Positions 1-64,000 of a stretch of DNA of 64,000 nucleotides are shown in pieces (position 1 is the first letter of the stretch; every line of letters starts with the position of its first letter). The notes beneath the pieces were generated by a model. The model ran no database searches, had not been told where the DNA came from, and worked only from the letters and a program-made list of their open reading frames with translations. The stretch covers positions 60,934 through 124,933 of IMG/VR virus record IMGVR_UViG_3300027205_000173; one strand, given 5' to 3'. Source of the stretch: a virus. Lineage: Duplodnaviria > Caudoviricetes. A program made the translations under genes and the position numbers.

Positions 1-234
1 AGAATCCACGATCTACAAAAACAAGTTTTTCAATTAGAAGAAGAGTTGCGTAAAATACGTTCCAAATACGGGGATGAAGTAGATCATTCTGATGATTTGG
101 CAAACTTAGTACGAGACATGGCCAAATCTCTTAATGGGGCTTATTTTCTTTCATCTAAATCAATCTTGGAGGAGCACGAACGTCGCCGTATTCAAGATGA
201 CATTGACGAAAATGGATTATCCGTAGAGGAATAA
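1..234 (+). CDS. hypothetical protein, 5'-truncated
   Basis: Frame is open from base 1 to TAA at 234; stop overlaps the next ATG. Confidence 0.6.
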   Translation, partial: RIHDLQKQVFQLEEELRKIRSKYGDEVDHSDDLANLVRDMAKSLNGAYFLSSKSILEEHERRRIQDDIDENGLSVEE

Positions 235-539
235 TGTATCTTTCATTTCTCGAAGACTATATTTCTGAATTAATGGTGTTGACCATAGACGACCCAGGCC
301 ACACCAGTAAAACTGAAGAAATATGGGGAACTCTTTGGGAGATATTGATCTGGGAGGAAAAATTAATGCCAGATTTAATTATTGATGGCGACAAAATTGC
401 CATTGAAAAGAAAAGTAAAATGATCAATAATAAAATTGAAATCAAGGAGGTGGAAGTAGTGAAGAAATTTACATGGTTAGGACTGACGGCTGTTGTTGGT
501 TTCGTTTGTTTTTTATATGGTTTTTTCACTGCTCCGTAA
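234..539 (+). CDS. hypothetical protein with C-terminal TM helix
   Basis: GAGGA RBS, TAATG coupling, hydrophobic C-terminus FTWLGLTAVVGFVCFLYGFF. Confidence 0.6.
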   Translation: MYLSFLEDYISELMVLTIDDPGHTSKTEEIWGTLWEILIWEEKLMPDLIIDGDKIAIEKKSKMINNKIEIKEVEVVKKFTWLGLTAVVGFVCFLYGFFTAP

Positions 540-543
540 CGTC

Positions 544-837
544 ATGGTAGAACCAGAATATGCGTCCGATATAAAGCCTTCTCAGCCCAAGGTTGTGTCG
601 CGTGCGAAAATGATTATTTTTGATGTTAATGTTGGGAGAAGGTGGGCTGTATCTTTGGAGGAAAACTCCTACATCCATCTTTATTCAATTTCCGATCATG
701 GCAATTCTGTAACATACAATAAGGTTGTAACCCTGTATAGGGGTAATCCTGAATGGCCATTAGTCGCCGAAGGTAAGCCATTTGAGGAATTCGCTCGTGA
801 CCTAGTGAGGAAATATGTCGGAATCGGAAAACCCTGA
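544..837 (+). CDS. hypothetical protein
   Basis: ATG 544 just after the previous stop, within ORF 493..837. Confidence 0.55.
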   Translation: MVEPEYASDIKPSQPKVVSRAKMIIFDVNVGRRWAVSLEENSYIHLYSISDHGNSVTYNKVVTLYRGNPEWPLVAEGKPFEEFARDLVRKYVGIGKP

Positions 838-982
838 TACAAAGAGTCCTGCCTATCGTATGTCAATTTGTTTTGATTGCGACAGACTTTTTCATCCAAC
901 GAGGCAGTGTAAGGAATGTGGGTGTTTTATGAAAGTCAAAACACGAATCCCTTCATCTAAATGCCCGCTTGGGAAATGGTAA
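815..982 (+). CDS. small Cys-rich protein, DUF6171-like (55 aa, not in ORF track)
   Basis: Manual translation MSESENPDTKSPAYRMSICFDCDRLFHPTRQCKECGCFMKVKTRIPSSKCPLGKW; GAGGA RBS; RxxICxxC..CxxCGCF..CPxxKW pattern. Confidence 0.8.
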   Translation: MSESENPDTKSPAYRMSICFDCDRLFHPTRQCKECGCFMKVKTRIPSSKCPLGKW

Positions 983-1990
983 TTAATTAACTACAGATTT
1001 CTTTGACTGTTTTTTCTTTATTTCATCCTCATACCAGTCATCTATAAATTCCGCACGGTTTGGGTAAGCATCAGAAAACCGCACATTCGTTCCGTCACCC
1101 CTCACGCCAATCCCCTCATACATTTTGTCATAGGCATACCAGCAGAAAGATTCGGCCCAGTCTTCTTCGTTATTATCTTTTGCATATTCAGTGAGTGCTT
1201 TTTGCCCAAAGATCAATGAATGAATACTGTCGCTAGAGACATCGAGCATCGTATTGGTTTCGTGTTGTTTGAAATTATCATTTAGTAAAGTTTTCGAGAC
1301 ATCCTTATCTGCAACCATCGCTTTTCCCCATTCCACGGAACTCCCAATACCGGCATAGTCTCCCACCACATGAGCCGTTTCATGCATTAGTAATGGTCCT
1401 ATAATTTCAGGGTACTGCCCTTCTGGGTATACGGTAAAACTGTCGTGATTGGCATCTGTCGTCCCCAGGGTGACCAGCCCATCTCCCCTAGCCTGGTCCT
1501 GCTTGTAGTCTTTTGCTGAAATATTTATTTGTTTTATTGGTACTTCAATTTCCGAAAATGTTGTATGAAAAATGTCAATTGTTGCGCCAATTTCTATTTG
1601 TGTATCTAGGACAGTAAATTGATCTTTATCATTGTATTCAATGTTTTTTTGTTCAAGAATTTCATCAAAAGATGTCTTTGTTACCTGTGATATCAGAACG
1701 ACCCCATTAATTTTCTGAACAACTGCGTACTCCATCGCAGATATGTCGTAATCACCGTCTAAATTTTTTAACAAAATTAGTTCGCCATTTTCCATATTGT
1801 CAAAATCACTGTTTTTCCAAATCGTCCATGGGTCGCTATATTCGAGCGAATCCGCATCGATTGTTTCCGTAACGAAGTAATCGTATTGATTGGGTTGTAA
1901 TGAATTAGATTGAGATGATTCGTGTGATGCATAAATAAAAAATGCAATCACCATAGAAACTGTCAACATAAAAATAGATCGTATTTTCAT
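983..1990 (-). CDS. exported/membrane-anchored zinc metalloprotease, anthrax lethal factor/PPEP-like
   Basis: N-terminal signal/TM; HETAH (HExxH); downstream YAKDNNEEDWAESF third-ligand motif; YPNRAEF. Confidence 0.75.
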   Translation of the reverse strand: MKIRSIFMLTVSMVIAFFIYASHESSQSNSLQPNQYDYFVTETIDADSLEYSDPWTIWKNSDFDNMENGELILLKNLDGDYDISAMEYAVVQKINGVVLISQVTKTSFDEILEQKNIEYNDKDQFTVLDTQIEIGATIDIFHTTFSEIEVPIKQINISAKDYKQDQARGDGLVTLGTTDANHDSFTVYPEGQYPEIIGPLLMHETAHVVGDYAGIGSSVEWGKAMVADKDVSKTLLNDNFKQHETNTMLDVSSDSIHSLIFGQKALTEYAKDNNEEDWAESFCWYAYDKMYEGIGVRGDGTNVRFSDAYPNRAEFIDDWYEDEIKKKQSKKSVVN

Positions 1991-2057
1991 AGGAATAATG
2001 TCCTCTGTTTAATGTATTATTATCAGAGCATACTGTGGTGTTGGGTGATTTCCTACA

Positions 2058-2636
2058 TTAATATTTAGTATTCTTTGATTTTTCCCGTATCCGTTTTGAT
2101 ACTTTTGCTGCCCTTTCGGTATTGGGAACAAATTGCTGACCTTTTTTGTCTGCTTCTAGTTTTTTAGCGATTGTCGCTTTTCTTTGCTCTGGTGTCAGTT
2201 TTTGCCATGCTTTTGCAGGTAGGTAGCGTGTCATTTTGCCGTCACGAAATGCGGGCTTGCCATCAGATGTCGTCCAACGCTGTTTAGTCCACTTTTTCAA
2301 TGAATTTTGAGCCTTGGACGGCTTCCCCCTGTATCCGCCACCTTCTTTTCTATAGGCTACGGCTAATAGTTGTGCTTTACGGGCGCTCCATTGCCCTGGC
2401 CTACCCCCATCGTCTCCTGCCATGATTTTGTCTTTAAGACGTTCACGCAAACTGGGTTTAGTGTAATTGAGTGATTTGAGATGATTGGATGGCGAATTGT
2501 AGATAAAGTCTTTCGTTGCCTTATCTACCCATTGTGGTGTTGTGCCGTATGAACTCATCTGGCGATTAAGCGAACCACCGATAACTGTACGCCTAATTTT
2601 CCCTATTTGTATTGGTTGACGTGCCATCGGGCTCAC
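2058..2636 (-). CDS. DUF5872-like basic protein
   Basis: NYTKPSLRERLK..GGRPGQWSARKAQLLA..YRKEGGGY..SLKKWTKQRW signature. Confidence 0.75.
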   Translation of the reverse strand: MSPMARQPIQIGKIRRTVIGGSLNRQMSSYGTTPQWVDKATKDFIYNSPSNHLKSLNYTKPSLRERLKDKIMAGDDGGRPGQWSARKAQLLAVAYRKEGGGYRGKPSKAQNSLKKWTKQRWTTSDGKPAFRDGKMTRYLPAKAWQKLTPEQRKATIAKKLEADKKGQQFVPNTERAAKVSKRIREKSKNTKY

Positions 2637-2965
2637 TTGCCCTTTTTGACAATCCCATTCGGAATGACTGCAAATCTACATTTTCCTTCCGGCATCACGG
2701 GGATAGTGATGATTTTACAAGAAGTTCCACCTTCGTAAAGGACGCAATTAGAACATTTGACACCAATGTTTTTTACAGTATTCTTCGATGGCGGATCATA
2801 CCCCGCCCATACACCTTCGCCCTTTTCGTCAAATTTGCCATATTTTTGGGTTAAGGAAATGAGCACTTTGGCGAGTTCTGCTTCTTGGGGGTCCATTTTG
2901 GGAGTATCACCAGAAATGATGATCCTTGCTCCACTAAGAAGATTTTCGAGGGGTGTTTTATTCAT
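2633..2965 (-). CDS. HiPIP-like 4-Cys protein
   Basis: Y..KCSNCVLY..C.....V.PEGKC spacing resembles high-potential iron-sulfur proteins; ATGA overlap with the next gene. Confidence 0.6.
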   Translation of the reverse strand: MNKTPLENLLSGARIIISGDTPKMDPQEAELAKVLISLTQKYGKFDEKGEGVWAGYDPPSKNTVKNIGVKCSNCVLYEGGTSCKIITIPVMPEGKCRFAVIPNGIVKKGK

Positions 2966-3157
2966 TTATAAATTATGCCACAACTATTCGTAGGTTTATT
3001 CAGATCAAGATATTTAAATTATTCATCCTGTGTTGGCGTTCGAACTTGGCCTAGCAAAACATTCTTGGGATTAATGCAATACTTCTGTAAATAGTCAACC
3101 ATTTTGTAGTAAAGTTTTATTAGCCCAGAGAGGGCCCTTAAAAGTAGGAGAAAAATT

Positions 3158-3793
3158 ATGAGCAAGACATTTATCTTTAATGACGCAGCAACAGTCACCG
3201 CTGCCCAACTAGCCGCACTGACAATGCCATTCACTGCAGAAATTACTGGCGTATACTTGCGATTGAATACCGGACCCGTTTCCTCCGCTGCAACTTTCGA
3301 CGTTGAGGTTGCTGGAACCAGCATCGTCAGTGCTGCCATTTCCGTGGCTGCAGGAGCAGTAGTGCCGACCACTGCCCCCACACTTCGCAAGAATGGCGCC
3401 ATCACTGGTGCCGTCAATGGCGCTGGAGTCACCGCCGTTTACACCGTTGCTGCTGGTCACCTTTTCAAGGTTGGCGACGTAGTTGATGTTGCTTCGGTTA
3501 CTGTTTCGGCAGGTAGCGCAGTTCCTTACAACTTCACCGGCAAGCAGGTTTCTGCAGTTACTTCGACGACGGTCACTGTTACCGGCATCGTTGGCACCCC
3601 AGGTACCTACAGCAGCGGCGGAACCATCGTCTGCACCACCTCGCCAATCGTTGTTCCGAAGGACGCAATCCTTTCCTTCGACTGTGATGGTGTTGGTGGA
3701 ACCGCAGCGATTGGTTACACACTCGCAATCACATACAACGAAGCAGCCGACACCAGCAAGGCCCCAGGTGGCCTTGACGCTAGCCGCTTCTAA
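3158..3793 (+). CDS. probable virion structural/decoration protein
   Basis: AGGAG RBS, Ala/Thr/Val/Gly-rich beta composition, biased codon use, followed by a strong terminator. Confidence 0.65.
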   Translation: MSKTFIFNDAATVTAAQLAALTMPFTAEITGVYLRLNTGPVSSAATFDVEVAGTSIVSAAISVAAGAVVPTTAPTLRKNGAITGAVNGAGVTAVYTVAAGHLFKVGDVVDVASVTVSAGSAVPYNFTGKQVSAVTSTTVTVTGIVGTPGTYSSGGTIVCTTSPIVVPKDAILSFDCDGVGGTAAIGYTLAITYNEAADTSKAPGGLDASRF

Positions 3794-3820
3794 TTCGTAA
3801 ATAATTCAGTCATTTGTATG

Positions 3821-3853
3821 AAGGCGGGAGGGAAACCTCCCGCTTTCTGCTTT
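3821..3853 (+). terminator. intrinsic terminator
   Basis: AAGGCGGGAGG-GAAA-CCTCCCGCTTT hairpin followed by a T-rich tract. Confidence 0.85.
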
Positions 3854-3882
3854 ATCACGTAACTATTAAGTAAGAAAAAACG

Positions 3883-4239
3883 ATGATGGCTAAACAACTA
3901 ATAACCTTATGTGTTAGCGGAAAAATATCCGCAGCAAAAAGACGCACCTCAGCAAGAATGCCTGCTAGTGGAAAAATTATTGGCGTATACACCTCAATAG
4001 GTACTCCGGCATCTGGTGCAACAATCATTGTTGACATCAATATTGCCGATACAACAATATTTACCACCCAAGCAAATAGGCCGACCATAGCGGTAGGGGC
4101 ATATTCTTCGGCTGCGGGAACGGCGGCTAATAACAAATTCGCCTTAGGCGATATTATCGTGGTCGATATTGACAGGGTTGGAACGGAAATTCCAGGAGAA
4201 GATTTGACTATCGGTATATGGGTAGATTTTGACTATTAA
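3883..4239 (+). CDS. probable virion protein, paralogous to the N/C parts of 3158..3793
   Basis: MPASGKIIGVY..IIVDINIA..IF vs MPFTAEITGVY..TFDVEVA; both end in D.D.VG...LT. Confidence 0.65.
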   Translation: MMAKQLITLCVSGKISAAKRRTSARMPASGKIIGVYTSIGTPASGATIIVDINIADTTIFTTQANRPTIAVGAYSSAAGTAANNKFALGDIIVVDIDRVGTEIPGEDLTIGIWVDFDY

Positions 4240-4257
4240 AATTATCTCATAAATGAG

Positions 4258-4286
4258 TTGACAAGTTGGAAATAAGCAAGTATGTT
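4258..4286 (+). promoter_or_regulatory. sigma70/sigmaA-type promoter for a leaderless transcript
   Basis: TTGACA (4258-4263), 17-nt spacer, TATGTT (4281-4286), ATG at 4294. Confidence 0.7.
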
Positions 4287-4293
4287 AATCACC

Positions 4294-4677
4294 ATGACCG
4301 ACATCACACCAAAGAAATCAAAAAAGAAATACCCTATGCTTTGTATTCGTCTCAATACTTCTTTGCGCGCTCATCTCGACAACGCTGCGCTCGTACACGG
4401 CATAACGAGGGGAGAGTTCGTTCGTCGGATACTTTCCGAACACTTTAGTAATCCAACATTCGTGACCCGTGATCGCGACTCGCGCGGGTCACGTATTCCA
4501 GCAGGCTATCCAAACGCAGGACAATTTACAGAAACGCCCGACACTAAGCAAGGTCCTTCAGGTCCCTTTACGGACTTGTCCCTATTTGCAAAGGGCGCCA
4601 ACGGACCAGCAGGTCCCTTTACAGATTTGTTCTCAACTGAGAAAGGCTTTACTCAACAAGGAACAACGGGTCCATGA
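4294..4677 (+). CDS. ribbon-helix-helix DNA-binding protein with low-complexity repeat tail
   Basis: PMLCIRLNTSLRAHLDNAA..GITRGEFVRRIL is CopG/Arc-like; start placed by the promoter. Confidence 0.65.
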   Translation: MTDITPKKSKKKYPMLCIRLNTSLRAHLDNAALVHGITRGEFVRRILSEHFSNPTFVTRDRDSRGSRIPAGYPNAGQFTETPDTKQGPSGPFTDLSLFAKGANGPAGPFTDLFSTEKGFTQQGTTGP

Positions 4678-4979
4678 AACGCCTCATATGCCAATCAAAA
4701 AGAAAAGACGGGAACCAATGCAAAGGAAATGCAATGGGAGCCACCTACTTCTGCTACGTGCATCAAGACTCCAAAGACCCAATAACGTACAGAGACCCGA
4801 TGATAGAAGCATTTCGCGGAATGCATAACTCAATAACATCCCTTATTGACTGGCACTACCGCACAGGCGGAGACATCTCTAGATACTTCGGAAACTACAC
4901 TCCACCGCCAGGGAAAAACCCCTACCGCAAACGACCAAATTCAAACAAACGCTACACACCCCCAATGAGGAATAAATGA
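4674..4979 (+). CDS. hypothetical protein with N-terminal C..C..C..H zinc motif
   Basis: CQSKRKDGNQCK..FCYVH; ATGA overlap. Confidence 0.6.
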   Translation: MKRLICQSKRKDGNQCKGNAMGATYFCYVHQDSKDPITYRDPMIEAFRGMHNSITSLIDWHYRTGGDISRYFGNYTPPPGKNPYRKRPNSNKRYTPPMRNK

Positions 4980-5027
4980 AACAACTCATTACGATCATTA
5001 TTGGCGCACCAATTAGGGAGGCAGACA

Positions 5028-5261
5028 ATGACACTGAGTCTTTATAGATTAAAAGCAACGCTTGGTAAAGCACGGCGGATCAACACCTTCTACGATACTG
5101 ACGATACGAGAGCGATTGGTAAAGGTGCGATGATCGTTATGCGCCTGGCCCATCACGAGTTTGATGATCCTCGCTACCCGAATAAAGTTTGGGGAAAAGG
5201 GAAGATCGTTTTACTCAACAGCACAGGCGAAACTTTGCAAACAATGGATGCTAAAGAATGA
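5028..5261 (+). CDS. hypothetical protein
   Basis: GGGAGG RBS before ATG 5028. Confidence 0.6.
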   Translation: MTLSLYRLKATLGKARRINTFYDTDDTRAIGKGAMIVMRLAHHEFDDPRYPNKVWGKGKIVLLNSTGETLQTMDAKE

Positions 5262-5313
5262 AAAATCACAAGAAGCAACCCCTAATGTCGCACCAAACAA
5301 ACAGGAGATACTC

Positions 5314-5577
5314 ATGTCATATAATTCCATGAATCAGTTACCACCCCCACGCCCAAATAATGGCTATGACGTTAAACGACACAACCCTACGGTCTACGAG
5401 ACAAGACGAAAAGAGTTCGCTCTCAAGGCTGGTGGCATCGGCGCTATTGTCGGTTTCGTTGCCTCGCTGGTCACTACTGGCTATGTCTTTGATGGACTAA
5501 TCAACGGAGCCATTTGGTTCGGCATCGTCTACGGAATCACTCGCTTGATTCAGAGGAACAAGAATGGCAAACAATAA
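5314..5577 (+). CDS. small two-TM membrane protein
   Basis: AGGAG RBS; two hydrophobic helices. Confidence 0.65.
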   Translation: MSYNSMNQLPPPRPNNGYDVKRHNPTVYETRRKEFALKAGGIGAIVGFVASLVTTGYVFDGLINGAIWFGIVYGITRLIQRNKNGKQ

Positions 5578-5878
5578 GGGGACGCTAGGCAACATACACA
5601 TTGCTGGCAAGGACTTTGATGTTGTTTATGTTATTTGGCATACATCTGACCCATCTAAAAGATGGTTTGTGACGATAGAGGAAACCAAAGAGAGGGCGAT
5701 ACTGCAATCACTAGTAGACCGCCGACCCCATCCCGCAAATGTTGGATTCACTCAGGATGCATGGACATACGACATTGTCGATGAAAGGACTTGGTCGAGA
5801 ATGAGTGCTGGCGGACTTCCAATACCGCCCAAAAAAATTCCTGCCTCGTACAGTGATGAAAATATACCTGCAAACTAA
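5564..5878 (+). CDS. hypothetical protein
   Basis: GAGGA RBS, overlaps previous stop. Confidence 0.6.
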   Translation: MANNKGTLGNIHIAGKDFDVVYVIWHTSDPSKRWFVTIEETKERAILQSLVDRRPHPANVGFTQDAWTYDIVDERTWSRMSAGGLPIPPKKIPASYSDENIPAN

Positions 5879-5886
5879 AGGAACAT

Positions 5887-6477
5887 ATGCCCTACGATAA
5901 AAACAACAAATGGGTTAAAAGCCTAGGTAGGACGGCGCCTACTAATCATGTTCGGCCAGGAACAAGCAGACTAATAAAAGATGACGACATGAGAATCTGG
6001 TTAATGCTTCAGACATGGTCTGATTTTGCTCAAAGCCTTTACGATTATTGCCTAACTCATGGCGGCCTGACCGAGAAACAAATGTTGTCAGCAGAAAAAA
6101 TGCGAATCAAAGTCGACCCTGAATATGACCCTTATGGCGAAGGGGTTTGGGAGGGGGTATACATAGATGACGAAGATAAATATATCTTCAAAATTTCTAT
6201 TGTAACCAAAAATAATGACGAGCAAGTACGGTCAATCAGAAAACGTTTAATAGACATGCCTGGATGGTCGGACATCAAATTGGCATCCGATAAAGCGTTG
6301 TTATTCGGGTGCATCAAGACTGGCACTTACCGCATGCTGAACGACGATGAACTGATAGATATTGGAAGAAGAACTGGCATATGCTGCGATTGTGGAAAGG
6401 TTCTCGACAATCCCAAAAGTATTGCTGCAGGAATCGGACCATATTGTGCAAAAATACGCAGCCAAACTAATCAATAA
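5887..6477 (+). CDS. DUF6011 zinc-ribbon domain protein
   Basis: C-terminal GRRTGICCDCGKVLDNPKSIAAGIGPYCA. Confidence 0.75.
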   Translation: MPYDKNNKWVKSLGRTAPTNHVRPGTSRLIKDDDMRIWLMLQTWSDFAQSLYDYCLTHGGLTEKQMLSAEKMRIKVDPEYDPYGEGVWEGVYIDDEDKYIFKISIVTKNNDEQVRSIRKRLIDMPGWSDIKLASDKALLFGCIKTGTYRMLNDDELIDIGRRTGICCDCGKVLDNPKSIAAGIGPYCAKIRSQTNQ

Positions 6478-6489
6478 GAAGGAAACAAC

Positions 6490-6741
6490 ATGACCAGCAG
6501 AGACACCTACGATATTCTCACCTACGAAGAAGAAAAGGAAGAATCTATGAACGGGATCAATATCCAGATCAATACTCTTGTCGATGCAATGATAGATGCG
6601 GAGAAGTGTTTGTTCCATAACAGTCCGGCTAACCTAATGGTTAACTCTTTGCTTAACGAGGAAGGCAGTCTCGTAGTTAAGGAGATACCAGTTCTTCTCG
6701 CCTTTCGTGGCGCACACCCGAATTTCCCCGCAAGCGAGTAG
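6490..6741 (+). CDS. hypothetical protein
   Basis: AAGGA RBS; operon context. Confidence 0.55.
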   Translation: MTSRDTYDILTYEEEKEESMNGINIQINTLVDAMIDAEKCLFHNSPANLMVNSLLNEEGSLVVKEIPVLLAFRGAHPNFPASE

Positions 6742-6745
6742 TCCC

Positions 6746-6934
6746 ATGCTTACGAACATTACGGTCGGAAGCAACCAAAGAGGACAATGCGAGATTTGTC
6801 ATCTCAAATCATACAGATATAGCAAATGGCTACATGTTCAGATGTGGTACGACAACCACAAGTGTATTGATGGAAGAAAGACTTCCCGTAATGGCCCACG
6901 AAATAAAGAAAATGTCCCGCTGGAGACCCAATGA
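6746..6934 (+). CDS. small Cys/His protein
   Basis: CEIC..HKC; ATGA overlap with the next gene. Confidence 0.5.
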   Translation: MLTNITVGSNQRGQCEICHLKSYRYSKWLHVQMWYDNHKCIDGRKTSRNGPRNKENVPLETQ

Positions 6935-7128
6935 GGTACCTTCTGCCTGAACCATTTTGCTGTGACGCTAAACGCCCTAATGGATTTACTTATCACCAGT
7001 TCGTGACGGTTTGCGATAATTGCCTTACACAGTTCCCATATTATGACTGCTACTGTGAACTAAAGCACGATGATTGTAGTGAGGAAACGCGCCTGCGCAA
7101 CATCGCATACCGAGAGGCTAACCGATGA
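6931..7128 (+). CDS. small Cys-rich protein
   Basis: GGAG RBS; 7 Cys in 65 aa; ATGA overlaps on both sides. Confidence 0.55.
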   Translation: MRYLLPEPFCCDAKRPNGFTYHQFVTVCDNCLTQFPYYDCYCELKHDDCSEETRLRNIAYREANR

Positions 7129-7751
7129 ACAAATTTCTAAAGTTATTTACCCACGAAATTTATATTGTAGCAATGCTTGGTATTATTTCCATGACTACAG
7201 CATGGGCTGGAGTTCAATCATCACTTCACGGTGGGGCTTCGGATGAGGCGTACTCCGTTTATCAACTTGACCTCAGTGAATCCAACAACATGTGGATTAC
7301 CTCTGAGGTTAAATACAGGGCTGACTTGACTGTTTGGAAAGACAAAAAGGTACGACTCCTCGTTGATGGCGTCAGTAACGAAGACATCTATGAAGATATC
7401 CAAACTTCCAATGGTTCATACGAGTTTTACGAGCACGCAATACCCTGTCTAGTCGCACAGAACCAAAGTCAACTTCCAGACTGTTCCTCATACATGGATG
7501 AGTTGTACGTCCCACAAGCAGAAGTCTGGGAAAGAGCATCTGAGTCACTCGTAGTATCTGAGACAGAAGGTGGACGTAGTGACAGACTTCAGGTACTTAC
7601 GGCGTTATTCGCCATTTCTTTGTTCATGCTTGGTATCGCTTCGGTTGTTAAGCGCAAAGAGTTATTACTGCCGTTGGTCATCTTGGCTACGGCGCTATGG
7701 GTCTTTGGTTGTACTGTTTTACTAAGTATCCCTAGTATCTCGTTTATGTGA
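7125..7751 (+). CDS. three-TM membrane protein (DUF4337-like topology)
   Basis: One N-terminal TM (TAWAGVQSSL), a soluble helical region and two C-terminal TMs. Confidence 0.65.
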   Translation: MNKFLKLFTHEIYIVAMLGIISMTTAWAGVQSSLHGGASDEAYSVYQLDLSESNNMWITSEVKYRADLTVWKDKKVRLLVDGVSNEDIYEDIQTSNGSYEFYEHAIPCLVAQNQSQLPDCSSYMDELYVPQAEVWERASESLVVSETEGGRSDRLQVLTALFAISLFMLGIASVVKRKELLLPLVILATALWVFGCTVLLSIPSISFM

Positions 7752-7781
7752 CCATATCCTGGCAGGTGCATACTTTATGAC

Positions 7782-7997
7782 ATGCCTAAATCTAAATTTT
7801 TCAAAGAACTGACAGTAGGGGAACAGAAGTTTCTTACCGACATGATTGAGCATCACAAAATGGCTCTCATGATGTCCAAAGATGTATTGCGATCCACGGA
7901 GGACTACGACACGATGTCATTGGCTTATTCCATTATTCAAAATCAAACTAATGAAATTGCTTTGATGGCTAAAATGTTGCGCTCCCGACGTTGGTGA
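7782..7997 (+). CDS. DUF305 ferritin-like (CopM-like) single-repeat protein
   Basis: FLTDMIEHHKMALMMS..LAYSIIQNQTNEIALM. Confidence 0.8.
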   Translation: MPKSKFFKELTVGEQKFLTDMIEHHKMALMMSKDVLRSTEDYDTMSLAYSIIQNQTNEIALMAKMLRSRRW

Positions 7998-8093
7998 AGT
8001 GTATTTTATGTCATAATTTACCTATACGTATTTGTGTATTCAGAAGACGCAAATTGATAATTAAAGTACTAAACCCGACAAGGTGGTAGCGAG

Positions 8094-8125
8094 AGCGGCG
8101 CGAGGATTATCCTCCGCCGTTTTTG
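8094..8125 (+). terminator. probable intrinsic terminator
   Basis: GCGGCG(C)GAGG-ATTAT-CCTCCGCCGT followed by TTTT. Confidence 0.6.
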
Positions 8126-8177
8126 CTATTCCTGAACAGTTACAGTACGGGGGCGTAACAACAACTATGATCTAGCC

Positions 8178-8714
8178 ATGAACATCATGGGGCTAGACCT
8201 TTCGCTAACATCTGCTGGTTATTCTATAAATGGAGAGACTGGCACAATAGCCGTCAAGACAAAAGAAGCAGAACGCCTATATGAGATACGCGAAGATATC
8301 ATCAATCTTGTCAAATCATATGATGTTAATGCCGTAGTGATTGAGGGGTATGCTTTTGCCGCCCGTAATTCGCAATCACATAAAATTGGCGAACTTGGTG
8401 GCGTGATCAGGCTTGCTTTATATGAGATGGAAGTGCCCTATATCGATGTACCACCGACTTGTCGTGCAAAATTTGCTACTGGCAAAGGTAATTCATCTAA
8501 GACGGAAGTTGTTTCTGCTGTTTCAGCACGCACTGGTATCGTTTGGGCCGGCAAAGGCACCGACGACATGTGTGATGCGTGGATTTTAGAACAAATGGGC
8601 TTGACTGCGCTTGGTTCGCCACAGTATGATTGGCCCAAATCAAGCACGGATGCCTTGAAAACAGTTGACTGGTCATCTTTGACTCGGGGAAGCGATAATG
8701 AGCATACGGAATAG
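8178..8714 (+). CDS. ruvC: RuvC-like Holliday junction resolvase
   Basis: IMGLDLSLTSAG, VVIEGY, ELGGVIR, KFATGKGNSSK, DMCDA acidic motifs. Confidence 0.85.
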   Translation: MNIMGLDLSLTSAGYSINGETGTIAVKTKEAERLYEIREDIINLVKSYDVNAVVIEGYAFAARNSQSHKIGELGGVIRLALYEMEVPYIDVPPTCRAKFATGKGNSSKTEVVSAVSARTGIVWAGKGTDDMCDAWILEQMGLTALGSPQYDWPKSSTDALKTVDWSSLTRGSDNEHTE

Positions 8715-9042
8715 CCCAATCAGCCAAGTTGATATTGAGAACGAAATGCTTCGTTTGATTGACATGCTTGAAGAAGAAACTGAAGCATTCGGCAGACTGG
8801 CCGAGGACGCCGCCAAGAAGGATGCCCTGTATAAGCATAGTTGGGCTAAAGAGTACCTGGCGGCCAAGGGGTCGATTAAAGAGCGTGAGGCGTGGGCTGA
8901 GTACCTTCTGGCAGACCAGCAGTTTGACTACAAGATGTCCGAGGGTCTCGTGAAAGCAAAGAGAGAAAAACTCCTTTCGCTCCGAACATCGATTGATGCC
9001 ATGCGTACGCTAAATGCGAACTTAAGGGCTATTGTCTCGTAG
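8698..9042 (+). CDS. helical phage protein (possibly recombination mediator)
   Basis: Coiled-coil character; overlaps ruvC; function is a guess. Confidence 0.6.
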   Translation: MSIRNSPISQVDIENEMLRLIDMLEEETEAFGRLAEDAAKKDALYKHSWAKEYLAAKGSIKEREAWAEYLLADQQFDYKMSEGLVKAKREKLLSLRTSIDAMRTLNANLRAIVS

Positions 9043-9086
9043 GGGTCATGGTATAGAACTTATGCCAATATTGTTGGAGAAAAATA

Positions 9087-9878
9087 ATGAAACATAAAGT
9101 TGATCCGGCGCTTCTTTCACTTCTTGTTGATGTAGACACATTGATTCCTCTGCCAGGGAATCCGCGCAAGGGTAACGTTGATGCGATTATGGCCTCATAT
9201 GCCGAGTTTGGTCAAGTGAAACCAATCGTTGTTCGCCCTAATGGTGATGGTACTTCTACGGTGATCGCTGGTAATCACCAATTGATGGCTGCTCAAACGC
9301 TCGGATGGACACATATTGCTGTTGTGCCTTTTGAGGTTGACGTCAATCGGGCAATTGCTTTTGCCTTGACCGACAATCGTACTAATGAACTTGGTCATTC
9401 TGATCAAGAGTTAGTTAGCGAAATGCTGGATGACATTATTTCTGATTATTCTGACTTAATGTCAGATTTGGGTTGGGATGAAATGGAATTGGCTGCCATA
9501 GATGAGTCAATTCAGTACAACTCGCCGACAACCTCTGATTCAGATGGGAACATGTACGTGCCGCCAGTGCTGCAGCCATTGAGTGATTTTGGTGCAACCA
9601 TCTTGTCGTCATTAGTACGCGAGGACGATGATGGCGAACGTAGGATCGTCGCTCCACAGCATATGGACCATAATGAGATTGCCATCAAGGGGAGTACGGT
9701 TGCCACCCCCGAAGCAGCGCCGCGAGCGGTTGTTCAATACACTATTGTTTTTGATGATCCAGACCAGCAGAGGCGTTGGTATGATTTTATTCGCTGGATC
9801 AGAAATGAACCTGCATATGACGGTAGTACAACGTCAGAAAAACTCATTTCCTTCATAGATGCCCATTCAGAAATTTAA
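9087..9878 (+). CDS. ParB/sulfiredoxin N-terminal domain protein
   Basis: NPRKGNVDAIMASYAEFGQVKPIVV..VIAGNHQLMAA..LTDNRT. Confidence 0.85.
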   Translation: MKHKVDPALLSLLVDVDTLIPLPGNPRKGNVDAIMASYAEFGQVKPIVVRPNGDGTSTVIAGNHQLMAAQTLGWTHIAVVPFEVDVNRAIAFALTDNRTNELGHSDQELVSEMLDDIISDYSDLMSDLGWDEMELAAIDESIQYNSPTTSDSDGNMYVPPVLQPLSDFGATILSSLVREDDDGERRIVAPQHMDHNEIAIKGSTVATPEAAPRAVVQYTIVFDDPDQQRRWYDFIRWIRNEPAYDGSTTSEKLISFIDAHSEI

Positions 9879-9914
9879 ATATCATATACAGTTGTATTAA
9901 TAGAGTGGAGTTCG

Positions 9915-10148
9915 ATGATGTCGGAAGATTCGGAATATATCCTCAGGTCGGTACAACGGGAAATGTACAACTTGGAAGACGAAACAATATATTTACGTGC
10001 TCACATTAAATCGCTTCAAGAAAAGATTGAAGAATCAAATGGACTCTGTGACGAACTGGCACAATTTATTTACTCAATAGAAGACTTATTGGATTTCAAC
10101 AAAGAACGTAACGAATTACTGCTTAGGTATGAACAAGAACGCCGATAA
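9915..10148 (+). CDS. coiled-coil hypothetical protein
   Basis: GGAG RBS. Confidence 0.55.
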   Translation: MMSEDSEYILRSVQREMYNLEDETIYLRAHIKSLQEKIEESNGLCDELAQFIYSIEDLLDFNKERNELLLRYEQERR

Positions 10149-10205
10149 AGTAAAGTAATGCGTGCACGACTAATCTATTGCTGATAATCTCTCAGTACAT
10201 ACCAA

Positions 10206-10278
10206 TGGAGAGTAGTTCAGTTGGCAGAACAGCGGACTGTTAATCCGCGCGTCGCAGGTTCGACCCCTGCCTCTCCAG
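10206..10278 (+). tRNA. trnN: tRNA-Asn(GTT)
   Basis: TGGAGAG/CTCTCCA acceptor stem, GTTC/GAAC D-stem, GCGGA-CTGTTAA-TCCGC anticodon arm, GCAGG-TTCGACC-CCTGC T arm; CCA not encoded in register. Confidence 0.95.
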
Positions 10279-10307
10279 CCCAAAAAAAAAACAATGGAGG
10301 AATACTC

Positions 10308-10469
10308 GTGGAACCTAATGCATCAGCAATCAAAGCAAATGCTCGTCTAGAAGCACAGAGTAATGCTTATCTTGCCGGACAGCCCGCCCGTGAATCGCAC
10401 GAAACATTGAAAGAAATTAAAGTTCTTCTGGCAGAAGTTTTAGAAATGTTAAAGAAGAACAATGCCTGA
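10308..10469 (+). CDS. small hypothetical protein
   Basis: GGAGG RBS before GTG 10308. Confidence 0.55.
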   Translation: MEPNASAIKANARLEAQSNAYLAGQPARESHETLKEIKVLLAEVLEMLKKNNA

Positions 10470-10758
10470 TATGTTATTGGTTCAAAGATGTCGCCGGATT
10501 GGCCTAGATGTTGAGGCCATGCGCTTCATGCCATTAAATCAGCGCGAAGTGGCTGACTGGTGTGGCGGTCTATTGACCGTCATCCCACGCAATGGTGATG
10601 AAAGTAGGCCAGATTTGATTATCTTACTTAAAGGCATTGATAGGGATATGAAGGCCCGCCTGGGTGATTATGTCATAAAGTTATCAGACAGCGTTTTTTA
10701 CTCATGTGATCATGCGACATTTGAGTCCTTATATGAGATCATTGATAATGGCTCATAA
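10462..10758 (+). CDS. PGDYG-like phage protein
   Basis: EAMRF..ARLGDYVIK..FYSCDHATFESLYE. Confidence 0.65.
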   Translation: MPDMLLVQRCRRIGLDVEAMRFMPLNQREVADWCGGLLTVIPRNGDESRPDLIILLKGIDRDMKARLGDYVIKLSDSVFYSCDHATFESLYEIIDNGS

Positions 10759-10960
10759 TGAAGATATTGACAAGATTCGTTACGAATCAACGGTAGAAAG
10801 AATACGTAAATATAAAATTACGGAAATGGAAAATCGCACATGGTATACGTTAGAGATACCCATGGAAGAGGAATGGCCTGCGGGTGACCCATTTTCGCGC
10901 GATAGGGAAACCCTCGTGTTGCGTGCTACAAAAGAAGAGTACGATGCTGGACCCAAATGA
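10748..10960 (+). CDS. hypothetical protein
   Basis: Overlapping operon arrangement. Confidence 0.5.
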   Translation: MAHNEDIDKIRYESTVERIRKYKITEMENRTWYTLEIPMEEEWPAGDPFSRDRETLVLRATKEEYDAGPK

Positions 10961-11156
10961 AATTTTGGCCCGTTTTCGTGAGCGGGCAGAGGCTGTCAAA
11001 AAGCGCCCACTGCCACCAGTTGCTGGACCTGAACGTGCTCTTTTTGTTAATCAAGCCAAGGTAGATTTTCAAGATTTTGCGATGATAGGCGACTGCGAAG
11101 CAACACTTGAAGAGGGAGTGCTAACCTTCAAGTTGGACCTTCGTAAAAAGGATTAA
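10944..11156 (+). CDS. conserved hypothetical protein (possibly host-derived)
   Basis: MLDPNEILARFRERAEAVKKRPLPPVAG..QDFAMIGD. Confidence 0.65.
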   Translation: MLDPNEILARFRERAEAVKKRPLPPVAGPERALFVNQAKVDFQDFAMIGDCEATLEEGVLTFKLDLRKKD

Positions 11157-11157
11157 G

Positions 11158-11574
11158 ATGGATTATCCAGATTATCTACAACCAGTATTGTTGCGCATTA
11201 ACCCAGAATATGGAACTCATATTTCATGTGATGAGGGTTGGTGGAAAATCATATCTATGTGCGATAAGGAACTTTCGTTACTTGACCCCGGATATACCAT
11301 TTTTCAAATAAAGGAAAAATTTGGTGGTTTACGTTATTACTACAGTCCTTCTAACCCGCTTAATGTAGAAAGCATGGATGTCGTTGTTCGTAAACACGAA
11401 AAAATATGCAGCATGACTTGCGAGGTGACTGGCGGTCATGGTTATTTGATGAGGAATGGTTTGCGAGGAATGGGGCAACTCAAAACACTGAACGAAAGTT
11501 TTTTACAACAAGGCTGGACAAAAGTCGACACAACTGATACTGTCAAGACCAATGTTATTAAACTACAAAAATAG
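11158..11574 (+). CDS. widespread phage protein with QIKEKFGGLRYY motif
   Basis: CDEGW..IFQIKEKFGGLRYY..CEVTG. Confidence 0.7.
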   Translation: MDYPDYLQPVLLRINPEYGTHISCDEGWWKIISMCDKELSLLDPGYTIFQIKEKFGGLRYYYSPSNPLNVESMDVVVRKHEKICSMTCEVTGGHGYLMRNGLRGMGQLKTLNESFLQQGWTKVDTTDTVKTNVIKLQK

Positions 11575-11583
11575 AGGCACGAC

Positions 11584-12732
11584 ATGACGCGTCAGCGTAT
11601 GTTTCTAGATATCTCATGCGTAGATGCAGCCCGCCAAAGAATTAGGCATGTATACGACACCTTTGATACCGTTTGCGTTCAGTTCTCGGGTGGCAAAGAC
11701 TCAAGCGCAGTCCTATATCTTGCTAAAGAAATTCACGAAGAACGAGGTCTCGGGCCCGTCAAGGTTATTTTCCGAGATGAAGAAATGGTTAGCCCATTTG
11801 TTCTTGATTATGTCAATAAAATTAAAAATTATGACTGGGTGGATTTTGAGCACTACTGTCTTCCGTATGGTACTGAAATATGGGTACTAGGGCGACGTCA
11901 ATCTATTATGATCTGGGGTGAAAAACGCATCAAGGAGGGACGCACATGCAGACCTCTGCCTGATGATGTAATCACTGGATACCATTTTGGTTTAGATCAT
12001 GCAACGCCAATGACTAATCATATTGATTACTACACCATGCAAGGCAAGAAAGGCAACGTTGCTTTTCTAACTGGCGTGCGTGCTTCTGAGTCGATGATTA
12101 GATATCGCTCCTGTGTTCAAAAATTGCACGAGAATTACATTGTTACGCCGTACAAGAGCAAAAAGGGAATTCCTCTCAAGATGGCAAAAGTCATTTATGA
12201 CTGGCAGACGAGTGATGTTTTTAAATTCCTCAACGAGGAGCATGGTGCTGATTATTGTGAGTATTACGATGTTGCTGCTTTGACTGGTTCTAATACTCGT
12301 GTTGGTATTCCGCTGCATTCTGTTGCCATCCGTAGGATCGGTGATTTGGTTGCTACTGAGCCAGAGTTCTATGACCGTCTATGGGAGTGTTTCCCTGAAA
12401 TCGACGCCCAACGACGCTGGTGGTCCGAATATAATGTCGAGAAAGTTATTGCGATGTTTGCTGCCGAGGGGTGGAATGGCGTAATGCGGGCGATTGACAC
12501 TTTCATGATTGGTGAAACAAAGAGAAATCGTGCTTTGTCTTTTTCCGCTGAGTTTAGGAAGAAGAATGCAAAGGACCCGTATTCCTATCCAATTGAGTGG
12601 CTTATTAGGAATATATTTTTGAATGAATTGTCAGGGATGTCGGTCAGTCCGGTCGGTCCTGGAACCAGGGCACATGCGTTGCGTGTTGCTGCTGCCAAAC
12701 AAGATGAGGATGTTGTTTTTTATGAAGATTGA
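11584..12732 (+). CDS. IbrA-like PAPS reductase-family (PP-loop) protein
   Basis: VQFSGGKDS PP-loop, FRDEE, TGVRASESMIR, IYDWQTSDVF. Confidence 0.85.
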   Translation: MTRQRMFLDISCVDAARQRIRHVYDTFDTVCVQFSGGKDSSAVLYLAKEIHEERGLGPVKVIFRDEEMVSPFVLDYVNKIKNYDWVDFEHYCLPYGTEIWVLGRRQSIMIWGEKRIKEGRTCRPLPDDVITGYHFGLDHATPMTNHIDYYTMQGKKGNVAFLTGVRASESMIRYRSCVQKLHENYIVTPYKSKKGIPLKMAKVIYDWQTSDVFKFLNEEHGADYCEYYDVAALTGSNTRVGIPLHSVAIRRIGDLVATEPEFYDRLWECFPEIDAQRRWWSEYNVEKVIAMFAAEGWNGVMRAIDTFMIGETKRNRALSFSAEFRKKNAKDPYSYPIEWLIRNIFLNELSGMSVSPVGPGTRAHALRVAAAKQDEDVVFYED

Positions 12733-13273
12733 TTATGTGGCTATCGGCGATTTGAGTGTTCCTTCTTGGAATACTATTTATATTTTGCGTCCTGATTTGC
12801 TTGTTTTGGCTGATTCCTTGTCTTCTTTTGGGATTATGTCACCCTTGGTGGTGCGTAAAGAGGATAACTCAATTATTGATGGCAGTCAAAGATATAAACT
12901 AATTTCAGGAAACAAAAATCTGTCAGCCTTATTTCCTGATGGCCTACCCGTGAGGTACGTTGACTGCGATGAACTCGACGCCATGGTCCTCCATGTTCAA
13001 ATAAACCGTGGTCGTGGCAGTATGGTCGCAAAACAACTCTCATCTATTGTTCGACTTTTGAAGAAAAGCCGCAAGTTTGATGAAAAAGATTTTGTGAAGC
13101 ATTTTTGCATGAAATTTGACGAGTTGGAACTGATGATGAACCCAACAATCATCAAACAACGAAAAATATCAGAACATAATTACTCCCGAGCATGGGTTCC
13201 AGTAGAGGCACCCCCAGGGACTATCGACAAAATGCCTATTGTTACAGAAGCACCGCCAAATCCTGACAGATAA
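12722..13273 (+). CDS. IbrB-like ParB domain protein
   Basis: LADSLSSFGIMSPLVV..IIDGSQR..QINRGRG..YSRAWVP; overlaps the IbrA-like gene. Confidence 0.8.
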   Translation: MKIDYVAIGDLSVPSWNTIYILRPDLLVLADSLSSFGIMSPLVVRKEDNSIIDGSQRYKLISGNKNLSALFPDGLPVRYVDCDELDAMVLHVQINRGRGSMVAKQLSSIVRLLKKSRKFDEKDFVKHFCMKFDELELMMNPTIIKQRKISEHNYSRAWVPVEAPPGTIDKMPIVTEAPPNPDR

Positions 13274-13276
13274 TCG

Positions 13277-13285
13277 TGGTAGAAT
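13277..13285 (+). promoter_or_regulatory. extended -10 promoter upstream of the structural module
   Basis: TG-g-TAGAAT. Confidence 0.5.
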
Positions 13286-13307
13286 AAAAACTGCACATAC
13301 ATAAAGG

Positions 13308-13511
13308 ATGGTCATTATGCGCAACATTCGCAAAATTGGTTTGATTAGAGTGCAGCCGGGTACAACTGCAGATATCGATACTGGACGCACCCCCGGCAGA
13401 ATCCGCCGTGCTGCAAGAAATCTTTTTCAACGCCGTCGTCGTGCTGCTGGTCGTGGAGCAAACCCAACCGCCCGTCTTCGTGACATCATTCGTAGCGGTG
13501 GACGCCGATAA
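13308..13511 (+). CDS. small Arg-rich basic protein
   Basis: RRAARNLFQRRRRAAGRG; very few acidic residues. Confidence 0.55.
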   Translation: MVIMRNIRKIGLIRVQPGTTADIDTGRTPGRIRRAARNLFQRRRRAAGRGANPTARLRDIIRSGGRR

Positions 13512-13543
13512 TTCTTAATATTTTATTTACAGGACGGTGAGTT

Positions 13544-14404
13544 ATGTTGGTTAGTGTCAATGATTTAACCACATATATGGACATCCGCTTCTCACTACGC
13601 CAACAAGACGCGGCTGAATTTGTATTGGCTGGACTTCAAAGTGAATTGGAGTCCTTTTTGCGACGTCCAATAGAAGTCCAAAACTTCGTAGAAGAATACG
13701 TCATCCCTTCAGACCATGTTGGAATGCCTACATCATCGTTCTTCTATAACACATCTCTAGACACAACCATGTCCCCGGTCTCCTACACACAGCCACCATC
13801 AACGATTGGCGTTAGGAACTCTCCAATCGTAAAAGTCAACAGCGTATTCATTAGAAACTTGTCAGTCTCTGGGGTATACATGAGCGAGGCAATGGAGCGA
13901 GCGGCAGTCGTTACAGCGGTGTCGCAGGTGGGACCAAAAGTCACCTACACCGCAAGTAACAATAAATTTACAATTGGCCAAAAGGTGACTATCAAGAGCA
14001 TGGTGCCAATTTTGTACAACGTAGTTGCTCGTGAAATAACAGAAGTAACAACAAATACATTCTCTGTTACCAACATGCCAGCGTCTATTGGAGCAATGAC
14101 AGTAGGCGGCACCGCTATAGCGACAGGAAGCGACTACACTGTTCGTCGTTTCGGCATTGACCTCTATCGTGGGTTTGCTAACGATGCCGTGACTATCGAC
14201 TACGAGGCAGGCATCGATGGTACTGAAATAGCAATATTCAAACTACTCATACTTCGCGCCGCAGTACGAGAAATGCAGAACATGCACGACGACGTTGTCG
14301 GTGTGAAGGACTTAACTACTCGTAATGTTGCACCACTACAAACAGGTTTTATGGACTCGGAATTAATGACCGTTAAGCGTTATCGTCGAGTTAGGGCTGC
14401 ATAA
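13544..14404 (+). CDS. head-tail connector/neck protein with inserted beta domain
   Basis: LVSVNDLTTYM..ELESFLRRP N-terminus, VTIDYEAG C-terminus; first gene of the tail module. Confidence 0.7.
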   Translation: MLVSVNDLTTYMDIRFSLRQQDAAEFVLAGLQSELESFLRRPIEVQNFVEEYVIPSDHVGMPTSSFFYNTSLDTTMSPVSYTQPPSTIGVRNSPIVKVNSVFIRNLSVSGVYMSEAMERAAVVTAVSQVGPKVTYTASNNKFTIGQKVTIKSMVPILYNVVAREITEVTTNTFSVTNMPASIGAMTVGGTAIATGSDYTVRRFGIDLYRGFANDAVTIDYEAGIDGTEIAIFKLLILRAAVREMQNMHDDVVGVKDLTTRNVAPLQTGFMDSELMTVKRYRRVRAA

Positions 14405-14877
14405 TGGCCAGACCAATGATTGTTGAAATCACCACTAGGCTCGAAAATCCACAGGGATTTGACAGAATTGACGACATGCAAAGACGCATGAAATCATTCC
14501 GACCAGTTTTTGATGACATTCGTAGCGACCTGGAAGAAGCATGGTCGAAGAACTTTGACACAGAGGGAGGGCATTACGGTGGGTGGAGGCCCCTGAGTCC
14601 AAAGTATGCCCTATGGAGGGGCTCTGCGGGGCCTATTTTGATTCGCACTGGGCAACTATTCAATAGTGTGAGAAGTCTTCATGGTGCACCAAACGACATC
14701 AAAGACGACGAAGCATTCTTTGGCACCAATGTTGAGTACGCAAAATTCCATCAATACGGAACAAACAAAATGCCTAAACGCCCAATTATTTTTGAACCCA
14801 ATGATGCCGCTCGTAAATGGGGCGGATGGGCTGCTAAATATATCGCCGATGGTGAAACTTTTGGGATTAAAGGATAA
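14404..14877 (+). CDS. virion morphogenesis protein (Mu gpG/P2 gpS-like)
   Basis: WRPLSP, LIRTGQLFNS, GTNVEYAKFHQYGT..MPKRP. Confidence 0.85.
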   Translation: MARPMIVEITTRLENPQGFDRIDDMQRRMKSFRPVFDDIRSDLEEAWSKNFDTEGGHYGGWRPLSPKYALWRGSAGPILIRTGQLFNSVRSLHGAPNDIKDDEAFFGTNVEYAKFHQYGTNKMPKRPIIFEPNDAARKWGGWAAKYIADGETFGIKG

Positions 14878-14879
14878 TT

Positions 14880-15482
14880 ATGGCCGCTCCCCTCATGCAT
14901 GGATCACATTTTGCAAAATCATTTGTAAACAATTATATGTCTTACGATATACCTACGCGCATAGTCGCCTACCGTAATGGATGGGGACTCGATGACATAA
15001 CCCTTCCAACGCCATTGAAGTTTCTTACTTATGAACCAGTAGCAATGGATGAGTGGCCCACTATTATTACCGTTGCTATTTCGACATCATATTTTGATCG
15101 TCTTGGTTTTATCGGCAACGACCCCGAATATCGCGTTGCTTACAATATGCGAACCTATGTTTGGGTTCGTACGGAAGGTTCCGAAGAAACTACCCTCATG
15201 CGTGATAGATTATCTGCAGTCCTTCGTTCGTCATTACTTGATTATCCATCAATGAAAGCCGTAGACCCCCGCCAGACTTTTAAGGCAGAGATTGAACAAA
15301 CTTCATTAAGTGAAGAGTATTCTGATTTAACGCTCCTCAAAGGCGACAGAGTCCTCGCTGGAGCATATTTAGGATATACAATTTATATGAATGAAGTTGT
15401 TTCCAGGGCAGATATTGGAACGCTGGAAGAAATTGATTTGGTCACTAACGTCAGTGGTATAGGCGTCAGCCTTGTCGAATAG
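14880..15482 (+). CDS. tail terminator/completion protein
   Basis: Size, position before the sheath and WPTIITV motif. Confidence 0.6.
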   Translation: MAAPLMHGSHFAKSFVNNYMSYDIPTRIVAYRNGWGLDDITLPTPLKFLTYEPVAMDEWPTIITVAISTSYFDRLGFIGNDPEYRVAYNMRTYVWVRTEGSEETTLMRDRLSAVLRSSLLDYPSMKAVDPRQTFKAEIEQTSLSEEYSDLTLLKGDRVLAGAYLGYTIYMNEVVSRADIGTLEEIDLVTNVSGIGVSLVE

Positions 15483-15506
15483 GCTATTATTTATAAAGAA
15501 CTAAGG

Positions 15507-15938
15507 ATGCTCAATATGACAAATTTATTTTTGCGAGTTACAGACAATGAAGATATCTCCAATTTCACATCCCAAGGTTTAGACGTATATGCGAATACGA
15601 CAACAACAAATCTGAACATTTTCGGTAATCATGTCTATCCAAACGGAAAATTTGCCGTATCAGAAATTGACTCAAATCTCGAACGTTATTTGCAAAAGGG
15701 ATTTGCAAAACTTTTAGCAAATGGTCAAGTTAATATAGTAAATAATGCAGAAATTCAAGCAGCACCGAAGGAAAAGAAGAAGAAATCATCTGAAAATGAA
15801 ACAACGAGTCAAGAAGTTGAAGTAATTGAAGAAACACCTGTAGTGGAAGAAGTACCGCAGTCGCAGGAACCAGAATCAAGCGACCTACAAGAAGTGGTTG
15901 CGACAACTCCGGAATCAAGTGAAAACACAGAAATCTAA
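15507..15938 (+). CDS. hypothetical protein with acidic disordered tail
   Basis: Glu/Thr-rich C-terminus; pre-sheath position. Confidence 0.6.
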   Translation: MLNMTNLFLRVTDNEDISNFTSQGLDVYANTTTTNLNIFGNHVYPNGKFAVSEIDSNLERYLQKGFAKLLANGQVNIVNNAEIQAAPKEKKKKSSENETTSQEVEVIEETPVVEEVPQSQEPESSDLQEVVATTPESSENTEI

Positions 15939-16043
15939 TAAAAATTTTATTCTGCAGTTACATTAAACAACAGTAATAATTAGATACAATACAAGGTACT
16001 GGCGGTGTTTTAGCCGGTCTGAACGATGAGGTAGGAAGGTCTT

Positions 16044-17546
16044 ATGCCCGGAATTAATATTAGCACTACTACACGAACAGGCCCTATATCAACTTCTGTA
16101 CGTGAGTCATCGCAAGCATTTTTTGTAGGAATCGCGCTTCGCGGACCTACCGATAGAGCCGTACTGGTCGGAAGCATTGAGGAATTTGAACTCAATTATG
16201 GTGGGTTTGTCAGTGGCACCTATTTGCATTCAACGGTTCAAACTTTTTTTGAAGAAGGTGGCTCGCAGTGCTGGATTGCTCGCGTCTCCGGCACTGGCGC
16301 CATTGCGTCTACCCTTAGTCTACTAAACTCAACGACGCCAGTCATTACCCTTACTGCGGTCGGTGCGGGTGTATGGTCTATGCCTGCCGGAACCGAGACC
16401 CTTTCGGCAATCGTAGAAACAGGAACTGCGACAGGCACCAAGGTTGTCAAAATATACAAAGAAGGAACTCTGATTATGTCTACAGGCAACTGTACGACAA
16501 ACGCGCAGATTGCCGGAAAAATTAACACTCATCCTGTTGCCAGTCTTTTATGTACTGCAACCGTTCTCGCCGATACCTTGGTTAGCCTACCAACAACGGC
16601 AACAGAATTTGGTGATGGAACCGACACGGATGGCGTCGCTGGATCGACCCCCACCGATGCTCAACTCCTTGCCGGACTGACTCTTTTTACCGATGAATTG
16701 GGTACCGGAGCGGTTGCATGCCCGGAATCAGTGGGTTCAACAGTACAGGCTGCTCTCATTGCGCATGCAAATAGTTTTAATCGTTTGGCATTCCTCTATC
16801 CGGCTGCCGGATCGGACCCTAACGATGGCACAGATTATGCAGCCATGATCGCTATCACCCAGGCAATTAAGGCAGGCAGCAATGCAGAACATGTTGCCTT
16901 TTTCGCCCCATGGGTCTATGTTCCCACGTCTGTCGCTGGCATCAATAGAATGATTCCGCCGGTCGGGTATGCAGCAGCGGCGCGAGCAAGAGCACACAAC
17001 GGAGTTGGACCACATCAGCCTGGCGCTGGCGTATCAAGTGTTGCTAGATTCGTGACAGGCCTTGAGTTTCCTATTGGTTCAACAGTCGGTGACAACTTGG
17101 ATAACGAGTCAATTAATGCAATTCGTATCATCAATAATACGATTCGTATTTATGGTGCGCGTTCCTGCTCTGGCGATCTACCAAATTTCCGTTACATCAC
17201 AGCACAGGACGTAACGAACTATGTTGTTGTTCAAGCGTATCGTGATCTTGAAGATATTCTGTTCCGACCAATCGATTCGCGAAATGCCATGTTTGCCGAT
17301 ATTAGGCAGCGTCTACAGACAATTATGGAAGGATTGCGTTCAATTGGTGCTATTCATGAAGCATTCAATAACGCCGGGGAGCGTATTGACTACGGGTACT
17401 CAGTTAAATGCGATTCATCAATTAACCCAATTGCAAACTTGGTCGATGGCCTAGTTAAGGCTCGTGTCGGTTTTCGAGTGACCGGCGTTGGTGACTCCAT
17501 TCAAGTTGACATTATTAAGTCAAGCCTTACGGCTACCGTAGTCTAA
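16044..17546 (+). CDS. contractile tail sheath protein
   Basis: MPGINI, FVGIALRGP, FFEEGG, PPVGYAAAARA, LDNESINAIR..IYGARS. Confidence 0.92.
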   Translation: MPGINISTTTRTGPISTSVRESSQAFFVGIALRGPTDRAVLVGSIEEFELNYGGFVSGTYLHSTVQTFFEEGGSQCWIARVSGTGAIASTLSLLNSTTPVITLTAVGAGVWSMPAGTETLSAIVETGTATGTKVVKIYKEGTLIMSTGNCTTNAQIAGKINTHPVASLLCTATVLADTLVSLPTTATEFGDGTDTDGVAGSTPTDAQLLAGLTLFTDELGTGAVACPESVGSTVQAALIAHANSFNRLAFLYPAAGSDPNDGTDYAAMIAITQAIKAGSNAEHVAFFAPWVYVPTSVAGINRMIPPVGYAAAARARAHNGVGPHQPGAGVSSVARFVTGLEFPIGSTVGDNLDNESINAIRIINNTIRIYGARSCSGDLPNFRYITAQDVTNYVVVQAYRDLEDILFRPIDSRNAMFADIRQRLQTIMEGLRSIGAIHEAFNNAGERIDYGYSVKCDSSINPIANLVDGLVKARVGFRVTGVGDSIQVDIIKSSLTATVV

Positions 17547-17570
17547 AAAACAATATAGAGGAGGCCTCTC

Positions 17571-18101
17571 ATGGCAAGTAAAATTTCTGCAAGGCAAATA
17601 ATTGCAACAATTACACCCGTAGATAGCACGAAGTGCCCAACATTTACGGACTTTAGGTTTCCTCAGGTTTCCGGTGGTGAAATTACTGCTTCTGTTGAAA
17701 AAGTTTATGATGGTGGCTCTACTTTTCCCAGCCTACTTTGTGCTCCCTCGGAAATCGGGGACATTTCACTCACCGCCTACTATGACGATAGTGCGGACAA
17801 CGCTGACGTCGTAGAAAGCGCTACCCAGGCGCCAAATATTGCCGCAAAAGTTGGCAAACTTCGCCAATTGGTTGGTCGTGCATTTTATAATATTAATATT
17901 CAGACATACGACTGCGACATTAAAGTGAATGGCAATGACCGACAGTACTTGAATGCACTCCTGGTAGCATTGTCAGAACCAGACGGAGACGCCTCATCTG
18001 GTGCCCCTGCTATGTTCTCTATGACTTTCTCCGTGCAGAGTGTCAGTACTCCTGCGTACACGGCTCCACCGGCTGGTGGAAGCACGCCGGCAACAACCTA
18101 A
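17571..18101 (+). CDS. tail tube protein
   Basis: Follows the sheath; GGAGG RBS; SGGEITASVEKVYDGG..IGDISLT. Confidence 0.8.
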   Translation: MASKISARQIIATITPVDSTKCPTFTDFRFPQVSGGEITASVEKVYDGGSTFPSLLCAPSEIGDISLTAYYDDSADNADVVESATQAPNIAAKVGKLRQLVGRAFYNINIQTYDCDIKVNGNDRQYLNALLVALSEPDGDASSGAPAMFSMTFSVQSVSTPAYTAPPAGGSTPATT

Positions 18102-18139
18102 ACCACCACTGGGTAGTTCCACTACTGTAAGAATCGCTG

Positions 18140-18148
18140 TGCTAGAGT
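18140..18148 (+). promoter_or_regulatory. extended -10, leaderless promoter
   Basis: TG-c-TAGAGT, 7 nt before ATG 18156, no SD. Confidence 0.55.
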
Positions 18149-18155
18149 TCCAATC

Positions 18156-18683
18156 ATGACAGAACCACTATACACAGAAGAAGCCACAGAGCCGCAAAAG
18201 ACCAGCAAGGCATCAAAGCCTGCCGTAGAGTCGTCTCCTCTTGAAAGATTGAAAGAGACTATTTCCAAGAAGGTTGAGCGCGCCACAATTGTAATCAATG
18301 TTCCTGAGCGTCCTGGCGTTCAGTTGCGTATCCGTCCGACTATTACACAGCAACAGATGAAGGCCTGGCGTCGTAATTCCGGTGAAGATACCAAGGCTGG
18401 AATGGACCCTAGTAAGTTCGCTTGCTATTTAGTTGGACATACGACTGATGGAATCATGATCAATGGCGAAGAAGTCCTTGATGATGAAGGAAATGAACTA
18501 AACTTTGCTTCTAGGGAAGTCCTCAAGATGACCGATACCTCACGACCTGTTCCTGATGCTGTCCGTGCATTTTTCGGCGTTGATCCACATATCGAGGCTG
18601 CTGCTTTGACCATCCTAGACGCGGCGGGGTATTCAGATACTGTTGATGCCGTGGACCCTACGATGACGCCTTCGAAGAATTAA
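18156..18683 (+). CDS. tail assembly chaperone (gpG-like)
   Basis: Lies between tube and tape measure; ends VDPT.. Confidence 0.75.
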   Translation: MTEPLYTEEATEPQKTSKASKPAVESSPLERLKETISKKVERATIVINVPERPGVQLRIRPTITQQQMKAWRRNSGEDTKAGMDPSKFACYLVGHTTDGIMINGEEVLDDEGNELNFASREVLKMTDTSRPVPDAVRAFFGVDPHIEAAALTILDAAGYSDTVDAVDPTMTPSKN

Positions 18684-18859
18684 TCAAGGACCACTCGGTC
18701 ATAAGCGCCGCTCGCCTCGGTGAACTCTGGGGCACTAATCCTTTGGAATTCCTTCGTCTTGATGAAGACGAATGGATGATATTACTTGCTTGTGCTAAAG
18801 TAATACAGCAGGATAATGAGGAACGCGACCGGGAAATGAAAAAACGGAATCCTCGTTAA
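18656..18859 (+). CDS. tail assembly chaperone gpT-like extension via predicted -1 frameshift
   Basis: Start-less -1 frame PYDDAFEELIKDHSVISAARLGELWGTNPLEFL..KRNPR fills the gap to the tape measure; G-GAC-CCT at 18653-18659. Confidence 0.7.
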   Translation, partial: PYDDAFEELIKDHSVISAARLGELWGTNPLEFLRLDEDEWMILLACAKVIQQDNEERDREMKKRNPR

Positions 18860-18883
18860 TAGTTATACGGATTTCCGGGAGTA

Positions 18884-21800
18884 ATGATGGCAGACGAAAA
18901 AGTCGGACTTGTAGTCAAAGTCAAGGTCCATGGCGAACAACAACTCCGCAAACTCAAACGTGAAATAAACGGTCTTAACGACCACGTTACCCTGCTCAAA
19001 AATCGAGTTACATCCAACCTTGACAGCATGGATGCTAAATGGAAAAAGCATTTTGACGGAGTCGACAAAATGGTCAAAATGATGGGTGGGGCGCTCACAA
19101 AGTTTGTTGGAATGTCAGCAAAATTTGCTGCAGGACAACTTGCCGCAATGGGAGCCGCAATGATGGTTGTTCACGGAGCATTCATCCTCGGTAACGCATC
19201 AATGAAAGCATTCCGATATATATCAAAGGGTGTTGCAGCCGGACTAGCCTCCATTACCGTCGCCGCCGGAACTGCTGCTGCCGCTATTAGAGAAAATCAA
19301 GCAGCCATGTTTGCCTATAAGAAATTGGGCAAGAATGAGTTTGGTTCTGGGATGAATCAGGTTCGTCAAGAGATGCGTGCTATGGCTCGCGATACTGACC
19401 TTGCAGGCTTGAGTGCCAAAGATTTAAATTCTATTTATTCTGAAATATCAAAGAAGGGCACTTACACACAGTCTTCTCAGGCTCTTGTTAAAAGTTTGAT
19501 GGATTTTGGTGCTGCTGGTCAAGATGTTGCCCAGGGAGCACAGGCCGTCGGTGCTTTAGTTGGGATGCTTCAAGACCCTAAGGCTACATTTGCGCAGATT
19601 ACTGCATCTGCGAAGGACCTTGGTCCCGCAATGGAAAATGCTCTTAAGGAAGCGAAGACTAAAGGTATTGATACTGTCGCTGAATTAAAAGGTGCGATCC
19701 TTGATGGAACATTGTCCGTCATAGGTGGCGTGAATGGTCAGTTCGCTGCTGTCAACGACACTCTTATCGGTCGTTTTAAGAAAGCAATGAATATTATTAA
19801 GGCTGACTTTGCTGACTTTGGTCAAGTGTTTTTGGCGCCGGCAAAAGATGCTTTAGGAAAGATTGAACACACCATTAGGCGAACTTTAATTCAAGTGACT
19901 GGGACTCTTACCACTTTTGGCAAGGGCTCCATGATGGATGGTCTTACTAGTGGTTTTGAAAAGTTGGCTGATGGTTTTGCCAAGATGATCAATAATTATG
20001 TCCCCAAGGCCGAGGGGATGTTAAAGGGTATTAGTAGTTGGTGGAGTGATTTTAGGAACGGTTGGAATGATGTCCTAGATAGGACTCGTCCTTTTATCGA
20101 TGCTGCCAGAGTTATTGAAGACATGATCAAGAATGCTTTGCAACCGTTGTTTAGTGAGTTCGGTAGTGCGATGGATAATACTCGTAATTTGATTCTCAAT
20201 AATAAGCAAGCGTTTGAAGAGTTTGGTACGCGTGTTGGTGCATTTATTACTGAGTTTGGTCGGTTTGCTGGTGCTACTCGTGAAATTTTTGTTCAGGCAA
20301 TGCCGTTTATTAACGATATGGTTGAGGGGGCCACGAAACTTTTCCATATATTCAATGATGTTCTTGGTGCAGTTAGGCAAATTGCTGGTGTTGATAGTCC
20401 TGCTGGTGCGTTTGGTTTAGCGGGTGCCCTCATGGCTGGTGGTCGTGGTATGAAGAAAACTATTGGTGGTGTTGTTCCGGATTTTGCAAAGATGCAGAAA
20501 ACTCAGTTAATGAATGTTAATGCTGGTGTTGTTAATGTTGATGGCCCGGGTGGTGGCATGTCCAGTAAGACTGGTGGCGGAGGCGGCGGTATTGCTGGTG
20601 CCGGTGGGCGATCTCTTACTATGCCAAGTGGGAAAACATTCCCCATGGCACCGAATCAACTTCAGGCTGGTAGTGGGCTCTACGGTGCAGGCCACCCTAT
20701 GTCTCCTCTTCGTCAGCAAGGTATGAGATCACAGGTTGGTATAGATAATACTGGTGGTGGCGCTCCTACGGGGACTGGCGTTACTCCTGCTGGTGGCAGA
20801 GAGATTGCGCCAGGATATGTTACTGGACCGCATAATAAAGGTATTTATGAGACTGCCAGTGGACGTAAATTAACTATGAGGGATGGTGGATGGTGGAAGG
20901 CTATGGCAACACCAAACACACCCGGATATGCGCAATCAGTAGATGGTGTTGACCCATCTAGATACAAAAAATTTATGGGCAAGTATGGTCCTCGTGCACA
21001 GCGAACAACTGAAGCATATGCAAGATTTGCTGGTGACGAAGCAAAAGGTATTAAGGGTTTCAATAATAGGGCTTCGACAGGCATAGGGGCAACTTTGGGA
21101 CTTGGTCTTCTTTCTAGCATTGCTCCCGAATCTGCCAAGGGTGCTTTGGCTCTCGGTTCTGGAGTGGCGATGTTTAACCCCGGGGCTGGTGTTGCTATCG
21201 GTGGTCTTGGTGCTGCAGCAACTAGTACTAGTAGTGGTTTTGGCGCTGCTTCTGGAGCGATGGGTGGTTTTGCTGCAGGAATGATGACTGGTAGTGTTCC
21301 GTTTGCAATCATCGGTGCAGTCATGGGCGCTATTGCTGGCGGAATCATGGGCGCTGTTAATAAAAGAAAAGAAGAGTACAAACTTGCCAGAGCCGCAGGC
21401 GCAGCCATGGCGAGTAATGTCCAATCTGGCATGCTGTCCGGAATAAGTTCTTCGTTGGGTTCAGTTGTTGGACAAGGTGCGGGGGTCACTAGGCGTGTTG
21501 CTAAACAACAACTTGATACTTTGGTTTCTACAAATCAACAAAATGTTAATGATATAACGGGATTTATCGCCCAGGGCCCAGATGCTTTGAAAGCCGAAAT
21601 GGCAAGAGGCTACAATGAACAAAGTGGAGTATTTGCAAATATACCCTATGATAAATATCAAGATGCATTAAACCGTCCCCAAGCATTTGCAGAAGAAACT
21701 CTCAGAGAAATGAACAAAGACCTGAGCGCAAGTAGGTCTATTCAGACTATTTATGACTCAAGAATGAAACAGTATGAACAACTTTTTGGCATGACGGAAG

Positions 21801-23230
21801 ATCAAGTTTTTGGACTTGCACAAAGTACTGGTTTGAACTTGATGGAAGTAACACAAAGTCTTGATTCCGCAATTAGTCAACTTGTTTCAGGGATGATTAG
21901 CAGCACTTCCTCACTCAATGCATTTATTGGTGAAACATATGCCAGCATGTACGACGTCGTAGATACAGCAAAGAAAGCATCAGAAGCACCCAAAATATAT
22001 GACGAGGCAGCGCGTACTATATTCGACAAGAATGCTGCGGGAACTTTGACGTCACCAGATATCATGGATTTCTTAAAAACTGCGTTGCAACAATTTCCAG
22101 CAATGTATGGCTCCTCCCCTGGCGGACAGACGCGTGGCTTAATAGAGTTTGGAAATCAATTCTTAAACGAAAACGGTTTGGCTTATCAGTATGGACCTAA
22201 TGGAGAAAAATATCCATTAAGCGGGATGGGTGGCACTTTCTTTAATCAAGAAAACAAGCCAATCATGGACGAATTGAGAGGTATACAACAGGCGTCACTT
22301 GGACGTGCCGGAAGAGAATTGCTGACAACCTCTTTAACTACTATGGGTCTTCAATTGTCGGACCCAAGTCTTGCTTCGGGATTCGGAGGACAGTTGAATG
22401 CTCTTGCCCAGACAGACCCAGAAGCAGCAACCAATGTCGTTAATACTCTGGCTAAATTTCAAGATTATTTTGCTGTGGCAACAACAGAAGAACAACAATC
22501 GGCAGTTACTAGTGGGCTTGACAGTTATTTGAAAGAGACATTCAACACTTTGTTTACAGGGGATTGGGCCACAACAGTATTTAAACCATTAGAGGACACT
22601 GCTGCTGCGACGTCAACTGCTGTTTACAAAGGAATAACAGATGCCTTTGCGCCAGGATTTAACCTCTCCGCAAACAGTGTAAGTGTCGCCGCTGCTCAAT
22701 CAGCGCTTGTTACAAGCCCCTCTGTAACCGTAGTTCAAAACGTCGCACCTAAGGACACTAAATTCCCTAAATCCAATAGTGTTGGTGATACGGGTACCAA
22801 CTTATCGAAGACGCTTGACGCACACCAAAGACTCAATACTGGTGCCGGGAATAGATTTATAACTTCAAGTTACAGAAATTATTCACTTGGATCATCCAAC
22901 TCTGACCATATCAATGGTCGTGCCTATGATCTTGTTGGCGACAATTTGATTTCATATCGTGATGCCGTTCAACGTGATGGTGGCTTTGCTCAATTCCACG
23001 GCGATACACAAAATAGACATCTTCATGTTGTTCCTAGAATTGGCGACTCCATGTCACCTGCGTACGCAATGGCAACTGGGGCTGCAAGCGTTACGGGGTC
23101 TCAGTCATCAGGATCACCCGTATATAATATTACTGTCAATGGTGCTGGTTCTAATCCCGAGGAAATAGCAAATATAGTTATGCACAAAATTAAGATTAAT
23201 GAAAAAATTAGCAAAGAAAGAGCATACTGA
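18884..23230 (+). CDS. tape measure protein with C-terminal peptidase M15-like domain
   Basis: 1448 aa, Ala/Gly-rich and helical; ITSSYR..NSDHINGRAYD..HLHV. Confidence 0.88.
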   Translation: MMADEKVGLVVKVKVHGEQQLRKLKREINGLNDHVTLLKNRVTSNLDSMDAKWKKHFDGVDKMVKMMGGALTKFVGMSAKFAAGQLAAMGAAMMVVHGAFILGNASMKAFRYISKGVAAGLASITVAAGTAAAAIRENQAAMFAYKKLGKNEFGSGMNQVRQEMRAMARDTDLAGLSAKDLNSIYSEISKKGTYTQSSQALVKSLMDFGAAGQDVAQGAQAVGALVGMLQDPKATFAQITASAKDLGPAMENALKEAKTKGIDTVAELKGAILDGTLSVIGGVNGQFAAVNDTLIGRFKKAMNIIKADFADFGQVFLAPAKDALGKIEHTIRRTLIQVTGTLTTFGKGSMMDGLTSGFEKLADGFAKMINNYVPKAEGMLKGISSWWSDFRNGWNDVLDRTRPFIDAARVIEDMIKNALQPLFSEFGSAMDNTRNLILNNKQAFEEFGTRVGAFITEFGRFAGATREIFVQAMPFINDMVEGATKLFHIFNDVLGAVRQIAGVDSPAGAFGLAGALMAGGRGMKKTIGGVVPDFAKMQKTQLMNVNAGVVNVDGPGGGMSSKTGGGGGGIAGAGGRSLTMPSGKTFPMAPNQLQAGSGLYGAGHPMSPLRQQGMRSQVGIDNTGGGAPTGTGVTPAGGREIAPGYVTGPHNKGIYETASGRKLTMRDGGWWKAMATPNTPGYAQSVDGVDPSRYKKFMGKYGPRAQRTTEAYARFAGDEAKGIKGFNNRASTGIGATLGLGLLSSIAPESAKGALALGSGVAMFNPGAGVAIGGLGAAATSTSSGFGAASGAMGGFAAGMMTGSVPFAIIGAVMGAIAGGIMGAVNKRKEEYKLARAAGAAMASNVQSGMLSGISSSLGSVVGQGAGVTRRVAKQQLDTLVSTNQQNVNDITGFIAQGPDALKAEMARGYNEQSGVFANIPYDKYQDALNRPQAFAEETLREMNKDLSASRSIQTIYDSRMKQYEQLFGMTEDQVFGLAQSTGLNLMEVTQSLDSAISQLVSGMISSTSSLNAFIGETYASMYDVVDTAKKASEAPKIYDEAARTIFDKNAAGTLTSPDIMDFLKTALQQFPAMYGSSPGGQTRGLIEFGNQFLNENGLAYQYGPNGEKYPLSGMGGTFFNQENKPIMDELRGIQQASLGRAGRELLTTSLTTMGLQLSDPSLASGFGGQLNALAQTDPEAATNVVNTLAKFQDYFAVATTEEQQSAVTSGLDSYLKETFNTLFTGDWATTVFKPLEDTAAATSTAVYKGITDAFAPGFNLSANSVSVAAAQSALVTSPSVTVVQNVAPKDTKFPKSNSVGDTGTNLSKTLDAHQRLNTGAGNRFITSSYRNYSLGSSNSDHINGRAYDLVGDNLISYRDAVQRDGGFAQFHGDTQNRHLHVVPRIGDSMSPAYAMATGAASVTGSQSSGSPVYNITVNGAGSNPEEIANIVMHKIKINEKISKERAY

Positions 23231-24804
23231 TGTCTGCAATATACTCCTGGGGCGTGGCAGATGAATTGAATTTCAAAGGACCGTACATAGTAAAAGATGG
23301 GAAATATATTCGCGATCAGATATATACTGTAAAAAAATCTGATCCACCAATATCTCAGAGGACCAATGACGCTGGGAGAAAACTATATTTAGTATTGCAC
23401 AAAGGACAATTAGCGGAAGTAATAAAAAGTGATTATTGGGGTTTAACTTATTCATATACCGACACCACAAAGTGGTTCATAGTAAGGCTATGGGTCTATG
23501 CCAGTACACCGCAGATACCCAAGAGAACCGAATATGACACGGTGAATAATGGTGGTGCCGCTCTTTACTGGATGGGAACTTGGGCAAATTCAGCAAACGG
23601 TGACCGTATGCCAAAAATGTTGACATATGCAGAACCTGGAATGAATTATCGCTATATATATAAAACTAATGAACTCGGCAAATTTCCCCTAGGCAGTCCA
23701 TCTACCGGAACAACACCCCCACCATCCGTTGGTGGCGGACGTGGCAATAACCCTGGCTGGGATGGAACAATACCTTCGACCGGCCCCAATAGCGGTACTT
23801 CTATTACCGTTGGAACGAATCCACCCAGTAGCGGTGACGCTCAAGACATAGCATGGTGGCTGAATTACCCCCCCGCTCCAAGTACCGCTTCAAGTACCAA
23901 CCCTGGTACCCCTAAGCCTGGCGACAAAGACAAAGGCAAAGGCCAATGGGTTACTGGCCCAGATGGACAAAGATACTACTTACCACCTGGTATTGATTTT
24001 GCTGGATTGCAAAGAGAATACGACAGGACGCACCCTAAGCCTGAAACAAAAATTGTCGTCCGCATGCCCAAGGGCTACGCCTCACCAGTATCAACCGTTG
24101 ACACCAAACCACGGATGACGCAAAGACAACTAGATTTGACCGAAAGTGGTCAAGCAATAGGCACTGCCACGGAGACATTCGTCTTTCCTTATATTCCGCA
24201 AAATATTCGATATTCAGACATTGGTTCGCAGTGGCAAGAAATTCCTCGCGCATTGAACACTTCATTTGTTGACTGGGTTGGATATAAGTTGATGAAAGTC
24301 TCTATGGATTTTCTTGTTACTGCAAGAATGCAAGTTGGCCCAGTGACAACGCCGAATGTCGTTTCTGATGGCCTATTTAACTCCGTGGCTGAAGATTTAG
24401 GTAGATTGCGAAGGATGGCAACAAACAAGTCTCCCGTCACCCTGGAGGGTTTTGATGACATTCTGAGCGTACAAATGGCTCGGTCAAAATCCGGAGGACC
24501 CAGAGGTATTGAGTTTGTTATTCAGGATTTAAATATTACCGCTGGTCGCAGAACCATCGACCCAGACACCGGTCTAGCAACGAGCCCAATATCAAACATT
24601 GCTGCCGCACAAGTTAGCCTAACTTTACAAGAGATACCCATAGAGAGCGTCACCATAGTGAAACTCCCTCCTTTAAACTTAGGTGCTCCACTTATAGGCA
24701 AGAAAGAAGGTGGTGGTGGTGGTGGTGTGCCTTCATTGGGTCTGCAAAGCGATCTCCTAACTGGCCTTAAATGGGCGGTATCCGAACCACCGGCGGGTAC
24801 CTGA
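23230..24804 (+). CDS. tail tube initiator/baseplate-associated protein
   Basis: Post-TMP position; FVFPYIPQNIRYS..WQEIPR..SLTLQE C-terminal domain; Pro/Gly linker. Confidence 0.6.
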   Translation: MSAIYSWGVADELNFKGPYIVKDGKYIRDQIYTVKKSDPPISQRTNDAGRKLYLVLHKGQLAEVIKSDYWGLTYSYTDTTKWFIVRLWVYASTPQIPKRTEYDTVNNGGAALYWMGTWANSANGDRMPKMLTYAEPGMNYRYIYKTNELGKFPLGSPSTGTTPPPSVGGGRGNNPGWDGTIPSTGPNSGTSITVGTNPPSSGDAQDIAWWLNYPPAPSTASSTNPGTPKPGDKDKGKGQWVTGPDGQRYYLPPGIDFAGLQREYDRTHPKPETKIVVRMPKGYASPVSTVDTKPRMTQRQLDLTESGQAIGTATETFVFPYIPQNIRYSDIGSQWQEIPRALNTSFVDWVGYKLMKVSMDFLVTARMQVGPVTTPNVVSDGLFNSVAEDLGRLRRMATNKSPVTLEGFDDILSVQMARSKSGGPRGIEFVIQDLNITAGRRTIDPDTGLATSPISNIAAAQVSLTLQEIPIESVTIVKLPPLNLGAPLIGKKEGGGGGGVPSLGLQSDLLTGLKWAVSEPPAGT

Positions 24805-25973
24805 TGGCTGCTGAATATAAGTTCAGTGAAGAGCGCTGGGACGCTATCAAATCTGAATACAGTAAACATGAGTGGGATATTGTTATTGGCGATTTAGATA
24901 CCGGCCAAATAGCAATCATTAAAGAATCAATTTTGAGTATGCAAGTCAGTTACTCGATGTCCGAAGTGACACAATTGAGCATATCTTTGATTGACCCAAA
25001 TTTCGAAATGTTAAAAGCAAACTATTTTATTATTGGTCGAGATGTTCTTTATCGCTCAAAAAACATTGCAGAAATGAAAAGACTCAATGAGGAGAACGAT
25101 CATAATGGAAAGCAAATAAAACCAAAAAACTATTATGAATTAAAACTAGAAATAAGTGAAGTTAGTGTAGACCAGGGGCCGGGAAGTTCCCCTGTTATTA
25201 CAATTAATGCACGAAGCAAGCCAATCCAGCAGATGAAAAGATACAAAAATGCCAACGAATTAAAGGCTGCACAGGCAAAAATCAAAGGCAAACAGTCTGC
25301 ACGAGGTTTCCTTCAATATATATGTGATTCATTTGGATTAGCACTAGTTTCCGATCCACTCATTTCTAAAACATCATCAATTAATGTTTCTTCGGACGCA
25401 ACCAAGTCATCAGATTCTGCTTGGGATGTGGTGAGTAGGATAGCCGGTGATAATAACTGTGCAATATTTGAAGTTGATGGCGTCCTGTTTGTGGTCAAAC
25501 TCAAAACGCTATATGGGGGATGGGGAACAGAACGTGTTGCTGCCAATATTTTTAATTTAAAAACCAATACAATCTCCGAAAAAACGATCACTGCTATTCC
25601 GATCATTTATCCTCCCCCCTACGGGAAGATGACTGCACTAGGAAAACCACGTTACGAAGACTTCATACTTACACAAATGCCCAGTATTTCAAAATCAGAT
25701 CAGGACCCCTATCAATGCCAGGCAAGTATTCAGTTGGATAGATTTGCTGGTACTTCTTTGCGCCCTGGTATGACGGTTGCCTTGTGGGGAATACCAACAC
25801 TTTCCGATGTTTTTATTATTAATACTGTTACTTATGACGAGATGTCAATCAATCCCGTTAATGTAACTTTGATTAAGCCCGAACGTGATGTAGAAGATAA
25901 AGATAAGGCTATTCAGGATTATCTTGTTGGCGGTATCTATCTTGCTGCTGAAGCGCCGACATTAGCGTTGTAA
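24804..25973 (+). CDS. baseplate hub protein (gpD/gp27-like)
   Basis: SAWDVVSRIAGD..FEVDGVLF; LRPGMTVALWG..FIINTV. Confidence 0.75.
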   Translation: MAAEYKFSEERWDAIKSEYSKHEWDIVIGDLDTGQIAIIKESILSMQVSYSMSEVTQLSISLIDPNFEMLKANYFIIGRDVLYRSKNIAEMKRLNEENDHNGKQIKPKNYYELKLEISEVSVDQGPGSSPVITINARSKPIQQMKRYKNANELKAAQAKIKGKQSARGFLQYICDSFGLALVSDPLISKTSSINVSSDATKSSDSAWDVVSRIAGDNNCAIFEVDGVLFVVKLKTLYGGWGTERVAANIFNLKTNTISEKTITAIPIIYPPPYGKMTALGKPRYEDFILTQMPSISKSDQDPYQCQASIQLDRFAGTSLRPGMTVALWGIPTLSDVFIINTVTYDEMSINPVNVTLIKPERDVEDKDKAIQDYLVGGIYLAAEAPTLAL

Positions 25974-25982
25974 GGTATTGTC

Positions 25983-28688
<2,706 letters not shown>

Positions 28689-28690
28689 TT

Positions 28691-30046
28691 ATGCCTAGGT
28701 CGGGTTTCAGTTCTAAAGTTTTGGGGTTTAGCAGTGCTATTCCGTTCTCTGCTACTGGCGGTACTACTACAGATAGTGGTGGTTATCGTTACCATACTTT
28801 TAATGCTTCGGGCAACTTTGTTGTTACTGGTAGCAAAAGTATGGACCTTCTTGTTGTAGGCGGAGGTGGTGGGGGTTCAGGGGCAAGTGGTGACAAGTTC
28901 AACAACTATGCTGGTATCGGCGGTGGTGCTGGAGTATTTACTACAGTAACAAGAACCTTATCTGGTGGAACTTACCCAGTAACCATTGGCGCTGGTGGTG
29001 GTACTGCATCAGAAGGATACAGGGGAGTCCCTTCTTTGTTTAAGTTTACTGATGCTTCAGCACCTACTTATGCCGTTGGCGACACTGGTCCTGCTGGTGG
29101 TAAAATATTTATGACACCATCAACATCAGGTAACAGCACTGGTTTATATTTTGAAGTTGCGCCAGTTGCTTCTGAGGTATCAAGAACTTGGGCGCAATCT
29201 TCCTTACAGAGCACACTAGTTGTTGGAGCACGATTTAATGAAATCGGCACAGGCACTACCATTACTCCGCTCATTGTTGCTCAAGGTAACTTAAGTGCCT
29301 CTACTTGCGCCGCAACCTATTGTTCCGATTACACATATGGTGGTTACTCGGATTGGTTTCTACCATCAAAAGATGAAATGACTGCGCTTTATGCAAATAG
29401 AGTCGCGGTCAATAGTAGCATTAGTACTTCGGTCCGCTATCATTCCTGTTCAGAGGAATTATTTCAAACTAGTTACATTACATACAACAGAGTCTGGGCT
29501 GTTGGCAACGGTACTGGTGTAGTAAGCAAAAACGACTCTTATTTAGTGCGCCCAGTAAGAGCATTTTCTGCTTCAACATTTGTGCCTATCTATGCAGTTG
29601 GAGGCTCTGAAACTAATAGCACTTCTTCTACTGCTGGTGGAAATAGCGTATTTGAAGGTGGTCTAGAATATTCAGCCGACCTGCCAACTTCTTCAGGTGG
29701 TGGCGGTACTTCGGCAGTTGGGCAAACCCCTTATTACACTTCACCAAATTATTATTCAGGTAATGGTGGTGCTGGTTCTACTTGGAATAGTTTTAAGTCG
29801 TTTGGTGGTGGTGGTGGTGCTGGAGGCTATTATTCTACTGGCTACTACACTATTAACAACCGAGGTACTGGGGGAACAACTGGTGGAGGTGCAGGCAGCG
29901 ACCCTACTCTTGCTACACCTATTGCTGGCGGAAATGGCACCGCTAACACTGGCGGTGGAGGTGGCGGTGGGTCATTCAAAGATTACAGTACAACAGCAGG
30001 TGGTAACGGTGGTTCAGGTGTAGTTATTGTGAGGTATCTGCTATGA
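28691..30046 (+). CDS. glycine-rich fibre/adhesin with inserted DUF1566 (CLec-like) domain
   Basis: ATGGT..YRYHTF, LLVVGGGGGG, GGSGVVIVRY; internal VGDTGPAGG..YSDWFLPSKDEM..VRPVRAF. Confidence 0.75.
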   Translation: MPRSGFSSKVLGFSSAIPFSATGGTTTDSGGYRYHTFNASGNFVVTGSKSMDLLVVGGGGGGSGASGDKFNNYAGIGGGAGVFTTVTRTLSGGTYPVTIGAGGGTASEGYRGVPSLFKFTDASAPTYAVGDTGPAGGKIFMTPSTSGNSTGLYFEVAPVASEVSRTWAQSSLQSTLVVGARFNEIGTGTTITPLIVAQGNLSASTCAATYCSDYTYGGYSDWFLPSKDEMTALYANRVAVNSSISTSVRYHSCSEELFQTSYITYNRVWAVGNGTGVVSKNDSYLVRPVRAFSASTFVPIYAVGGSETNSTSSTAGGNSVFEGGLEYSADLPTSSGGGGTSAVGQTPYYTSPNYYSGNGGAGSTWNSFKSFGGGGGAGGYYSTGYYTINNRGTGGTTGGGAGSDPTLATPIAGGNGTANTGGGGGGGSFKDYSTTAGGNGGSGVVIVRYLL

Positions 30047-30354
30047 GTCATTTTGCTGAATTAAATGAAAACAATGTTGTACTTCGTGTGCTCGTTTGCG
30101 ACAACGATGACCCAAACGACGACGAAGGCTATCAATGGCTGATTGACAATTTGGGTGGGCGTTGGGTTCAAACAAGTTACAACGGCAACTTCAGGGGTTG
30201 TTTTGCTGGGATTGGTTTTACTTACGATGAGGAACTGGATGTGTTTAAAGCACCTATCCGAAATCCTCGTCAACTCAACCCCAATATGATTCCGCCAACG
30301 AGTCAAGAAAACACTACTGTTTATACATTTGGAGATGATGAAAATGTTACATGA
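30043..30354 (+). CDS. fibre-associated small protein
   Basis: MSHFAELNENNVVLRV..WVQTSYN..FAGIGFTYD..D.F, a family that usually follows Gly-rich fibres. Confidence 0.7.
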   Translation: MSHFAELNENNVVLRVLVCDNDDPNDDEGYQWLIDNLGGRWVQTSYNGNFRGCFAGIGFTYDEELDVFKAPIRNPRQLNPNMIPPTSQENTTVYTFGDDENVT

Positions 30355-30732
30355 AGACTTGGGTTTTGTGGGGAATATTTGGGTTCGCCAAAATACTATG
30401 GAAGCAATCGGTGACACAAATGGTGGTCATGCTCACCAGCACGACCATGTGACATTGCTCGTAAAAGGTTCCGTTGAAGTTCAGGTTGGCGAATACCCAT
30501 CAAAGACATTTGTTGCCCCAACCTTTATTGTTATCCGAAAAGGTTTGCACCATAAGTTTACGGCGTTAGAAGACGAAACCATTTATTATTGTGTGTTTGC
30601 TTTGCGTGACATTGATGGCGACCCAACGGAAATTATTGAAGACCGACATATTCCATATTCGTTAGCAACAACTGAACCCAATCTTTGGGAAGAGTTTATA
30701 GAGTGGCGTAATCGCCAACAAGGGAATAAATA

Positions 30733-30733
<1 letters not shown>
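30344..30733 (+). CDS. cupin domain protein
   Basis: [28 protein letters not shown]. Confidence 0.75.
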
Positions 30734-32792
<2,059 letters not shown>

Positions 32793-32796
<4 letters not shown>

Positions 32797-32942
32797 GTGA
32801 CGTACAATTAGATGTCAATAAGATTATTGAATCTTTGACAAACCAGATTGCAGCACAGGCGCAGCGAATTGCTGTCCTTGAGGCAACGATTGTGGCTATG
32901 CGCCAATTATCAGAGAAAAGCACCACACCAAACGCCGAATAA
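32793..32942 (+). CDS. small coiled-coil protein (49 aa, not in ORF track)
   Basis: [49 protein letters not shown]; GGAG RBS; ATGA overlap; paralog at 60222. Confidence 0.7.
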
Positions 32943-32992
32943 GCCCCACGGTAGTGCTCGCAGTGTAAGATTAATGTGGACCAGGAGCATGT

Positions 32993-33286
32993 ATGAACAC
33001 AATTAAAATACCGATTGAGTATGGTCGTGATGGATTTGCGCAAGTCACAGATGATACAGATGATTATTATAAGCAATTATTGAGTATTACGGCACGAACA
33101 GAGCGAGACATGAGTCCACTGTTTCCTGAATTTGGCGTACAAGACCCGACATTCAATATTGTTGACAATGGAGTATTTCTTATTAATGCATCTAAATATA
33201 TTCCAGAAATAATACTCACAGAGATTGACACAAACATAGACGAACAAGGCAATAACTTCATCAGATTCAACTTCACGAGACGATAA
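32993..33286 (+). CDS. baseplate wedge gp25/gpW-like
   Basis: ITARTERDMSPLFPEFG resembles TxxGERxxxPxFG; position before the J-like gene. Confidence 0.7.
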   Translation: MNTIKIPIEYGRDGFAQVTDDTDDYYKQLLSITARTERDMSPLFPEFGVQDPTFNIVDNGVFLINASKYIPEIILTEIDTNIDEQGNNFIRFNFTRR

Positions 33287-33289
33287 AAA

Positions 33290-34642
33290 ATGCCCATTGA
33301 CTTTAGCCCATACATTAGTCTTACCCCAGCAAACCTGGAACCAGGCGATATCTATCAGCAATCGATTGACGTCGCACTGACGGTCCTCCCCGAATTCAAT
33401 CTTCGTCGCGGAACACTAGAAGATGCAATTTTTCAAGCATCCGCATACATGAACGCCCTCAACATCGCCACCATTAACAGCCTTCCATCACGTCTCATGG
33501 AAGGATTTGCAAATCTCGTTGGCTACTCAAGATTTGAAGGAACGAGAGCAACCTTGACGCTCACGGTCACCGCTTTTGACGCAGCCGGAGGCGTTGTCCC
33601 AATAGCAACAATTTTCTCCCATCGATATGTCGAGCAAGATGGAACAATAACGGAATACGCATACGAAACAACAGAAGAAGTAGATTTAGCCCCAATATGG
33701 TCCGCTAACACTGCATATGTGACGGACCAATACGTCACATATAGTACCAGCACATATAAGGCGCTACAAAATGGAACAAACCAAAACCCAGGAACACAAA
33801 CGGCATACTGGGACCTCGTGAATGGGGCAGACCCATCACCATCCGCCAGCATTCAAGTCATATCAAAAACCATCGGATACACGCCAACTATCACTTCAGG
33901 AACGGAACTTGTCTGTATTACGACGAATAATGTCGTGGATAATGCATTTGCTGAAGACGATTTTGTTATAGGACAAGACGGGGACATCGACTCCACCTAC
34001 CTGTCTGGAGTACGCACACATCTACAAACCCTATCCAATAGCCTCTCAACGGCGGATCAAATGCGATCTGGTATTTTGGTAACCTATCGTGAAGTAGAAA
34101 TTTGTAAAGTGTACGATCTTACAGACCCGACATATTTGCTATTTAGTGCTGCTGCCGCCGATGGATACGTAACTGCATTTGTCTATGGTAGAGATAGGGT
34201 TCTCACCGACGCCGAACTTGCATCAATTGATACTTTCATTACCAACAAAGCAGTACCGGGACTTGAAGTATCAATACAGAACTATCAATTTGCCCCATTT
34301 ACAATCAACATAGCCATAACACACAACTCGCTAATAGATAGTGCCGATGTTGAAGAATCAATTAAACTATACATAGTTAACGCATTTAACTATACAAACT
34401 TCCCTCTGTATAAAAAAGACATCACGTCAAACTACATTGCTTCAATTGTCTTCCAGGCGGCTATAGGGGTCATTAACGTATCTTCGTGCACGATGCAACA
34501 CACAGGCACGGGCACGGGATCACCTTATTATAGCGAAACGGCCAACACCAATACATCGACATTGACTTTTCTAAAAAAAGGTTACTTACCACTCATTACC
34601 ACTAGCAGCATTACAATAGCCTCAACACCACTGGTCCTCTAA
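33290..34642 (+). CDS. baseplate J-like wedge protein with CBM5/12-like insertion
   Basis: Position and size; insertion WSANTAYVTDQYVTYSTSTYKA..NPG..YW. Confidence 0.75.
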   Translation: MPIDFSPYISLTPANLEPGDIYQQSIDVALTVLPEFNLRRGTLEDAIFQASAYMNALNIATINSLPSRLMEGFANLVGYSRFEGTRATLTLTVTAFDAAGGVVPIATIFSHRYVEQDGTITEYAYETTEEVDLAPIWSANTAYVTDQYVTYSTSTYKALQNGTNQNPGTQTAYWDLVNGADPSPSASIQVISKTIGYTPTITSGTELVCITTNNVVDNAFAEDDFVIGQDGDIDSTYLSGVRTHLQTLSNSLSTADQMRSGILVTYREVEICKVYDLTDPTYLLFSAAAADGYVTAFVYGRDRVLTDAELASIDTFITNKAVPGLEVSIQNYQFAPFTINIAITHNSLIDSADVEESIKLYIVNAFNYTNFPLYKKDITSNYIASIVFQAAIGVINVSSCTMQHTGTGTGSPYYSETANTNTSTLTFLKKGYLPLITTSSITIASTPLVL

Positions 34643-36588
34643 TGTACTACAACACGCCGTATTTATCTTGGCAAAATGGAATCGAACAATATGACGACGA
34701 CGATGTCATCCGTAATGCGACATACCTAAACGCCGAAGACCCAAATGTTGCTTTTGTCAATAAATTTTACAACTGGACGGCGGCTCACGTAGACAGTAAC
34801 GGCGTCGTAGTTGCTGGCACGCCACAAATACTCGCCGTAGACGATAATAATTTGGCCCCATGGCGACTAGCGTTACAAATAATACCGAACAACAACAACA
34901 ATCTGCTGCTATCTATTACGGGAATAGCCATAGATGGAACGACTACCGCAGAACTGGATTCATTAACATACATTTTTCATGCCCTATTTAAAAGCAGTGA
35001 AAAAATATCTGTCAAAATATCTATGGAGGTAGATGGATATTCTCAAGATATCACCCCAGTAACAACAAATTTCGACGTCACTGAAGAATACTTAACATGC
35101 AGGTCAAATTTCGCTGAACTATACCCAAATAAGAGCAAGCCTTCTAATTTGTATATTGGCTTGGACGCCACGGTCACTATCAATATTTTAATTACTTCTC
35201 ATAATAGCCAAACCCTATATATGACATGCCCGTTCTTGTATCAAGAATACGAATACATGCAAAACCCTTTTGTCAAAAACAGCATAAAATATATTCCTCA
35301 AGTTTTGTTTGAAATAGACCAGGCACAAGACCCCCAATACCCTATGGCTAAGTTGATCCATGCCTTAAATCATGCTTCTGCACAAACTTCGGCGCTAGCA
35401 GCGAGATTTTGGAAATTAGATTTAGAAGAATTGCCAGTCGAATATGACGGCACTGAAGATTTTTCTAAAAGCAAACTTGTTGATCCTGATCTTGCTGATT
35501 ATGAATATTTGGATTGGTTAGCGCAATTTAACGGCACCTCCGTGCGTAAAAATATTTATGCCCCAAACCCTGCCAATGCTACCAAAACTCAAAATTTAGG
35601 GGTTCGTGTTGCGACAACGGTTGCAGGGACGCTTGCAACATCTTTTGAAAATGGTGACACCGTTGATGGTGTCGTATTAAAAACCGGGGACAGAATTCTT
35701 ATTAAAAATCAAGCGACTGCATCGCAAAATGGTATTTACGTTGTTGCTACGAGTGGTGCTCCAACTAGGGCTACGGATATGCCGGCTAGTATACTAGATA
35801 TCTCTGCTGGGTTTTCTGTTTGGGTTAATAGTGGGACTCTTAATTCTGGAACTATTTGGAGATTGACGAATGCCAGCAACCCTACGGTAGGTACGGACGC
35901 GTTGACTTTTGCTATTAAACAGATATCAGTCGACGTAGCAACGACAACCGCAGGAACGCTTGCGACATCTTTTGAAAACACCGACTACATTGATAATTTC
36001 CAATTATCTACAGGTGATAAAATTCTTATTAAAAATCAAGCGACTGCATCGCAAAATGGTGTTTACGTTGTTGCTGCAAGTGGTGCTCCTACGAGAATTA
36101 CAACACTACCAACAGCATTGACGTTAAGTAATTATCTGGATGTTTTTGTTAGTGACGGTTTGTCTAATAAATATAAAATCTTCAGAAGTACTTCAAATAA
36201 TGCCGTGATTAATACTAATGATTTGAATTTTTCTGAGGTTGCTTTAAGCGCTTATGAAAATAATGTTGCTGCGTTTACTCGTTGGCAAATTTCTAACGGT
36301 TATTGGGGGTATAAGGCTGGTACTCGTGAGGCTTTTGATGGTATTCTTGACAGATATTTAACTGGCACTAAGTATCGTACTTATACTTTGACTGGTTTTC
36401 TTTTGTCTATTAAGACTTTGTATGATGAAACTCCATGGGCATCCTATGGTCGTAGTCCATTATTGGAAGCATTGTTGGAACCAGCACGCCCTGCAGGGTA
36501 TAAACTAGTAGTAGAAGTTGTTAATGACTTAAGATTTACGTTTAACAGTGCTACTTTGGGTCAATTTAATGATGACCCGCTTGGATAG
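34642..36588 (+). CDS. baseplate wedge gpI-like protein with two inserted fibre-type domains
   Basis: DPDLADYEYLDWLAQFNG..KAGTREA..RPAG; two VRVATT..DRILIKNQ..QNG.YV repeats. Confidence 0.7.
   Translation: MYYNTPYLSWQNGIEQYDDDDVIRNATYLNAEDPNVAFVNKFYNWTAAHVDSNGVVVAGTPQILAVDDNNLAPWRLALQIIPNNNNNLLLSITGIAIDGTTTAELDSLTYIFHALFKSSEKISVKISMEVDGYSQDITPVTTNFDVTEEYLTCRSNFAELYPNKSKPSNLYIGLDATVTINILITSHNSQTLYMTCPFLYQEYEYMQNPFVKNSIKYIPQVLFEIDQAQDPQYPMAKLIHALNHASAQTSALAARFWKLDLEELPVEYDGTEDFSKSKLVDPDLADYEYLDWLAQFNGTSVRKNIYAPNPANATKTQNLGVRVATTVAGTLATSFENGDTVDGVVLKTGDRILIKNQATASQNGIYVVATSGAPTRATDMPASILDISAGFSVWVNSGTLNSGTIWRLTNASNPTVGTDALTFAIKQISVDVATTTAGTLATSFENTDYIDNFQLSTGDKILIKNQATASQNGVYVVAASGAPTRITTLPTALTLSNYLDVFVSDGLSNKYKIFRSTSNNAVINTNDLNFSEVALSAYENNVAAFTRWQISNGYWGYKAGTREAFDGILDRYLTGTKYRTYTLTGFLLSIKTLYDETPWASYGRSPLLEALLEPARPAGYKLVVEVVNDLRFTFNSATLGQFNDDPLG
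35694..36060 (+). repeat. exact 40-nt direct repeat inside duplicated domains (35694-35733, 36021-36060)
   Basis: AATTCTTATTAAAAATCAAGCGACTGCATCGCAAAATGGT occurs twice. Confidence 0.85.
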
Positions 36589-36597
36589 GGAGTTTTT

Positions 36598-36894
36598 ATG
36601 GCATATCGCGGCTATATACAGTGGAATTCAGGAGACACGCTTGATGCCGAAGATGCTATGACGTACCTAATGCAACAGACTCCTACAATTTGGGATACCG
36701 TTGCTACTCGTAATGCCAACGCCAACTATGTTGCTAGTTTAATTGAGGGTAATCTTTGCTTTATTCAAGCCACTGATACTTTATACTATTACGATGGCGC
36801 TGCATGGCAAGCCATTGCCACAAAGGCGTATGTAGATTCAACCAGTGCCACGGCAAGAGATGCTTTAATTTTGTCATACATGAATTCAAACTAA
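36598..36894 (+). CDS. small virion/fibre anchor protein
   Basis: W.SGDTL.A..YLMQQ..EG.LC...TD.L.YYDG.AW. Confidence 0.65.
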   Translation: MAYRGYIQWNSGDTLDAEDAMTYLMQQTPTIWDTVATRNANANYVASLIEGNLCFIQATDTLYYYDGAAWQAIATKAYVDSTSATARDALILSYMNSN

Positions 36895-36904
36895 GGAGAA
36901 AAAT

Positions 36905-37120
36905 ATGTCAATTAAATTTATTAAAGATACTGTAGAACGTGCAGTTACCGCTTTTCTCGCCTCGTACCTGGGTGCCTGGGTCAATGCTGGCGCAGACTTT
37001 GACGGTCTGACCAACACGGACAGCCTAAAGACTGGCGTTGTTGCTGCCGGACTCATCGTTGCCGCATCATTTGGACTCAAAAAGGTCGGTTCCAACAAGG
37101 ATTCTGGCTCTATCCTCTGA
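36905..37120 (+). CDS. holin, r1t-like
   Basis: FIKDTVERAVTAF, two TM segments, AAGGAG RBS. Confidence 0.75.
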   Translation: MSIKFIKDTVERAVTAFLASYLGAWVNAGADFDGLTNTDSLKTGVVAAGLIVAASFGLKKVGSNKDSGSIL

Positions 37121-37182
37121 TAGTCCTGCCAGCACATACTTCTCTCAACTACAATGTTGTAGGCATCAGAGGAGAGTAACCC

Positions 37183-37707
37183 ATGCTTGCAGGAACATAC
37201 AATATAACTTGTGAGCAGGGCTCGACGTTCAGTCGTATCATTACGGTGGAATACCCCGACCCCAACGACAGTAGTGCGATGCTTGCGTATGACTTTACTG
37301 GTTTTACCGCCAGAATGCAGATACGTCGAACCATTGAGTCAACCACCGTCATGATTGAACTCACGACGGCAAATAGTGGCATCGTATATACCGCTTCATC
37401 AACGGTCAACGCTGGTTCTTTCGTTGTAGGTACAAGATATGTCATTTTGACTGCAGGGAATACCTCTTTTACGGCAATCGGTGCTGCTAATAATACGGCG
37501 GGAACATCATTTGTAGCCACTGGAGTGGGCAGCGGAACGGGAACGGCCTACTCCCCAAGTGGACAACTAACCATCAATATGACGGCAGGACAGACCGCAG
37601 CACTTGAAACAAGCGGTGTGTACGACCTGGAAATAATAAATTCAGCGAGTCAAGTCTCAAAACTCCTAAAAGGTGCCTTTACGCTCAACCTTGAGGTCAC
37701 CCGATGA
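37183..37707 (+). CDS. virion adaptor-type protein with internal insertion
   Basis: YNITCEQGSTF..FTARMQIR..GVYDLEI..LLKGAF..EVTR. Confidence 0.7.
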   Translation: MLAGTYNITCEQGSTFSRIITVEYPDPNDSSAMLAYDFTGFTARMQIRRTIESTTVMIELTTANSGIVYTASSTVNAGSFVVGTRYVILTAGNTSFTAIGAANNTAGTSFVATGVGSGTGTAYSPSGQLTINMTAGQTAALETSGVYDLEIINSASQVSKLLKGAFTLNLEVTR

Positions 37708-38042
37708 CTGGTATCCCTAATACGGTCAATATTCAGCAGGATACTCCGAATACTGTCACCGTAAATCAAGAAGACCAGAATTTAGTTACCGTACAAACAA
37801 CGGTCAATAACGTCACCGTAACCACCGGGTCTATTGCCTCTGGACCAACTAGACGACACATACACACGCAGGGTTCGGTGTCCTCTACATGGACCATTAC
37901 TCATACCCTAGGGGGTAATCCTAGTGTAATGGTTGTAGATTCTAGCAATACAGTGGTCTATGGTGAGATACAATATTTATCTAGCACTCAAGTGCGAATC
38001 TTATTCAGTGCTGCTTTCTCCGGATTTGCATACCTAACCTAA
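37704..38042 (+). CDS. small virion fibre-associated protein
   Basis: HTQ..SSTWTITHTLG..PSVMVVD..FSGFAYL. Confidence 0.7.
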   Translation: MTGIPNTVNIQQDTPNTVTVNQEDQNLVTVQTTVNNVTVTTGSIASGPTRRHIHTQGSVSSTWTITHTLGGNPSVMVVDSSNTVVYGEIQYLSSTQVRILFSAAFSGFAYLT

Positions 38043-38051
38043 GGAAACACT

Positions 38052-39647
38052 ATGGCTCAGAAGTTTCTAACAAGTATTGACCTCAATCAGAACGAACTAA
38101 TTAACACCAGGTTTCAGGTTGTAACTTCTTTTCCAGCCGTTGAAAACACGTTTGAGGGTCATCTTGTCTATAACTCCACTACCGATGTAATTGCCGTTTA
38201 CGCAAACGGTGGTTGGCGCTCGCTTCCTCACAGTATCGTTTCTGGTGGTGGTGCAGGAATTGCCGAAGCCCTTAATGTTGTTACATCAAATGGCACCGTA
38301 ACTCTCACTCTAAACGTCGCCGATACCGATAGTGCAGGCTTGCTCAGTGCCGCATTCTTTAATGACCTTACTGGTGCAACTTCAGCCGCCACTGGAGACA
38401 AACTGGTAAAACGCAATGCAACTGGTCGCATAAGTGTTGCTACTCCCACCGATGACTCTCACGCTGCCACCAAGGCTTATGTGGATTCCGCTCGTTCGGG
38501 TCTTGATGTCAAGGAGTCCGTAAGGGTAGCGACAACTGCTGCAATCAACCTTTCAACTGACCTAGAGGCTGGCGATGTAATTGATGGGGTAACACTTGTC
38601 GCTGGCAACCGCGTTCTTGTAAAAGACCAAGGCACGGCGTCGGAAAACGGTATTTATGTAGCCGTTGCTTCTGGTGCAGGGGCGGCTTCTCGTTCAACGG
38701 ATGCTGACACTTCGGCAGAGGTTACAACAGGAATGTTCACCTTCGTCTCTGAAGGTACCGTAAATGCTGACAGCGGATTTGTTCTTTCAACAAATGACAC
38801 AATCACCCTTGGTACAACAGGATTAACTTTTGTCCAGTTCTCTGGTGCTGGGTCATTCACTGCTGGTGACGGTCTTACCAAGAGTGGGACTACGATTAAT
38901 GCTGTTGGAACAGCGGGTCGTATCTCTGTTTCTTCAGATGCAATTGATATTGATAGCACCTATGTTGGTCAATCAACGATTACGACACTTGGAACGATTG
39001 CTACCGGCACATGGAACGGCACAGCCATTGCTGGTCAGTACGGTGGTACTGGGGTTGCCAACACTGGTAAAACCATCACTTTGGGTGGGAACCTCACTAC
39101 CTCTGGTGCACACGCCACGACGCTCACCACAACCGGCACTACGAGCGTAACCCTGCCCACCACGGGAACTCTCTCCACCTTAGCAGGCACTGAGACCCTT
39201 ACTAACAAAACGCTCACTAGCCCTACGCTTACTACCCCAGCATTAGGCACCCCTGCCTCAGGAACGCTCACTAACGTAACTGGATTGCCGTTGACAACTG
39301 GTGTCACTGGAACACTCCCTATCGCTAATGGTGGTACTAACGCAACGACCGAAGCGACTGCTCGTACCAACTTGGCATCAACAGCCGCTGAAGCAACAGG
39401 TCGCGGAACAAGCACCCCAGCACTTGCCCGTATTGCTACCAAAGCCTGTGTAGTACATACTGACAATGTTTCAACAACGTCAGTGGTTCACAACTTTAAC
39501 ACCCTTGATGTAATTGTTCAGATTGTAGAAGTCGCTTCAGGGGCCACAGTTATTGGTGATGTCACCCGTACCGATGTCAACACAGTCAGCGTTACCCTTT
39601 TGGGTGCTATTGGTAACGGCGCATACAGAATTATTGTAACAGGCTAA
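38052..39647 (+). CDS. tail fibre-like protein
   Basis: [44 protein letters not shown]. Confidence 0.8.
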
Positions 39648-39677
39648 GTAAATATTACCCCGAGGGGCCCATCATAA

Positions 39678-46325
<6,648 letters not shown>

Positions 46326-46362
46326 CCATATGCTAGTGTTGGCTTGGATATAAGGAAAAATT

Positions 46363-47844
46363 ATGACCCTGATTGATACTGGTGGGAAAAAACCAGATAC
46401 GCCGACAATTGGTACTGCTTCACATTCTGGAAGCGTATTAACTATTAGCGTACCCTTTACTGCCCCAACATATGCGGGCAAGGGGACCATCTCTTCATAT
46501 ACGGTCACTTCTTCTGGGGGACATACTGGCAGTGGGGCATCTAGCCCTATATCTGTCAGTGGTCTGACTTCAGGAACCGCGTATACGTTCACAGTTATAG
46601 CAACAACCAATACTGGAGTTGTATCAGACTCTTCTAGTGCATCTAACTCGGTGACGGCTCTAACAACCCCAGCAAACGTAACTGGATTAACGACATCACG
46701 GCCATCGTCTGGCAATATTGGGGTTAGTTGGACTGCAGTGAGTGCTGACAATGCTGGTCGTGGTGGTGCTGCGAGCGTAACTTACAGTGTTTATTATGGG
46801 ACTACCTCAAGCCCAACGACGTTGTACACGACGACAGCCTCCACTTCTACCACTATCCCCCTTACCGCTGGAACTTCATATTGGTTCAAGGTAGTAACAA
46901 ATAACTCGTCATTTTCTAGTGCTGGCACAACGACTGCAACTTCAACCCTCTGCCTCGCTACACCTACAAACGCAACAAACGTTGCAATCACCAATACCAA
47001 TGGAACATCGGATTCCGCCGACCAAACATCATCAGTGACAGGTCGCTTCACGGTGACATGGACTGCTGCCGCCGGAGGTGGTGAAACACCATCGTATGAC
47101 ATTTATTATGGAACAACGGCAAGCCCAACAACATTTTGGGTCAATACAGGTGGAACTACTGCAACTGTAACTGGTCTTACAACTGGAACATCATATTGGG
47201 CAAAAGTAACTACGAAAAACACTTCGTTCACTGCGAGTGGAACAGTTTCGTCAAATAGCGTTATTCCAGTCAAGCAACCAAATCAAATCACTACTGGATT
47301 CAATGCATCAGCAGATGACGCTCAAATTTTTATCACTTTAGATTCCGGTTCTAGGCTTACAACCGCCAGTCATTTTGGTGGATTTATAGGTACTGGTACA
47401 GGCTATAAAATTTACACTTCTACAAATAATGTAAACTTTACTCTTGCAATTAATGCAAACTATTCAACTTACGAACTTGACCCATTTGATGCACTTAATG
47501 GTTCAGGCCAGACAGTCACCATCACTGGCCTAACTAATGGAACCGCTTACTACATAACTATCAATAGTTATAACAACTTTTATGAACGTACTGGGTCATA
47601 CGCCAATAGCGGAGCAACCGTAACACCGGTAGCGCCACCATATTTTCCACCATTCTTCCCGCCATTTTTCCCGCCATTTTTCCCGCCATATTTCCCGCCA
47701 TATTTCCCACCATTCTTCCCGCCATTTTTCCCGCCATTTTTCCCGCCCTTCTTCCCGCCCTTCTTCCCGCCATTTTTCCCGCCATTCTTCCCGCCATTTT
47801 TCCCGCCATTCTTCCCGCCCTTCTTCCCACCTCAATTTAAATAG
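46363..47844 (+). CDS. fibronectin type III repeat protein with C-terminal (PPFF)17 tail
   Basis: FnIII motifs (SGLTSGTAYTFTV, GLTTGTSYW, GLTNGTAYY) followed by PP(F/Y)F repeats. Confidence 0.85.
   Translation: MTLIDTGGKKPDTPTIGTASHSGSVLTISVPFTAPTYAGKGTISSYTVTSSGGHTGSGASSPISVSGLTSGTAYTFTVIATTNTGVVSDSSSASNSVTALTTPANVTGLTTSRPSSGNIGVSWTAVSADNAGRGGAASVTYSVYYGTTSSPTTLYTTTASTSTTIPLTAGTSYWFKVVTNNSSFSSAGTTTATSTLCLATPTNATNVAITNTNGTSDSADQTSSVTGRFTVTWTAAAGGGETPSYDIYYGTTASPTTFWVNTGGTTATVTGLTTGTSYWAKVTTKNTSFTASGTVSSNSVIPVKQPNQITTGFNASADDAQIFITLDSGSRLTTASHFGGFIGTGTGYKIYTSTNNVNFTLAINANYSTYELDPFDALNGSGQTVTITGLTNGTAYYITINSYNNFYERTGSYANSGATVTPVAPPYFPPFFPPFFPPFFPPYFPPYFPPFFPPFFPPFFPPFFPPFFPPFFPPFFPPFFPPFFPPFFPPQFK
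47635..47838 (+). repeat. 12-nt tandem repeat x17 encoding PP(F/Y/Q)F
   Basis: CCR-CCN-TWY-TTY units; variation is almost all synonymous or F to Y. Confidence 0.95.
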
Positions 47845-47852
47845 GATAAAAT

Positions 47853-48470
47853 TTGAACTCATTAGTTGAACCCGGATATTTTGGTTTAAATAAAGATTCC
47901 ATCATTGTTATTAGAAATTTTGTTGAGCCAGAACATTTAAAGACTGTACAAAAATTCCTACCAACAATCAATGAATGGATGGACCCAGGTGAAAGTCAAT
48001 ATTCCGAAAATGGAACATGCCTCTATAATGCCGACTACTGGCGCAACAGGCAATGCGGTGGGGAAATTATTCAAAAATTAAACAGTAATATTTATAAAAT
48101 TATTGAATTTTATATTGATAAAATGCAAAAAGTGTTAACAGAAAAATTCTCTGTCCAACTATCAAGTAGGCCACCAGTTCTCATCAAATGGACGCCAGGC
48201 ACAGAGCAAAAACCGCATGCCGATAAACAATTGAACGATGGCTCACCAAACCCGTTTCCTGATTATGATTTAAATTCGCTTATTTATTACAATGACAATT
48301 TTGAGGGTGGCGAATTATATTACCCAGAACATGACATTGTTATAAAACCAGAACCAGGCTTGGCAGTTGCCCACCCAGGTGATATACATTTTCTACATGG
48401 TGTGAAACGTATTATTTCTGGCGAAAGATGGACTACGCCATCTTTTTATACAGTGAAGGAATTTATATGA
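47853..48470 (+). CDS. Fe(II)/2OG dioxygenase, prolyl-hydroxylase-like
   Basis: HAD..YYNDNFEGGELYY..HGVKRI.SGERW. Confidence 0.88.
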   Translation: MNSLVEPGYFGLNKDSIIVIRNFVEPEHLKTVQKFLPTINEWMDPGESQYSENGTCLYNADYWRNRQCGGEIIQKLNSNIYKIIEFYIDKMQKVLTEKFSVQLSSRPPVLIKWTPGTEQKPHADKQLNDGSPNPFPDYDLNSLIYYNDNFEGGELYYPEHDIVIKPEPGLAVAHPGDIHFLHGVKRIISGERWTTPSFYTVKEFI

Positions 48471-49039
48471 AATTGTTAAAACACAAAAATTTTACAATTA
48501 TTTTTGATTTTTTGACAGAACATGAAATTGCTATATTTTCAAAATACTTTTTAAATGTTAAATGGCAAGAGTCGCATGGGGATAAACATTTTTCAAATAA
48601 TATTACCTCGTCTGATATTGGAGAAATCGCGTCCAAAGTACAGGGCAGATTGAAGTCAACAATACAAAATATTTATTCATGTATTTTAAGTGACGAGACT
48701 CTTGGTACTTTTGTTAAATATCGACATGGTCACGGACTGCCTCTTCACTATGACGCAATGACAGTAGATGATATAACGGGTGAGAAAACAATAAATAAAA
48801 CATTTAGTGGATGTACGACGACTGACATGACGTCAATACTTTATTTAAAAAATGATTCCATAGGTGGACTAATAAGTTTTCCAAATTTAGATATTACCTA
48901 CTATCCGCTGAAAGGCTCCGTAATCATATTCCCATCATTCAAGGAATATGAACACGAAGTATCTCCCGTAACAAGCGGTGACAGGATTATAACTACAACT
49001 TTTTGGCATGTGTTTGATGATACGCAAAACAAAATTTAA
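48467..49039 (+). CDS. Fe(II)/2OG dioxygenase, prolyl-hydroxylase-like
   Basis: HYD..ILYL..GGLISF..HEVSPVTSGDR. Confidence 0.88.
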   Translation: MKLLKHKNFTIIFDFLTEHEIAIFSKYFLNVKWQESHGDKHFSNNITSSDIGEIASKVQGRLKSTIQNIYSCILSDETLGTFVKYRHGHGLPLHYDAMTVDDITGEKTINKTFSGCTTTDMTSILYLKNDSIGGLISFPNLDITYYPLKGSVIIFPSFKEYEHEVSPVTSGDRIITTTFWHVFDDTQNKI

Positions 49040-49571
49040 AAATATTACTATTATCAACAATTTAATTATTCCGCAAGATATTGCCAAATTGCGCACATAC
49101 ATTGATTGTTCTCCTCTTCAGAAGGAAGAAAATAATCCTAATACATTTATCAACGTACAAGATAGCGAATGCAATTCCATACTGTCAAAGGCTCAACAAT
49201 TACTTAAAAGCAATATTGAGGAAGATTTTGACACATTAGTAAGCGACGAAGGAATAGGTACGGTAGTGAAGTTCTCTATAGGTTGGGAACTTCCATATCA
49301 CTGCGACCAATGGTCAAACCTGCCCACATACGGGGGCGCTCCGAAGCGTGATATAAGTTCGATAATCTATTTGAGTGATGATTTCAAGGGTGGCGAATTA
49401 GTTTTCCCTGACCTGGGCATATTCATTCAGCCTGTGGCTGGGTCCGCAATCTATTTTGCGGGTACCGAGGAATATATGCATCAGGTAACGCCATTACTTT
49501 CCGGAACAAGATTGACATGCACTGGTTTTTGGGGTAATCTCTCGGGGTATGACGATGTTTCAATACCCTGA
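49017..49571 (+). CDS. Fe(II)/2OG dioxygenase, prolyl-hydroxylase-like
   Basis: HCD..IYLSDDFKGGELVF..HQVTPLLSGTR. Confidence 0.88.
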   Translation: MIRKTKFKNITIINNLIIPQDIAKLRTYIDCSPLQKEENNPNTFINVQDSECNSILSKAQQLLKSNIEEDFDTLVSDEGIGTVVKFSIGWELPYHCDQWSNLPTYGGAPKRDISSIIYLSDDFKGGELVFPDLGIFIQPVAGSAIYFAGTEEYMHQVTPLLSGTRLTCTGFWGNLSGYDDVSIP

Positions 49572-50316
49572 ACCGCTACCATTCCGTTTTGAAAAACATT
49601 CGGTAGGTGTCCCAGAACTAGGAATACGCCTATACAGGAGTGTTTTGCCGCCTGCGGCAATGATTCCTGAGCGCCTCGAAAAAACTTTAGCGAATAGCAG
49701 TCACCCCTATTTCCGCTGGCACGATTCACTCGTTGGAGAGGGAGTGAAGATGCCCGAGTACAGAGATTGTGTTGATTTTAAATACGACAAAAACTACGAC
49801 GATAAAACTCCACCTGAATTCAGGGACGTAATCGATGTTTACTATACGGTTGCCGATGTTCAGAATGAATGTTTACGTGATTATCAATCCGAGTACAACA
49901 TCAACATGACCTACATGGAGGCAATTAATTTTGTCAAGTATACCGCTGGTCAACATTTCAATGTCCATACTGACCATGGTTTTTCTTATGTATGCACGGT
50001 GTCATCAGTGATGTATCTCAATGACTCCTATGACGGCGGGGAGTTGTGGTTTCCAAAACTTGACATAAAAATTACGCCCGAATATGGGGATTTGGTATTT
50101 TTTCCTTCCACTTACATTTACGCACATGCTTCAATGCCTGTAACTTCGGGGGTGAAGTATTCCGCCGTAACAATGTATGACTACAATGACGATACGCATA
50201 AGTATGGTGGATTCACTCGTCAATTCGGGCAGACAAACAATCAGCCTTACGAGCCTTCAATGTCCAACTCTATTATCATTGGTCCGATTACTCCAACTGA
50301 GGGTGTCTCCATATGA
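49549..50316 (+). CDS. Fe(II)/2OG dioxygenase
   Basis: HTD..YLNDSYDGGELWF..FPS..HASMPVTSGVK. Confidence 0.88.
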   Translation: MTMFQYPEPLPFRFEKHSVGVPELGIRLYRSVLPPAAMIPERLEKTLANSSHPYFRWHDSLVGEGVKMPEYRDCVDFKYDKNYDDKTPPEFRDVIDVYYTVADVQNECLRDYQSEYNINMTYMEAINFVKYTAGQHFNVHTDHGFSYVCTVSSVMYLNDSYDGGELWFPKLDIKITPEYGDLVFFPSTYIYAHASMPVTSGVKYSAVTMYDYNDDTHKYGGFTRQFGQTNNQPYEPSMSNSIIIGPITPTEGVSI

Positions 50317-51038
50317 CTGAAATGACATTGACTAGAACGCATCAACTTTCTCCGAAAATAAAACAATCACGATTAAAGCGCGACTGGATGGACGATACGT
50401 ATAATAAACATGCTTATCGATGTTTGCCATTAAGTGCAGCAAATGTTAACGGCTGGGAAATAATCTTACAAAAAGAAATTGTTGCTATTTGGGATGGCGG
50501 AATGTCTGTCCCTAGAATTATTTCGGATGATTCATTTAATGGTAGAACTATCGCCAATTGCAACAAAATTGGGATGATTGATATCCATCTTGGATGGGCA
50601 TTCGGTACGGAGCAAGGTTTTGACACCGTTGTTACTGGTTCCCCTAATTTTTTTATTGATGGACTAGAACCACTGACCGCATTGATACCGAGTAGTTGGT
50701 GGCCTGATGAAGTGCAGATGACATGGAGATTCACTACGCCCGGCAAAGAAGTTATTTTACCCGAAGGAATGCCTTTTGCATTTTTTTATATTCAACCTTC
50801 TCATCTTCAAGAAGACGTTAATTTCAAAATGAAAAATCTTTGGGATGACAACGAACTTATTCAAAAAAGAATGTCATATAGTGATGCTAAGATGAAAAAA
50901 CAAATAGATGAGCCATGGACTTGGATGAATGGCATCCGAACTGGACTCAATGAACGTGGAGAGCAAATAGGTCCACGCCATGATAGTTTGGTGCAACTGG
51001 CTGAACCAGAAATATCCGAGGTCTATAATGTTGATTGA
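50313..51038 (+). CDS. DUF6065 family protein
   Basis: RDWMDDT..HAYRCLPLSAANVNGWEI..GSPN..MTWRFT.PG. Confidence 0.8.
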   Translation: MTEMTLTRTHQLSPKIKQSRLKRDWMDDTYNKHAYRCLPLSAANVNGWEIILQKEIVAIWDGGMSVPRIISDDSFNGRTIANCNKIGMIDIHLGWAFGTEQGFDTVVTGSPNFFIDGLEPLTALIPSSWWPDEVQMTWRFTTPGKEVILPEGMPFAFFYIQPSHLQEDVNFKMKNLWDDNELIQKRMSYSDAKMKKQIDEPWTWMNGIRTGLNERGEQIGPRHDSLVQLAEPEISEVYNVD

Positions 51039-51336
51039 TTCAATTTCTACTTTCAAAATCACTGCATTTACGCCGCTAGGTGATGAAGATTTTCATATTT
51101 CACTAATTGACAATGGTGGAGTTGTGGGCGGGAGGATATGGAATGATAAGGGGGAAATTAGTTTCACTGATTCAAGCAAAGAAAATAACTCCTTAGAGTG
51201 GAGTATTCCTATAGAAACACCCTTTGAAACAATCCTTAAATTCAATGTTTTCATATCTGTAGAGGAAAATCGAATGAGCGGACGCGTTGTTGTTGGCGAT
51301 TATGGTTCCGTGGCATTTCAAGGGTTTGGTGAATGA
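51028..51336 (+). CDS. small beta-rich hypothetical protein
   Basis: TPLG..LEW...TPF..MSG.V..G.YG...F.G; overlaps the DUF6065 stop. Confidence 0.6.
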   Translation: MLIDSISTFKITAFTPLGDEDFHISLIDNGGVVGGRIWNDKGEISFTDSSKENNSLEWSIPIETPFETILKFNVFISVEENRMSGRVVVGDYGSVAFQGFGE

Positions 51337-51337
51337 A

Positions 51338-51967
51338 ATGTCTTATGACGAAAATAACCTCTATAAAGTAGGTATGTCCTCAATCGATGGTGAGCCAGAT
51401 TTTTTGAGTCAATTTCATGGAAAAGTAACACTATTCGTCAATATTGCATCCAAATGCGGGTATCAACCAAAATGCAGTAATTTTTGGTCTTATGCCAGAA
51501 GTTTACGACAATTTAAACAACTACAAATCGTGCATGACGAATTTAAGGACCGAGGTTTCAGCGTTGTGGGTGTCCCTTGTAACCAATTTGGGAAGATGGA
51601 ACCCTGCCCCAACGATGAAATTTCATCATTCATAAAAAAATCATATGAATTTGTTAATTTCCCTATTTCTGAGAAAATTGATGTTAATGGTCCAAACGAG
51701 CATCCGCTATATTCCATCATTAAAGGAAAAGAAAAACGCAATAAATCTGATTCCATGGCAGACAATAGTGATAAAGCATTTGCAGGACGAAATGTAGAAG
51801 GTGCCGCCATGGCGCGAATCCCGAGCAATTGGGAGAAATTTATTGTTGGCCGAAGCGGTACGGTGATTGCTAGATTCAATTGGCAGGCAATGCCGCTGGA
51901 TAAGGAACCTTTAACTACGGGTGAAAGTTGGACAATCCGGGAAGCGATTGACGAAATACTTGGATAA
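51338..51967 (+). CDS. glutathione peroxidase-family protein (Cys-type, divergent active site)
   Basis: GKVTLFVNIASKCG, VGVPCNQFG, KIDVNG..HPLY, NWEKFIVGRSG. Confidence 0.85.
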   Translation: MSYDENNLYKVGMSSIDGEPDFLSQFHGKVTLFVNIASKCGYQPKCSNFWSYARSLRQFKQLQIVHDEFKDRGFSVVGVPCNQFGKMEPCPNDEISSFIKKSYEFVNFPISEKIDVNGPNEHPLYSIIKGKEKRNKSDSMADNSDKAFAGRNVEGAAMARIPSNWEKFIVGRSGTVIARFNWQAMPLDKEPLTTGESWTIREAIDEILG

Positions 51968-51974
51968 TGCGGAG

Positions 51975-51983
51975 TGGTATAGT
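51975..51983 (+). promoter_or_regulatory. extended -10 promoter
   Basis: TG-g-TATAGT upstream of 52032. Confidence 0.5.
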
Positions 51984-52031
51984 TTACTGTGACTAAATGA
52001 TGAGATAATACGCAGTGTTTGGAGGTGTTCT

Positions 52032-52880
52032 ATGAAGAGTTTGTCAAATCAAATAAAAATCAAAGCACTCAGGGAAAAAATTGCCGAATTTGAGGCGACG
52101 CTGTACGGGTCGCTTGCTGGAAATGGTTTTGATTTAGATTTATTTGAATCCGAAGATGATGTCATTAGCCACATTGGTTCAATGTTTAGTCTATTTACTA
52201 CGCCAGCAATACGATTTAGATATGGGTTCAGAGTATGGAAAAGTATCGCCATTTCAGAACAAGCCGACCATTGGATGGCCCCAACCTGTTCTTCGACTGA
52301 CACTCACATGAATATCCCAATGGACGAACTTTATGGTCGTACCGAATTCAAGGACATCCTTATGGATACTGGTTTCTTGGAAAAAATCGTAAATCATGTT
52401 GTCATTTACAACATTCCTGGTGGAGCCTCAATTATCTACAATGAATTGACGCCAGGCTCAGAACACCTAATTAAGCAGTATCAGATGATTCATCCATATC
52501 CTGGAGCGCCTTCGTTGCATGAATTGTTCAAACTATTACTCGAATGGCAATGGGCCTACATATACGCAGAGAGCCGTGAACCAATGGCTGAAGTGGCGAA
52601 CGAATTGCTTACTAGCGTAGGTCTACATATAGACCAGCAAAATTCCGTCGAACCAGTCAAATCACTCATGCAACTTCCCGATATGCAGGTCGCCCAATAT
52701 TTCAAAACTGGCGTATGTTCGCTTCCTGAAATCGCACCACCAGAACCAGTAGAATTCAAACTATGGGCAGTGAAAATTGGAATTTTCAATTTACACAAAA
52801 AAGAATTTGCCGACATGTACGAGACCTGCTTACGAATAAAAATTATGAAGACAAAATTATCCTCATTGGAGAATGAATAA
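52032..52880 (+). CDS. hypothetical protein
   Basis: GGAGG RBS; 282 aa. Confidence 0.75.
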   Translation: MKSLSNQIKIKALREKIAEFEATLYGSLAGNGFDLDLFESEDDVISHIGSMFSLFTTPAIRFRYGFRVWKSIAISEQADHWMAPTCSSTDTHMNIPMDELYGRTEFKDILMDTGFLEKIVNHVVIYNIPGGASIIYNELTPGSEHLIKQYQMIHPYPGAPSLHELFKLLLEWQWAYIYAESREPMAEVANELLTSVGLHIDQQNSVEPVKSLMQLPDMQVAQYFKTGVCSLPEIAPPEPVEFKLWAVKIGIFNLHKKEFADMYETCLRIKIMKTKLSSLENE

Positions 52881-52883
52881 ACC

Positions 52884-53102
52884 ATGGCATTAAATGAACA
52901 ACAAAAACAAAAAGCCAAAGATAAGGCAGCGTCTTTCTTGGAGAAAAGCATATTTGATTTGTGTTTGGTATTGGGCGTCGACCAGGATGAATTAACGTCC
53001 GATTACACAATCCCCGTAGCAGAGGACGACCCTGACTATAGGGGTTATTCTTCACTTATTAAGATGTTTCAAAGTTTGGAAAAAATTGAGAACGGCGTGT
53101 AA
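52884..53102 (+). CDS. small helical hypothetical protein
   Basis: GGAG upstream; TAATG coupling. Confidence 0.65.
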   Translation: MALNEQQKQKAKDKAASFLEKSIFDLCLVLGVDQDELTSDYTIPVAEDDPDYRGYSSLIKMFQSLEKIENGV

Positions 53103-53341
53103 TGAAGAAGATTAATTTTAACATAATTAAAGAAGAAGACCTTGAGAAGCAGTATGGATATACGGTTGTCAACGCTCCAGAAGGCAAAGTTGGCCCAGGC
53201 ACATGCGACGACGATGATATTTCTGAAAATGTTGTTCGGTGGGATGGGCCAACAATGACATGGTCTACTCAACTAAACGTTGGCCATCATTGTGTGAGTT
53301 TAAATATTCCTGAAGAAATAGCAGATGAGTATGACAACTAG
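53102..53341 (+). CDS. small acidic hypothetical protein
   Basis: Translational coupling on both sides. Confidence 0.6.
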   Translation: MKKINFNIIKEEDLEKQYGYTVVNAPEGKVGPGTCDDDDISENVVRWDGPTMTWSTQLNVGHHCVSLNIPEEIADEYDN

Positions 53342-53630
53342 AATCGGCAATAAAGATAATCGCACGTATGACGCGACGAGCAATATCGCTTATTTGGATA
53401 CGATTATTTTATCGATACTGTTTACCGTTGGTATGGAGGAGGAAGAACTATATATCGCCACGATTGAAGAAATTATTTCTAATATACGCAGCACGTTTGA
53501 ATATAGTAAAAATACGCTACCTACAGCAAGTCAAAATACTGTTCGTAGTATTAGCATGTTACTCGTAATAAATTTGAGGCGCGCATGGTTTGACAGACAG
53601 ATTGCTTTGGAGGTTCTGGCCCGTGGATAA
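53325..53630 (+). CDS. small helical hypothetical protein
   Basis: Overlaps both neighbours. Confidence 0.6.
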   Translation: MSMTTRIGNKDNRTYDATSNIAYLDTIILSILFTVGMEEEELYIATIEEIISNIRSTFEYSKNTLPTASQNTVRSISMLLVINLRRAWFDRQIALEVLARG

Positions 53631-54363
53631 AATACTTGGTAATAAATATTTGCTTGCGTCTTTAATTTCGAATGAATTAACGAGAGACCTATCTGAGGGT
53701 CTTGACTACGACTACGACTCCGCTTATAACGATATCAATACATCTATTAAAGAATATTATAATTCAATGACTCTAGACAAACGGGCAATTGCCATAGGCG
53801 ATGGCGCGATGTTGTCGCATGAAGTATTTGATAATCCTCAAATTGGTTGGAAGCAATCCCTATATTTATGTACTGATTATTTTGCTTTGATGATGGCGAA
53901 TGTAAAAAGGCCAAAGAATGCCTTAATCAATGGGCCAGACAAGCATTTTAATTTAGTTGCAACATTGGCTTCTATCGGTTGCAAATTGACTTTTTTAAAT
54001 AACAAATATTTGAATAATTTTGAATTGTTTGTATTAAACAATCCAGAGTTTCCATTTGACATTGAGTATGAAGTTATTGAACAAGAAGATATTTATGAAT
54101 ATTCTGGTCTAAAATTTGATTTTATGTTACTTGGTGCGGTCTATCTAGTATTAGATGATGAATTGATAAATTCCCACATAGATGCTCTTGAAGTAGGTGG
54201 AGTAATTCATCTCATCAATACCAATGATAACTCTGAAATATACGGTGAAGACTATGCGCATTGTCCAAGTTATAAATTATTTGAAGTGATAGATGATTAC
54301 CCAAATATCACCACCTATCATGTACCTTTTGGTATTGGTCATAACTTCATCATCAAAAACTGA
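53623..54363 (+). CDS. class I SAM methyltransferase-fold protein (degenerate motif I)
   Basis: GGAGG RBS plus GTG; KRPKNALING, KFDFMLL, DALEVGGVI. Confidence 0.6.
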   Translation: MDKILGNKYLLASLISNELTRDLSEGLDYDYDSAYNDINTSIKEYYNSMTLDKRAIAIGDGAMLSHEVFDNPQIGWKQSLYLCTDYFALMMANVKRPKNALINGPDKHFNLVATLASIGCKLTFLNNKYLNNFELFVLNNPEFPFDIEYEVIEQEDIYEYSGLKFDFMLLGAVYLVLDDELINSHIDALEVGGVIHLINTNDNSEIYGEDYAHCPSYKLFEVIDDYPNITTYHVPFGIGHNFIIKN

Positions 54364-54369
54364 TATAGT
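54361..54369 (+). promoter_or_regulatory. extended -10, leaderless promoter
   Basis: TG-a-TATAGT, 6 nt before ATG 54376, no SD. Confidence 0.6.
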
Positions 54370-54375
54370 GACAAA

Positions 54376-55383
54376 ATGAACGCGCGCCCAGATACGTCTG
54401 TCATTCCTCATCCAGATACACCCGTCATTGGCGATGAGCAAATACTAGAAATATCAAATTATCAAATCGAAATTCTGGGCCCGGGGATAGTGGTTTTTAG
54501 AAACGTATTACAGTTTGAACAGAAGTCAGTATTAGAATATATTGACAGTAGGGCTGAAGAGTCGCATAAAAATCGTTGGACCTATATTGTTGGGGAAGAT
54601 GGCGAGAAATATGGGATTAATGAAGATGGTTTTCGTTACCGTCCAGAGGACATCCCGGCAACGCCCGTAAGAATTCTCCGTCCGGTAGATGAAACAACTC
54701 CAGAAAATATTGCTAGTTTTTTTCACAATATGGAAGAAACTATTTATAAATGCCTGATTCGTTATATTGACATTTATCCATTGCTTGTTGGATGTGTTTG
54801 GTGGCGTAATCGTGGTCATATTCTTCGCTATATGGATGAAGGAATCCTTGGCTCGCATTGCGACAACGATACTAATTACAAGGTAACGGACGGCGTTCGC
54901 TATATGCCACGTGGACAAATGGCGGCCCGTCAAACATGTGGAGCCCTTACTTATTTGAATGATGGCGTGGATAATGAATCGCAACTAGATGGCACCAATT
55001 TTGTCGGTGGTAATTTGAGATTTTTTCATATGGGTATTGAATATAAACCACAGCGTGGTGATGTTATTATGTTTCCAACGAATTACGTTGCATCGCATGA
55101 CGTAACCAGAATGACCGCAGGAAGTAGATACACGTATCTATCGTTTTTTGGACAAGGCTCACCGGACAGCAAGGTAAATATCAATATAGTTGAACCAGAA
55201 GATAGTTTTGATTGGTGTCCTGGAATGTGGATGAATAATATTTACGATGATTATGAGCGTTATTGTAAATCTGAATTTTCAATATATTCAAAAGGCGAAG
55301 TAGAATTGGGGATTAATCCCGTATTCCAAGGTCGATGTGTTGCGCAATACGGTACGACACACGATACCGAAGTATTAACATAG
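54376..55383 (+). CDS. Fe(II)/2OG dioxygenase (WW..GH subgroup)
   Basis: WWRNRGH, HCD, YLND..GG.L.F, FPTNYVASHDV..GSRY. Confidence 0.88.
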   Translation: MNARPDTSVIPHPDTPVIGDEQILEISNYQIEILGPGIVVFRNVLQFEQKSVLEYIDSRAEESHKNRWTYIVGEDGEKYGINEDGFRYRPEDIPATPVRILRPVDETTPENIASFFHNMEETIYKCLIRYIDIYPLLVGCVWWRNRGHILRYMDEGILGSHCDNDTNYKVTDGVRYMPRGQMAARQTCGALTYLNDGVDNESQLDGTNFVGGNLRFFHMGIEYKPQRGDVIMFPTNYVASHDVTRMTAGSRYTYLSFFGQGSPDSKVNINIVEPEDSFDWCPGMWMNNIYDDYERYCKSEFSIYSKGEVELGINPVFQGRCVAQYGTTHDTEVLT

Positions 55384-55394
55384 GAATTTTCAGT

Positions 55395-56228
55395 ATGAAA
55401 AATCTAGGTAATGGAATTGTCTTATTTAATGAATCATTTAATGTAGATGGTGCCATTCTTGATTTTTTGAATTCCCTACAAGAGGTTGAGTTTAAAAATA
55501 ATTACACATACGAATTCAATGATGATAATTCTGTTAAGTGTTTGGTTAATAAAAGCGGGCACAGGTTCCGGCAAGAGGATATATCGAAGTCCTGTGTTCG
55601 GTTGAGCAACTATTACAACTACCCGAATTCTGAAGAATGCATAAATTTTTTTAATAACTGCGATTCTGCCGTTTATAAGGCGCTTCTTGAGTATTTGGAA
55701 ATTTTTCCCATGCTATTACCTTGCATATGGTGGAAGACCAAAGGACACCCAATTTTTTATCCAGAAGGCTCAGAGCAGGGCCTTCATTGTGATAATGACA
55801 TTAACTACAGTCCAGGCTTTGAACCGAGTATGCAATTGGGCTCCAGGCATGTCCTTGCTGCAATGTGTTATTTAAATGATGATTTCAGTGGTGGCGAAAT
55901 AGTTTTTCCATATGCTGGCGTTACACATTCCCCGAAAGCAGGAGATGTTCTTTTGTTTCCAGCAAACTATATTTGTGCACATTATGTTGCAACAGTTACG
56001 TCTGGAGACAGGTATGCATATCTTCAATACTTCGGACAGGGCTCCTCATCTCCCGAATATGGGATATCAGTATGTGATAACTCGCCATATATTCATAGTG
56101 GACAAGTATGGATGAATGATATTTTTTCTGATTACAAAAACCATATAGAAATGAAATATCAACCTAGTGAATCTGGTGATTTTCTTCGTCCCCTACAACG
56201 CAAATTCCATAGTTCTGAAATAAGGTGA
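55395..56228 (+). CDS. Fe(II)/2OG dioxygenase (WW..GH subgroup)
   Basis: WWKTKGH, HCD, YLNDDFSGGE, FPANY..HYV..SGDRY. Confidence 0.88.
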   Translation: MKNLGNGIVLFNESFNVDGAILDFLNSLQEVEFKNNYTYEFNDDNSVKCLVNKSGHRFRQEDISKSCVRLSNYYNYPNSEECINFFNNCDSAVYKALLEYLEIFPMLLPCIWWKTKGHPIFYPEGSEQGLHCDNDINYSPGFEPSMQLGSRHVLAAMCYLNDDFSGGEIVFPYAGVTHSPKAGDVLLFPANYICAHYVATVTSGDRYAYLQYFGQGSSSPEYGISVCDNSPYIHSGQVWMNDIFSDYKNHIEMKYQPSESGDFLRPLQRKFHSSEIR

Positions 56229-56232
56229 ATAC

Positions 56233-57120
56233 ATGGAGATAATTAACAATGATGTTGAACTAGAACATCTTGGTAGTGGTGTCTGCATATTTAGGAATGC
56301 TTTTTCTGCCAATTGGGAAGCCATATTTCAGACCGCAACAGAATTAGTAGACCTCGAACATGCCGACATGTATCAGCAGACTATTCACCCAGAAACTGGG
56401 GAAATGGCATACATTAATAAAAGCGGATATTTATTTACTGGTGAATCAATGGATGCAATGCCTCGACGCGGTTCCGTAATTCATCGTGATTCTCGTCCAC
56501 AAATTGCCAAAATGCTTCAGGATATTGAAACTATAAAAGATTCGTATTTGTTAAAATATTTTGAACGTTTTCCACTTGCGTATAATTGCATATGGTGGAA
56601 AGTCAAAGGACACCTAGTTTCATATTCGCCAGGCGTTTATCTTGGGAGTCACTCCGACATAAGTGCCGAATATGTATATGGAGTACATCAAACGTCGCAG
56701 GAGTTGGCACTCAGAAACGTTATAACATCAATCACGTATCTCAATTCATCGAATGACGAGAATTCGTTAGTGGACGGTGAATTTTCTGGCGGGGAACACA
56801 TATTTAATTATTTAGGAATAACATACTCTCCGCGTGCTGGCGACATCATGATGTTCCCATCCAATTATATGGCTGCACATGAGGTGCGTCCTATCGTATC
56901 TGGAAGACGTATCTCTTATCTTGGTTGGTATTCACAAGGGACACCCAACCAAGAGGTTGGCGAGAGCGTATGTGACCCAAAAATAAATCCAGAAGGTGCT
57001 CGAATCAGCACGAATGTATATATGCCAACGCTTCGTCATGATTATAGGGAGTTCCTGAAGTCGCGAGGGTATGACGAATCATCGGAACAATTTAATGCAA
57101 CAAGACTGGTTGGCGAATAA
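56233..57120 (+). CDS. Fe(II)/2OG dioxygenase (WW..GH subgroup)
   Basis: WWKVKGH, HSD, YLN..GGE, FPSNY..HEV..SGRR. Confidence 0.88.
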   Translation: MEIINNDVELEHLGSGVCIFRNAFSANWEAIFQTATELVDLEHADMYQQTIHPETGEMAYINKSGYLFTGESMDAMPRRGSVIHRDSRPQIAKMLQDIETIKDSYLLKYFERFPLAYNCIWWKVKGHLVSYSPGVYLGSHSDISAEYVYGVHQTSQELALRNVITSITYLNSSNDENSLVDGEFSGGEHIFNYLGITYSPRAGDIMMFPSNYMAAHEVRPIVSGRRISYLGWYSQGTPNQEVGESVCDPKINPEGARISTNVYMPTLRHDYREFLKSRGYDESSEQFNATRLVGE

Positions 57121-57914
57121 TGAAATCAACACACATAGGTATGGGTGTCGTTGTCTGTGAAGATGTTATAGATATAGACCAAGAGTTTTTGAAAAAATAC
57201 ATATCCGCACTGCGTGGTGCTAAAGAAAATACTTTTACATATATCGAAGAAGAAGGAATTACATACGCAGTCAATGCTACTGGTTTTAAGTTTAGTATTG
57301 AGGACATTTCTATTGCTCCTCAAAGATTTCTCAATACACGTTCACCTGAAGCACTAGGACAATTAGTAAATGAAGCAAATGAATTTATAAATAAATTAGA
57401 AAACGCAATTTATGACGCCCTGATTGAATATTGTCGCCATTTTCCTGATGCAGCAACGACGGCATGGTGGAGACCCCTGGGGCATCTGGCAGGATATGAA
57501 AATGGTCAAAAAATTGGTCCTCATTGCGATGACCAAGTTCCTTATGAGTGGGGTCAGAAAACGGGAAATCAAGTATCAATGCATAATAGTACGAGCATAA
57601 ACTTATATTTAAATGATTGCGTTGAATCAACCGAAGAACTTAATGAAACAAACTTCATAGGTGGAGAACTGTGCTTCCCAAATATCCCCTATAAATGGAA
57701 GCCAAAGTCCGGTTCGGTCATTGCCTATCCTTCAAATTATGTTGGAAGACATGAAGTGTTACCCGTAACCCATGGTCAGAGGTATGCCTATCTAAGCATG
57801 GCGTGTTACGGGACATCATTCACATCGGAAGAAATTGTCGGTCAAGACAATCCACATAGGATTTGGATGCCGAAACTTATTGAGGATTCACGTCGTCAGC
57901 CAACAAAACTATAG
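57120..57914 (+). CDS. Fe(II)/2OG dioxygenase (WW..GH subgroup)
   Basis: WWRPLGH, HCD, YLND..GGEL, YPSNY..HEV..GQRY. Confidence 0.88.
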   Translation: MKSTHIGMGVVVCEDVIDIDQEFLKKYISALRGAKENTFTYIEEEGITYAVNATGFKFSIEDISIAPQRFLNTRSPEALGQLVNEANEFINKLENAIYDALIEYCRHFPDAATTAWWRPLGHLAGYENGQKIGPHCDDQVPYEWGQKTGNQVSMHNSTSINLYLNDCVESTEELNETNFIGGELCFPNIPYKWKPKSGSVIAYPSNYVGRHEVLPVTHGQRYAYLSMACYGTSFTSEEIVGQDNPHRIWMPKLIEDSRRQPTKL

Positions 57915-58848
57915 GTTTTTCAGACCGATAATCAAATCCCAAATTTTGAATATATATTTCATATTCTTCTTTTGTCGGAGCCCCCCAATATCCAATAATA
58001 TCTCCATCAAGTATTTGCTTAACAATTGATGATTTATCATTTATGGATGCATTGAAATCAACGCACGGCCTATTATTTGTTAATGGTTTGGAATATATTT
58101 TTTTCCAAGAATCATCCGTTCCATCAACGATTGATTCATGTCGGCCAAATGAATACAGACAACTGTCACTGACAGAAAAAAACCTCCATCCTCGCGCACT
58201 TGCTCGCAGGGCGAGGACGTGTTCTTCTCCATAAAAAGCAATACGCGGGTCGGGCATAACTTCTTTAAAAAGGTCCAATTTTGCAAACACAAAACCCCCC
58301 GAAGTAAGATAATGCTCATACTCCCCGCCTGCCGCCATTCCACCGATTATTTCAGATTCATATAATCCATAAGGATTCCCCAACACCAATGGCGCCCCAA
58401 GCGTGTCATGTTTATGAATTTCTCCTATCTTATTTTTCGTATACCATTTTGGTCGATTGCTTATAGCGGGCTTTTCATATTTCACAGAAAGTTTGGATAT
58501 CTCGCGCAATAAATTCATATCCCAATTTTTATCAAAAATTGTATGAGCATCAATTTGCAGAGCATAATCTTGATTTTCGTGGAGCATAAATGCATTGAGT
58601 CTGCCCAAACCGAGACCAAGTGGATATTTGTAGTCAATGTTTACTTTTTTTACATTCTTGTAGGAGTCAGTATTTGAAAATTGACCATCAGTTCTTTGGT
58701 CAATTATTCCAAAATAAATACGACTAGGAAATCTTGCGTTCTCATATGCGCTCTTGACCGTCATGCAAATATCGCTTTCATCAACACCACATGTAAAAAC
58801 AAAAATTGTCCTAAGATGCTTATTTATTTCCGAAGATGCATCACTCAT
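57877..58848 (-). CDS. GT60-like glycosyltransferase (Skp1-hydroxyproline GlcNAc transferase Gnt1 family)
   Basis: TIFV..TVKSAYENARFPSRIYFGIIDQ, GLGLGR, DYALQIDAHTIFDKNWD, SGGFVF..EV.PDP..FYGEE..LALRA..GW. Confidence 0.78.
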   Translation of the reverse strand: MSDASSEINKHLRTIFVFTCGVDESDICMTVKSAYENARFPSRIYFGIIDQRTDGQFSNTDSYKNVKKVNIDYKYPLGLGLGRLNAFMLHENQDYALQIDAHTIFDKNWDMNLLREISKLSVKYEKPAISNRPKWYTKNKIGEIHKHDTLGAPLVLGNPYGLYESEIIGGMAAGGEYEHYLTSGGFVFAKLDLFKEVMPDPRIAFYGEEHVLALRASARGWRFFSVSDSCLYSFGRHESIVDGTDDSWKKIYSKPLTNNRPCVDFNASINDKSSIVKQILDGDIIGYWGAPTKEEYEIYIQNLGFDYRSEKPIVLLADDVNPQ

Positions 58849-59524
58849 AGAAAAATTCACCTGTACTTAGCGCCAATGGCGGAGAGTCTTTATGCCATAC
58901 GTTGATGACCATTACTTGACGCACGCCATTGGCCGCTGGGGTGGTTCCATGGAGGCGCCTGCCAGCATCAAAAGAGATGAGGCGATTCGGTACATATGCT
59001 AAGCGTTCCATATATTCAGGAGAAGATAACAAGGGGGCTATGTTGTCTCGTTCTAGGGCATTTTCTGGAGAACCTTTGATTTTGTTTTCATGCATTTCCA
59101 AAAATCCACCGTCACTACAGGATGTGAATCCATACCAAATTGCACCGATAACAGGAGCATTGAATGTCTTATCGCGGGCGTAGGCAAATGTATCTTCATC
59201 AACGTGAACTTTCAAATATTGACCAGGCTTGAATGTTCTGCACCAATACTCAAAACCACATATTTCAGATTCTGGGAAACCCAACAAACCAGTATCACGC
59301 CAGACGGCTTCAATTACTTGTTTTCTTAGGGTGTTGGCCGGGCTGCTCCACCATCCATCCCAGAACATATATGGGGCACTGCATGTAGATTCTCCGGAAT
59401 GAAAATAATTATTGTATTCTCCAATATTTTCCAAATCTCCCATATTTTCGGGAAAAAAATTAAAGTCATTTTTAATAGCATTAACCAAATTGGTATTTTT
59501 TATAAAATCGTCACAAACAAACAT
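58841..59524 (-). CDS. Fe(II)/2OG dioxygenase
   Basis: GFEYW, HVDED, GG.LE, PNRLISFDAG..HG..R.VMVINVW. Confidence 0.8.
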   Translation of the reverse strand: MFVCDDFIKNTNLVNAIKNDFNFFPENMGDLENIGEYNNYFHSGESTCSAPYMFWDGWWSSPANTLRKQVIEAVWRDTGLLGFPESEICGFEYWCRTFKPGQYLKVHVDEDTFAYARDKTFNAPVIGAIWYGFTSCSDGGFLEMHENKIKGSPENALERDNIAPLLSSPEYMERLAYVPNRLISFDAGRRLHGTTPAANGVRQVMVINVWHKDSPPLALSTGEFFYE

Positions 59525-60119
59525 CTATTCCCCCGTTATTACCAATTAATCTATATGGTGACCAATCTGGAACTATTTTCGTATTCGGTTCTAACGGGCA
59601 AAGATTGGCGCTGATAACGATTCGCGATTCATCAGACATGTGACGGGATGTCATATGAGAAATATACGAATTGAATATGATGAGCATTCCTTCTTTGGGT
59701 TTAATCGATATTGATTGTTCTATTGTGTTGCAATGTGTTAAAGAAAATACGATTTCCGCAGAACCTTCCGGAACGGATGGATAGTAGACAATAGAGTAAA
59801 ATTCTGACGGATAAAGATGAGAATTTGATTTATGAGAGTGCATCCCGACTGACTCGCCACGATTTAAAATTAAACCCCAAATTGACTCAACGGAGTATTC
59901 TCGATTCAAAACACTGCTTACAACGGATGATATTTTTTTGCATAAGTCGTAGATTTCGGGAACACCCGGAAGAACAATATCTTCAAAATATGTATGCGGA
60001 AAATTTACGGCATCAGGTTTTTGATTGCTAGACAAAATAATTTTAGAAATCAACCGATTATCAATATCGGCAACGTCTAATACGTATGCATTTAAATTAA
60101 TGAGTGGCACTACGTCCAT
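59511..60119 (-). CDS. putative Fe(II)/2OG dioxygenase (2OG-FeII_Oxy_5/TIGR02466-like)
   Basis: W..I..G....HSH, SIVYY, PKEG.LIIFNSYISH..RIVISAN. Confidence 0.8.
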   Translation of the reverse strand: MDVVPLINLNAYVLDVADIDNRLISKIILSSNQKPDAVNFPHTYFEDIVLPGVPEIYDLCKKISSVVSSVLNREYSVESIWGLILNRGESVGMHSHKSNSHLYPSEFYSIVYYPSVPEGSAEIVFSLTHCNTIEQSISIKPKEGMLIIFNSYISHMTSRHMSDESRIVISANLCPLEPNTKIVPDWSPYRLIGNNGGIDVCL

Positions 60120-60221
60120 CTGGGTTCACCACCAAAAATCATAGATATCTGAGTAATTTGATTAGCCATGACATATTTATAGCATAAGATGAGTAAATTA
60201 GCCAGACACCAAGGAGACAAA

Positions 60222-60401
60222 ATGTCCAAGACCCAAATTGAACTGATTAAAATCATTGAAAGCCTTGTTTCACAAATTGAACTGACCAAAGTCATTGAAG
60301 GCCTTCTTGCACAAATGTCTCAACAGTCCTCTCAGCAAGCACAAAAAATTGCGTCGCTTGAAGCGACCGTGAACGCCCTCTTGAAGAATACAAATCCATA
60401 G
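60222..60401 (+). CDS. small coiled-coil protein, paralog of 32793..32942
   Basis: AAGGAG RBS; IIESL..QAQKIASLEATV. Confidence 0.7.
   Translation: MSKTQIELIKIIESLVSQIELTKVIEGLLAQMSQQSSQQAQKIASLEATVNALLKNTNP
60234..60311 (+). repeat. 39-nt imperfect tandem duplication
   Basis: CAAATTGAACTGATTAAAATCATTGAAAGCCTTGTTTCA / CAAATTGAACTGACCAAAGTCATTGAAGGCCTTCTTGCA. Confidence 0.85.
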
Positions 60402-60433
60402 AATCCAATCAAACTATGATTTCTATCATTACG

Positions 60434-60457
60434 CCGACGCTTAACACTTCGCGTCGG
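60434..60457. terminator. hairpin between convergent genes
   Basis: CCGACGC-10 nt-GCGTCGG. Confidence 0.4.
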
Positions 60458-60469
60458 TAGTCATTCCTT

Positions 60470-61555
60470 CTAGTCTTCTTCAACTAGAGGGATGCTATTG
60501 AGTTCGTACCAACCCTTGCCCCAGAGGGTTTGTAGCCGCGTAAAATACTTTTCATACATAAGCCCCACCGCATCGAGGCCGTAGCGGTCCTTGGAGTACT
60601 GGCTTATTGCTTTACGGTCAAGGTTTTTTGCCGCCTCCGCAGCATCCATAAATTCTTGCAAAGTATGACACCTGAAGCCAGTGACGCCATCAATGACAGT
60701 CTCCGTAAACGCCCCCCAGTCGGTTGAGATAACAGGAGAACCACATGCCATTGCTTCTATAGCAACGGTACCAAAAGGTTCAACATAGATAGTTGGGGTA
60801 AATGTAGCGATTGCCCCACCCATGAGTTTTGAGCGTTCTTCAGTCCCAACTACGCCCACGTATTCACCGTAAGAAGGTGGAGTTCCCTGACCAGCAATCA
60901 CTAGACGCTTGCCGAGCGCCTTGCATACATCTACAGCAACCTGATAACCCTTACGCTCCGTCAGTCGACCTATGTATAGGTAGTAGTCGTCGGGCTCTTC
61001 TTGTAGGGTAAAGTCATCAATGTCGATATAACTTGGGATAACGGTGTCAAAGAATTTGCCGTCAAGAGTGTGAGGGTCGTTGACTTTAGACCCATAACAG
61101 GCATGCATCCATGCGTAGGACTCAAACACCTTATAGTTAGCAAACCACCCGCCATATCCAATCCCAAACTCCACGCTCAGTTCGTTGGGGAAGGCATCAG
61201 CAATTGGCTTAGATGCATATCCAGTTATGAGACAGATGAAATCCTTGTGTTCTAGGCGTTCTTGAATACCCTTGATGACGTTGCCGTTGAACTCAACCCA
61301 ATGAGGTAGGTTCCAGTCGAATGACGCGGCGGAGTAGTGGTTGTTGCCCACGGCCTTTAGTCGTTGCTCCTCAGTAATGCACATGATGTGCTCATCGCAA
61401 GGTGCTTCATTGAACTCGCCACCATAAAGAAATACGGTGTGCCCGAGGTTCTTCATCATGATTGCAAATTTCCGCACCTTCTCTGTATAAGCGCAGGCAG
61501 TGAAGGTTTCGGTCGTATTTGTATGCGGCAAACTTACTAAGTGAAAACGCATCAT
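60470..61555 (-). CDS. GT4-family (GT-B) glycosyltransferase
   Basis: LYIGRLTERKG, EPFGTVAIEAMACGSPVISTDWGAFTETVIDGVTGF. Confidence 0.9.
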   Translation of the reverse strand: MMRFHLVSLPHTNTTETFTACAYTEKVRKFAIMMKNLGHTVFLYGGEFNEAPCDEHIMCITEEQRLKAVGNNHYSAASFDWNLPHWVEFNGNVIKGIQERLEHKDFICLITGYASKPIADAFPNELSVEFGIGYGGWFANYKVFESYAWMHACYGSKVNDPHTLDGKFFDTVIPSYIDIDDFTLQEEPDDYYLYIGRLTERKGYQVAVDVCKALGKRLVIAGQGTPPSYGEYVGVVGTEERSKLMGGAIATFTPTIYVEPFGTVAIEAMACGSPVISTDWGAFTETVIDGVTGFRCHTLQEFMDAAEAAKNLDRKAISQYSKDRYGLDAVGLMYEKYFTRLQTLWGKGWYELNSIPLVEED

Positions 61556-62166
61556 TTCCCCTTGAATACCGCTAAAACAACACTATCCACACAGGAATGA
61601 ACCTTTGATGTTGCATACATCTCGTAAGTAAGACCAGTTTTGTCAAAGTATTCTTTTAATTCAGATGAACGCTGTTCCCAACTATCCATATTGTAGTTCT
61701 CGTAAAGAATGTCCTCTATAAGGTAAATGCCATCATCTTCAAGGAAATCAAACATGTTCTCAAAAGTGGAAATTGTCAAATCAAGAACATGCGAAGCGTC
61801 ATCCAGGATGATGTCAACCTTATTGCCGATTGAGTTCTTTAAATCTAAAAAGGTTTCTGGGCGTGACTGGTCAACGAAAAATGTTTGAATATTGCCACTC
61901 TCGAAAAGTAGATGAGACTTTATATCTGCCCCATAAATTTTTGTTTCAGGAAACATTTGCGTCCAAGCAAAGAGGTCAGTATTATGAGTATCTCCAAGAA
62001 AAAGACCAATTTCCAAGAATGCTGTTGGCGACATATCGGATAAAAGGTGTGAGTATATGTCCTCGTACCCATGATACGAAGATTTGTCTGAACCCACGGC
62101 GGTCATCCAAAAAGCAAGTTTTTGGGAGAACTCTTCGTTATATGAATATTGTGTGTGTAAAATCAT
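61552..62166 (-). CDS. class I SAM methyltransferase, sugar O-methyltransferase-like
   Basis: SDK..HGY..Y, FLEIG, IYGADI, VDQS, DIILDDASH, GIYLIED. Confidence 0.8.
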   Translation of the reverse strand: MILHTQYSYNEEFSQKLAFWMTAVGSDKSSYHGYEDIYSHLLSDMSPTAFLEIGLFLGDTHNTDLFAWTQMFPETKIYGADIKSHLLFESGNIQTFFVDQSRPETFLDLKNSIGNKVDIILDDASHVLDLTISTFENMFDFLEDDGIYLIEDILYENYNMDSWEQRSSELKEYFDKTGLTYEMYATSKVHSCVDSVVLAVFKGK

Positions 62167-62439
62167 GTTGTTCAAAAACTCCAAAAGTGTTTCACGGTTG
62201 ATGAGGGCGCAAGCCGCCAATTCCCTTACCGTACCACCTCAGCGCAAGTGGCGCACGGGCCGAAGTAAAAAATATTGGTCGCACGAGGGGTTCATTGAGG
62301 CCTTGGATGGGCGGTTGGGGTACTATTCAGACGGATACTCCCCCGGGTGCGGTGGCGACTATTGTTTATAACAAAGTAGTTAATGATAGCCTCGTTGTAC
62401 GCTAAACTGAGTAGTGAACGTTCATGAAGGAGGCCACGG

Positions 62440-62766
62440 ATGGCTTTTACACAAAAACGCCTTGCTGGCCCGCAAGCGATGGCAACTTCTGCAGGAAACA
62501 TTTATACGACGCCAGCATCGACGTCAACGATTGTTAAACAAATCATGCTTTGTAATACTGATTCTGCAACACAAACTGCAACTCTTTACGTTGCCGACTA
62601 CACAGCCGCCGCCGCCGCAAAAACAATTTTTAAAGCGATTTCATTAGACCCCAGCGAAACAACCATTTTAAACCTATCGCTCGTTTTGGCTACTGGAGAA
62701 AAAATTTCTGGTTTAGCATCAAACGCTGGCGTGACGATTACGATAAGCGGAATCGAAGAGGCATAA
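62440..62766 (+). CDS. small virion protein
   Basis: AGGAGG RBS; IYTTPA..TIVKQIMLCN..L.L.TGE.I...ISG.E. Confidence 0.7.
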   Translation: MAFTQKRLAGPQAMATSAGNIYTTPASTSTIVKQIMLCNTDSATQTATLYVADYTAAAAAKTIFKAISLDPSETTILNLSLVLATGEKISGLASNAGVTITISGIEEA

Positions 62767-62769
62767 AGT

Positions 62770-63309
62770 ATGACAGTAAAGAACGTTCCCGCAAAAGTTC
62801 GCATTAATAATATCGACACCATTGTTGAACTTAACGCAACCGAGATACTGACCAATAAGACCCTAACTGCCCCAACTATCAATGCTGGAACAGTTAGTAA
62901 GGCTGTTCTTACTATGCCGGTAGAACAACTCACCTACTCAACGACGGCAAACCTCCCCGGCACCGCATCAGCACTAGGCGTACAAACAATTGACGTCACT
63001 ACAGCAACGGCATACTTTTTCAATCCCACAACCGGAAAAAGCGTGACATGGGTTCCAACATTCACAAACGTAGGGACACTCCTTGACGCAGACGGCAAAT
63101 CTGTTACGGTCACAATTATTGCAAAAATTGCTTCAAGTGCTGGATATTCTAGTACAATCACCCTAGCAACGAGTACTCTCGTTTGGCAAGGTGGCGTCAC
63201 TCCATCATCAGCCAACACCAGTGCCGGAATCGATGCTTACACCTATACGATAGTTAGGACTGCAGCAAGTACATATACTGTATTTGCCTCACGAACACGG
63301 TTCGCGTAA
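62770..63309 (+). CDS. fibre adaptor protein, paralogous to the C-terminus of 25983..28688
   Basis: EILTNKTLT; WQGG..PSS...IDAY.Y..V.T....YTVFAS.T.F. Confidence 0.75.
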   Translation: MTVKNVPAKVRINNIDTIVELNATEILTNKTLTAPTINAGTVSKAVLTMPVEQLTYSTTANLPGTASALGVQTIDVTTATAYFFNPTTGKSVTWVPTFTNVGTLLDADGKSVTVTIIAKIASSAGYSSTITLATSTLVWQGGVTPSSANTSAGIDAYTYTIVRTAASTYTVFASRTRFA

Positions 63310-64000
63310 TGCCTATTATCTCGTCGTTTACCGGGGTGGCAGCAAGAGGTTTTGGTTTTACTAACGGCCTACCACCGTTGCCGCCAACGGACATATCTTT
63401 TGCTACGTCGGAACTGAACGCTGTAGTTACATTTACGACGACTCCAACTTCATATCCCGTTGATATTGTTCAAGCAAAAATTATGCAAGGTGCAACACTA
63501 ATATCCGACTGGGCGACAGTGACGAGCGGCGGAAACATTTCTGCTTCAAACCTCACTCCAGCACTTTCATATACCGTCTATTTTAGAACACGTGATACTG
63601 GTGGGCAAATCAGTCAAGAAGTTAGCCAAACATTTACAACAATAGTAGAAACCCCTCCTGGAGCGCCGACTTTCTCTTTGGCGGTTGCTTCTAGTGATGC
63701 CGGAACATTCAAATTTAATATCACCTCAACTGGCGGAACTGCAGGGACGTACTCACGAATAACTCAATATAGAATTGAAACCTCCGCAGGAGCACAACTA
63801 TTAGATTGGACGACAATTTCGTCAAACTCAGGAACGGTCACTGCCTATGGTGCCGACACCTATAATGGCACTGGAGCACTCAGCCCTGCGACGACATATA
63901 GAGTTCGTTTAAAGACGGTTGCGGATACATCGGGAACAATTACGTATTCCTCTCCTGCATATCAAGAAGTGACCACTAACGGCATTGTCGCTCCCAATGC
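63309..64000 (+). CDS. FnIII-like fibre protein, 3'-truncated
   Basis: TAATG coupling; MPIISSFTGVAARGFG.., NLTPALSYTVYFR, LSPATTYRVRL; open to the window end. Confidence 0.75.
   Translation, partial: MPIISSFTGVAARGFGFTNGLPPLPPTDISFATSELNAVVTFTTTPTSYPVDIVQAKIMQGATLISDWATVTSGGNISASNLTPALSYTVYFRTRDTGGQISQEVSQTFTTIVETPPGAPTFSLAVASSDAGTFKFNITSTGGTAGTYSRITQYRIETSAGAQLLDWTTISSNSGTVTAYGADTYNGTGALSPATTYRVRLKTVADTSGTITYSSPAYQEVTTNGIVAPN

What the first reader, a model, noticed from the sequence alone, without database searches (positions are those of the whole stretch)
46363..62166. Candidate phage pathway for hydroxylation, glycosylation and methylation of virion appendages
Seen: an FnIII protein ending in (PP[F/Y]F)17 is followed 8 nt after its stop by a coupled run of HxD..H..R/K Fe(II)/2OG dioxygenases (ten in the island). 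The island also has DUF6065, a GPx, two methyltransferase folds, a GT60-like and a GT4 enzyme, and it sits between fibre genes. Known: GT60/Gnt1 adds GlcNAc to hydroxyproline made by a prolyl 4-hydroxylase (Dictyostelium Skp1), and Hyp-glycosylated Pro repeats define plant extensins. Inference: the phage encodes both substrate and enzymes for a Pro-to-Hyp-to-glycan-to-O-methyl pathway on its fibres, for adhesion, rigidity or shielding. I know of no described phage system with this architecture.
Basis: partly seen in the sequence, partly recalled or inferred. Interest (0 to 1): 0.92.

Follow-up and report, generated by a model that had tools for sequence, protein, structure and literature searches.

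The report
Phage Pro-Phe tail with hydroxylase battery
An uncultured lake phage encodes, next to its tail fibres, a protein ending in 17 Pro-Pro-Phe-Phe units and then ten collagen-type hydroxylase-like enzymes; this pairing recurs in hundreds of uncultured phage contigs, so the phage probably hydroxylates its own fibre-associated protein, though no chemistry has been shown.

Summary
P0001 (46363-47844) is an FN3 protein ending in 16 PP[F/Y]F units, then PPQF and K. Eight nt later a run of genes begins. It includes ten Fe(II)/2OG oxygenases with intact HxD..H..R/K motifs, DUF6065, a GPx-fold protein and an O-methyltransferase-fold protein. A GT60-like enzyme, a GT4 enzyme and a weak methyltransferase lie on the minus strand.

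- **Tail and oxygenases are tightly linked.** 43 of 49 PPFF-bearing viral records carry PF13640, mostly 6-11 copies. Only 5 of 50 control records do (p = 7e-16).
- **The link holds in reverse.** Of about 57 loci picked by DUF6065 with enough upstream DNA, 54 have a PPFF gene just upstream. Gene order is conserved.
- **The cassette crosses phage backbones** and is absent from cultured phages.
- **GT60 is optional.** It occurs in 2 of 49 records, although this enzyme's nearest relatives sit inside cassettes.
- **GT4 and the terminal methyltransferase never co-occur with the tail.**
- **The neighbouring GXT collagen is not a conserved partner.**

ox4 resembles Bacillus P4H and the ox1 family resembles P3H1. 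DUF6065 has a dUTPase fold, like the protein in the Syn9 dioxygenase array described by Iyer et al. (2010).

Hydroxylation of the PPFF tail is likely but unproven. This scan noted the same cassette in other genomes.

The parts
39693..46325 (+). 2210-aa collagen-like tail fibre. It has 876 residues of G-X-Y, with Y = Thr in 269 of 292 triplets and X = Pro in 65. Its C-terminal domain recurs upstream of the cassette in other contigs. It is context, not a conserved substrate.
   Evidence: PF01391, 376 bits. Composition. Homologues of this protein were hit in 126 loci. Collagen-like ORFs occur in only 6 of 76 and 12 of 120 cassette loci. The C-terminal domain matches PHROG virion and tail families.
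46363..47844 (+). FN3 protein P0001 with a C-terminal (PP[F/Y]F)16-PPQF-K tail (tail DNA 47635-47841). Proposed substrate.
   Evidence: In-frame PPFF tails occur in more than 120 IMG/VR contigs, and 79 of 156 such ORFs end in FK.
47853..48470 (+). ox1: 2OG/Fe(II) oxygenase, P3H1/P4H-like, with H122/D124/H182/R192.
   Evidence: PF13640. The family profile A5 hits P3H1 (8k0e) at 7e-8 and B. anthracis P4H at 1e-5. Motifs.
48428..49039 (+). ox2: 2OG/Fe(II) oxygenase with H107/D109/H176/R186. It is absent in a related strain.
   Evidence: PF13640, E 6e-10. Motifs. A contig in run X16 skips 48461-49023.
49008..49571 (+). ox3: 2OG/Fe(II) oxygenase with H98/D100/H158/R168.
   Evidence: PF13640, E 3e-10. 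Motifs.
49549..50316 (+). ox4: P4H-like oxygenase, the only one with Lys at +10 (H140/D142/H193/K203). It is the most constant oxygenase of the cassette.
   Evidence: PF13640, E 4.5e-13. It hits B. anthracis P4H (3itq/5iax) at E 4e-8, and PBCV-1 P4H (5c5t) and P3H1 more weakly. Synteny.
50313..51038 (+). DUF6065 protein with a dUTPase-like beta-barrel fold and an invariant KHAYxCxP motif (C37). It is the signature gene of the cassette. Its role is unknown.
   Evidence: PF19541, E 1e-40. The model has pLDDT 76. Foldseek top hits are dUTPases (E 2e-5), and VIA-align gives Z 10.7. At least 585 viral contigs carry a homologue.
51287..51967 (+). GPx-fold protein with a non-canonical active site (the real start may be at 51338).
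   Evidence: PF00255, E 3e-29. Across 46 homologues the canonical peroxidatic Cys column is Cys in only 11. An inserted Cys (C63) is present in 40, and the catalytic Gln is Met in 33.
52032..52880 (+). Unknown 282-aa protein, rich in conserved His, Cys and Trp. It is found in the closest cassette relatives only.
   Evidence: No Pfam, PHROG or Atlas lead. Seven homologues were found. hhalign shows no relation to the oxygenases.
52884..53630 (+). Three small ORFs (72, 79 and 101 aa). Two of them recur in cassettes.
   Evidence: phmmer hits in 7 and 4 loci, and more in the DUF6065-selected loci. No family was assigned.
53590..54363 (+). Class I methyltransferase-fold protein, most like cation-dependent catechol-type O-methyltransferases. 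A conserved cassette member.
   Evidence: The model has pLDDT 75. Foldseek hits 8xdy, 4ymg and 3duw at E about 1e-7 and TM about 0.5. The Atlas feature search also points to O-methyltransferases. No Pfam hit, and the SAM motif I is atypical.
54376..57914 (+). ox5-ox8: four longer (264-335 aa) paralogous oxygenases, each with an N-terminal extension, a WW..H..Y motif and an HxD..H..R triad.
   Evidence: PF13640 in each. Motifs. No significant PDB sequence hit. The block ox5-ox8 is syntenic in many loci.
57877..58860 (-). GT60-like (PF11397) glycosyltransferase with an invariant DxH motif (D103, H105). An optional accessory.
   Evidence: Present in 2 of 49 PPFF records. Its nearest relatives lie inside cassettes. 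No PDB sequence hit.
58841..59524 (-). Divergent tenth oxygenase with H107/D109/H192/R202.
   Evidence: Forty-nine homologues, syntenic with the methyltransferase-fold gene and ox9.
59511..60119 (-). ox9: PF13759-type 2OG oxygenase.
   Evidence: It recurs in cassettes.
60470..62220 (-). GT4 glycosyltransferase (60470-61555) and a weak methyltransferase-like ORF (61552-62220). They are window-specific neighbours and are not linked to the cassette elsewhere.
   Evidence: PF00534, E 2e-18; PF13847, E 0.003, below the cut-off. No homologue in the PPFF-selected loci L001-L120; later locus sets were not searched for them.

Best explanation
Windows 46363-57914 (+) and 58841-60119 (-) are one copy of a widespread phage cassette.

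Gene content. A tail-fibre-locus protein ending in a (Pro-Pro-Phe/Tyr-Phe)n-x-F-K tail is encoded directly upstream of a battery of prolyl-hydroxylase-like Fe(II)/2OG oxygenases. A DUF6065 (dUTPase-fold) protein, a GPx-fold protein and an O-methyltransferase-fold protein accompany them.

Most likely mechanism (inferred, not shown).
1. During late infection the oxygenases hydroxylate the tail's prolines after translation. ox4 is P4H-like and ox1 is P3H-like. The other paralogues may handle the second proline, other ring positions or the aromatic residues.
2. This turns an extremely hydrophobic Pro/Phe stretch into a Hyp-rich polyproline-II rod on a fibre-associated protein.
3. In this phage and a minority of relatives, a GT60-like enzyme may then add a sugar to Hyp.
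4. The GT4 and the terminal methyltransferase are not part of the conserved unit. If they act on the virion at all, the Thr-rich GXT collagen fibre is as likely a target.
For: Shown here.
- In-frame PPFF tails occur in more than 120 IMG/VR contigs.
- 43 of 49 such records carry PF13640, mostly 6-11 copies, even on 6-19 kb fragments. Only 5 of 50 control aquatic viral records do, with 1-2 copies each. Fisher p = 7e-16. For records under 20 kb the split is 16 of 20 against 1 of 37, p = 1e-9.
- Within 15 kb of a PPFF tail, 82 of 120 loci have oxygenase homologues and 57 have DUF6065. The order is conserved: PPFF, then oxygenases, then DUF6065, then more oxygenases.
- In reverse, DUF6065 occurs in at least 585 viral contigs. 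Of the DUF6065-selected loci with more than 4 kb upstream, all but three (L153, L154, L178) have a PPFF gene just upstream.
- Linkage persists down to 23% DUF6065 identity and across phage backbones. Complete 210-kb and 268-kb records lack a homologue of this window's tail sheath, while 140-170-kb records share it at about 51% identity.
- ox4 matches B. anthracis P4H at E 4e-8 and keeps the P4H-type Lys. The ox1 family matches P3H1 at 7e-8. Catalytic triads are at least 90% conserved in nine families, ox1-ox8 and 58841-59524.
- The surroundings are fibre and virion genes.
- Long PPFF tails are almost absent from 185,579 prokaryote genomes. The exceptions are MAG contigs that carry the cassette.

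Established knowledge. PBCV-1 P4H hydroxylates Pro-Ala-Pro-Lys repeats (PMC3634087).
Against: - No chemistry or virion proteomics exists. Enzyme-substrate pairing is inferred from gene linkage only.
- ox5-ox8 have no significant similarity to any characterised hydroxylase.
- Ten paralogues for a four-residue repeat is unexplained.
- DUF6065, the GPx-fold protein (canonical catalytic Cys often lost) and the methyltransferase-fold protein have no assigned step.
- Related tandem arrays in cyanophage Syn9 lack any Pro-rich repeat gene nearby and were proposed to make secondary metabolites (PMC2938197).
- Whether the PPFF protein is in the virion is unknown.
Confidence: 0.6

Rival explanations
1. 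The full first-reader pathway operates in this phage. Pro is converted to Hyp, GT60 then adds GlcNAc, GT4 extends the glycan, and a methyltransferase O-methylates the sugar, all on the PPFF tail.
For: GT60-like, GT4 and methyltransferase-like genes abut the cassette. The nearest GT60 relatives lie inside cassettes: L224 at 60% identity, L225-227 and L237 at 39%. Others lie in compact PPFF > oxygenase > GT60 modules: L056, L067, L087, L098, L231-233 and L235. GT60 Gnt1 is specific for Hyp on Skp1 (PMC6939170).
Against: PF11397 occurs in only 2 of 49 PPFF records. 63 of 80 GT60-selected viral loci have no oxygenase within 8 kb. GT4 and the 61552-62220 ORF have no homologue in the PPFF-selected loci L001-L120, and that ORF is below the Pfam cut-off. 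GT60 also contains Thr-directed enzymes (PMC6939170), and a fibre with 269 Thr at the Y position lies next door.
Confidence: 0.15
2. The oxygenases modify something other than the PPFF tail. Candidates are other fibre proteins (for example X-position Pro in the GPT collagen), host proteins or nucleic acids. On this reading the PPFF protein is only a syntenic neighbour in a fibre-locus island.
For: Two of the three cassettes that lack PPFF (L153, L178) have a fibre gene in the upstream slot, with a short GPT collagen-like stretch and the conserved fibre C-terminal domain. In cyanophage S-SCSM1 two oxygenase arrays flank tail-fibre genes, and Syn9's array follows its fibre genes without any PPFF.
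Against: Collagen-like ORFs accompany only 6 of 76 and 12 of 120 cassette loci, whereas PPFF accompanies about 95%. The PPFF gene stays immediately upstream through rearrangements and across backbones.
Confidence: 0.15
3. The cassette is a small-molecule or RiPP-like biosynthetic cluster. Either the PPFF tail is a precursor that is modified and released, or the array makes a secondary metabolite, as proposed for Syn9.
For: Iyer et al. proposed metabolite synthesis for the Syn9 array, which has ten dioxygenases, a dUTPase-fold protein with a conserved Cys and halogenases (PMC2938197). Many cassettes encode a roughly 120-aa protein with a 60-aa N-terminal part followed by PPFF repeats, which looks like a leader plus core. 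A catechol-type O-methyltransferase fold is typical of tailoring enzymes.
Against: No protease, cyclase, transporter, NRPS or halogenase was found in the island. The tails are fused to FN3 domains or sit inside 700-1500-aa structural-type proteins. The locus is a fibre module.
Confidence: 0.07
4. The oxygenases serve general infection physiology, such as lowering 2OG levels or AlkB-like DNA repair, as suggested for cyanophage 2OG-Fe(II) oxygenases.
For: This is the literature proposal for cyanophage homologues (PMC3037559). The closest cultured-phage relatives are cyanophage and OM43-phage oxygenases at less than 30% identity.
Against: It does not explain ten diverged paralogues or their strict linkage to a PPFF gene. 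The best structural relatives are protein prolyl hydroxylases, not AlkB.
Confidence: 0.03

Closest known systems
Chlorovirus PBCV-1 prolyl 4-hydroxylase (PDB 5c5t) with Pro-rich repeat substrates (Eriksson et al. 1999, as cited in PMC3634087)
   Same: A virus-encoded P4H-type 2OG oxygenase is paired with proline-rich repeat sequences. The enzyme hydroxylates Pro-Ala-Pro-Lys repeats. ox4 and the ox1 family hit 5c5t weakly (E 0.05 and 0.025).
   Different: PBCV-1 is a eukaryotic algal virus with one enzyme. Here a phage has ten paralogues. The repeat is Pro-Pro-Phe-Phe rather than PAPK. The substrate gene is immediately adjacent and co-inherited. Extra DUF6065, GPx-fold and O-methyltransferase-fold partners are present.
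Tandem dioxygenase array of cyanophage Syn9 (gp41-gp54), described by Iyer, Abhiman, de Souza and Aravind 2010 (PMC2938197)
   Same: Both have about ten tandem dioxygenases of several families plus a dUTPase-fold protein with a conserved cysteine, placed right after tail-fibre genes. DUF6065 here has that fold and an invariant Cys.
   Different: Syn9 has tryptophan halogenases and a JmjC/MINA member and no Pro-rich repeat gene. The window has neither halogenase nor JmjC. Sequence similarity is marginal: only gp48, gp45, gp50 and gp60 hit the cassette HMMs, and nothing hits DUF6065. The proposed function there was secondary-metabolite synthesis.
Bacillus anthracis P4H (3itq/5iax) and collagen P3H1 (8k0e)
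   Same: These are the best solved-structure relatives by sequence. They share the HxD..H triad, and ox4 shares the 2OG-binding Lys at +10.
   Different: Identity is low and alignments cover the catalytic core only. Their substrates are G-X-Y collagen peptides, whereas the conserved partner here has no Gly.
Skp1 PhyA/Gnt1 (GT60) hydroxyproline glycosylation of Dictyostelium and Toxoplasma (PMC6939170)
   Same: A P4H-type enzyme is followed by a PF11397/GT60 glycosyltransferase. Compact PPFF > oxygenase > GT60 modules exist in some contigs.
   Different: The Skp1 pathway modifies a single Pro on a cytoplasmic regulator and is protist-specific. Here GT60 is optional (2 of 49 records), and most viral GT60-like genes are unlinked to oxygenases.
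Plant extensins and mussel foot proteins (from general knowledge)
   Same: Both are repetitive Pro/aromatic structural proteins whose function depends on Hyp, plus glycosylation in extensins, or diHyp and DOPA in mussel proteins.
   Different: No Ser-Hyp4 motif is present and no arabinosyltransferase or tyrosinase homologue was found. This is an analogy only.

Membership tests
Prolyl hydroxylase-type 2OG/Fe(II) oxygenases (PF13640, P4Hc-like) | Pfam PF13640 match above the curated cut-off | tested here: met
   Eight ORFs score 29.6-50.4 bits against a cut-off of 27. 58841-59524 scores only 17 bits.
Prolyl hydroxylase-type 2OG/Fe(II) oxygenases (PF13640, P4Hc-like) | HxD...H iron triad and a basic residue about 10 positions after the distal His for 2OG binding | tested here: met
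   All positions are at least 90% conserved across 20-61 homologues per family, for ox1-ox8 and 58841-59524. ox4 has Lys and the others Arg. ox9 was not resolved.
Prolyl hydroxylase-type 2OG/Fe(II) oxygenases (PF13640, P4Hc-like) | Significant sequence similarity to a biochemically characterised prolyl hydroxylase | tested here: inconclusive
   Met for ox4 (B. anthracis P4H, E 4e-8) and the ox1 family (P3H1, 7e-8). The ox5-ox8 profile has no hit below E 0.09.
Prolyl hydroxylase-type 2OG/Fe(II) oxygenases (PF13640, P4Hc-like) | Hydroxylation of peptidyl proline | not testable with these tools
CAZy GT60 / PF11397 (Gnt1-like) | PF11397 match above the cut-off | tested here: met
   78.1 bits against a cut-off of 21, covering profile positions 97-269 of 352.
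CAZy GT60 / PF11397 (Gnt1-like) | Conserved metal/nucleotide-sugar motif (DxH in place of DxD; recalled from memory for GT60) | tested here: met
   D103 and H105 (QIDAH) are invariant in six diverged viral homologues.
CAZy GT60 / PF11397 (Gnt1-like) | Hydroxyproline as acceptor, dependent on a partner P4H | tested here: inconclusive
   The nearest relatives are embedded in oxygenase cassettes. However, 63 of 80 viral GT60-like loci have no oxygenase within 8 kb, and only 2 of 49 PPFF records carry PF11397. The acceptor cannot be tested here.
Glutathione peroxidase (PF00255) | Pfam match above the cut-off | tested here: met
   101 bits against a cut-off of 27.
Glutathione peroxidase (PF00255) | Catalytic tetrad: peroxidatic Cys/Sec, Gln, Trp and Asn | tested here: not met
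   The window protein keeps Cys57. Across 46 cassette homologues that column is Cys in only 11. The catalytic Gln is Met in 33, and WNF reads H-N-Y or S-N-W. A different Cys (C63) is conserved in 40. It has the GPx fold but is probably not a canonical peroxidase.
DUF6065 (PF19541) | Pfam match above the cut-off | tested here: met
   140 bits against a cut-off of 26.6.
dUTPase | Trimeric dUTPase beta-barrel fold | tested here: met
   Foldseek E 2e-5 with target-normalised TM 0.6-0.7. VIA-align Z 10.7, and all 13 hits at Z of 8 or more are dUTPases or dUTPase-related proteins. The model pLDDT is 76. The oligomeric state was not tested.
dUTPase | The five conserved dUTPase sequence motifs (recalled from memory) | tested here: not met
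   The invariant residues are R23, W25, M26, T29, H33, A34, Y35, C37, P39, N44, G47, D61, N112, P154 and G220. They do not resemble the dUTPase motifs, and identity to dUTPases is 7-16%.
Collagen as a P4H substrate | G-X-Y repeats with Pro at Y, the position made into 4-Hyp | tested here: not met
   The G-X-Y repeats are real (PF01391, 376 bits). But Y is Thr in 269 of 292 triplets, and Pro occurs only at X, 65 times.
Syn9-type tandem dioxygenase cluster (Iyer et al. 2010) | Several dioxygenase families in tandem plus a dUTPase-fold protein with a conserved Cys | tested here: met
Syn9-type tandem dioxygenase cluster (Iyer et al. 2010) | Tryptophan halogenases and a JmjC/MINA-clade member | tested here: not met
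   No such Pfam family was found in any ORF of the island.
Cation-dependent O-methyltransferase (PF01596-like) | Class I SAM-methyltransferase fold closest to catechol-type O-methyltransferases | tested here: met
   Foldseek E about 1e-7 and TM about 0.5 to 8xdy, 4ymg, 3duw and 8c9t. Atlas feature hits agree.
Cation-dependent O-methyltransferase (PF01596-like) | Sequence-level family match and a canonical Gly-rich SAM motif | tested here: not met
   No Pfam hit up to E = 5. The PDB profile search gives only E 0.44. Only A57 and G59 are invariant where motif I is expected.

The most novel reading that the evidence does not exclude
Many aquatic phages build a heavily hydroxylated Pro-aromatic polymer on a fibre-associated protein, using up to a dozen dedicated oxygenases. 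In some lineages it is also glycosylated or O-methylated. It would be a phage counterpart of extensin or mussel-glue chemistry. The same logic, in which oxygenase arrays tailor repeat-bearing fibre proteins, would explain the long-unexplained 2OG-Fe(II) oxygenase genes of marine cyanophages. One example is S-SCSM1, whose short tail fibre carries RQPRxF repeats between two oxygenase arrays.
Probability: 0.35. Interest if true: 0.9.

Novelty: new variant of a known kind. Interest (0 to 1): 0.78.

Why it matters
Viral 2OG-Fe(II) oxygenases are among the most common "auxiliary" genes in aquatic phages. Their substrates have been guessed at for 15 years: DOM/2OG balance, DNA repair or secondary metabolites.

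Here the probable substrate is encoded next to the enzymes. It is chemically simple, a four-residue repeat. It is co-inherited with them in hundreds of contigs from several phage backbones. That turns the question into a direct assay of peptide, enzyme, Fe and 2OG followed by mass spectrometry.

If confirmed, it would be the first post-translational prolyl hydroxylation system of a bacteriophage. It would add a new class of virion-surface chemistry relevant to host adhesion. It would also supply a set of about ten diverged peptide hydroxylases with possibly different regio-selectivity. Finally, it would give DUF6065 a context.

Tried and rejected
- **Complex prediction** (ox4 alignment with residues 416-465 of P0001) was not available. 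No docking evidence either way.
- **Cultured phages.** A megablast of the island and tblastn of DUF6065 and GT60 against 50,697 GenBank phage records found nothing. The first related-loci run with the single GT60 protein also found nothing. An alignment was needed.
- **PDB sequence searches.** The GT60 profile gave no hit. The ox5-ox8 profile gave nothing below E 0.09. The methyltransferase-fold profile gave only E 0.44.
- **52032-52880.** No lead came from Pfam, PHROGs or the Atlas, whose own model has pLDDT 0.41. hhalign does not support the idea that it, or 53590-54363, is an oxygenase despite their H-I-D triplets.
- **Collagen as the conserved substrate.** Rejected on co-occurrence.
- **Host assignment.** MAG labels for cassette contigs disagree with each other: Verrucomicrobiales, Gammaproteobacteria, Acidibacter and Cyclobacteriaceae. 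These are probably binning artefacts. The host stays unknown.
- **RNA evidence.** One lake metatranscriptome holds a few 151-337-nt contigs on 48865-53090. It also holds a deep 1089-nt contig of another PPFF gene that overlaps only 40 nt here. DNA carry-over cannot be excluded, so expression is not shown.
- **PPFF records without PF13640.** Six of 49 records lack PF13640. In L016 and L040 the PPFF gene lies at or near a contig end. L003 has only three units, and L008 has an internal linker.

Full report
**Where the window lies**

The window is the last 64 kb of a 124,933-bp IMG/VR viral contig, estimated 84% complete. It encodes a contractile-tail phage. The 500-aa ORF at 16044-17546 matches tail sheath proteins of actinophages and some cyanophages at about 35% identity. 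Near-identical DNA occurs in about 20 aquatic metagenome runs, labelled lake, freshwater or "marine". No cultured phage in GenBank matches the island at DNA level.

**Checking the observation**

The tail:
- 46363-47844 translates to a 493-aa protein with FN3 domains (Pfam E 3.6e-15).
- Its C-terminus is APPYF-(PP[F/Y]F)15-PPQF-K. That is 16 strict units plus PPQF.
- The 17 DNA units form seven different 12-mers that differ at synonymous positions, so selection acts on the peptide.
- The next ORF starts 8 nt after the stop with TTG. Its N-terminus aligns from residue 3 with homologues.

The oxygenases:
- Pfam places eight ORFs in PF13640 and one in PF13759, all above the curated cut-offs.
- A tenth ORF, 58841-59524 on the minus strand, has a weak PF13640 hit (E 0.01).
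- That ORF also has hhalign probabilities of 84-86% to ox2 and ox3.
- Its H107/D109/H192/R202 set is fully conserved in 50 sequences.
- In nine families, ox1-ox8 and 58841-59524, the HxD..H triad and the basic residue ten positions after the distal His are at least 90% conserved. Only ox4 uses Lys there, as collagen-type P4Hs do.
- For ox9 the conserved H94/H96/H155/R166 were not resolved into a triad.

The other genes:
- DUF6065 (E 1e-40), GSHPx (E 3e-29), PF11397/GT60 (E 1e-21) and GT4 (E 2e-18) are confirmed.
- The methyltransferase call at 61552-62220 is below threshold (E 0.003).
- 53590-54363 has no Pfam hit. It folds (pLDDT 75) as a class I methyltransferase closest to cation-dependent catechol-type O-methyltransferases, in line with Atlas feature hits.
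- 52032-52880 remains unassigned.

**The decisive test: co-occurrence**

In nearly all of them the match is read in frame as a long PPFF/PPYF tail.
- The tails are often C-terminal, and 79 of 156 such ORFs end in F-K.
- They sit on FN3 proteins, on proteins of about 120 aa, or as linkers inside 700-1500-aa proteins.

Whole-record searches gave a clear split.
- PF13640 was found in 43 of 49 PPFF-bearing records, mostly with 6-11 copies. Fragments were included, for example 7 copies on 8.2 kb and 9 on 13.6 kb.
- In a control of 50 aquatic viral contigs, chosen for a GT60-like gene but lacking the cassette in the fetched locus, 5 had PF13640, with one or two copies each.
- Fisher's exact p = 7e-16. 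Restricted to records under 20 kb the split is 16 of 20 against 1 of 37, p = 1e-9.
- This control is not matched for phage lineage.

Within 15 kb of the tail:
- Oxygenase homologues occur in 82 of 120 loci, DUF6065 in 57 and the GPx-fold gene in 18.
- The order is conserved: PPFF, sometimes an FN3 gene, oxygenases, DUF6065, then more oxygenases.

The reverse test started from DUF6065.
- An alignment of DUF6065 homologues (A1) recovered at least 585 viral contigs.
- Of 76 new loci, 53 showed a PPFF ORF directly upstream. L210 has a short three-unit tail that my regular expression missed.
- Almost all the rest are cut within 3.5 kb upstream of DUF6065.
- Only L153, L154 and L178 have room for a PPFF gene and lack one.
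- The window's whole plus-strand order (PPFF, ox1-4, DUF6065, GPx-fold, small ORFs, methyltransferase-fold, ox5-8) is reproduced in many loci. The divergent oxygenase and ox9 are frequent members.

Linkage is not just shared ancestry of one phage.
- It persists while DUF6065 diverges to 23% identity.
- Complete records of 210 kb and 268 kb carry the cassette but have no homologue of this window's sheath.
- Complete 140-170-kb records share the sheath at about 51% identity.
- Several 80-90-kb, roughly 80%-complete records lack it.

Among one genome for each of 185,579 prokaryote species the pattern hit 22 places. Long tails were found only on MAG contigs that also carry the cassette.

**What is not conserved**

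- PF11397 occurs in 2 of 49 PPFF records, far from the tail in both.
- A GT60 alignment found 170 viral contigs. Of 80 loci fetched, 63 have no oxygenase within 8 kb.
- The window enzyme's closest relatives are nevertheless cassette members: L224 at 60% identity, and L225-227 and L237 at 39%.
- Several unrelated contexts show a compact PPFF protein > one or two oxygenases > GT60 module: L056, L067, L087, L098, L231-233 and L235. GT60 is therefore an optional add-on recruited by one subclade.
- GT4 and the 61552-62220 ORF have no homologue in the PPFF-selected loci L001-L120; later sets were not searched for them.
- The 2210-aa neighbour is a genuine collagen-like fibre. Its Y position is Thr in 269 of 292 triplets, with Pro only at X.
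- Collagen-like ORFs accompany only 6 of 76 and 12 of 120 cassette loci. The recurring element is that fibre's C-terminal domain, just upstream of the cassette.

**Enzyme identities**

- ox4's best solved relatives are B. anthracis P4H (E 4e-8), then PBCV-1 P4H and P3H1.
- The ox1 family profile hits P3H1 (7e-8), B. anthracis P4H (1e-5), PiuC, PBCV-1 P4H and LH3.
- The ox5-ox8 type has no significant solved relative.
- DUF6065 (model pLDDT 76) has a dUTPase-like barrel by two aligners: Foldseek E 2e-5 and VIA-align Z 10.7. It lacks dUTPase motifs and instead has an invariant R..WM..T...HAY.C.P segment.
- The GPx-fold family has largely lost the canonical peroxidatic Cys (Cys in 11 of 46) and the catalytic Gln. 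It conserves a different Cys, so "glutathione peroxidase" is a fold label only.

**Literature**

- No paper mentions DUF6065, and none describes PPFF repeats in phages.
- Iyer et al. [quoted passage not shown] They proposed secondary-metabolite synthesis (PMC2938197).
- That cluster follows Syn9's fibre genes. It has no Pro-rich repeat gene and only marginal similarity to the cassette HMMs.
- Sullivan et al. 2010 suggested 2OG modulation or DNA repair for cyanophage oxygenases (PMC3037559).
- PBCV-1 P4H hydroxylates Pro-Ala-Pro-Lys repeats (PMC3634087).
- GT60 Gnt1 is Hyp-specific on Skp1, but the family also holds a Thr-directed enzyme (PMC6939170).

**Mechanism**

Shown:
- The genes and their motifs.
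- The reciprocal, syntenic and cross-lineage linkage of the PPFF tail with the oxygenase/DUF6065 set.
- The fibre-locus position.

Inferred:
- The oxygenases hydroxylate the tail's prolines, with a P4H-like and a P3H-like enzyme for the two adjacent prolines.
- The remaining paralogues act on other positions or on the aromatic residues.
- The methyltransferase-fold, GPx-fold and DUF6065 proteins assist or further tailor the product.
- The product is a Hyp-rich polyproline-II rod displayed on or near the fibres.
- GT60 glycosylates Hyp in this phage.

I put the functional unit at about 0.85, prolyl hydroxylation of the tail at about 0.6, and the full glycan-plus-methyl pathway at about 0.15.

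**Novelty**

The kinds are known: viral P4H with Pro-repeat substrates, and tandem phage dioxygenase arrays with a dUTPase-fold protein. The PPFF substrate, its strict pairing with the array and the scale of its distribution are not in the searched literature.

Earlier notes of this scan report the same cassette in other genomes with similar conclusions. I re-derived the linkage independently here. One of those notes gave me the lead to the Iyer paper.

Noticed in passing
L304:3129-4394 (Synechococcus phage S-SCSM1, SSCSM1_245): In this cultured cyanophage two arrays of annotated 2OG-Fe(II) oxygenase genes (4 + 3) flank tail-fibre genes. The "short tail fiber protein" contains a stretch of about 250 residues of RQPRxF / RAPFNFR-type Pro/Arg/Phe repeats. 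It may be a parallel substrate-next-to-enzymes arrangement in a culturable system.
   Followed up: partly
window 51287-51967 and 45 homologues: The cassette's GPx-fold family mostly lacks the canonical peroxidatic Cys (Cys in 11 of 46) and the catalytic Gln (Met in 33 of 46). It conserves an inserted Cys (C63, 40 of 46) and C98 (31 of 46). Many cassettes carry two copies at fixed positions.
   Followed up: partly
window 48461-49023: A contig in lake metagenome run X16 joins 48461 to 49023 with 14 other letters between. A close strain therefore lacks ox2, and oxygenase copy number varies within the population.
   Followed up: no
window 47790-47829 (run X20, RNA): A 1089-nt contig of depth 82 in a lake metatranscriptome overlaps only the PPFF repeat. 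It continues into a different "...SNSVTT"-type upstream sequence. A related PPFF gene is therefore abundant in that RNA library. Short RNA contigs also lie on 48865-53090. DNA carry-over is not excluded.
   Followed up: no
window 45693-46322 (C-terminal domain of the 2210-aa fibre); L153:6482-7309, L178:6465-7280, L210:3121-6474: The fibre's C-terminal domain of about 130 residues (...[12 protein letters not shown]...GSGQTT...ATLIKRA..W...GDL) recurs as the last domain of the gene just upstream of the PPFF gene or cassette in many contigs. In L153 and L178, which lack PPFF, it directly abuts the first oxygenase.
   Followed up: partly
L008, L010, L026, L063, L067, L087, L099; L014, L097, L106: PPFF runs also occur as internal linkers in 750-1566-aa proteins, some with APTE repeats. 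In other proteins they are followed by short Cys-rich ends (...PPHFVGGGVCGYGC). Irregular PFF-PPFF variants form a second cassette type with the order PPFF > ox4 > ox4 > DUF6065 > ox1.
   Followed up: no
window 52032-52880: A 282-aa protein with many conserved His, Cys and Trp residues (H80, H122, H154, H163/E164, C86, C229, C266). It has no family, fold or Atlas lead and is present only in the closest cassette relatives.
   Followed up: partly
L228-L303: GT60-like (PF11397) genes occur in at least 170 IMG/VR contigs, mostly with no oxygenase nearby. No cultured phage record matched at E 1e-5. Their acceptor in phages is unknown.
   Followed up: no
window 30733-32796: A second fibre protein with a collagen triple-helix stretch and a C-terminal Peptidase_S74 (intramolecular chaperone) domain.
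   Followed up: no

Follow-up and report, generated by a model that had tools for sequence, protein, structure and literature searches.

Which function could be served by a protein tail built from tandem Pro-Pro-aromatic-Phe units? The question arises from a 64,000-nt stretch of viral DNA (hereafter the window; positions 60,934 to 124,933 of the IMG/VR record IMGVR_UViG_3300027205_000173, Caudoviricetes), in which the last 69 residues of a 493-aa protein consist of 17 four-residue units and a lysine. When the open reading frame and the repeat were read again, the number of units, the coordinates and the substitution pattern given for this array by an earlier sequence-only reading all proved correct (Table 1). 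Tandem Repeats Finder placed the array at 47638-47828 with a period of 12, 15.9 copies, 89% matches and no indels, and it is the only such array within the 124.9-kb contig. The last unit carries Gln at position 3 and is directly followed by AAA TAG (Lys and stop) at 47839-47844. Across units 1-16, columns 3 (A/G), 6 (A/C), 9 (T/C) and 12 (T/C) vary, which are all four third-codon positions, and the sole further variable column is column 8 (T/A), where Phe is replaced by Tyr. Variable columns thus make up 4/4 of the third positions versus 1/8 of the others (Fisher p ~0.01, calculated from these counts). From this we conclude that selection acts on the peptide rather than on the DNA of the repeat, as the sequence-only reading had proposed.

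Table 1 Features of the repeat gene and its surroundings in the window. Coordinates refer to the first nucleotide of the window as position 1.
Feature	Position	Strand	Details
Collagen-like (Gly-X-Thr) fibre gene, 2210 aa, directly upstream	39693..46325	+	Pfam Collagen E 3.7e-115
FN3 protein gene with (PP[FY]F)n tail	46363..47844	+	493 aa; ORF list; Pfam fn3 E 3.6e-15; orthologues L123-L127
Body: N-terminal peptide (…GGKKPDTPTIG…) and about four FN3-like domains, ending …TVTPVA	46363..47634	+	fn3 and related Pfam matches, residues 60-290
Repeat array, 17 x 12 nt	47635..47838	+	PPYF, PPFF x3, PPYF x2, PPFF x10, PPQF
Terminal cap PPQFK and TAG	47827..47844	+	PPxFK-stop, the usual ending in the repeat family
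P4H_a, prolyl-hydroxylase-like 2OG-Fe(II) oxygenase	47853..48470	+	PF13640 29.6 bits (cut-off 27)
P4H_b, 2OG-Fe(II) oxygenase paralogue, overlaps neighbours	48428..49039	+	PF13640 E 5.9e-10
P4H_c, 2OG-Fe(II) oxygenase paralogue	49008..49571	+	PF13640 E 2.8e-10; also in some of the related loci
P4H_d, the other conserved prolyl-hydroxylase-like oxygenase in the module	49549..50316	+	PF13640 E 4.5e-13, 50.4 bits
DUF6065 protein, dUTPase-like fold, invariant Cys37, third conserved module member	50313..51038	+	PF19541 E 1.2e-40, 140 bits (cut-off 26.6)
Glutathione-peroxidase-like gene in the island	51287..51967	+	PF00255 E 2.7e-29; orthologues in a subset of related loci
Four more PF13640 2OG-Fe(II) oxygenase paralogues, P4H_e to P4H_h	54376..57914	+	Orthologues in many related loci
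GT60-type glycosyltransferase-like gene (Skp1 hydroxyproline GlcNAc-transferase family)	57877..58860	-	PF11397 E 1.2e-21, 78.1 bits (cut-off 21)

The array is real, since close orthologues in five other metagenome samples (L123-L127) keep its architecture, and its 17 copies are the number as assembled. That it represents an assembly artefact or a non-coding slippage repeat, which lies in frame by chance, has a practically negligible probability. A short-period array of 204 nt may exceed typical short reads, if we assume their usual length, and the copy number could therefore be mis-assembled, but independent contigs from many samples share the architecture, the frame, the junction and the PPxFK-stop ending, which contradicts an artefact as far as the existence of the array is concerned, and the variation is concentrated at third codon positions both here and in runs pooled from other loci. 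The fully read tails of the orthologues contain 10 (L123 and L126) or 13 (L127) units; with the 17 units of the window, the copy number is thus variable among close relatives, which had also been anticipated.

A degenerate DNA pattern for four PPFF units matched at least 120 IMG/VR contigs, and when these matches were read in frame, the repeats proved to be C-terminal in FN3 or small proteins, with PPxFK-stop at the end as in the window. Pooling of 122 distinct runs with 1,735 units revealed Phe at position 4 in 99.7% and Phe, Tyr, His or Trp at position 3 in 94% of the units, the four Pro codons and the two Phe codons all being in use. The runs comprise about 4 to 32 units and usually close with PPAFK, PPSFK, PPRFK, PPIFK, PPGFK or PPQFK. 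Judged by these sequences, they form one large family of Pro-Pro-aromatic-Phe repeats with a conserved PPxFK cap, which is essentially virus-specific. In the literature searched we found no description of a Pro-Pro-aromatic-Phe repeat motif, and the repeat, with its up to 32 units and PPxFK cap, is thus undescribed there. We did not identify a cultured member of the family, because the searches of cultured phages gave only weak or partial matches: tblastn with the 493-aa protein and with DUF6065 found none at the 1e-5 limit, P4H_a retrieved 24-47% identical pieces in five records only (two belong to one phage, Synechococcus phage S-SKS1, and three are single-cell 'marine virus' entries), and blastn of the region gave short fibre-repeat matches only. 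Retrieval of relatives via the tail sheath added only two loci, and scans for promoters and terminators remained at chance level.

The body of the 493-aa protein starts with a conserved N-terminal peptide and is assigned to the fn3 family (PF00041) by 56.4 bits (cut-off 25) in two stretches, while the fourth FN3-like domain (residues ~300-420) is recognised by its sequence pattern only; the junction motif …SNSVTPVA between body and tail is seen again in many homologues. A search of the ESM Atlas yielded marginal FN3 and tail-tip Ig leads only (score 0.90). In 89 repeat-bearing proteins, the Pfam domains found were fn3 (50/89) and PASTA (5/89), and also Ig_J_second, a tail-tip Ig domain, Peptidase_S74, a tail-fibre chaperone, and intein/Hint. 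PASTA is confirmed for only these 5/89 repeat proteins, since P0055, a frameshift-fused small protein, has no Pfam family match; small PPFF genes of other loci contain a candidate +1 frameshift at a ...GCA CGG A... site. In 63/95 other repeat loci, a gene shortly before the repeat gene ends with the C-terminal motif of the 2210-aa fibre. The gene order after the fibre gene and the tail-decoration type of the domains point to a putative fibre-associated virion protein, and a polyproline-type tip or an assembly role of its tail is plausible in view of the neighbouring fibre gene and the FN3, Ig_J_second and Peptidase_S74 carriers.

Downstream of the repeat gene, P4H_a begins with a conserved TTG start codon 8 nt past the stop of the tail gene, and after the P4H_a start the next four genes overlap one another in an operon layout. 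P4H_a has the HxD...H iron triad and the basic 2-oxoglutarate ligand about 10 positions past the distal His, which define its enzyme class, and none of these residues (H122-x-D124, H182 and R192) varies among 18 orthologues, both close and distant. The AlphaFold model of P4H_a (pLDDT 92.6) has its best Foldseek match in vCPH, the viral collagen prolyl hydroxylase of PBCV-1 (5c5t, E 4.4e-10), and the top matches are mostly prolyl hydroxylases (5c5t, 2jig, 3itq, 5hv0, P3H1, C-P4H-II, PHD2), including P4Hs of Chlamydomonas and B. anthracis, with oxygenases not titled as such at ranks 6 and 10. Sequence matches to characterised P4Hs are weak (PDB phmmer, E 0.004-0.03), and it is by its predicted fold that P4H_a is closest to the peptidyl-prolyl hydroxylases. 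For P4H_d, whose orthologues adjoin P4H_a and DUF6065 in most loci, the best PDB sequence match is the Bacillus anthracis prolyl 4-hydroxylase (E 4e-8). No sequence relative of DUF6065 was found among solved structures; comparison of its model (pLDDT 87.8) gave dUTPases in the top 13 rows with Z 8.8-10.6 and rmsd values of 2.4-5.1 Å across 97-126 residues, the best Z of 10.6 being reached by 3zez_A (2.6 Å over 114 residues) and 24ok_A (4.8 Å over 121 residues). The Pfam and PHROGs scans of the island genes that were covered returned only oxygenases, DUF6065, the glutathione peroxidase, glycosyltransferases and a methyltransferase, and several ORFs are without a family match.

The strongest evidence on the function of the tail, which had not been used in the sequence-only reading, is the near-obligate linkage of the repeat to these prolyl-hydroxylase-like genes. 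The motif search with tabulation of neighbours, which that reading had recommended, revealed that the family recurs and that its neighbours are P4H_a, P4H_d and DUF6065: most repeat-seeded loci with enough flanking sequence carry strong orthologues of all three (E 1e-80 to 1e-116 in the close group; P4H_a ~1e-45 and DUF6065 with 21-27% identity in the distant group), in varying order and orientation. If loci were instead collected by homology to P4H_a alone, a repeat gene was present in 37/46 loci, including 21/21 of those with at least 12 kb. Seeding with DUF6065 gave 33 loci of at least 15 kb, of which 29 contain the standard repeat and the other four a variant, (PPGFFA/PPAFFS)n ending in PPAFK, which is located just upstream of P4H_a (48-50% identical). 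Among 25 records that bear the repeat but have no module in its flanks, only 8 contain DUF6065 at another place; these records are mostly fragments, and those estimated to be 60%, 50% and 48% complete are also without DUF6065. The linked loci belong to related phages, several of them near-duplicates, and therefore the locus counts do not represent independent events. The repeat gene is almost always located within a few kb of P4H_a, P4H_d and DUF6065 orthologues.

Because the tail adjoins collagen-type proline-hydroxylase-like genes in related contigs, it is probably a hydroxylase substrate, and from the gene linkage and the enzyme class we infer that it becomes hydroxylated. That the tail is a C-terminal module of a fibre-associated virion protein and the substrate of the phage's own downstream prolyl-hydroxylase-like enzymes is the explanation we favour, with somewhat better than even confidence. 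P4H_a and P4H_d would hydroxylate the Pro-Pro pairs during infection, and the same tail might be acted on by DUF6065, at a further step, and, in some phages, by an enzyme of the GT60 type. The least certain steps are those that follow: the modified tail could adopt an extended, aromatic rod of the polyproline-II type, which at 3.1 Å per residue would reach about 21 nm for 68 residues, and this rod might form the distal tip of the protein, used for attachment or adhesion. The more general proposal, in which P4H-type oxygenases, the dUTPase-fold Cys protein DUF6065 and sometimes GT60 constitute a virus-specific post-translational system that converts (Pro-Pro-aromatic-Phe)n tails of fibre-associated proteins into aromatic polyproline rods with hydroxyproline and possibly glycans, used as tips for adhesion or assembly, is tentative, and we hold it with less than even confidence. 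We know of no bulky aromatic residues beside the target proline in the known P4H substrates (X-Pro-Gly, Ser-Pro, PAPK, poly-Pro). P4H-like 2OG-Fe(II) oxygenase genes are often counted among phage auxiliary genes, and to our knowledge their substrates are largely unknown. Here, the enzymes are accompanied by a simple, ribosomally made candidate substrate next door, and since this pairing recurs in dozens of phage loci, the substrate question is directly testable with a synthetic peptide or by co-expression of two genes. If the more general proposal is true, some of the abundant 2OG-Fe(II) oxygenase genes of environmental phages, so far unexplained, would gain a first natural substrate, and a new kind of fibrous protein motif would be defined; the repeat could be a new extended aromatic polyproline element of phage fibres, which would interest work on host recognition and on protein materials.

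The tail could also be an unmodified structural element, i.e. a stiff Pro-rich spacer or a hydrophobic oligomerisation stalk, so that its closeness to the oxygenases would merely reflect inherited gene order. This would fit the repeats that occur as internal linkers between FN3 arrays in proteins of 900-1,560 aa or, in a fibre-shaft position, before self-cleaving Peptidase_S74 and Hint domains, as well as some repeat loci with long flanks but no oxygenase nearby, the relatedness of all linked phages, and the dioxygenase array of phage Syn9, which likewise follows fibre genes in a genome without a PP[FY]F match. However, the linkage outlasts shifts in gene order, orientation and distance, changes of the carrier (FN3, a small domain or Cys-rich tails) and a deep divergence, with DUF6065 down to the lowest identities given above; the repeat variant shifts together with the P4H_a subgroup, collagen-like genes as the other obvious fibre element are unlinked, and GT60-like genes adjoin PPFF genes in separate loci. 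We regard an unmodified tail as unlikely. Slightly less probable still is that the oxygenases act on virion or host proteins but spare the prolines of the tail, their targets being its Phe/Tyr or terminal Lys, the collagen-like fibre with its Gly-Pro-Thr triplets, host proteins or a small molecule. The 2OG oxygenases of the window number about ten, belong to several sub-lineages and exceed what one tetrapeptide would require; the 2210-aa fibre directly upstream has Pro at X positions, the solved B. anthracis P4H entry 5v7y is titled as modifying elongation factor Tu, and secondary-metabolite synthesis was proposed for the Syn9 array by Iyer et al. 2010 (PMC2938197). Against this, collagen-like stretches occur in just 1/21 of the P4H_a-seeded loci (≥12 kb) and 3/33 of the DUF6065-seeded loci (≥15 kb), but every one of these loci has the repeat; the nearest solved folds of P4H_a are peptidyl-prolyl hydroxylases, and each unit presents two prolines in a poly-Pro-like context.

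Very improbable, in our view, is a RiPP-like precursor, as considered in the sequence-only reading, whose repeated core would be excised, and perhaps cyclised, into small Pro-Pro-Phe-Phe peptides. Cyclolinopeptide A and its cyclic relatives do have Pro-Pro-Phe-Phe as their core (PMC9182219, PMC9266943), the repeat family includes many small proteins (110-160 aa, with an N-terminal part of ~60 aa and a repeated C-terminal part), and tailoring-type enzymes adjoin. However, the units abut without spacers or recognition and cleavage sites in this tail and in the 122 runs from other loci, and their number varies freely; scans of island genes revealed no protease, cyclase or transporter, several ORFs being without a family match; and the repeat genes come after fibre genes, with the repeat attached to large domains of the FN3, tail-tip Ig and fibre-chaperone types or placed inside long fibre-like proteins. 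The parallel drawn earlier to antamanide and cyclolinopeptide A holds for the common tetrapeptide and for nothing beyond it. Both are cyclic peptides of 9-10 residues, from flax and, in the case of antamanide, a fungus, whereas the phage carries the tetrapeptide in a linear tail of 68 residues on a 493-aa protein, with maturation machinery not found among the scanned island genes.

The 68-residue tail contains neither Gly nor Ser, has Pro only as Pro-Pro pairs and repeats every four residues, and it was compared with known Pro-rich systems on this basis. Phage and bacterial collagen-like proteins resemble it as tandem repeats of fibre proteins that are rich in Pro, and P4Hs classically act on collagen. 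The tail lacks the Gly-X-Y pattern, and a collagen triple helix is impossible for it because Gly does not occupy every third residue and the period is four residues; moreover, collagen-like genes are, unlike the PPFF repeat, not linked to P4H_a. Extensins, the hydroxyproline-rich glycoproteins of plants and algae, share with the tail tandem Pro-rich repeats that contain Tyr, and such repeats are recognised by P4Hs in an extended polyproline-II conformation (Chlamydomonas 2jig/3gze); Cr-P4H of Chlamydomonas is the second-best structural match of P4H_a, in plants O-glycosylation of hydroxyproline follows, and the island has a GT60-type gene. An extensin-type tail was rejected, the extensin motif being Ser-Pro(3-5) versus two aromatic residues after each Pro-Pro pair here; furthermore, the phage case involves no secretory pathway.

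Among viruses, PBCV-1 likewise encodes a small P4H-type 2OG oxygenase (vCPH, 5c5t) together with Pro-rich repeats of its own. The PBCV-1 repeats are of the PAPK type, in contrast to Pro-Pro-aromatic-Phe in the phage tail, the virus infects a eukaryotic alga and has one enzyme instead of the trio of P4H_a, P4H_d and DUF6065, a tight adjacency of enzyme and repeat genes as in the phage loci is not described, and vCPH and P4H_a share only ~14% sequence identity in the Foldseek alignment. The PBCV-1 prolyl 4-hydroxylase and its proline-rich peptide substrates were described by Eriksson et al. 1999, as cited in PMC7019647; according to the latter, hydroxyproline was not detected in virions and the biological role of the chlorovirus enzyme is still unknown.

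Syn9 was considered as a cultured analogue, since in its array gp41-gp54 numerous 2OG-Fe(II) dioxygenases are encoded in tandem immediately after the tail-fibre genes, together with a dUTPase-fold protein that conserves a cysteine (PMC2938197); the latter resembles DUF6065 with its dUTPase-like fold and invariant C37. It was rejected: a two-unit degenerate PP[FY]F pattern had no match anywhere in the Syn9 genome, PF19541 had none at E ≤ 1, and the match between gp43 and the profile of DUF6065 was weak (hhalign probability 15.5%, E 0.0017). Unlike the island described here, Syn9 also has tryptophan halogenases, and the role proposed for its array was the synthesis of secondary metabolites rather than a change to virion proteins. 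Comparable dioxygenase arrays therefore occur without a PPFF gene, and the succession of fibre genes and enzyme island could partly be inherited synteny, both of which count against the substrate reading.

A parallel to the pairing of gene classes in the island concerns the Skp1 pathway of Dictyostelium and Toxoplasma, in which P4H1/PhyA and then Gnt1 (GT60, PF11397) act in the cytoplasm. There, a single Pro is modified, whereas the candidate substrate here is a long repeat, and the acceptor of the phage GT60 could also be Thr of the Gly-X-Thr fibre. The GT60/PF11397 gene of the island and its homologues beside PPFF genes suggest an independent link to hydroxyproline chemistry. GT60-like genes are present in 7/249 loci retrieved, and in four loci other than that of the window they lie beside the PPFF gene on the same strand, either 0.3-0.5 kb after it (L063, L099, L119) or ~1 kb upstream of it (L122), echoing the enzyme pairing of the Skp1 pathway.

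The last 69 residues of the 493-aa protein consist of 17 four-residue units followed by a lysine, and Tandem Repeats Finder described the array with a period of 12, 15.9 copies, 89% matches and no indels. Across units 1-16, all four third-codon columns are variable, compared to one of the eight other columns (T/A, changing Phe to Tyr), which corresponds to p of about 0.01 in our own Fisher calculation from the column counts. The peptide is thus conserved rather than the DNA, and the sequence-only reading had described the unit count, third-position variation and substitutions correctly. Outside the tail the protein matches fn3 profiles, and the array is the sole one of its kind in the 124.9-kb contig.

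The window represents the final 64 kb of this IMG/VR viral contig (estimated completeness 84%, G+C about 44%), which belongs to a phage with a contractile tail; the tail sheath shares about 35% identity with those of Arthrobacter, Gordonia and Brevibacterium myophages. Upstream of the tail gene lie several fibre-like genes and a collagen-like Gly-X-Thr fibre, past whose end the tail gene starts after 38 nt. P4H_a begins with a TTG 8 nt past the stop codon of the tail gene, and L123, L126 and L127, the orthologous loci inspected for it, keep this start. With P4H_a begins a series of four PF13640 2OG-Fe(II) oxygenase genes that overlap one another (P4H_a to P4H_d); the series is followed by DUF6065, a glutathione-peroxidase-like gene and four more PF13640 genes. 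The opposite strand carries a PF11397 (GT60-type) glycosyltransferase-like gene, another oxygenase gene, a GT4 gene and a weak methyltransferase match.

Coordinates of features in the window and in loci fetched from other contigs (L numbers).
Feature	Position	Strand	Remarks
tRNA-Asn (GTT)	10206-10280		one gene
Collagen-like fibre, 2210 aa	39693-46325		three long Gly-X-Thr runs
186-nt repeat in this fibre	44202-44829		3.4 copies; repeated 62-aa segment
Fibre C-terminal ending	46200-46325		GDLSA type
493-aa protein ORF	46363-47844	+	from ORF list
Repeat units	47635-47838, then AAA TAG	+	PPYF, PPFF x3, PPYF x2, PPFF x10, PPQF, K
P4H_a	47853-48470	+	
DUF6065	50313-51038	+	
Glutathione-peroxidase-like gene	51287-51967		within oxygenase island; orthologues in some related loci
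GT60-type gene (PF11397)	57877-58860	-	profile match, 78 bits
FN3-like ORF	63309-63998		truncated by contig end; no close paralogue of the 493-aa protein
(PPGFFA/PPAFFS)n variant repeats	L236:8194-8517; L244:8088-8519; L250:2707-3138		
Small PPFF genes, examples	L212:6229-6664; L055:2977-3400		
Small PPFF genes, examples	L131:17814-18234; L108:5180-5666	-	
Repeat, then Hint/intein-like domain	L008, L034, L052, L051, L068, L071, L085		
Repeat, then Peptidase_S74-like domain	L072, L049		...SDYRLKEN

The Pro-Pro-aromatic-Phe repeat forms a module that is widespread and specific to viruses. A motif search with tabulated neighbours, as proposed by the sequence-only reading and performed with a degenerate DNA pattern that encodes four PPFF units, found the repeat in at least 120 IMG/VR contigs; where the flanks were long enough, the enzyme module (P4H_a, P4H_d and DUF6065) was mostly nearby, and in-frame translation placed the repeats at or near the C-terminus. 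Most commonly, the repeat ends in PPxFK-stop and follows either an FN3 body ending in ...SNSVTPVA, as in the window, or an N-terminal domain of roughly 60 aa in a small protein. Rarer architectures show Cys-rich tails, or a self-cleaving domain of the Hint/intein-like or Peptidase_S74 type directly past the repeat, and in some FN3 proteins of 900-1,560 aa the repeat is an internal linker. The 122 distinct runs comprise 1,735 units (median 14, maximum 32). Phe occupies position 4 in 99.7% of the units; at position 3, Phe accounts for 64%, Tyr for 24%, His for 4% and Trp for 2%, and every Pro and Phe codon is in use. Among 185,579 species-representative prokaryotic genomes the pattern matched only 10 stretches, and the genuine matches were on MAG contigs that bear the labels of four unrelated bacterial groups. 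Four of six such contigs carry P4H_a, P4H_d and DUF6065 genes in the fetched stretch; most likely, they are mis-binned phage contigs, and the host signal from their labels is unreliable (L169, L171, L172/L177, L173 and L174: Verrucomicrobiales, Gammaproteobacteria, Acidibacter, Cyclobacteriaceae). A search of 5.8 billion proteins gave 53 matches, mostly fn3-containing and none with a functional name, and our literature searches found no published description of the motif.

Comparing the window's proteins with the ORFs of the repeat loci by phmmer, we found that in most loci with enough flank P4H_a, P4H_d and DUF6065 have orthologues no more than a few kb away, in variable order and orientation. 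These orthologues form a close and a distant group, the latter with a DUF6065 identity of only 21-27%. Of 25 repeat records without the module in their flanks, eight, including the sole complete record, encode DUF6065 elsewhere, and the others are mostly small fragments. The linkage also holds from the enzyme side, with loci picked without any repeat information. Loci found via P4H_a alone contain the repeat gene in 37 of 46 cases, the other nine being short (4.2-8.6 kb) and mostly with scant flank on at least one side of P4H_a; at 12 kb or more, the repeat gene is present in 21/21 and a collagen-like stretch in only 1/21. At least 578 viral contigs contain relatives of DUF6065, and among the best 80 of these, 29 of the 33 loci that measure 15 kb or more encode a PP[FY]F repeat. 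The remaining four belong to a subgroup in which P4H_a identity falls to 48-50% and the repeat, just 5' of P4H_a, is a six-residue variant (PPGFFA/PPAFFS)n ending in PPAFK, so that a repeat of either kind is found in 33/33 loci, as opposed to collagen-like stretches in 3/33. Repeat type and P4H_a subgroup switch in concert. Since the loci come from related phages and several are near-duplicates, these counts exceed the number of independent events.

P4H_a and P4H_d belong to the prolyl-hydroxylase-like class. H122-x-D124, H182 and R192 are invariant among the P4H_a orthologues, and the AlphaFold model of P4H_a (pLDDT 92.6) is nearest to the viral collagen prolyl hydroxylase of chlorovirus PBCV-1 (5c5t, E 4.4e-10), followed by Chlamydomonas P4H, B. 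anthracis P4H, P3H1, C-P4H-II and PHD2; P4H_a shows only weak sequence similarity to solved P4Hs (E 0.004-0.03). P4H_d has B. anthracis P4H as its best solved sequence relative (E 4e-8). The DUF6065 model (pLDDT 87.8) adopts a dUTPase-like fold (best Z 10.6, rmsd 2.6 A over 114 residues; the top 13 matches are all dUTPases) with an invariant Cys37, which fits the dUTPase-fold protein with a conserved cysteine in the dioxygenase cluster of cyanophage Syn9 (Iyer et al. 2010, PMC2938197). Homology between Syn9 gp43 and DUF6065 is only weakly indicated, however, and neither PF19541 nor the PP[FY]F repeat pattern finds a match in the Syn9 genome.

The best-supported reading, which we hold with modest confidence, is that prolyl-hydroxylase-like enzymes encoded by the phage itself use the tail, on a fibre-associated protein, as a substrate module. 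The analysis establishes the repeat with its family and its conservation as a peptide, the linkage of the genes and the class of the enzymes; that the phage enzymes hydroxylate the Pro-Pro pairs is inferred from these. As the weakest part of this proposal, the modified tail may be a rod of extended, aromatic polyproline II, about 21 nm long at full extension, that acts as an adhesion or assembly tip. We consider it unlikely that the tail is an unmodified linker, as its internal position in some FN3 proteins might suggest, with the linkage reflecting synteny; the module genes vary in order and orientation around the repeat.

That the oxygenases act on another target appears rather improbable, given the P4H_a- and DUF6065-seeded counts for repeats and collagen-like stretches. 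PBCV-1 offers the closest precedent: it encodes a small P4H that acts in vitro on peptides containing Pro, hydroxylating them, and PMC7019647 gives the role of this enzyme as still unknown. Hydroxyproline was not found in PBCV-1 virions (PMC7019647), so the linkage of tail and enzymes should be read with caution. RiPP-like processing of a repeated core, also raised by the sequence-only reading, is disfavoured and very improbable, because the units abut without spacers, no maturation enzyme was found among the island genes scanned, and the domains to which the repeat is fused are large and structural. That the array arose by faulty assembly, finally, is scarcely credible for an array that recurs in so many contigs.

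The GT60-type gene may hint at hydroxyproline chemistry as a second, independent sign, since PF11397 is the family of the enzyme placing GlcNAc on Skp1 hydroxyproline. Homologues are rare (7/249 fetched loci, including L075). In four loci one lies on the same strand as a PPFF gene, 0.3-0.5 kb past it in L063, L099 and L119, where no module oxygenases were detected in the fetched stretches (9-13 kb), and about 1 kb upstream of it in L122.

A gene ending in ...LIKRA.NTWV..GDLSA-stop (general form ...L[IV]K[RL]A.NTWV..GDLSA-stop) directly precedes the repeat gene in 63 of the 95 distinct repeat loci whose upstream stretch was long enough, and the window's collagen-like fibre has the same ending. 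From this we conclude that the repeat protein is regularly paired with one fibre family and encoded downstream of it. The fibre with the GDLSA-type C-terminal domain and the PPFF protein form a recurrent gene pair. Pfam assigned Intein_splicing to three, Hint_2 to one and Peptidase_S74 to one of 89 repeat proteins. Peptidase_S74 domains self-cleave off phage fibres after trimerisation, as established for endosialidase-type fibres, and the position of the repeat directly before Peptidase_S74 or Hint domains therefore suggests that the mature product of these proteins also ends in the repeat.

In loci other than the window, the small PPFF genes seem to contain a candidate conserved programmed +1 ribosomal frameshift. 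None of the 32 distinct small genes has an in-frame start codon 5' of the N-terminal domain (about 60 aa); in each, a leader that begins with ATG (M...GKK...KPT[VI]..R) runs one base behind, and the two overlap at a conserved CGG codon. If a single base is skipped there (the C in ...GCA C GGA...), the product regains a PT[VI]..GTA N-terminus resembling that of the in-frame FN3 proteins.
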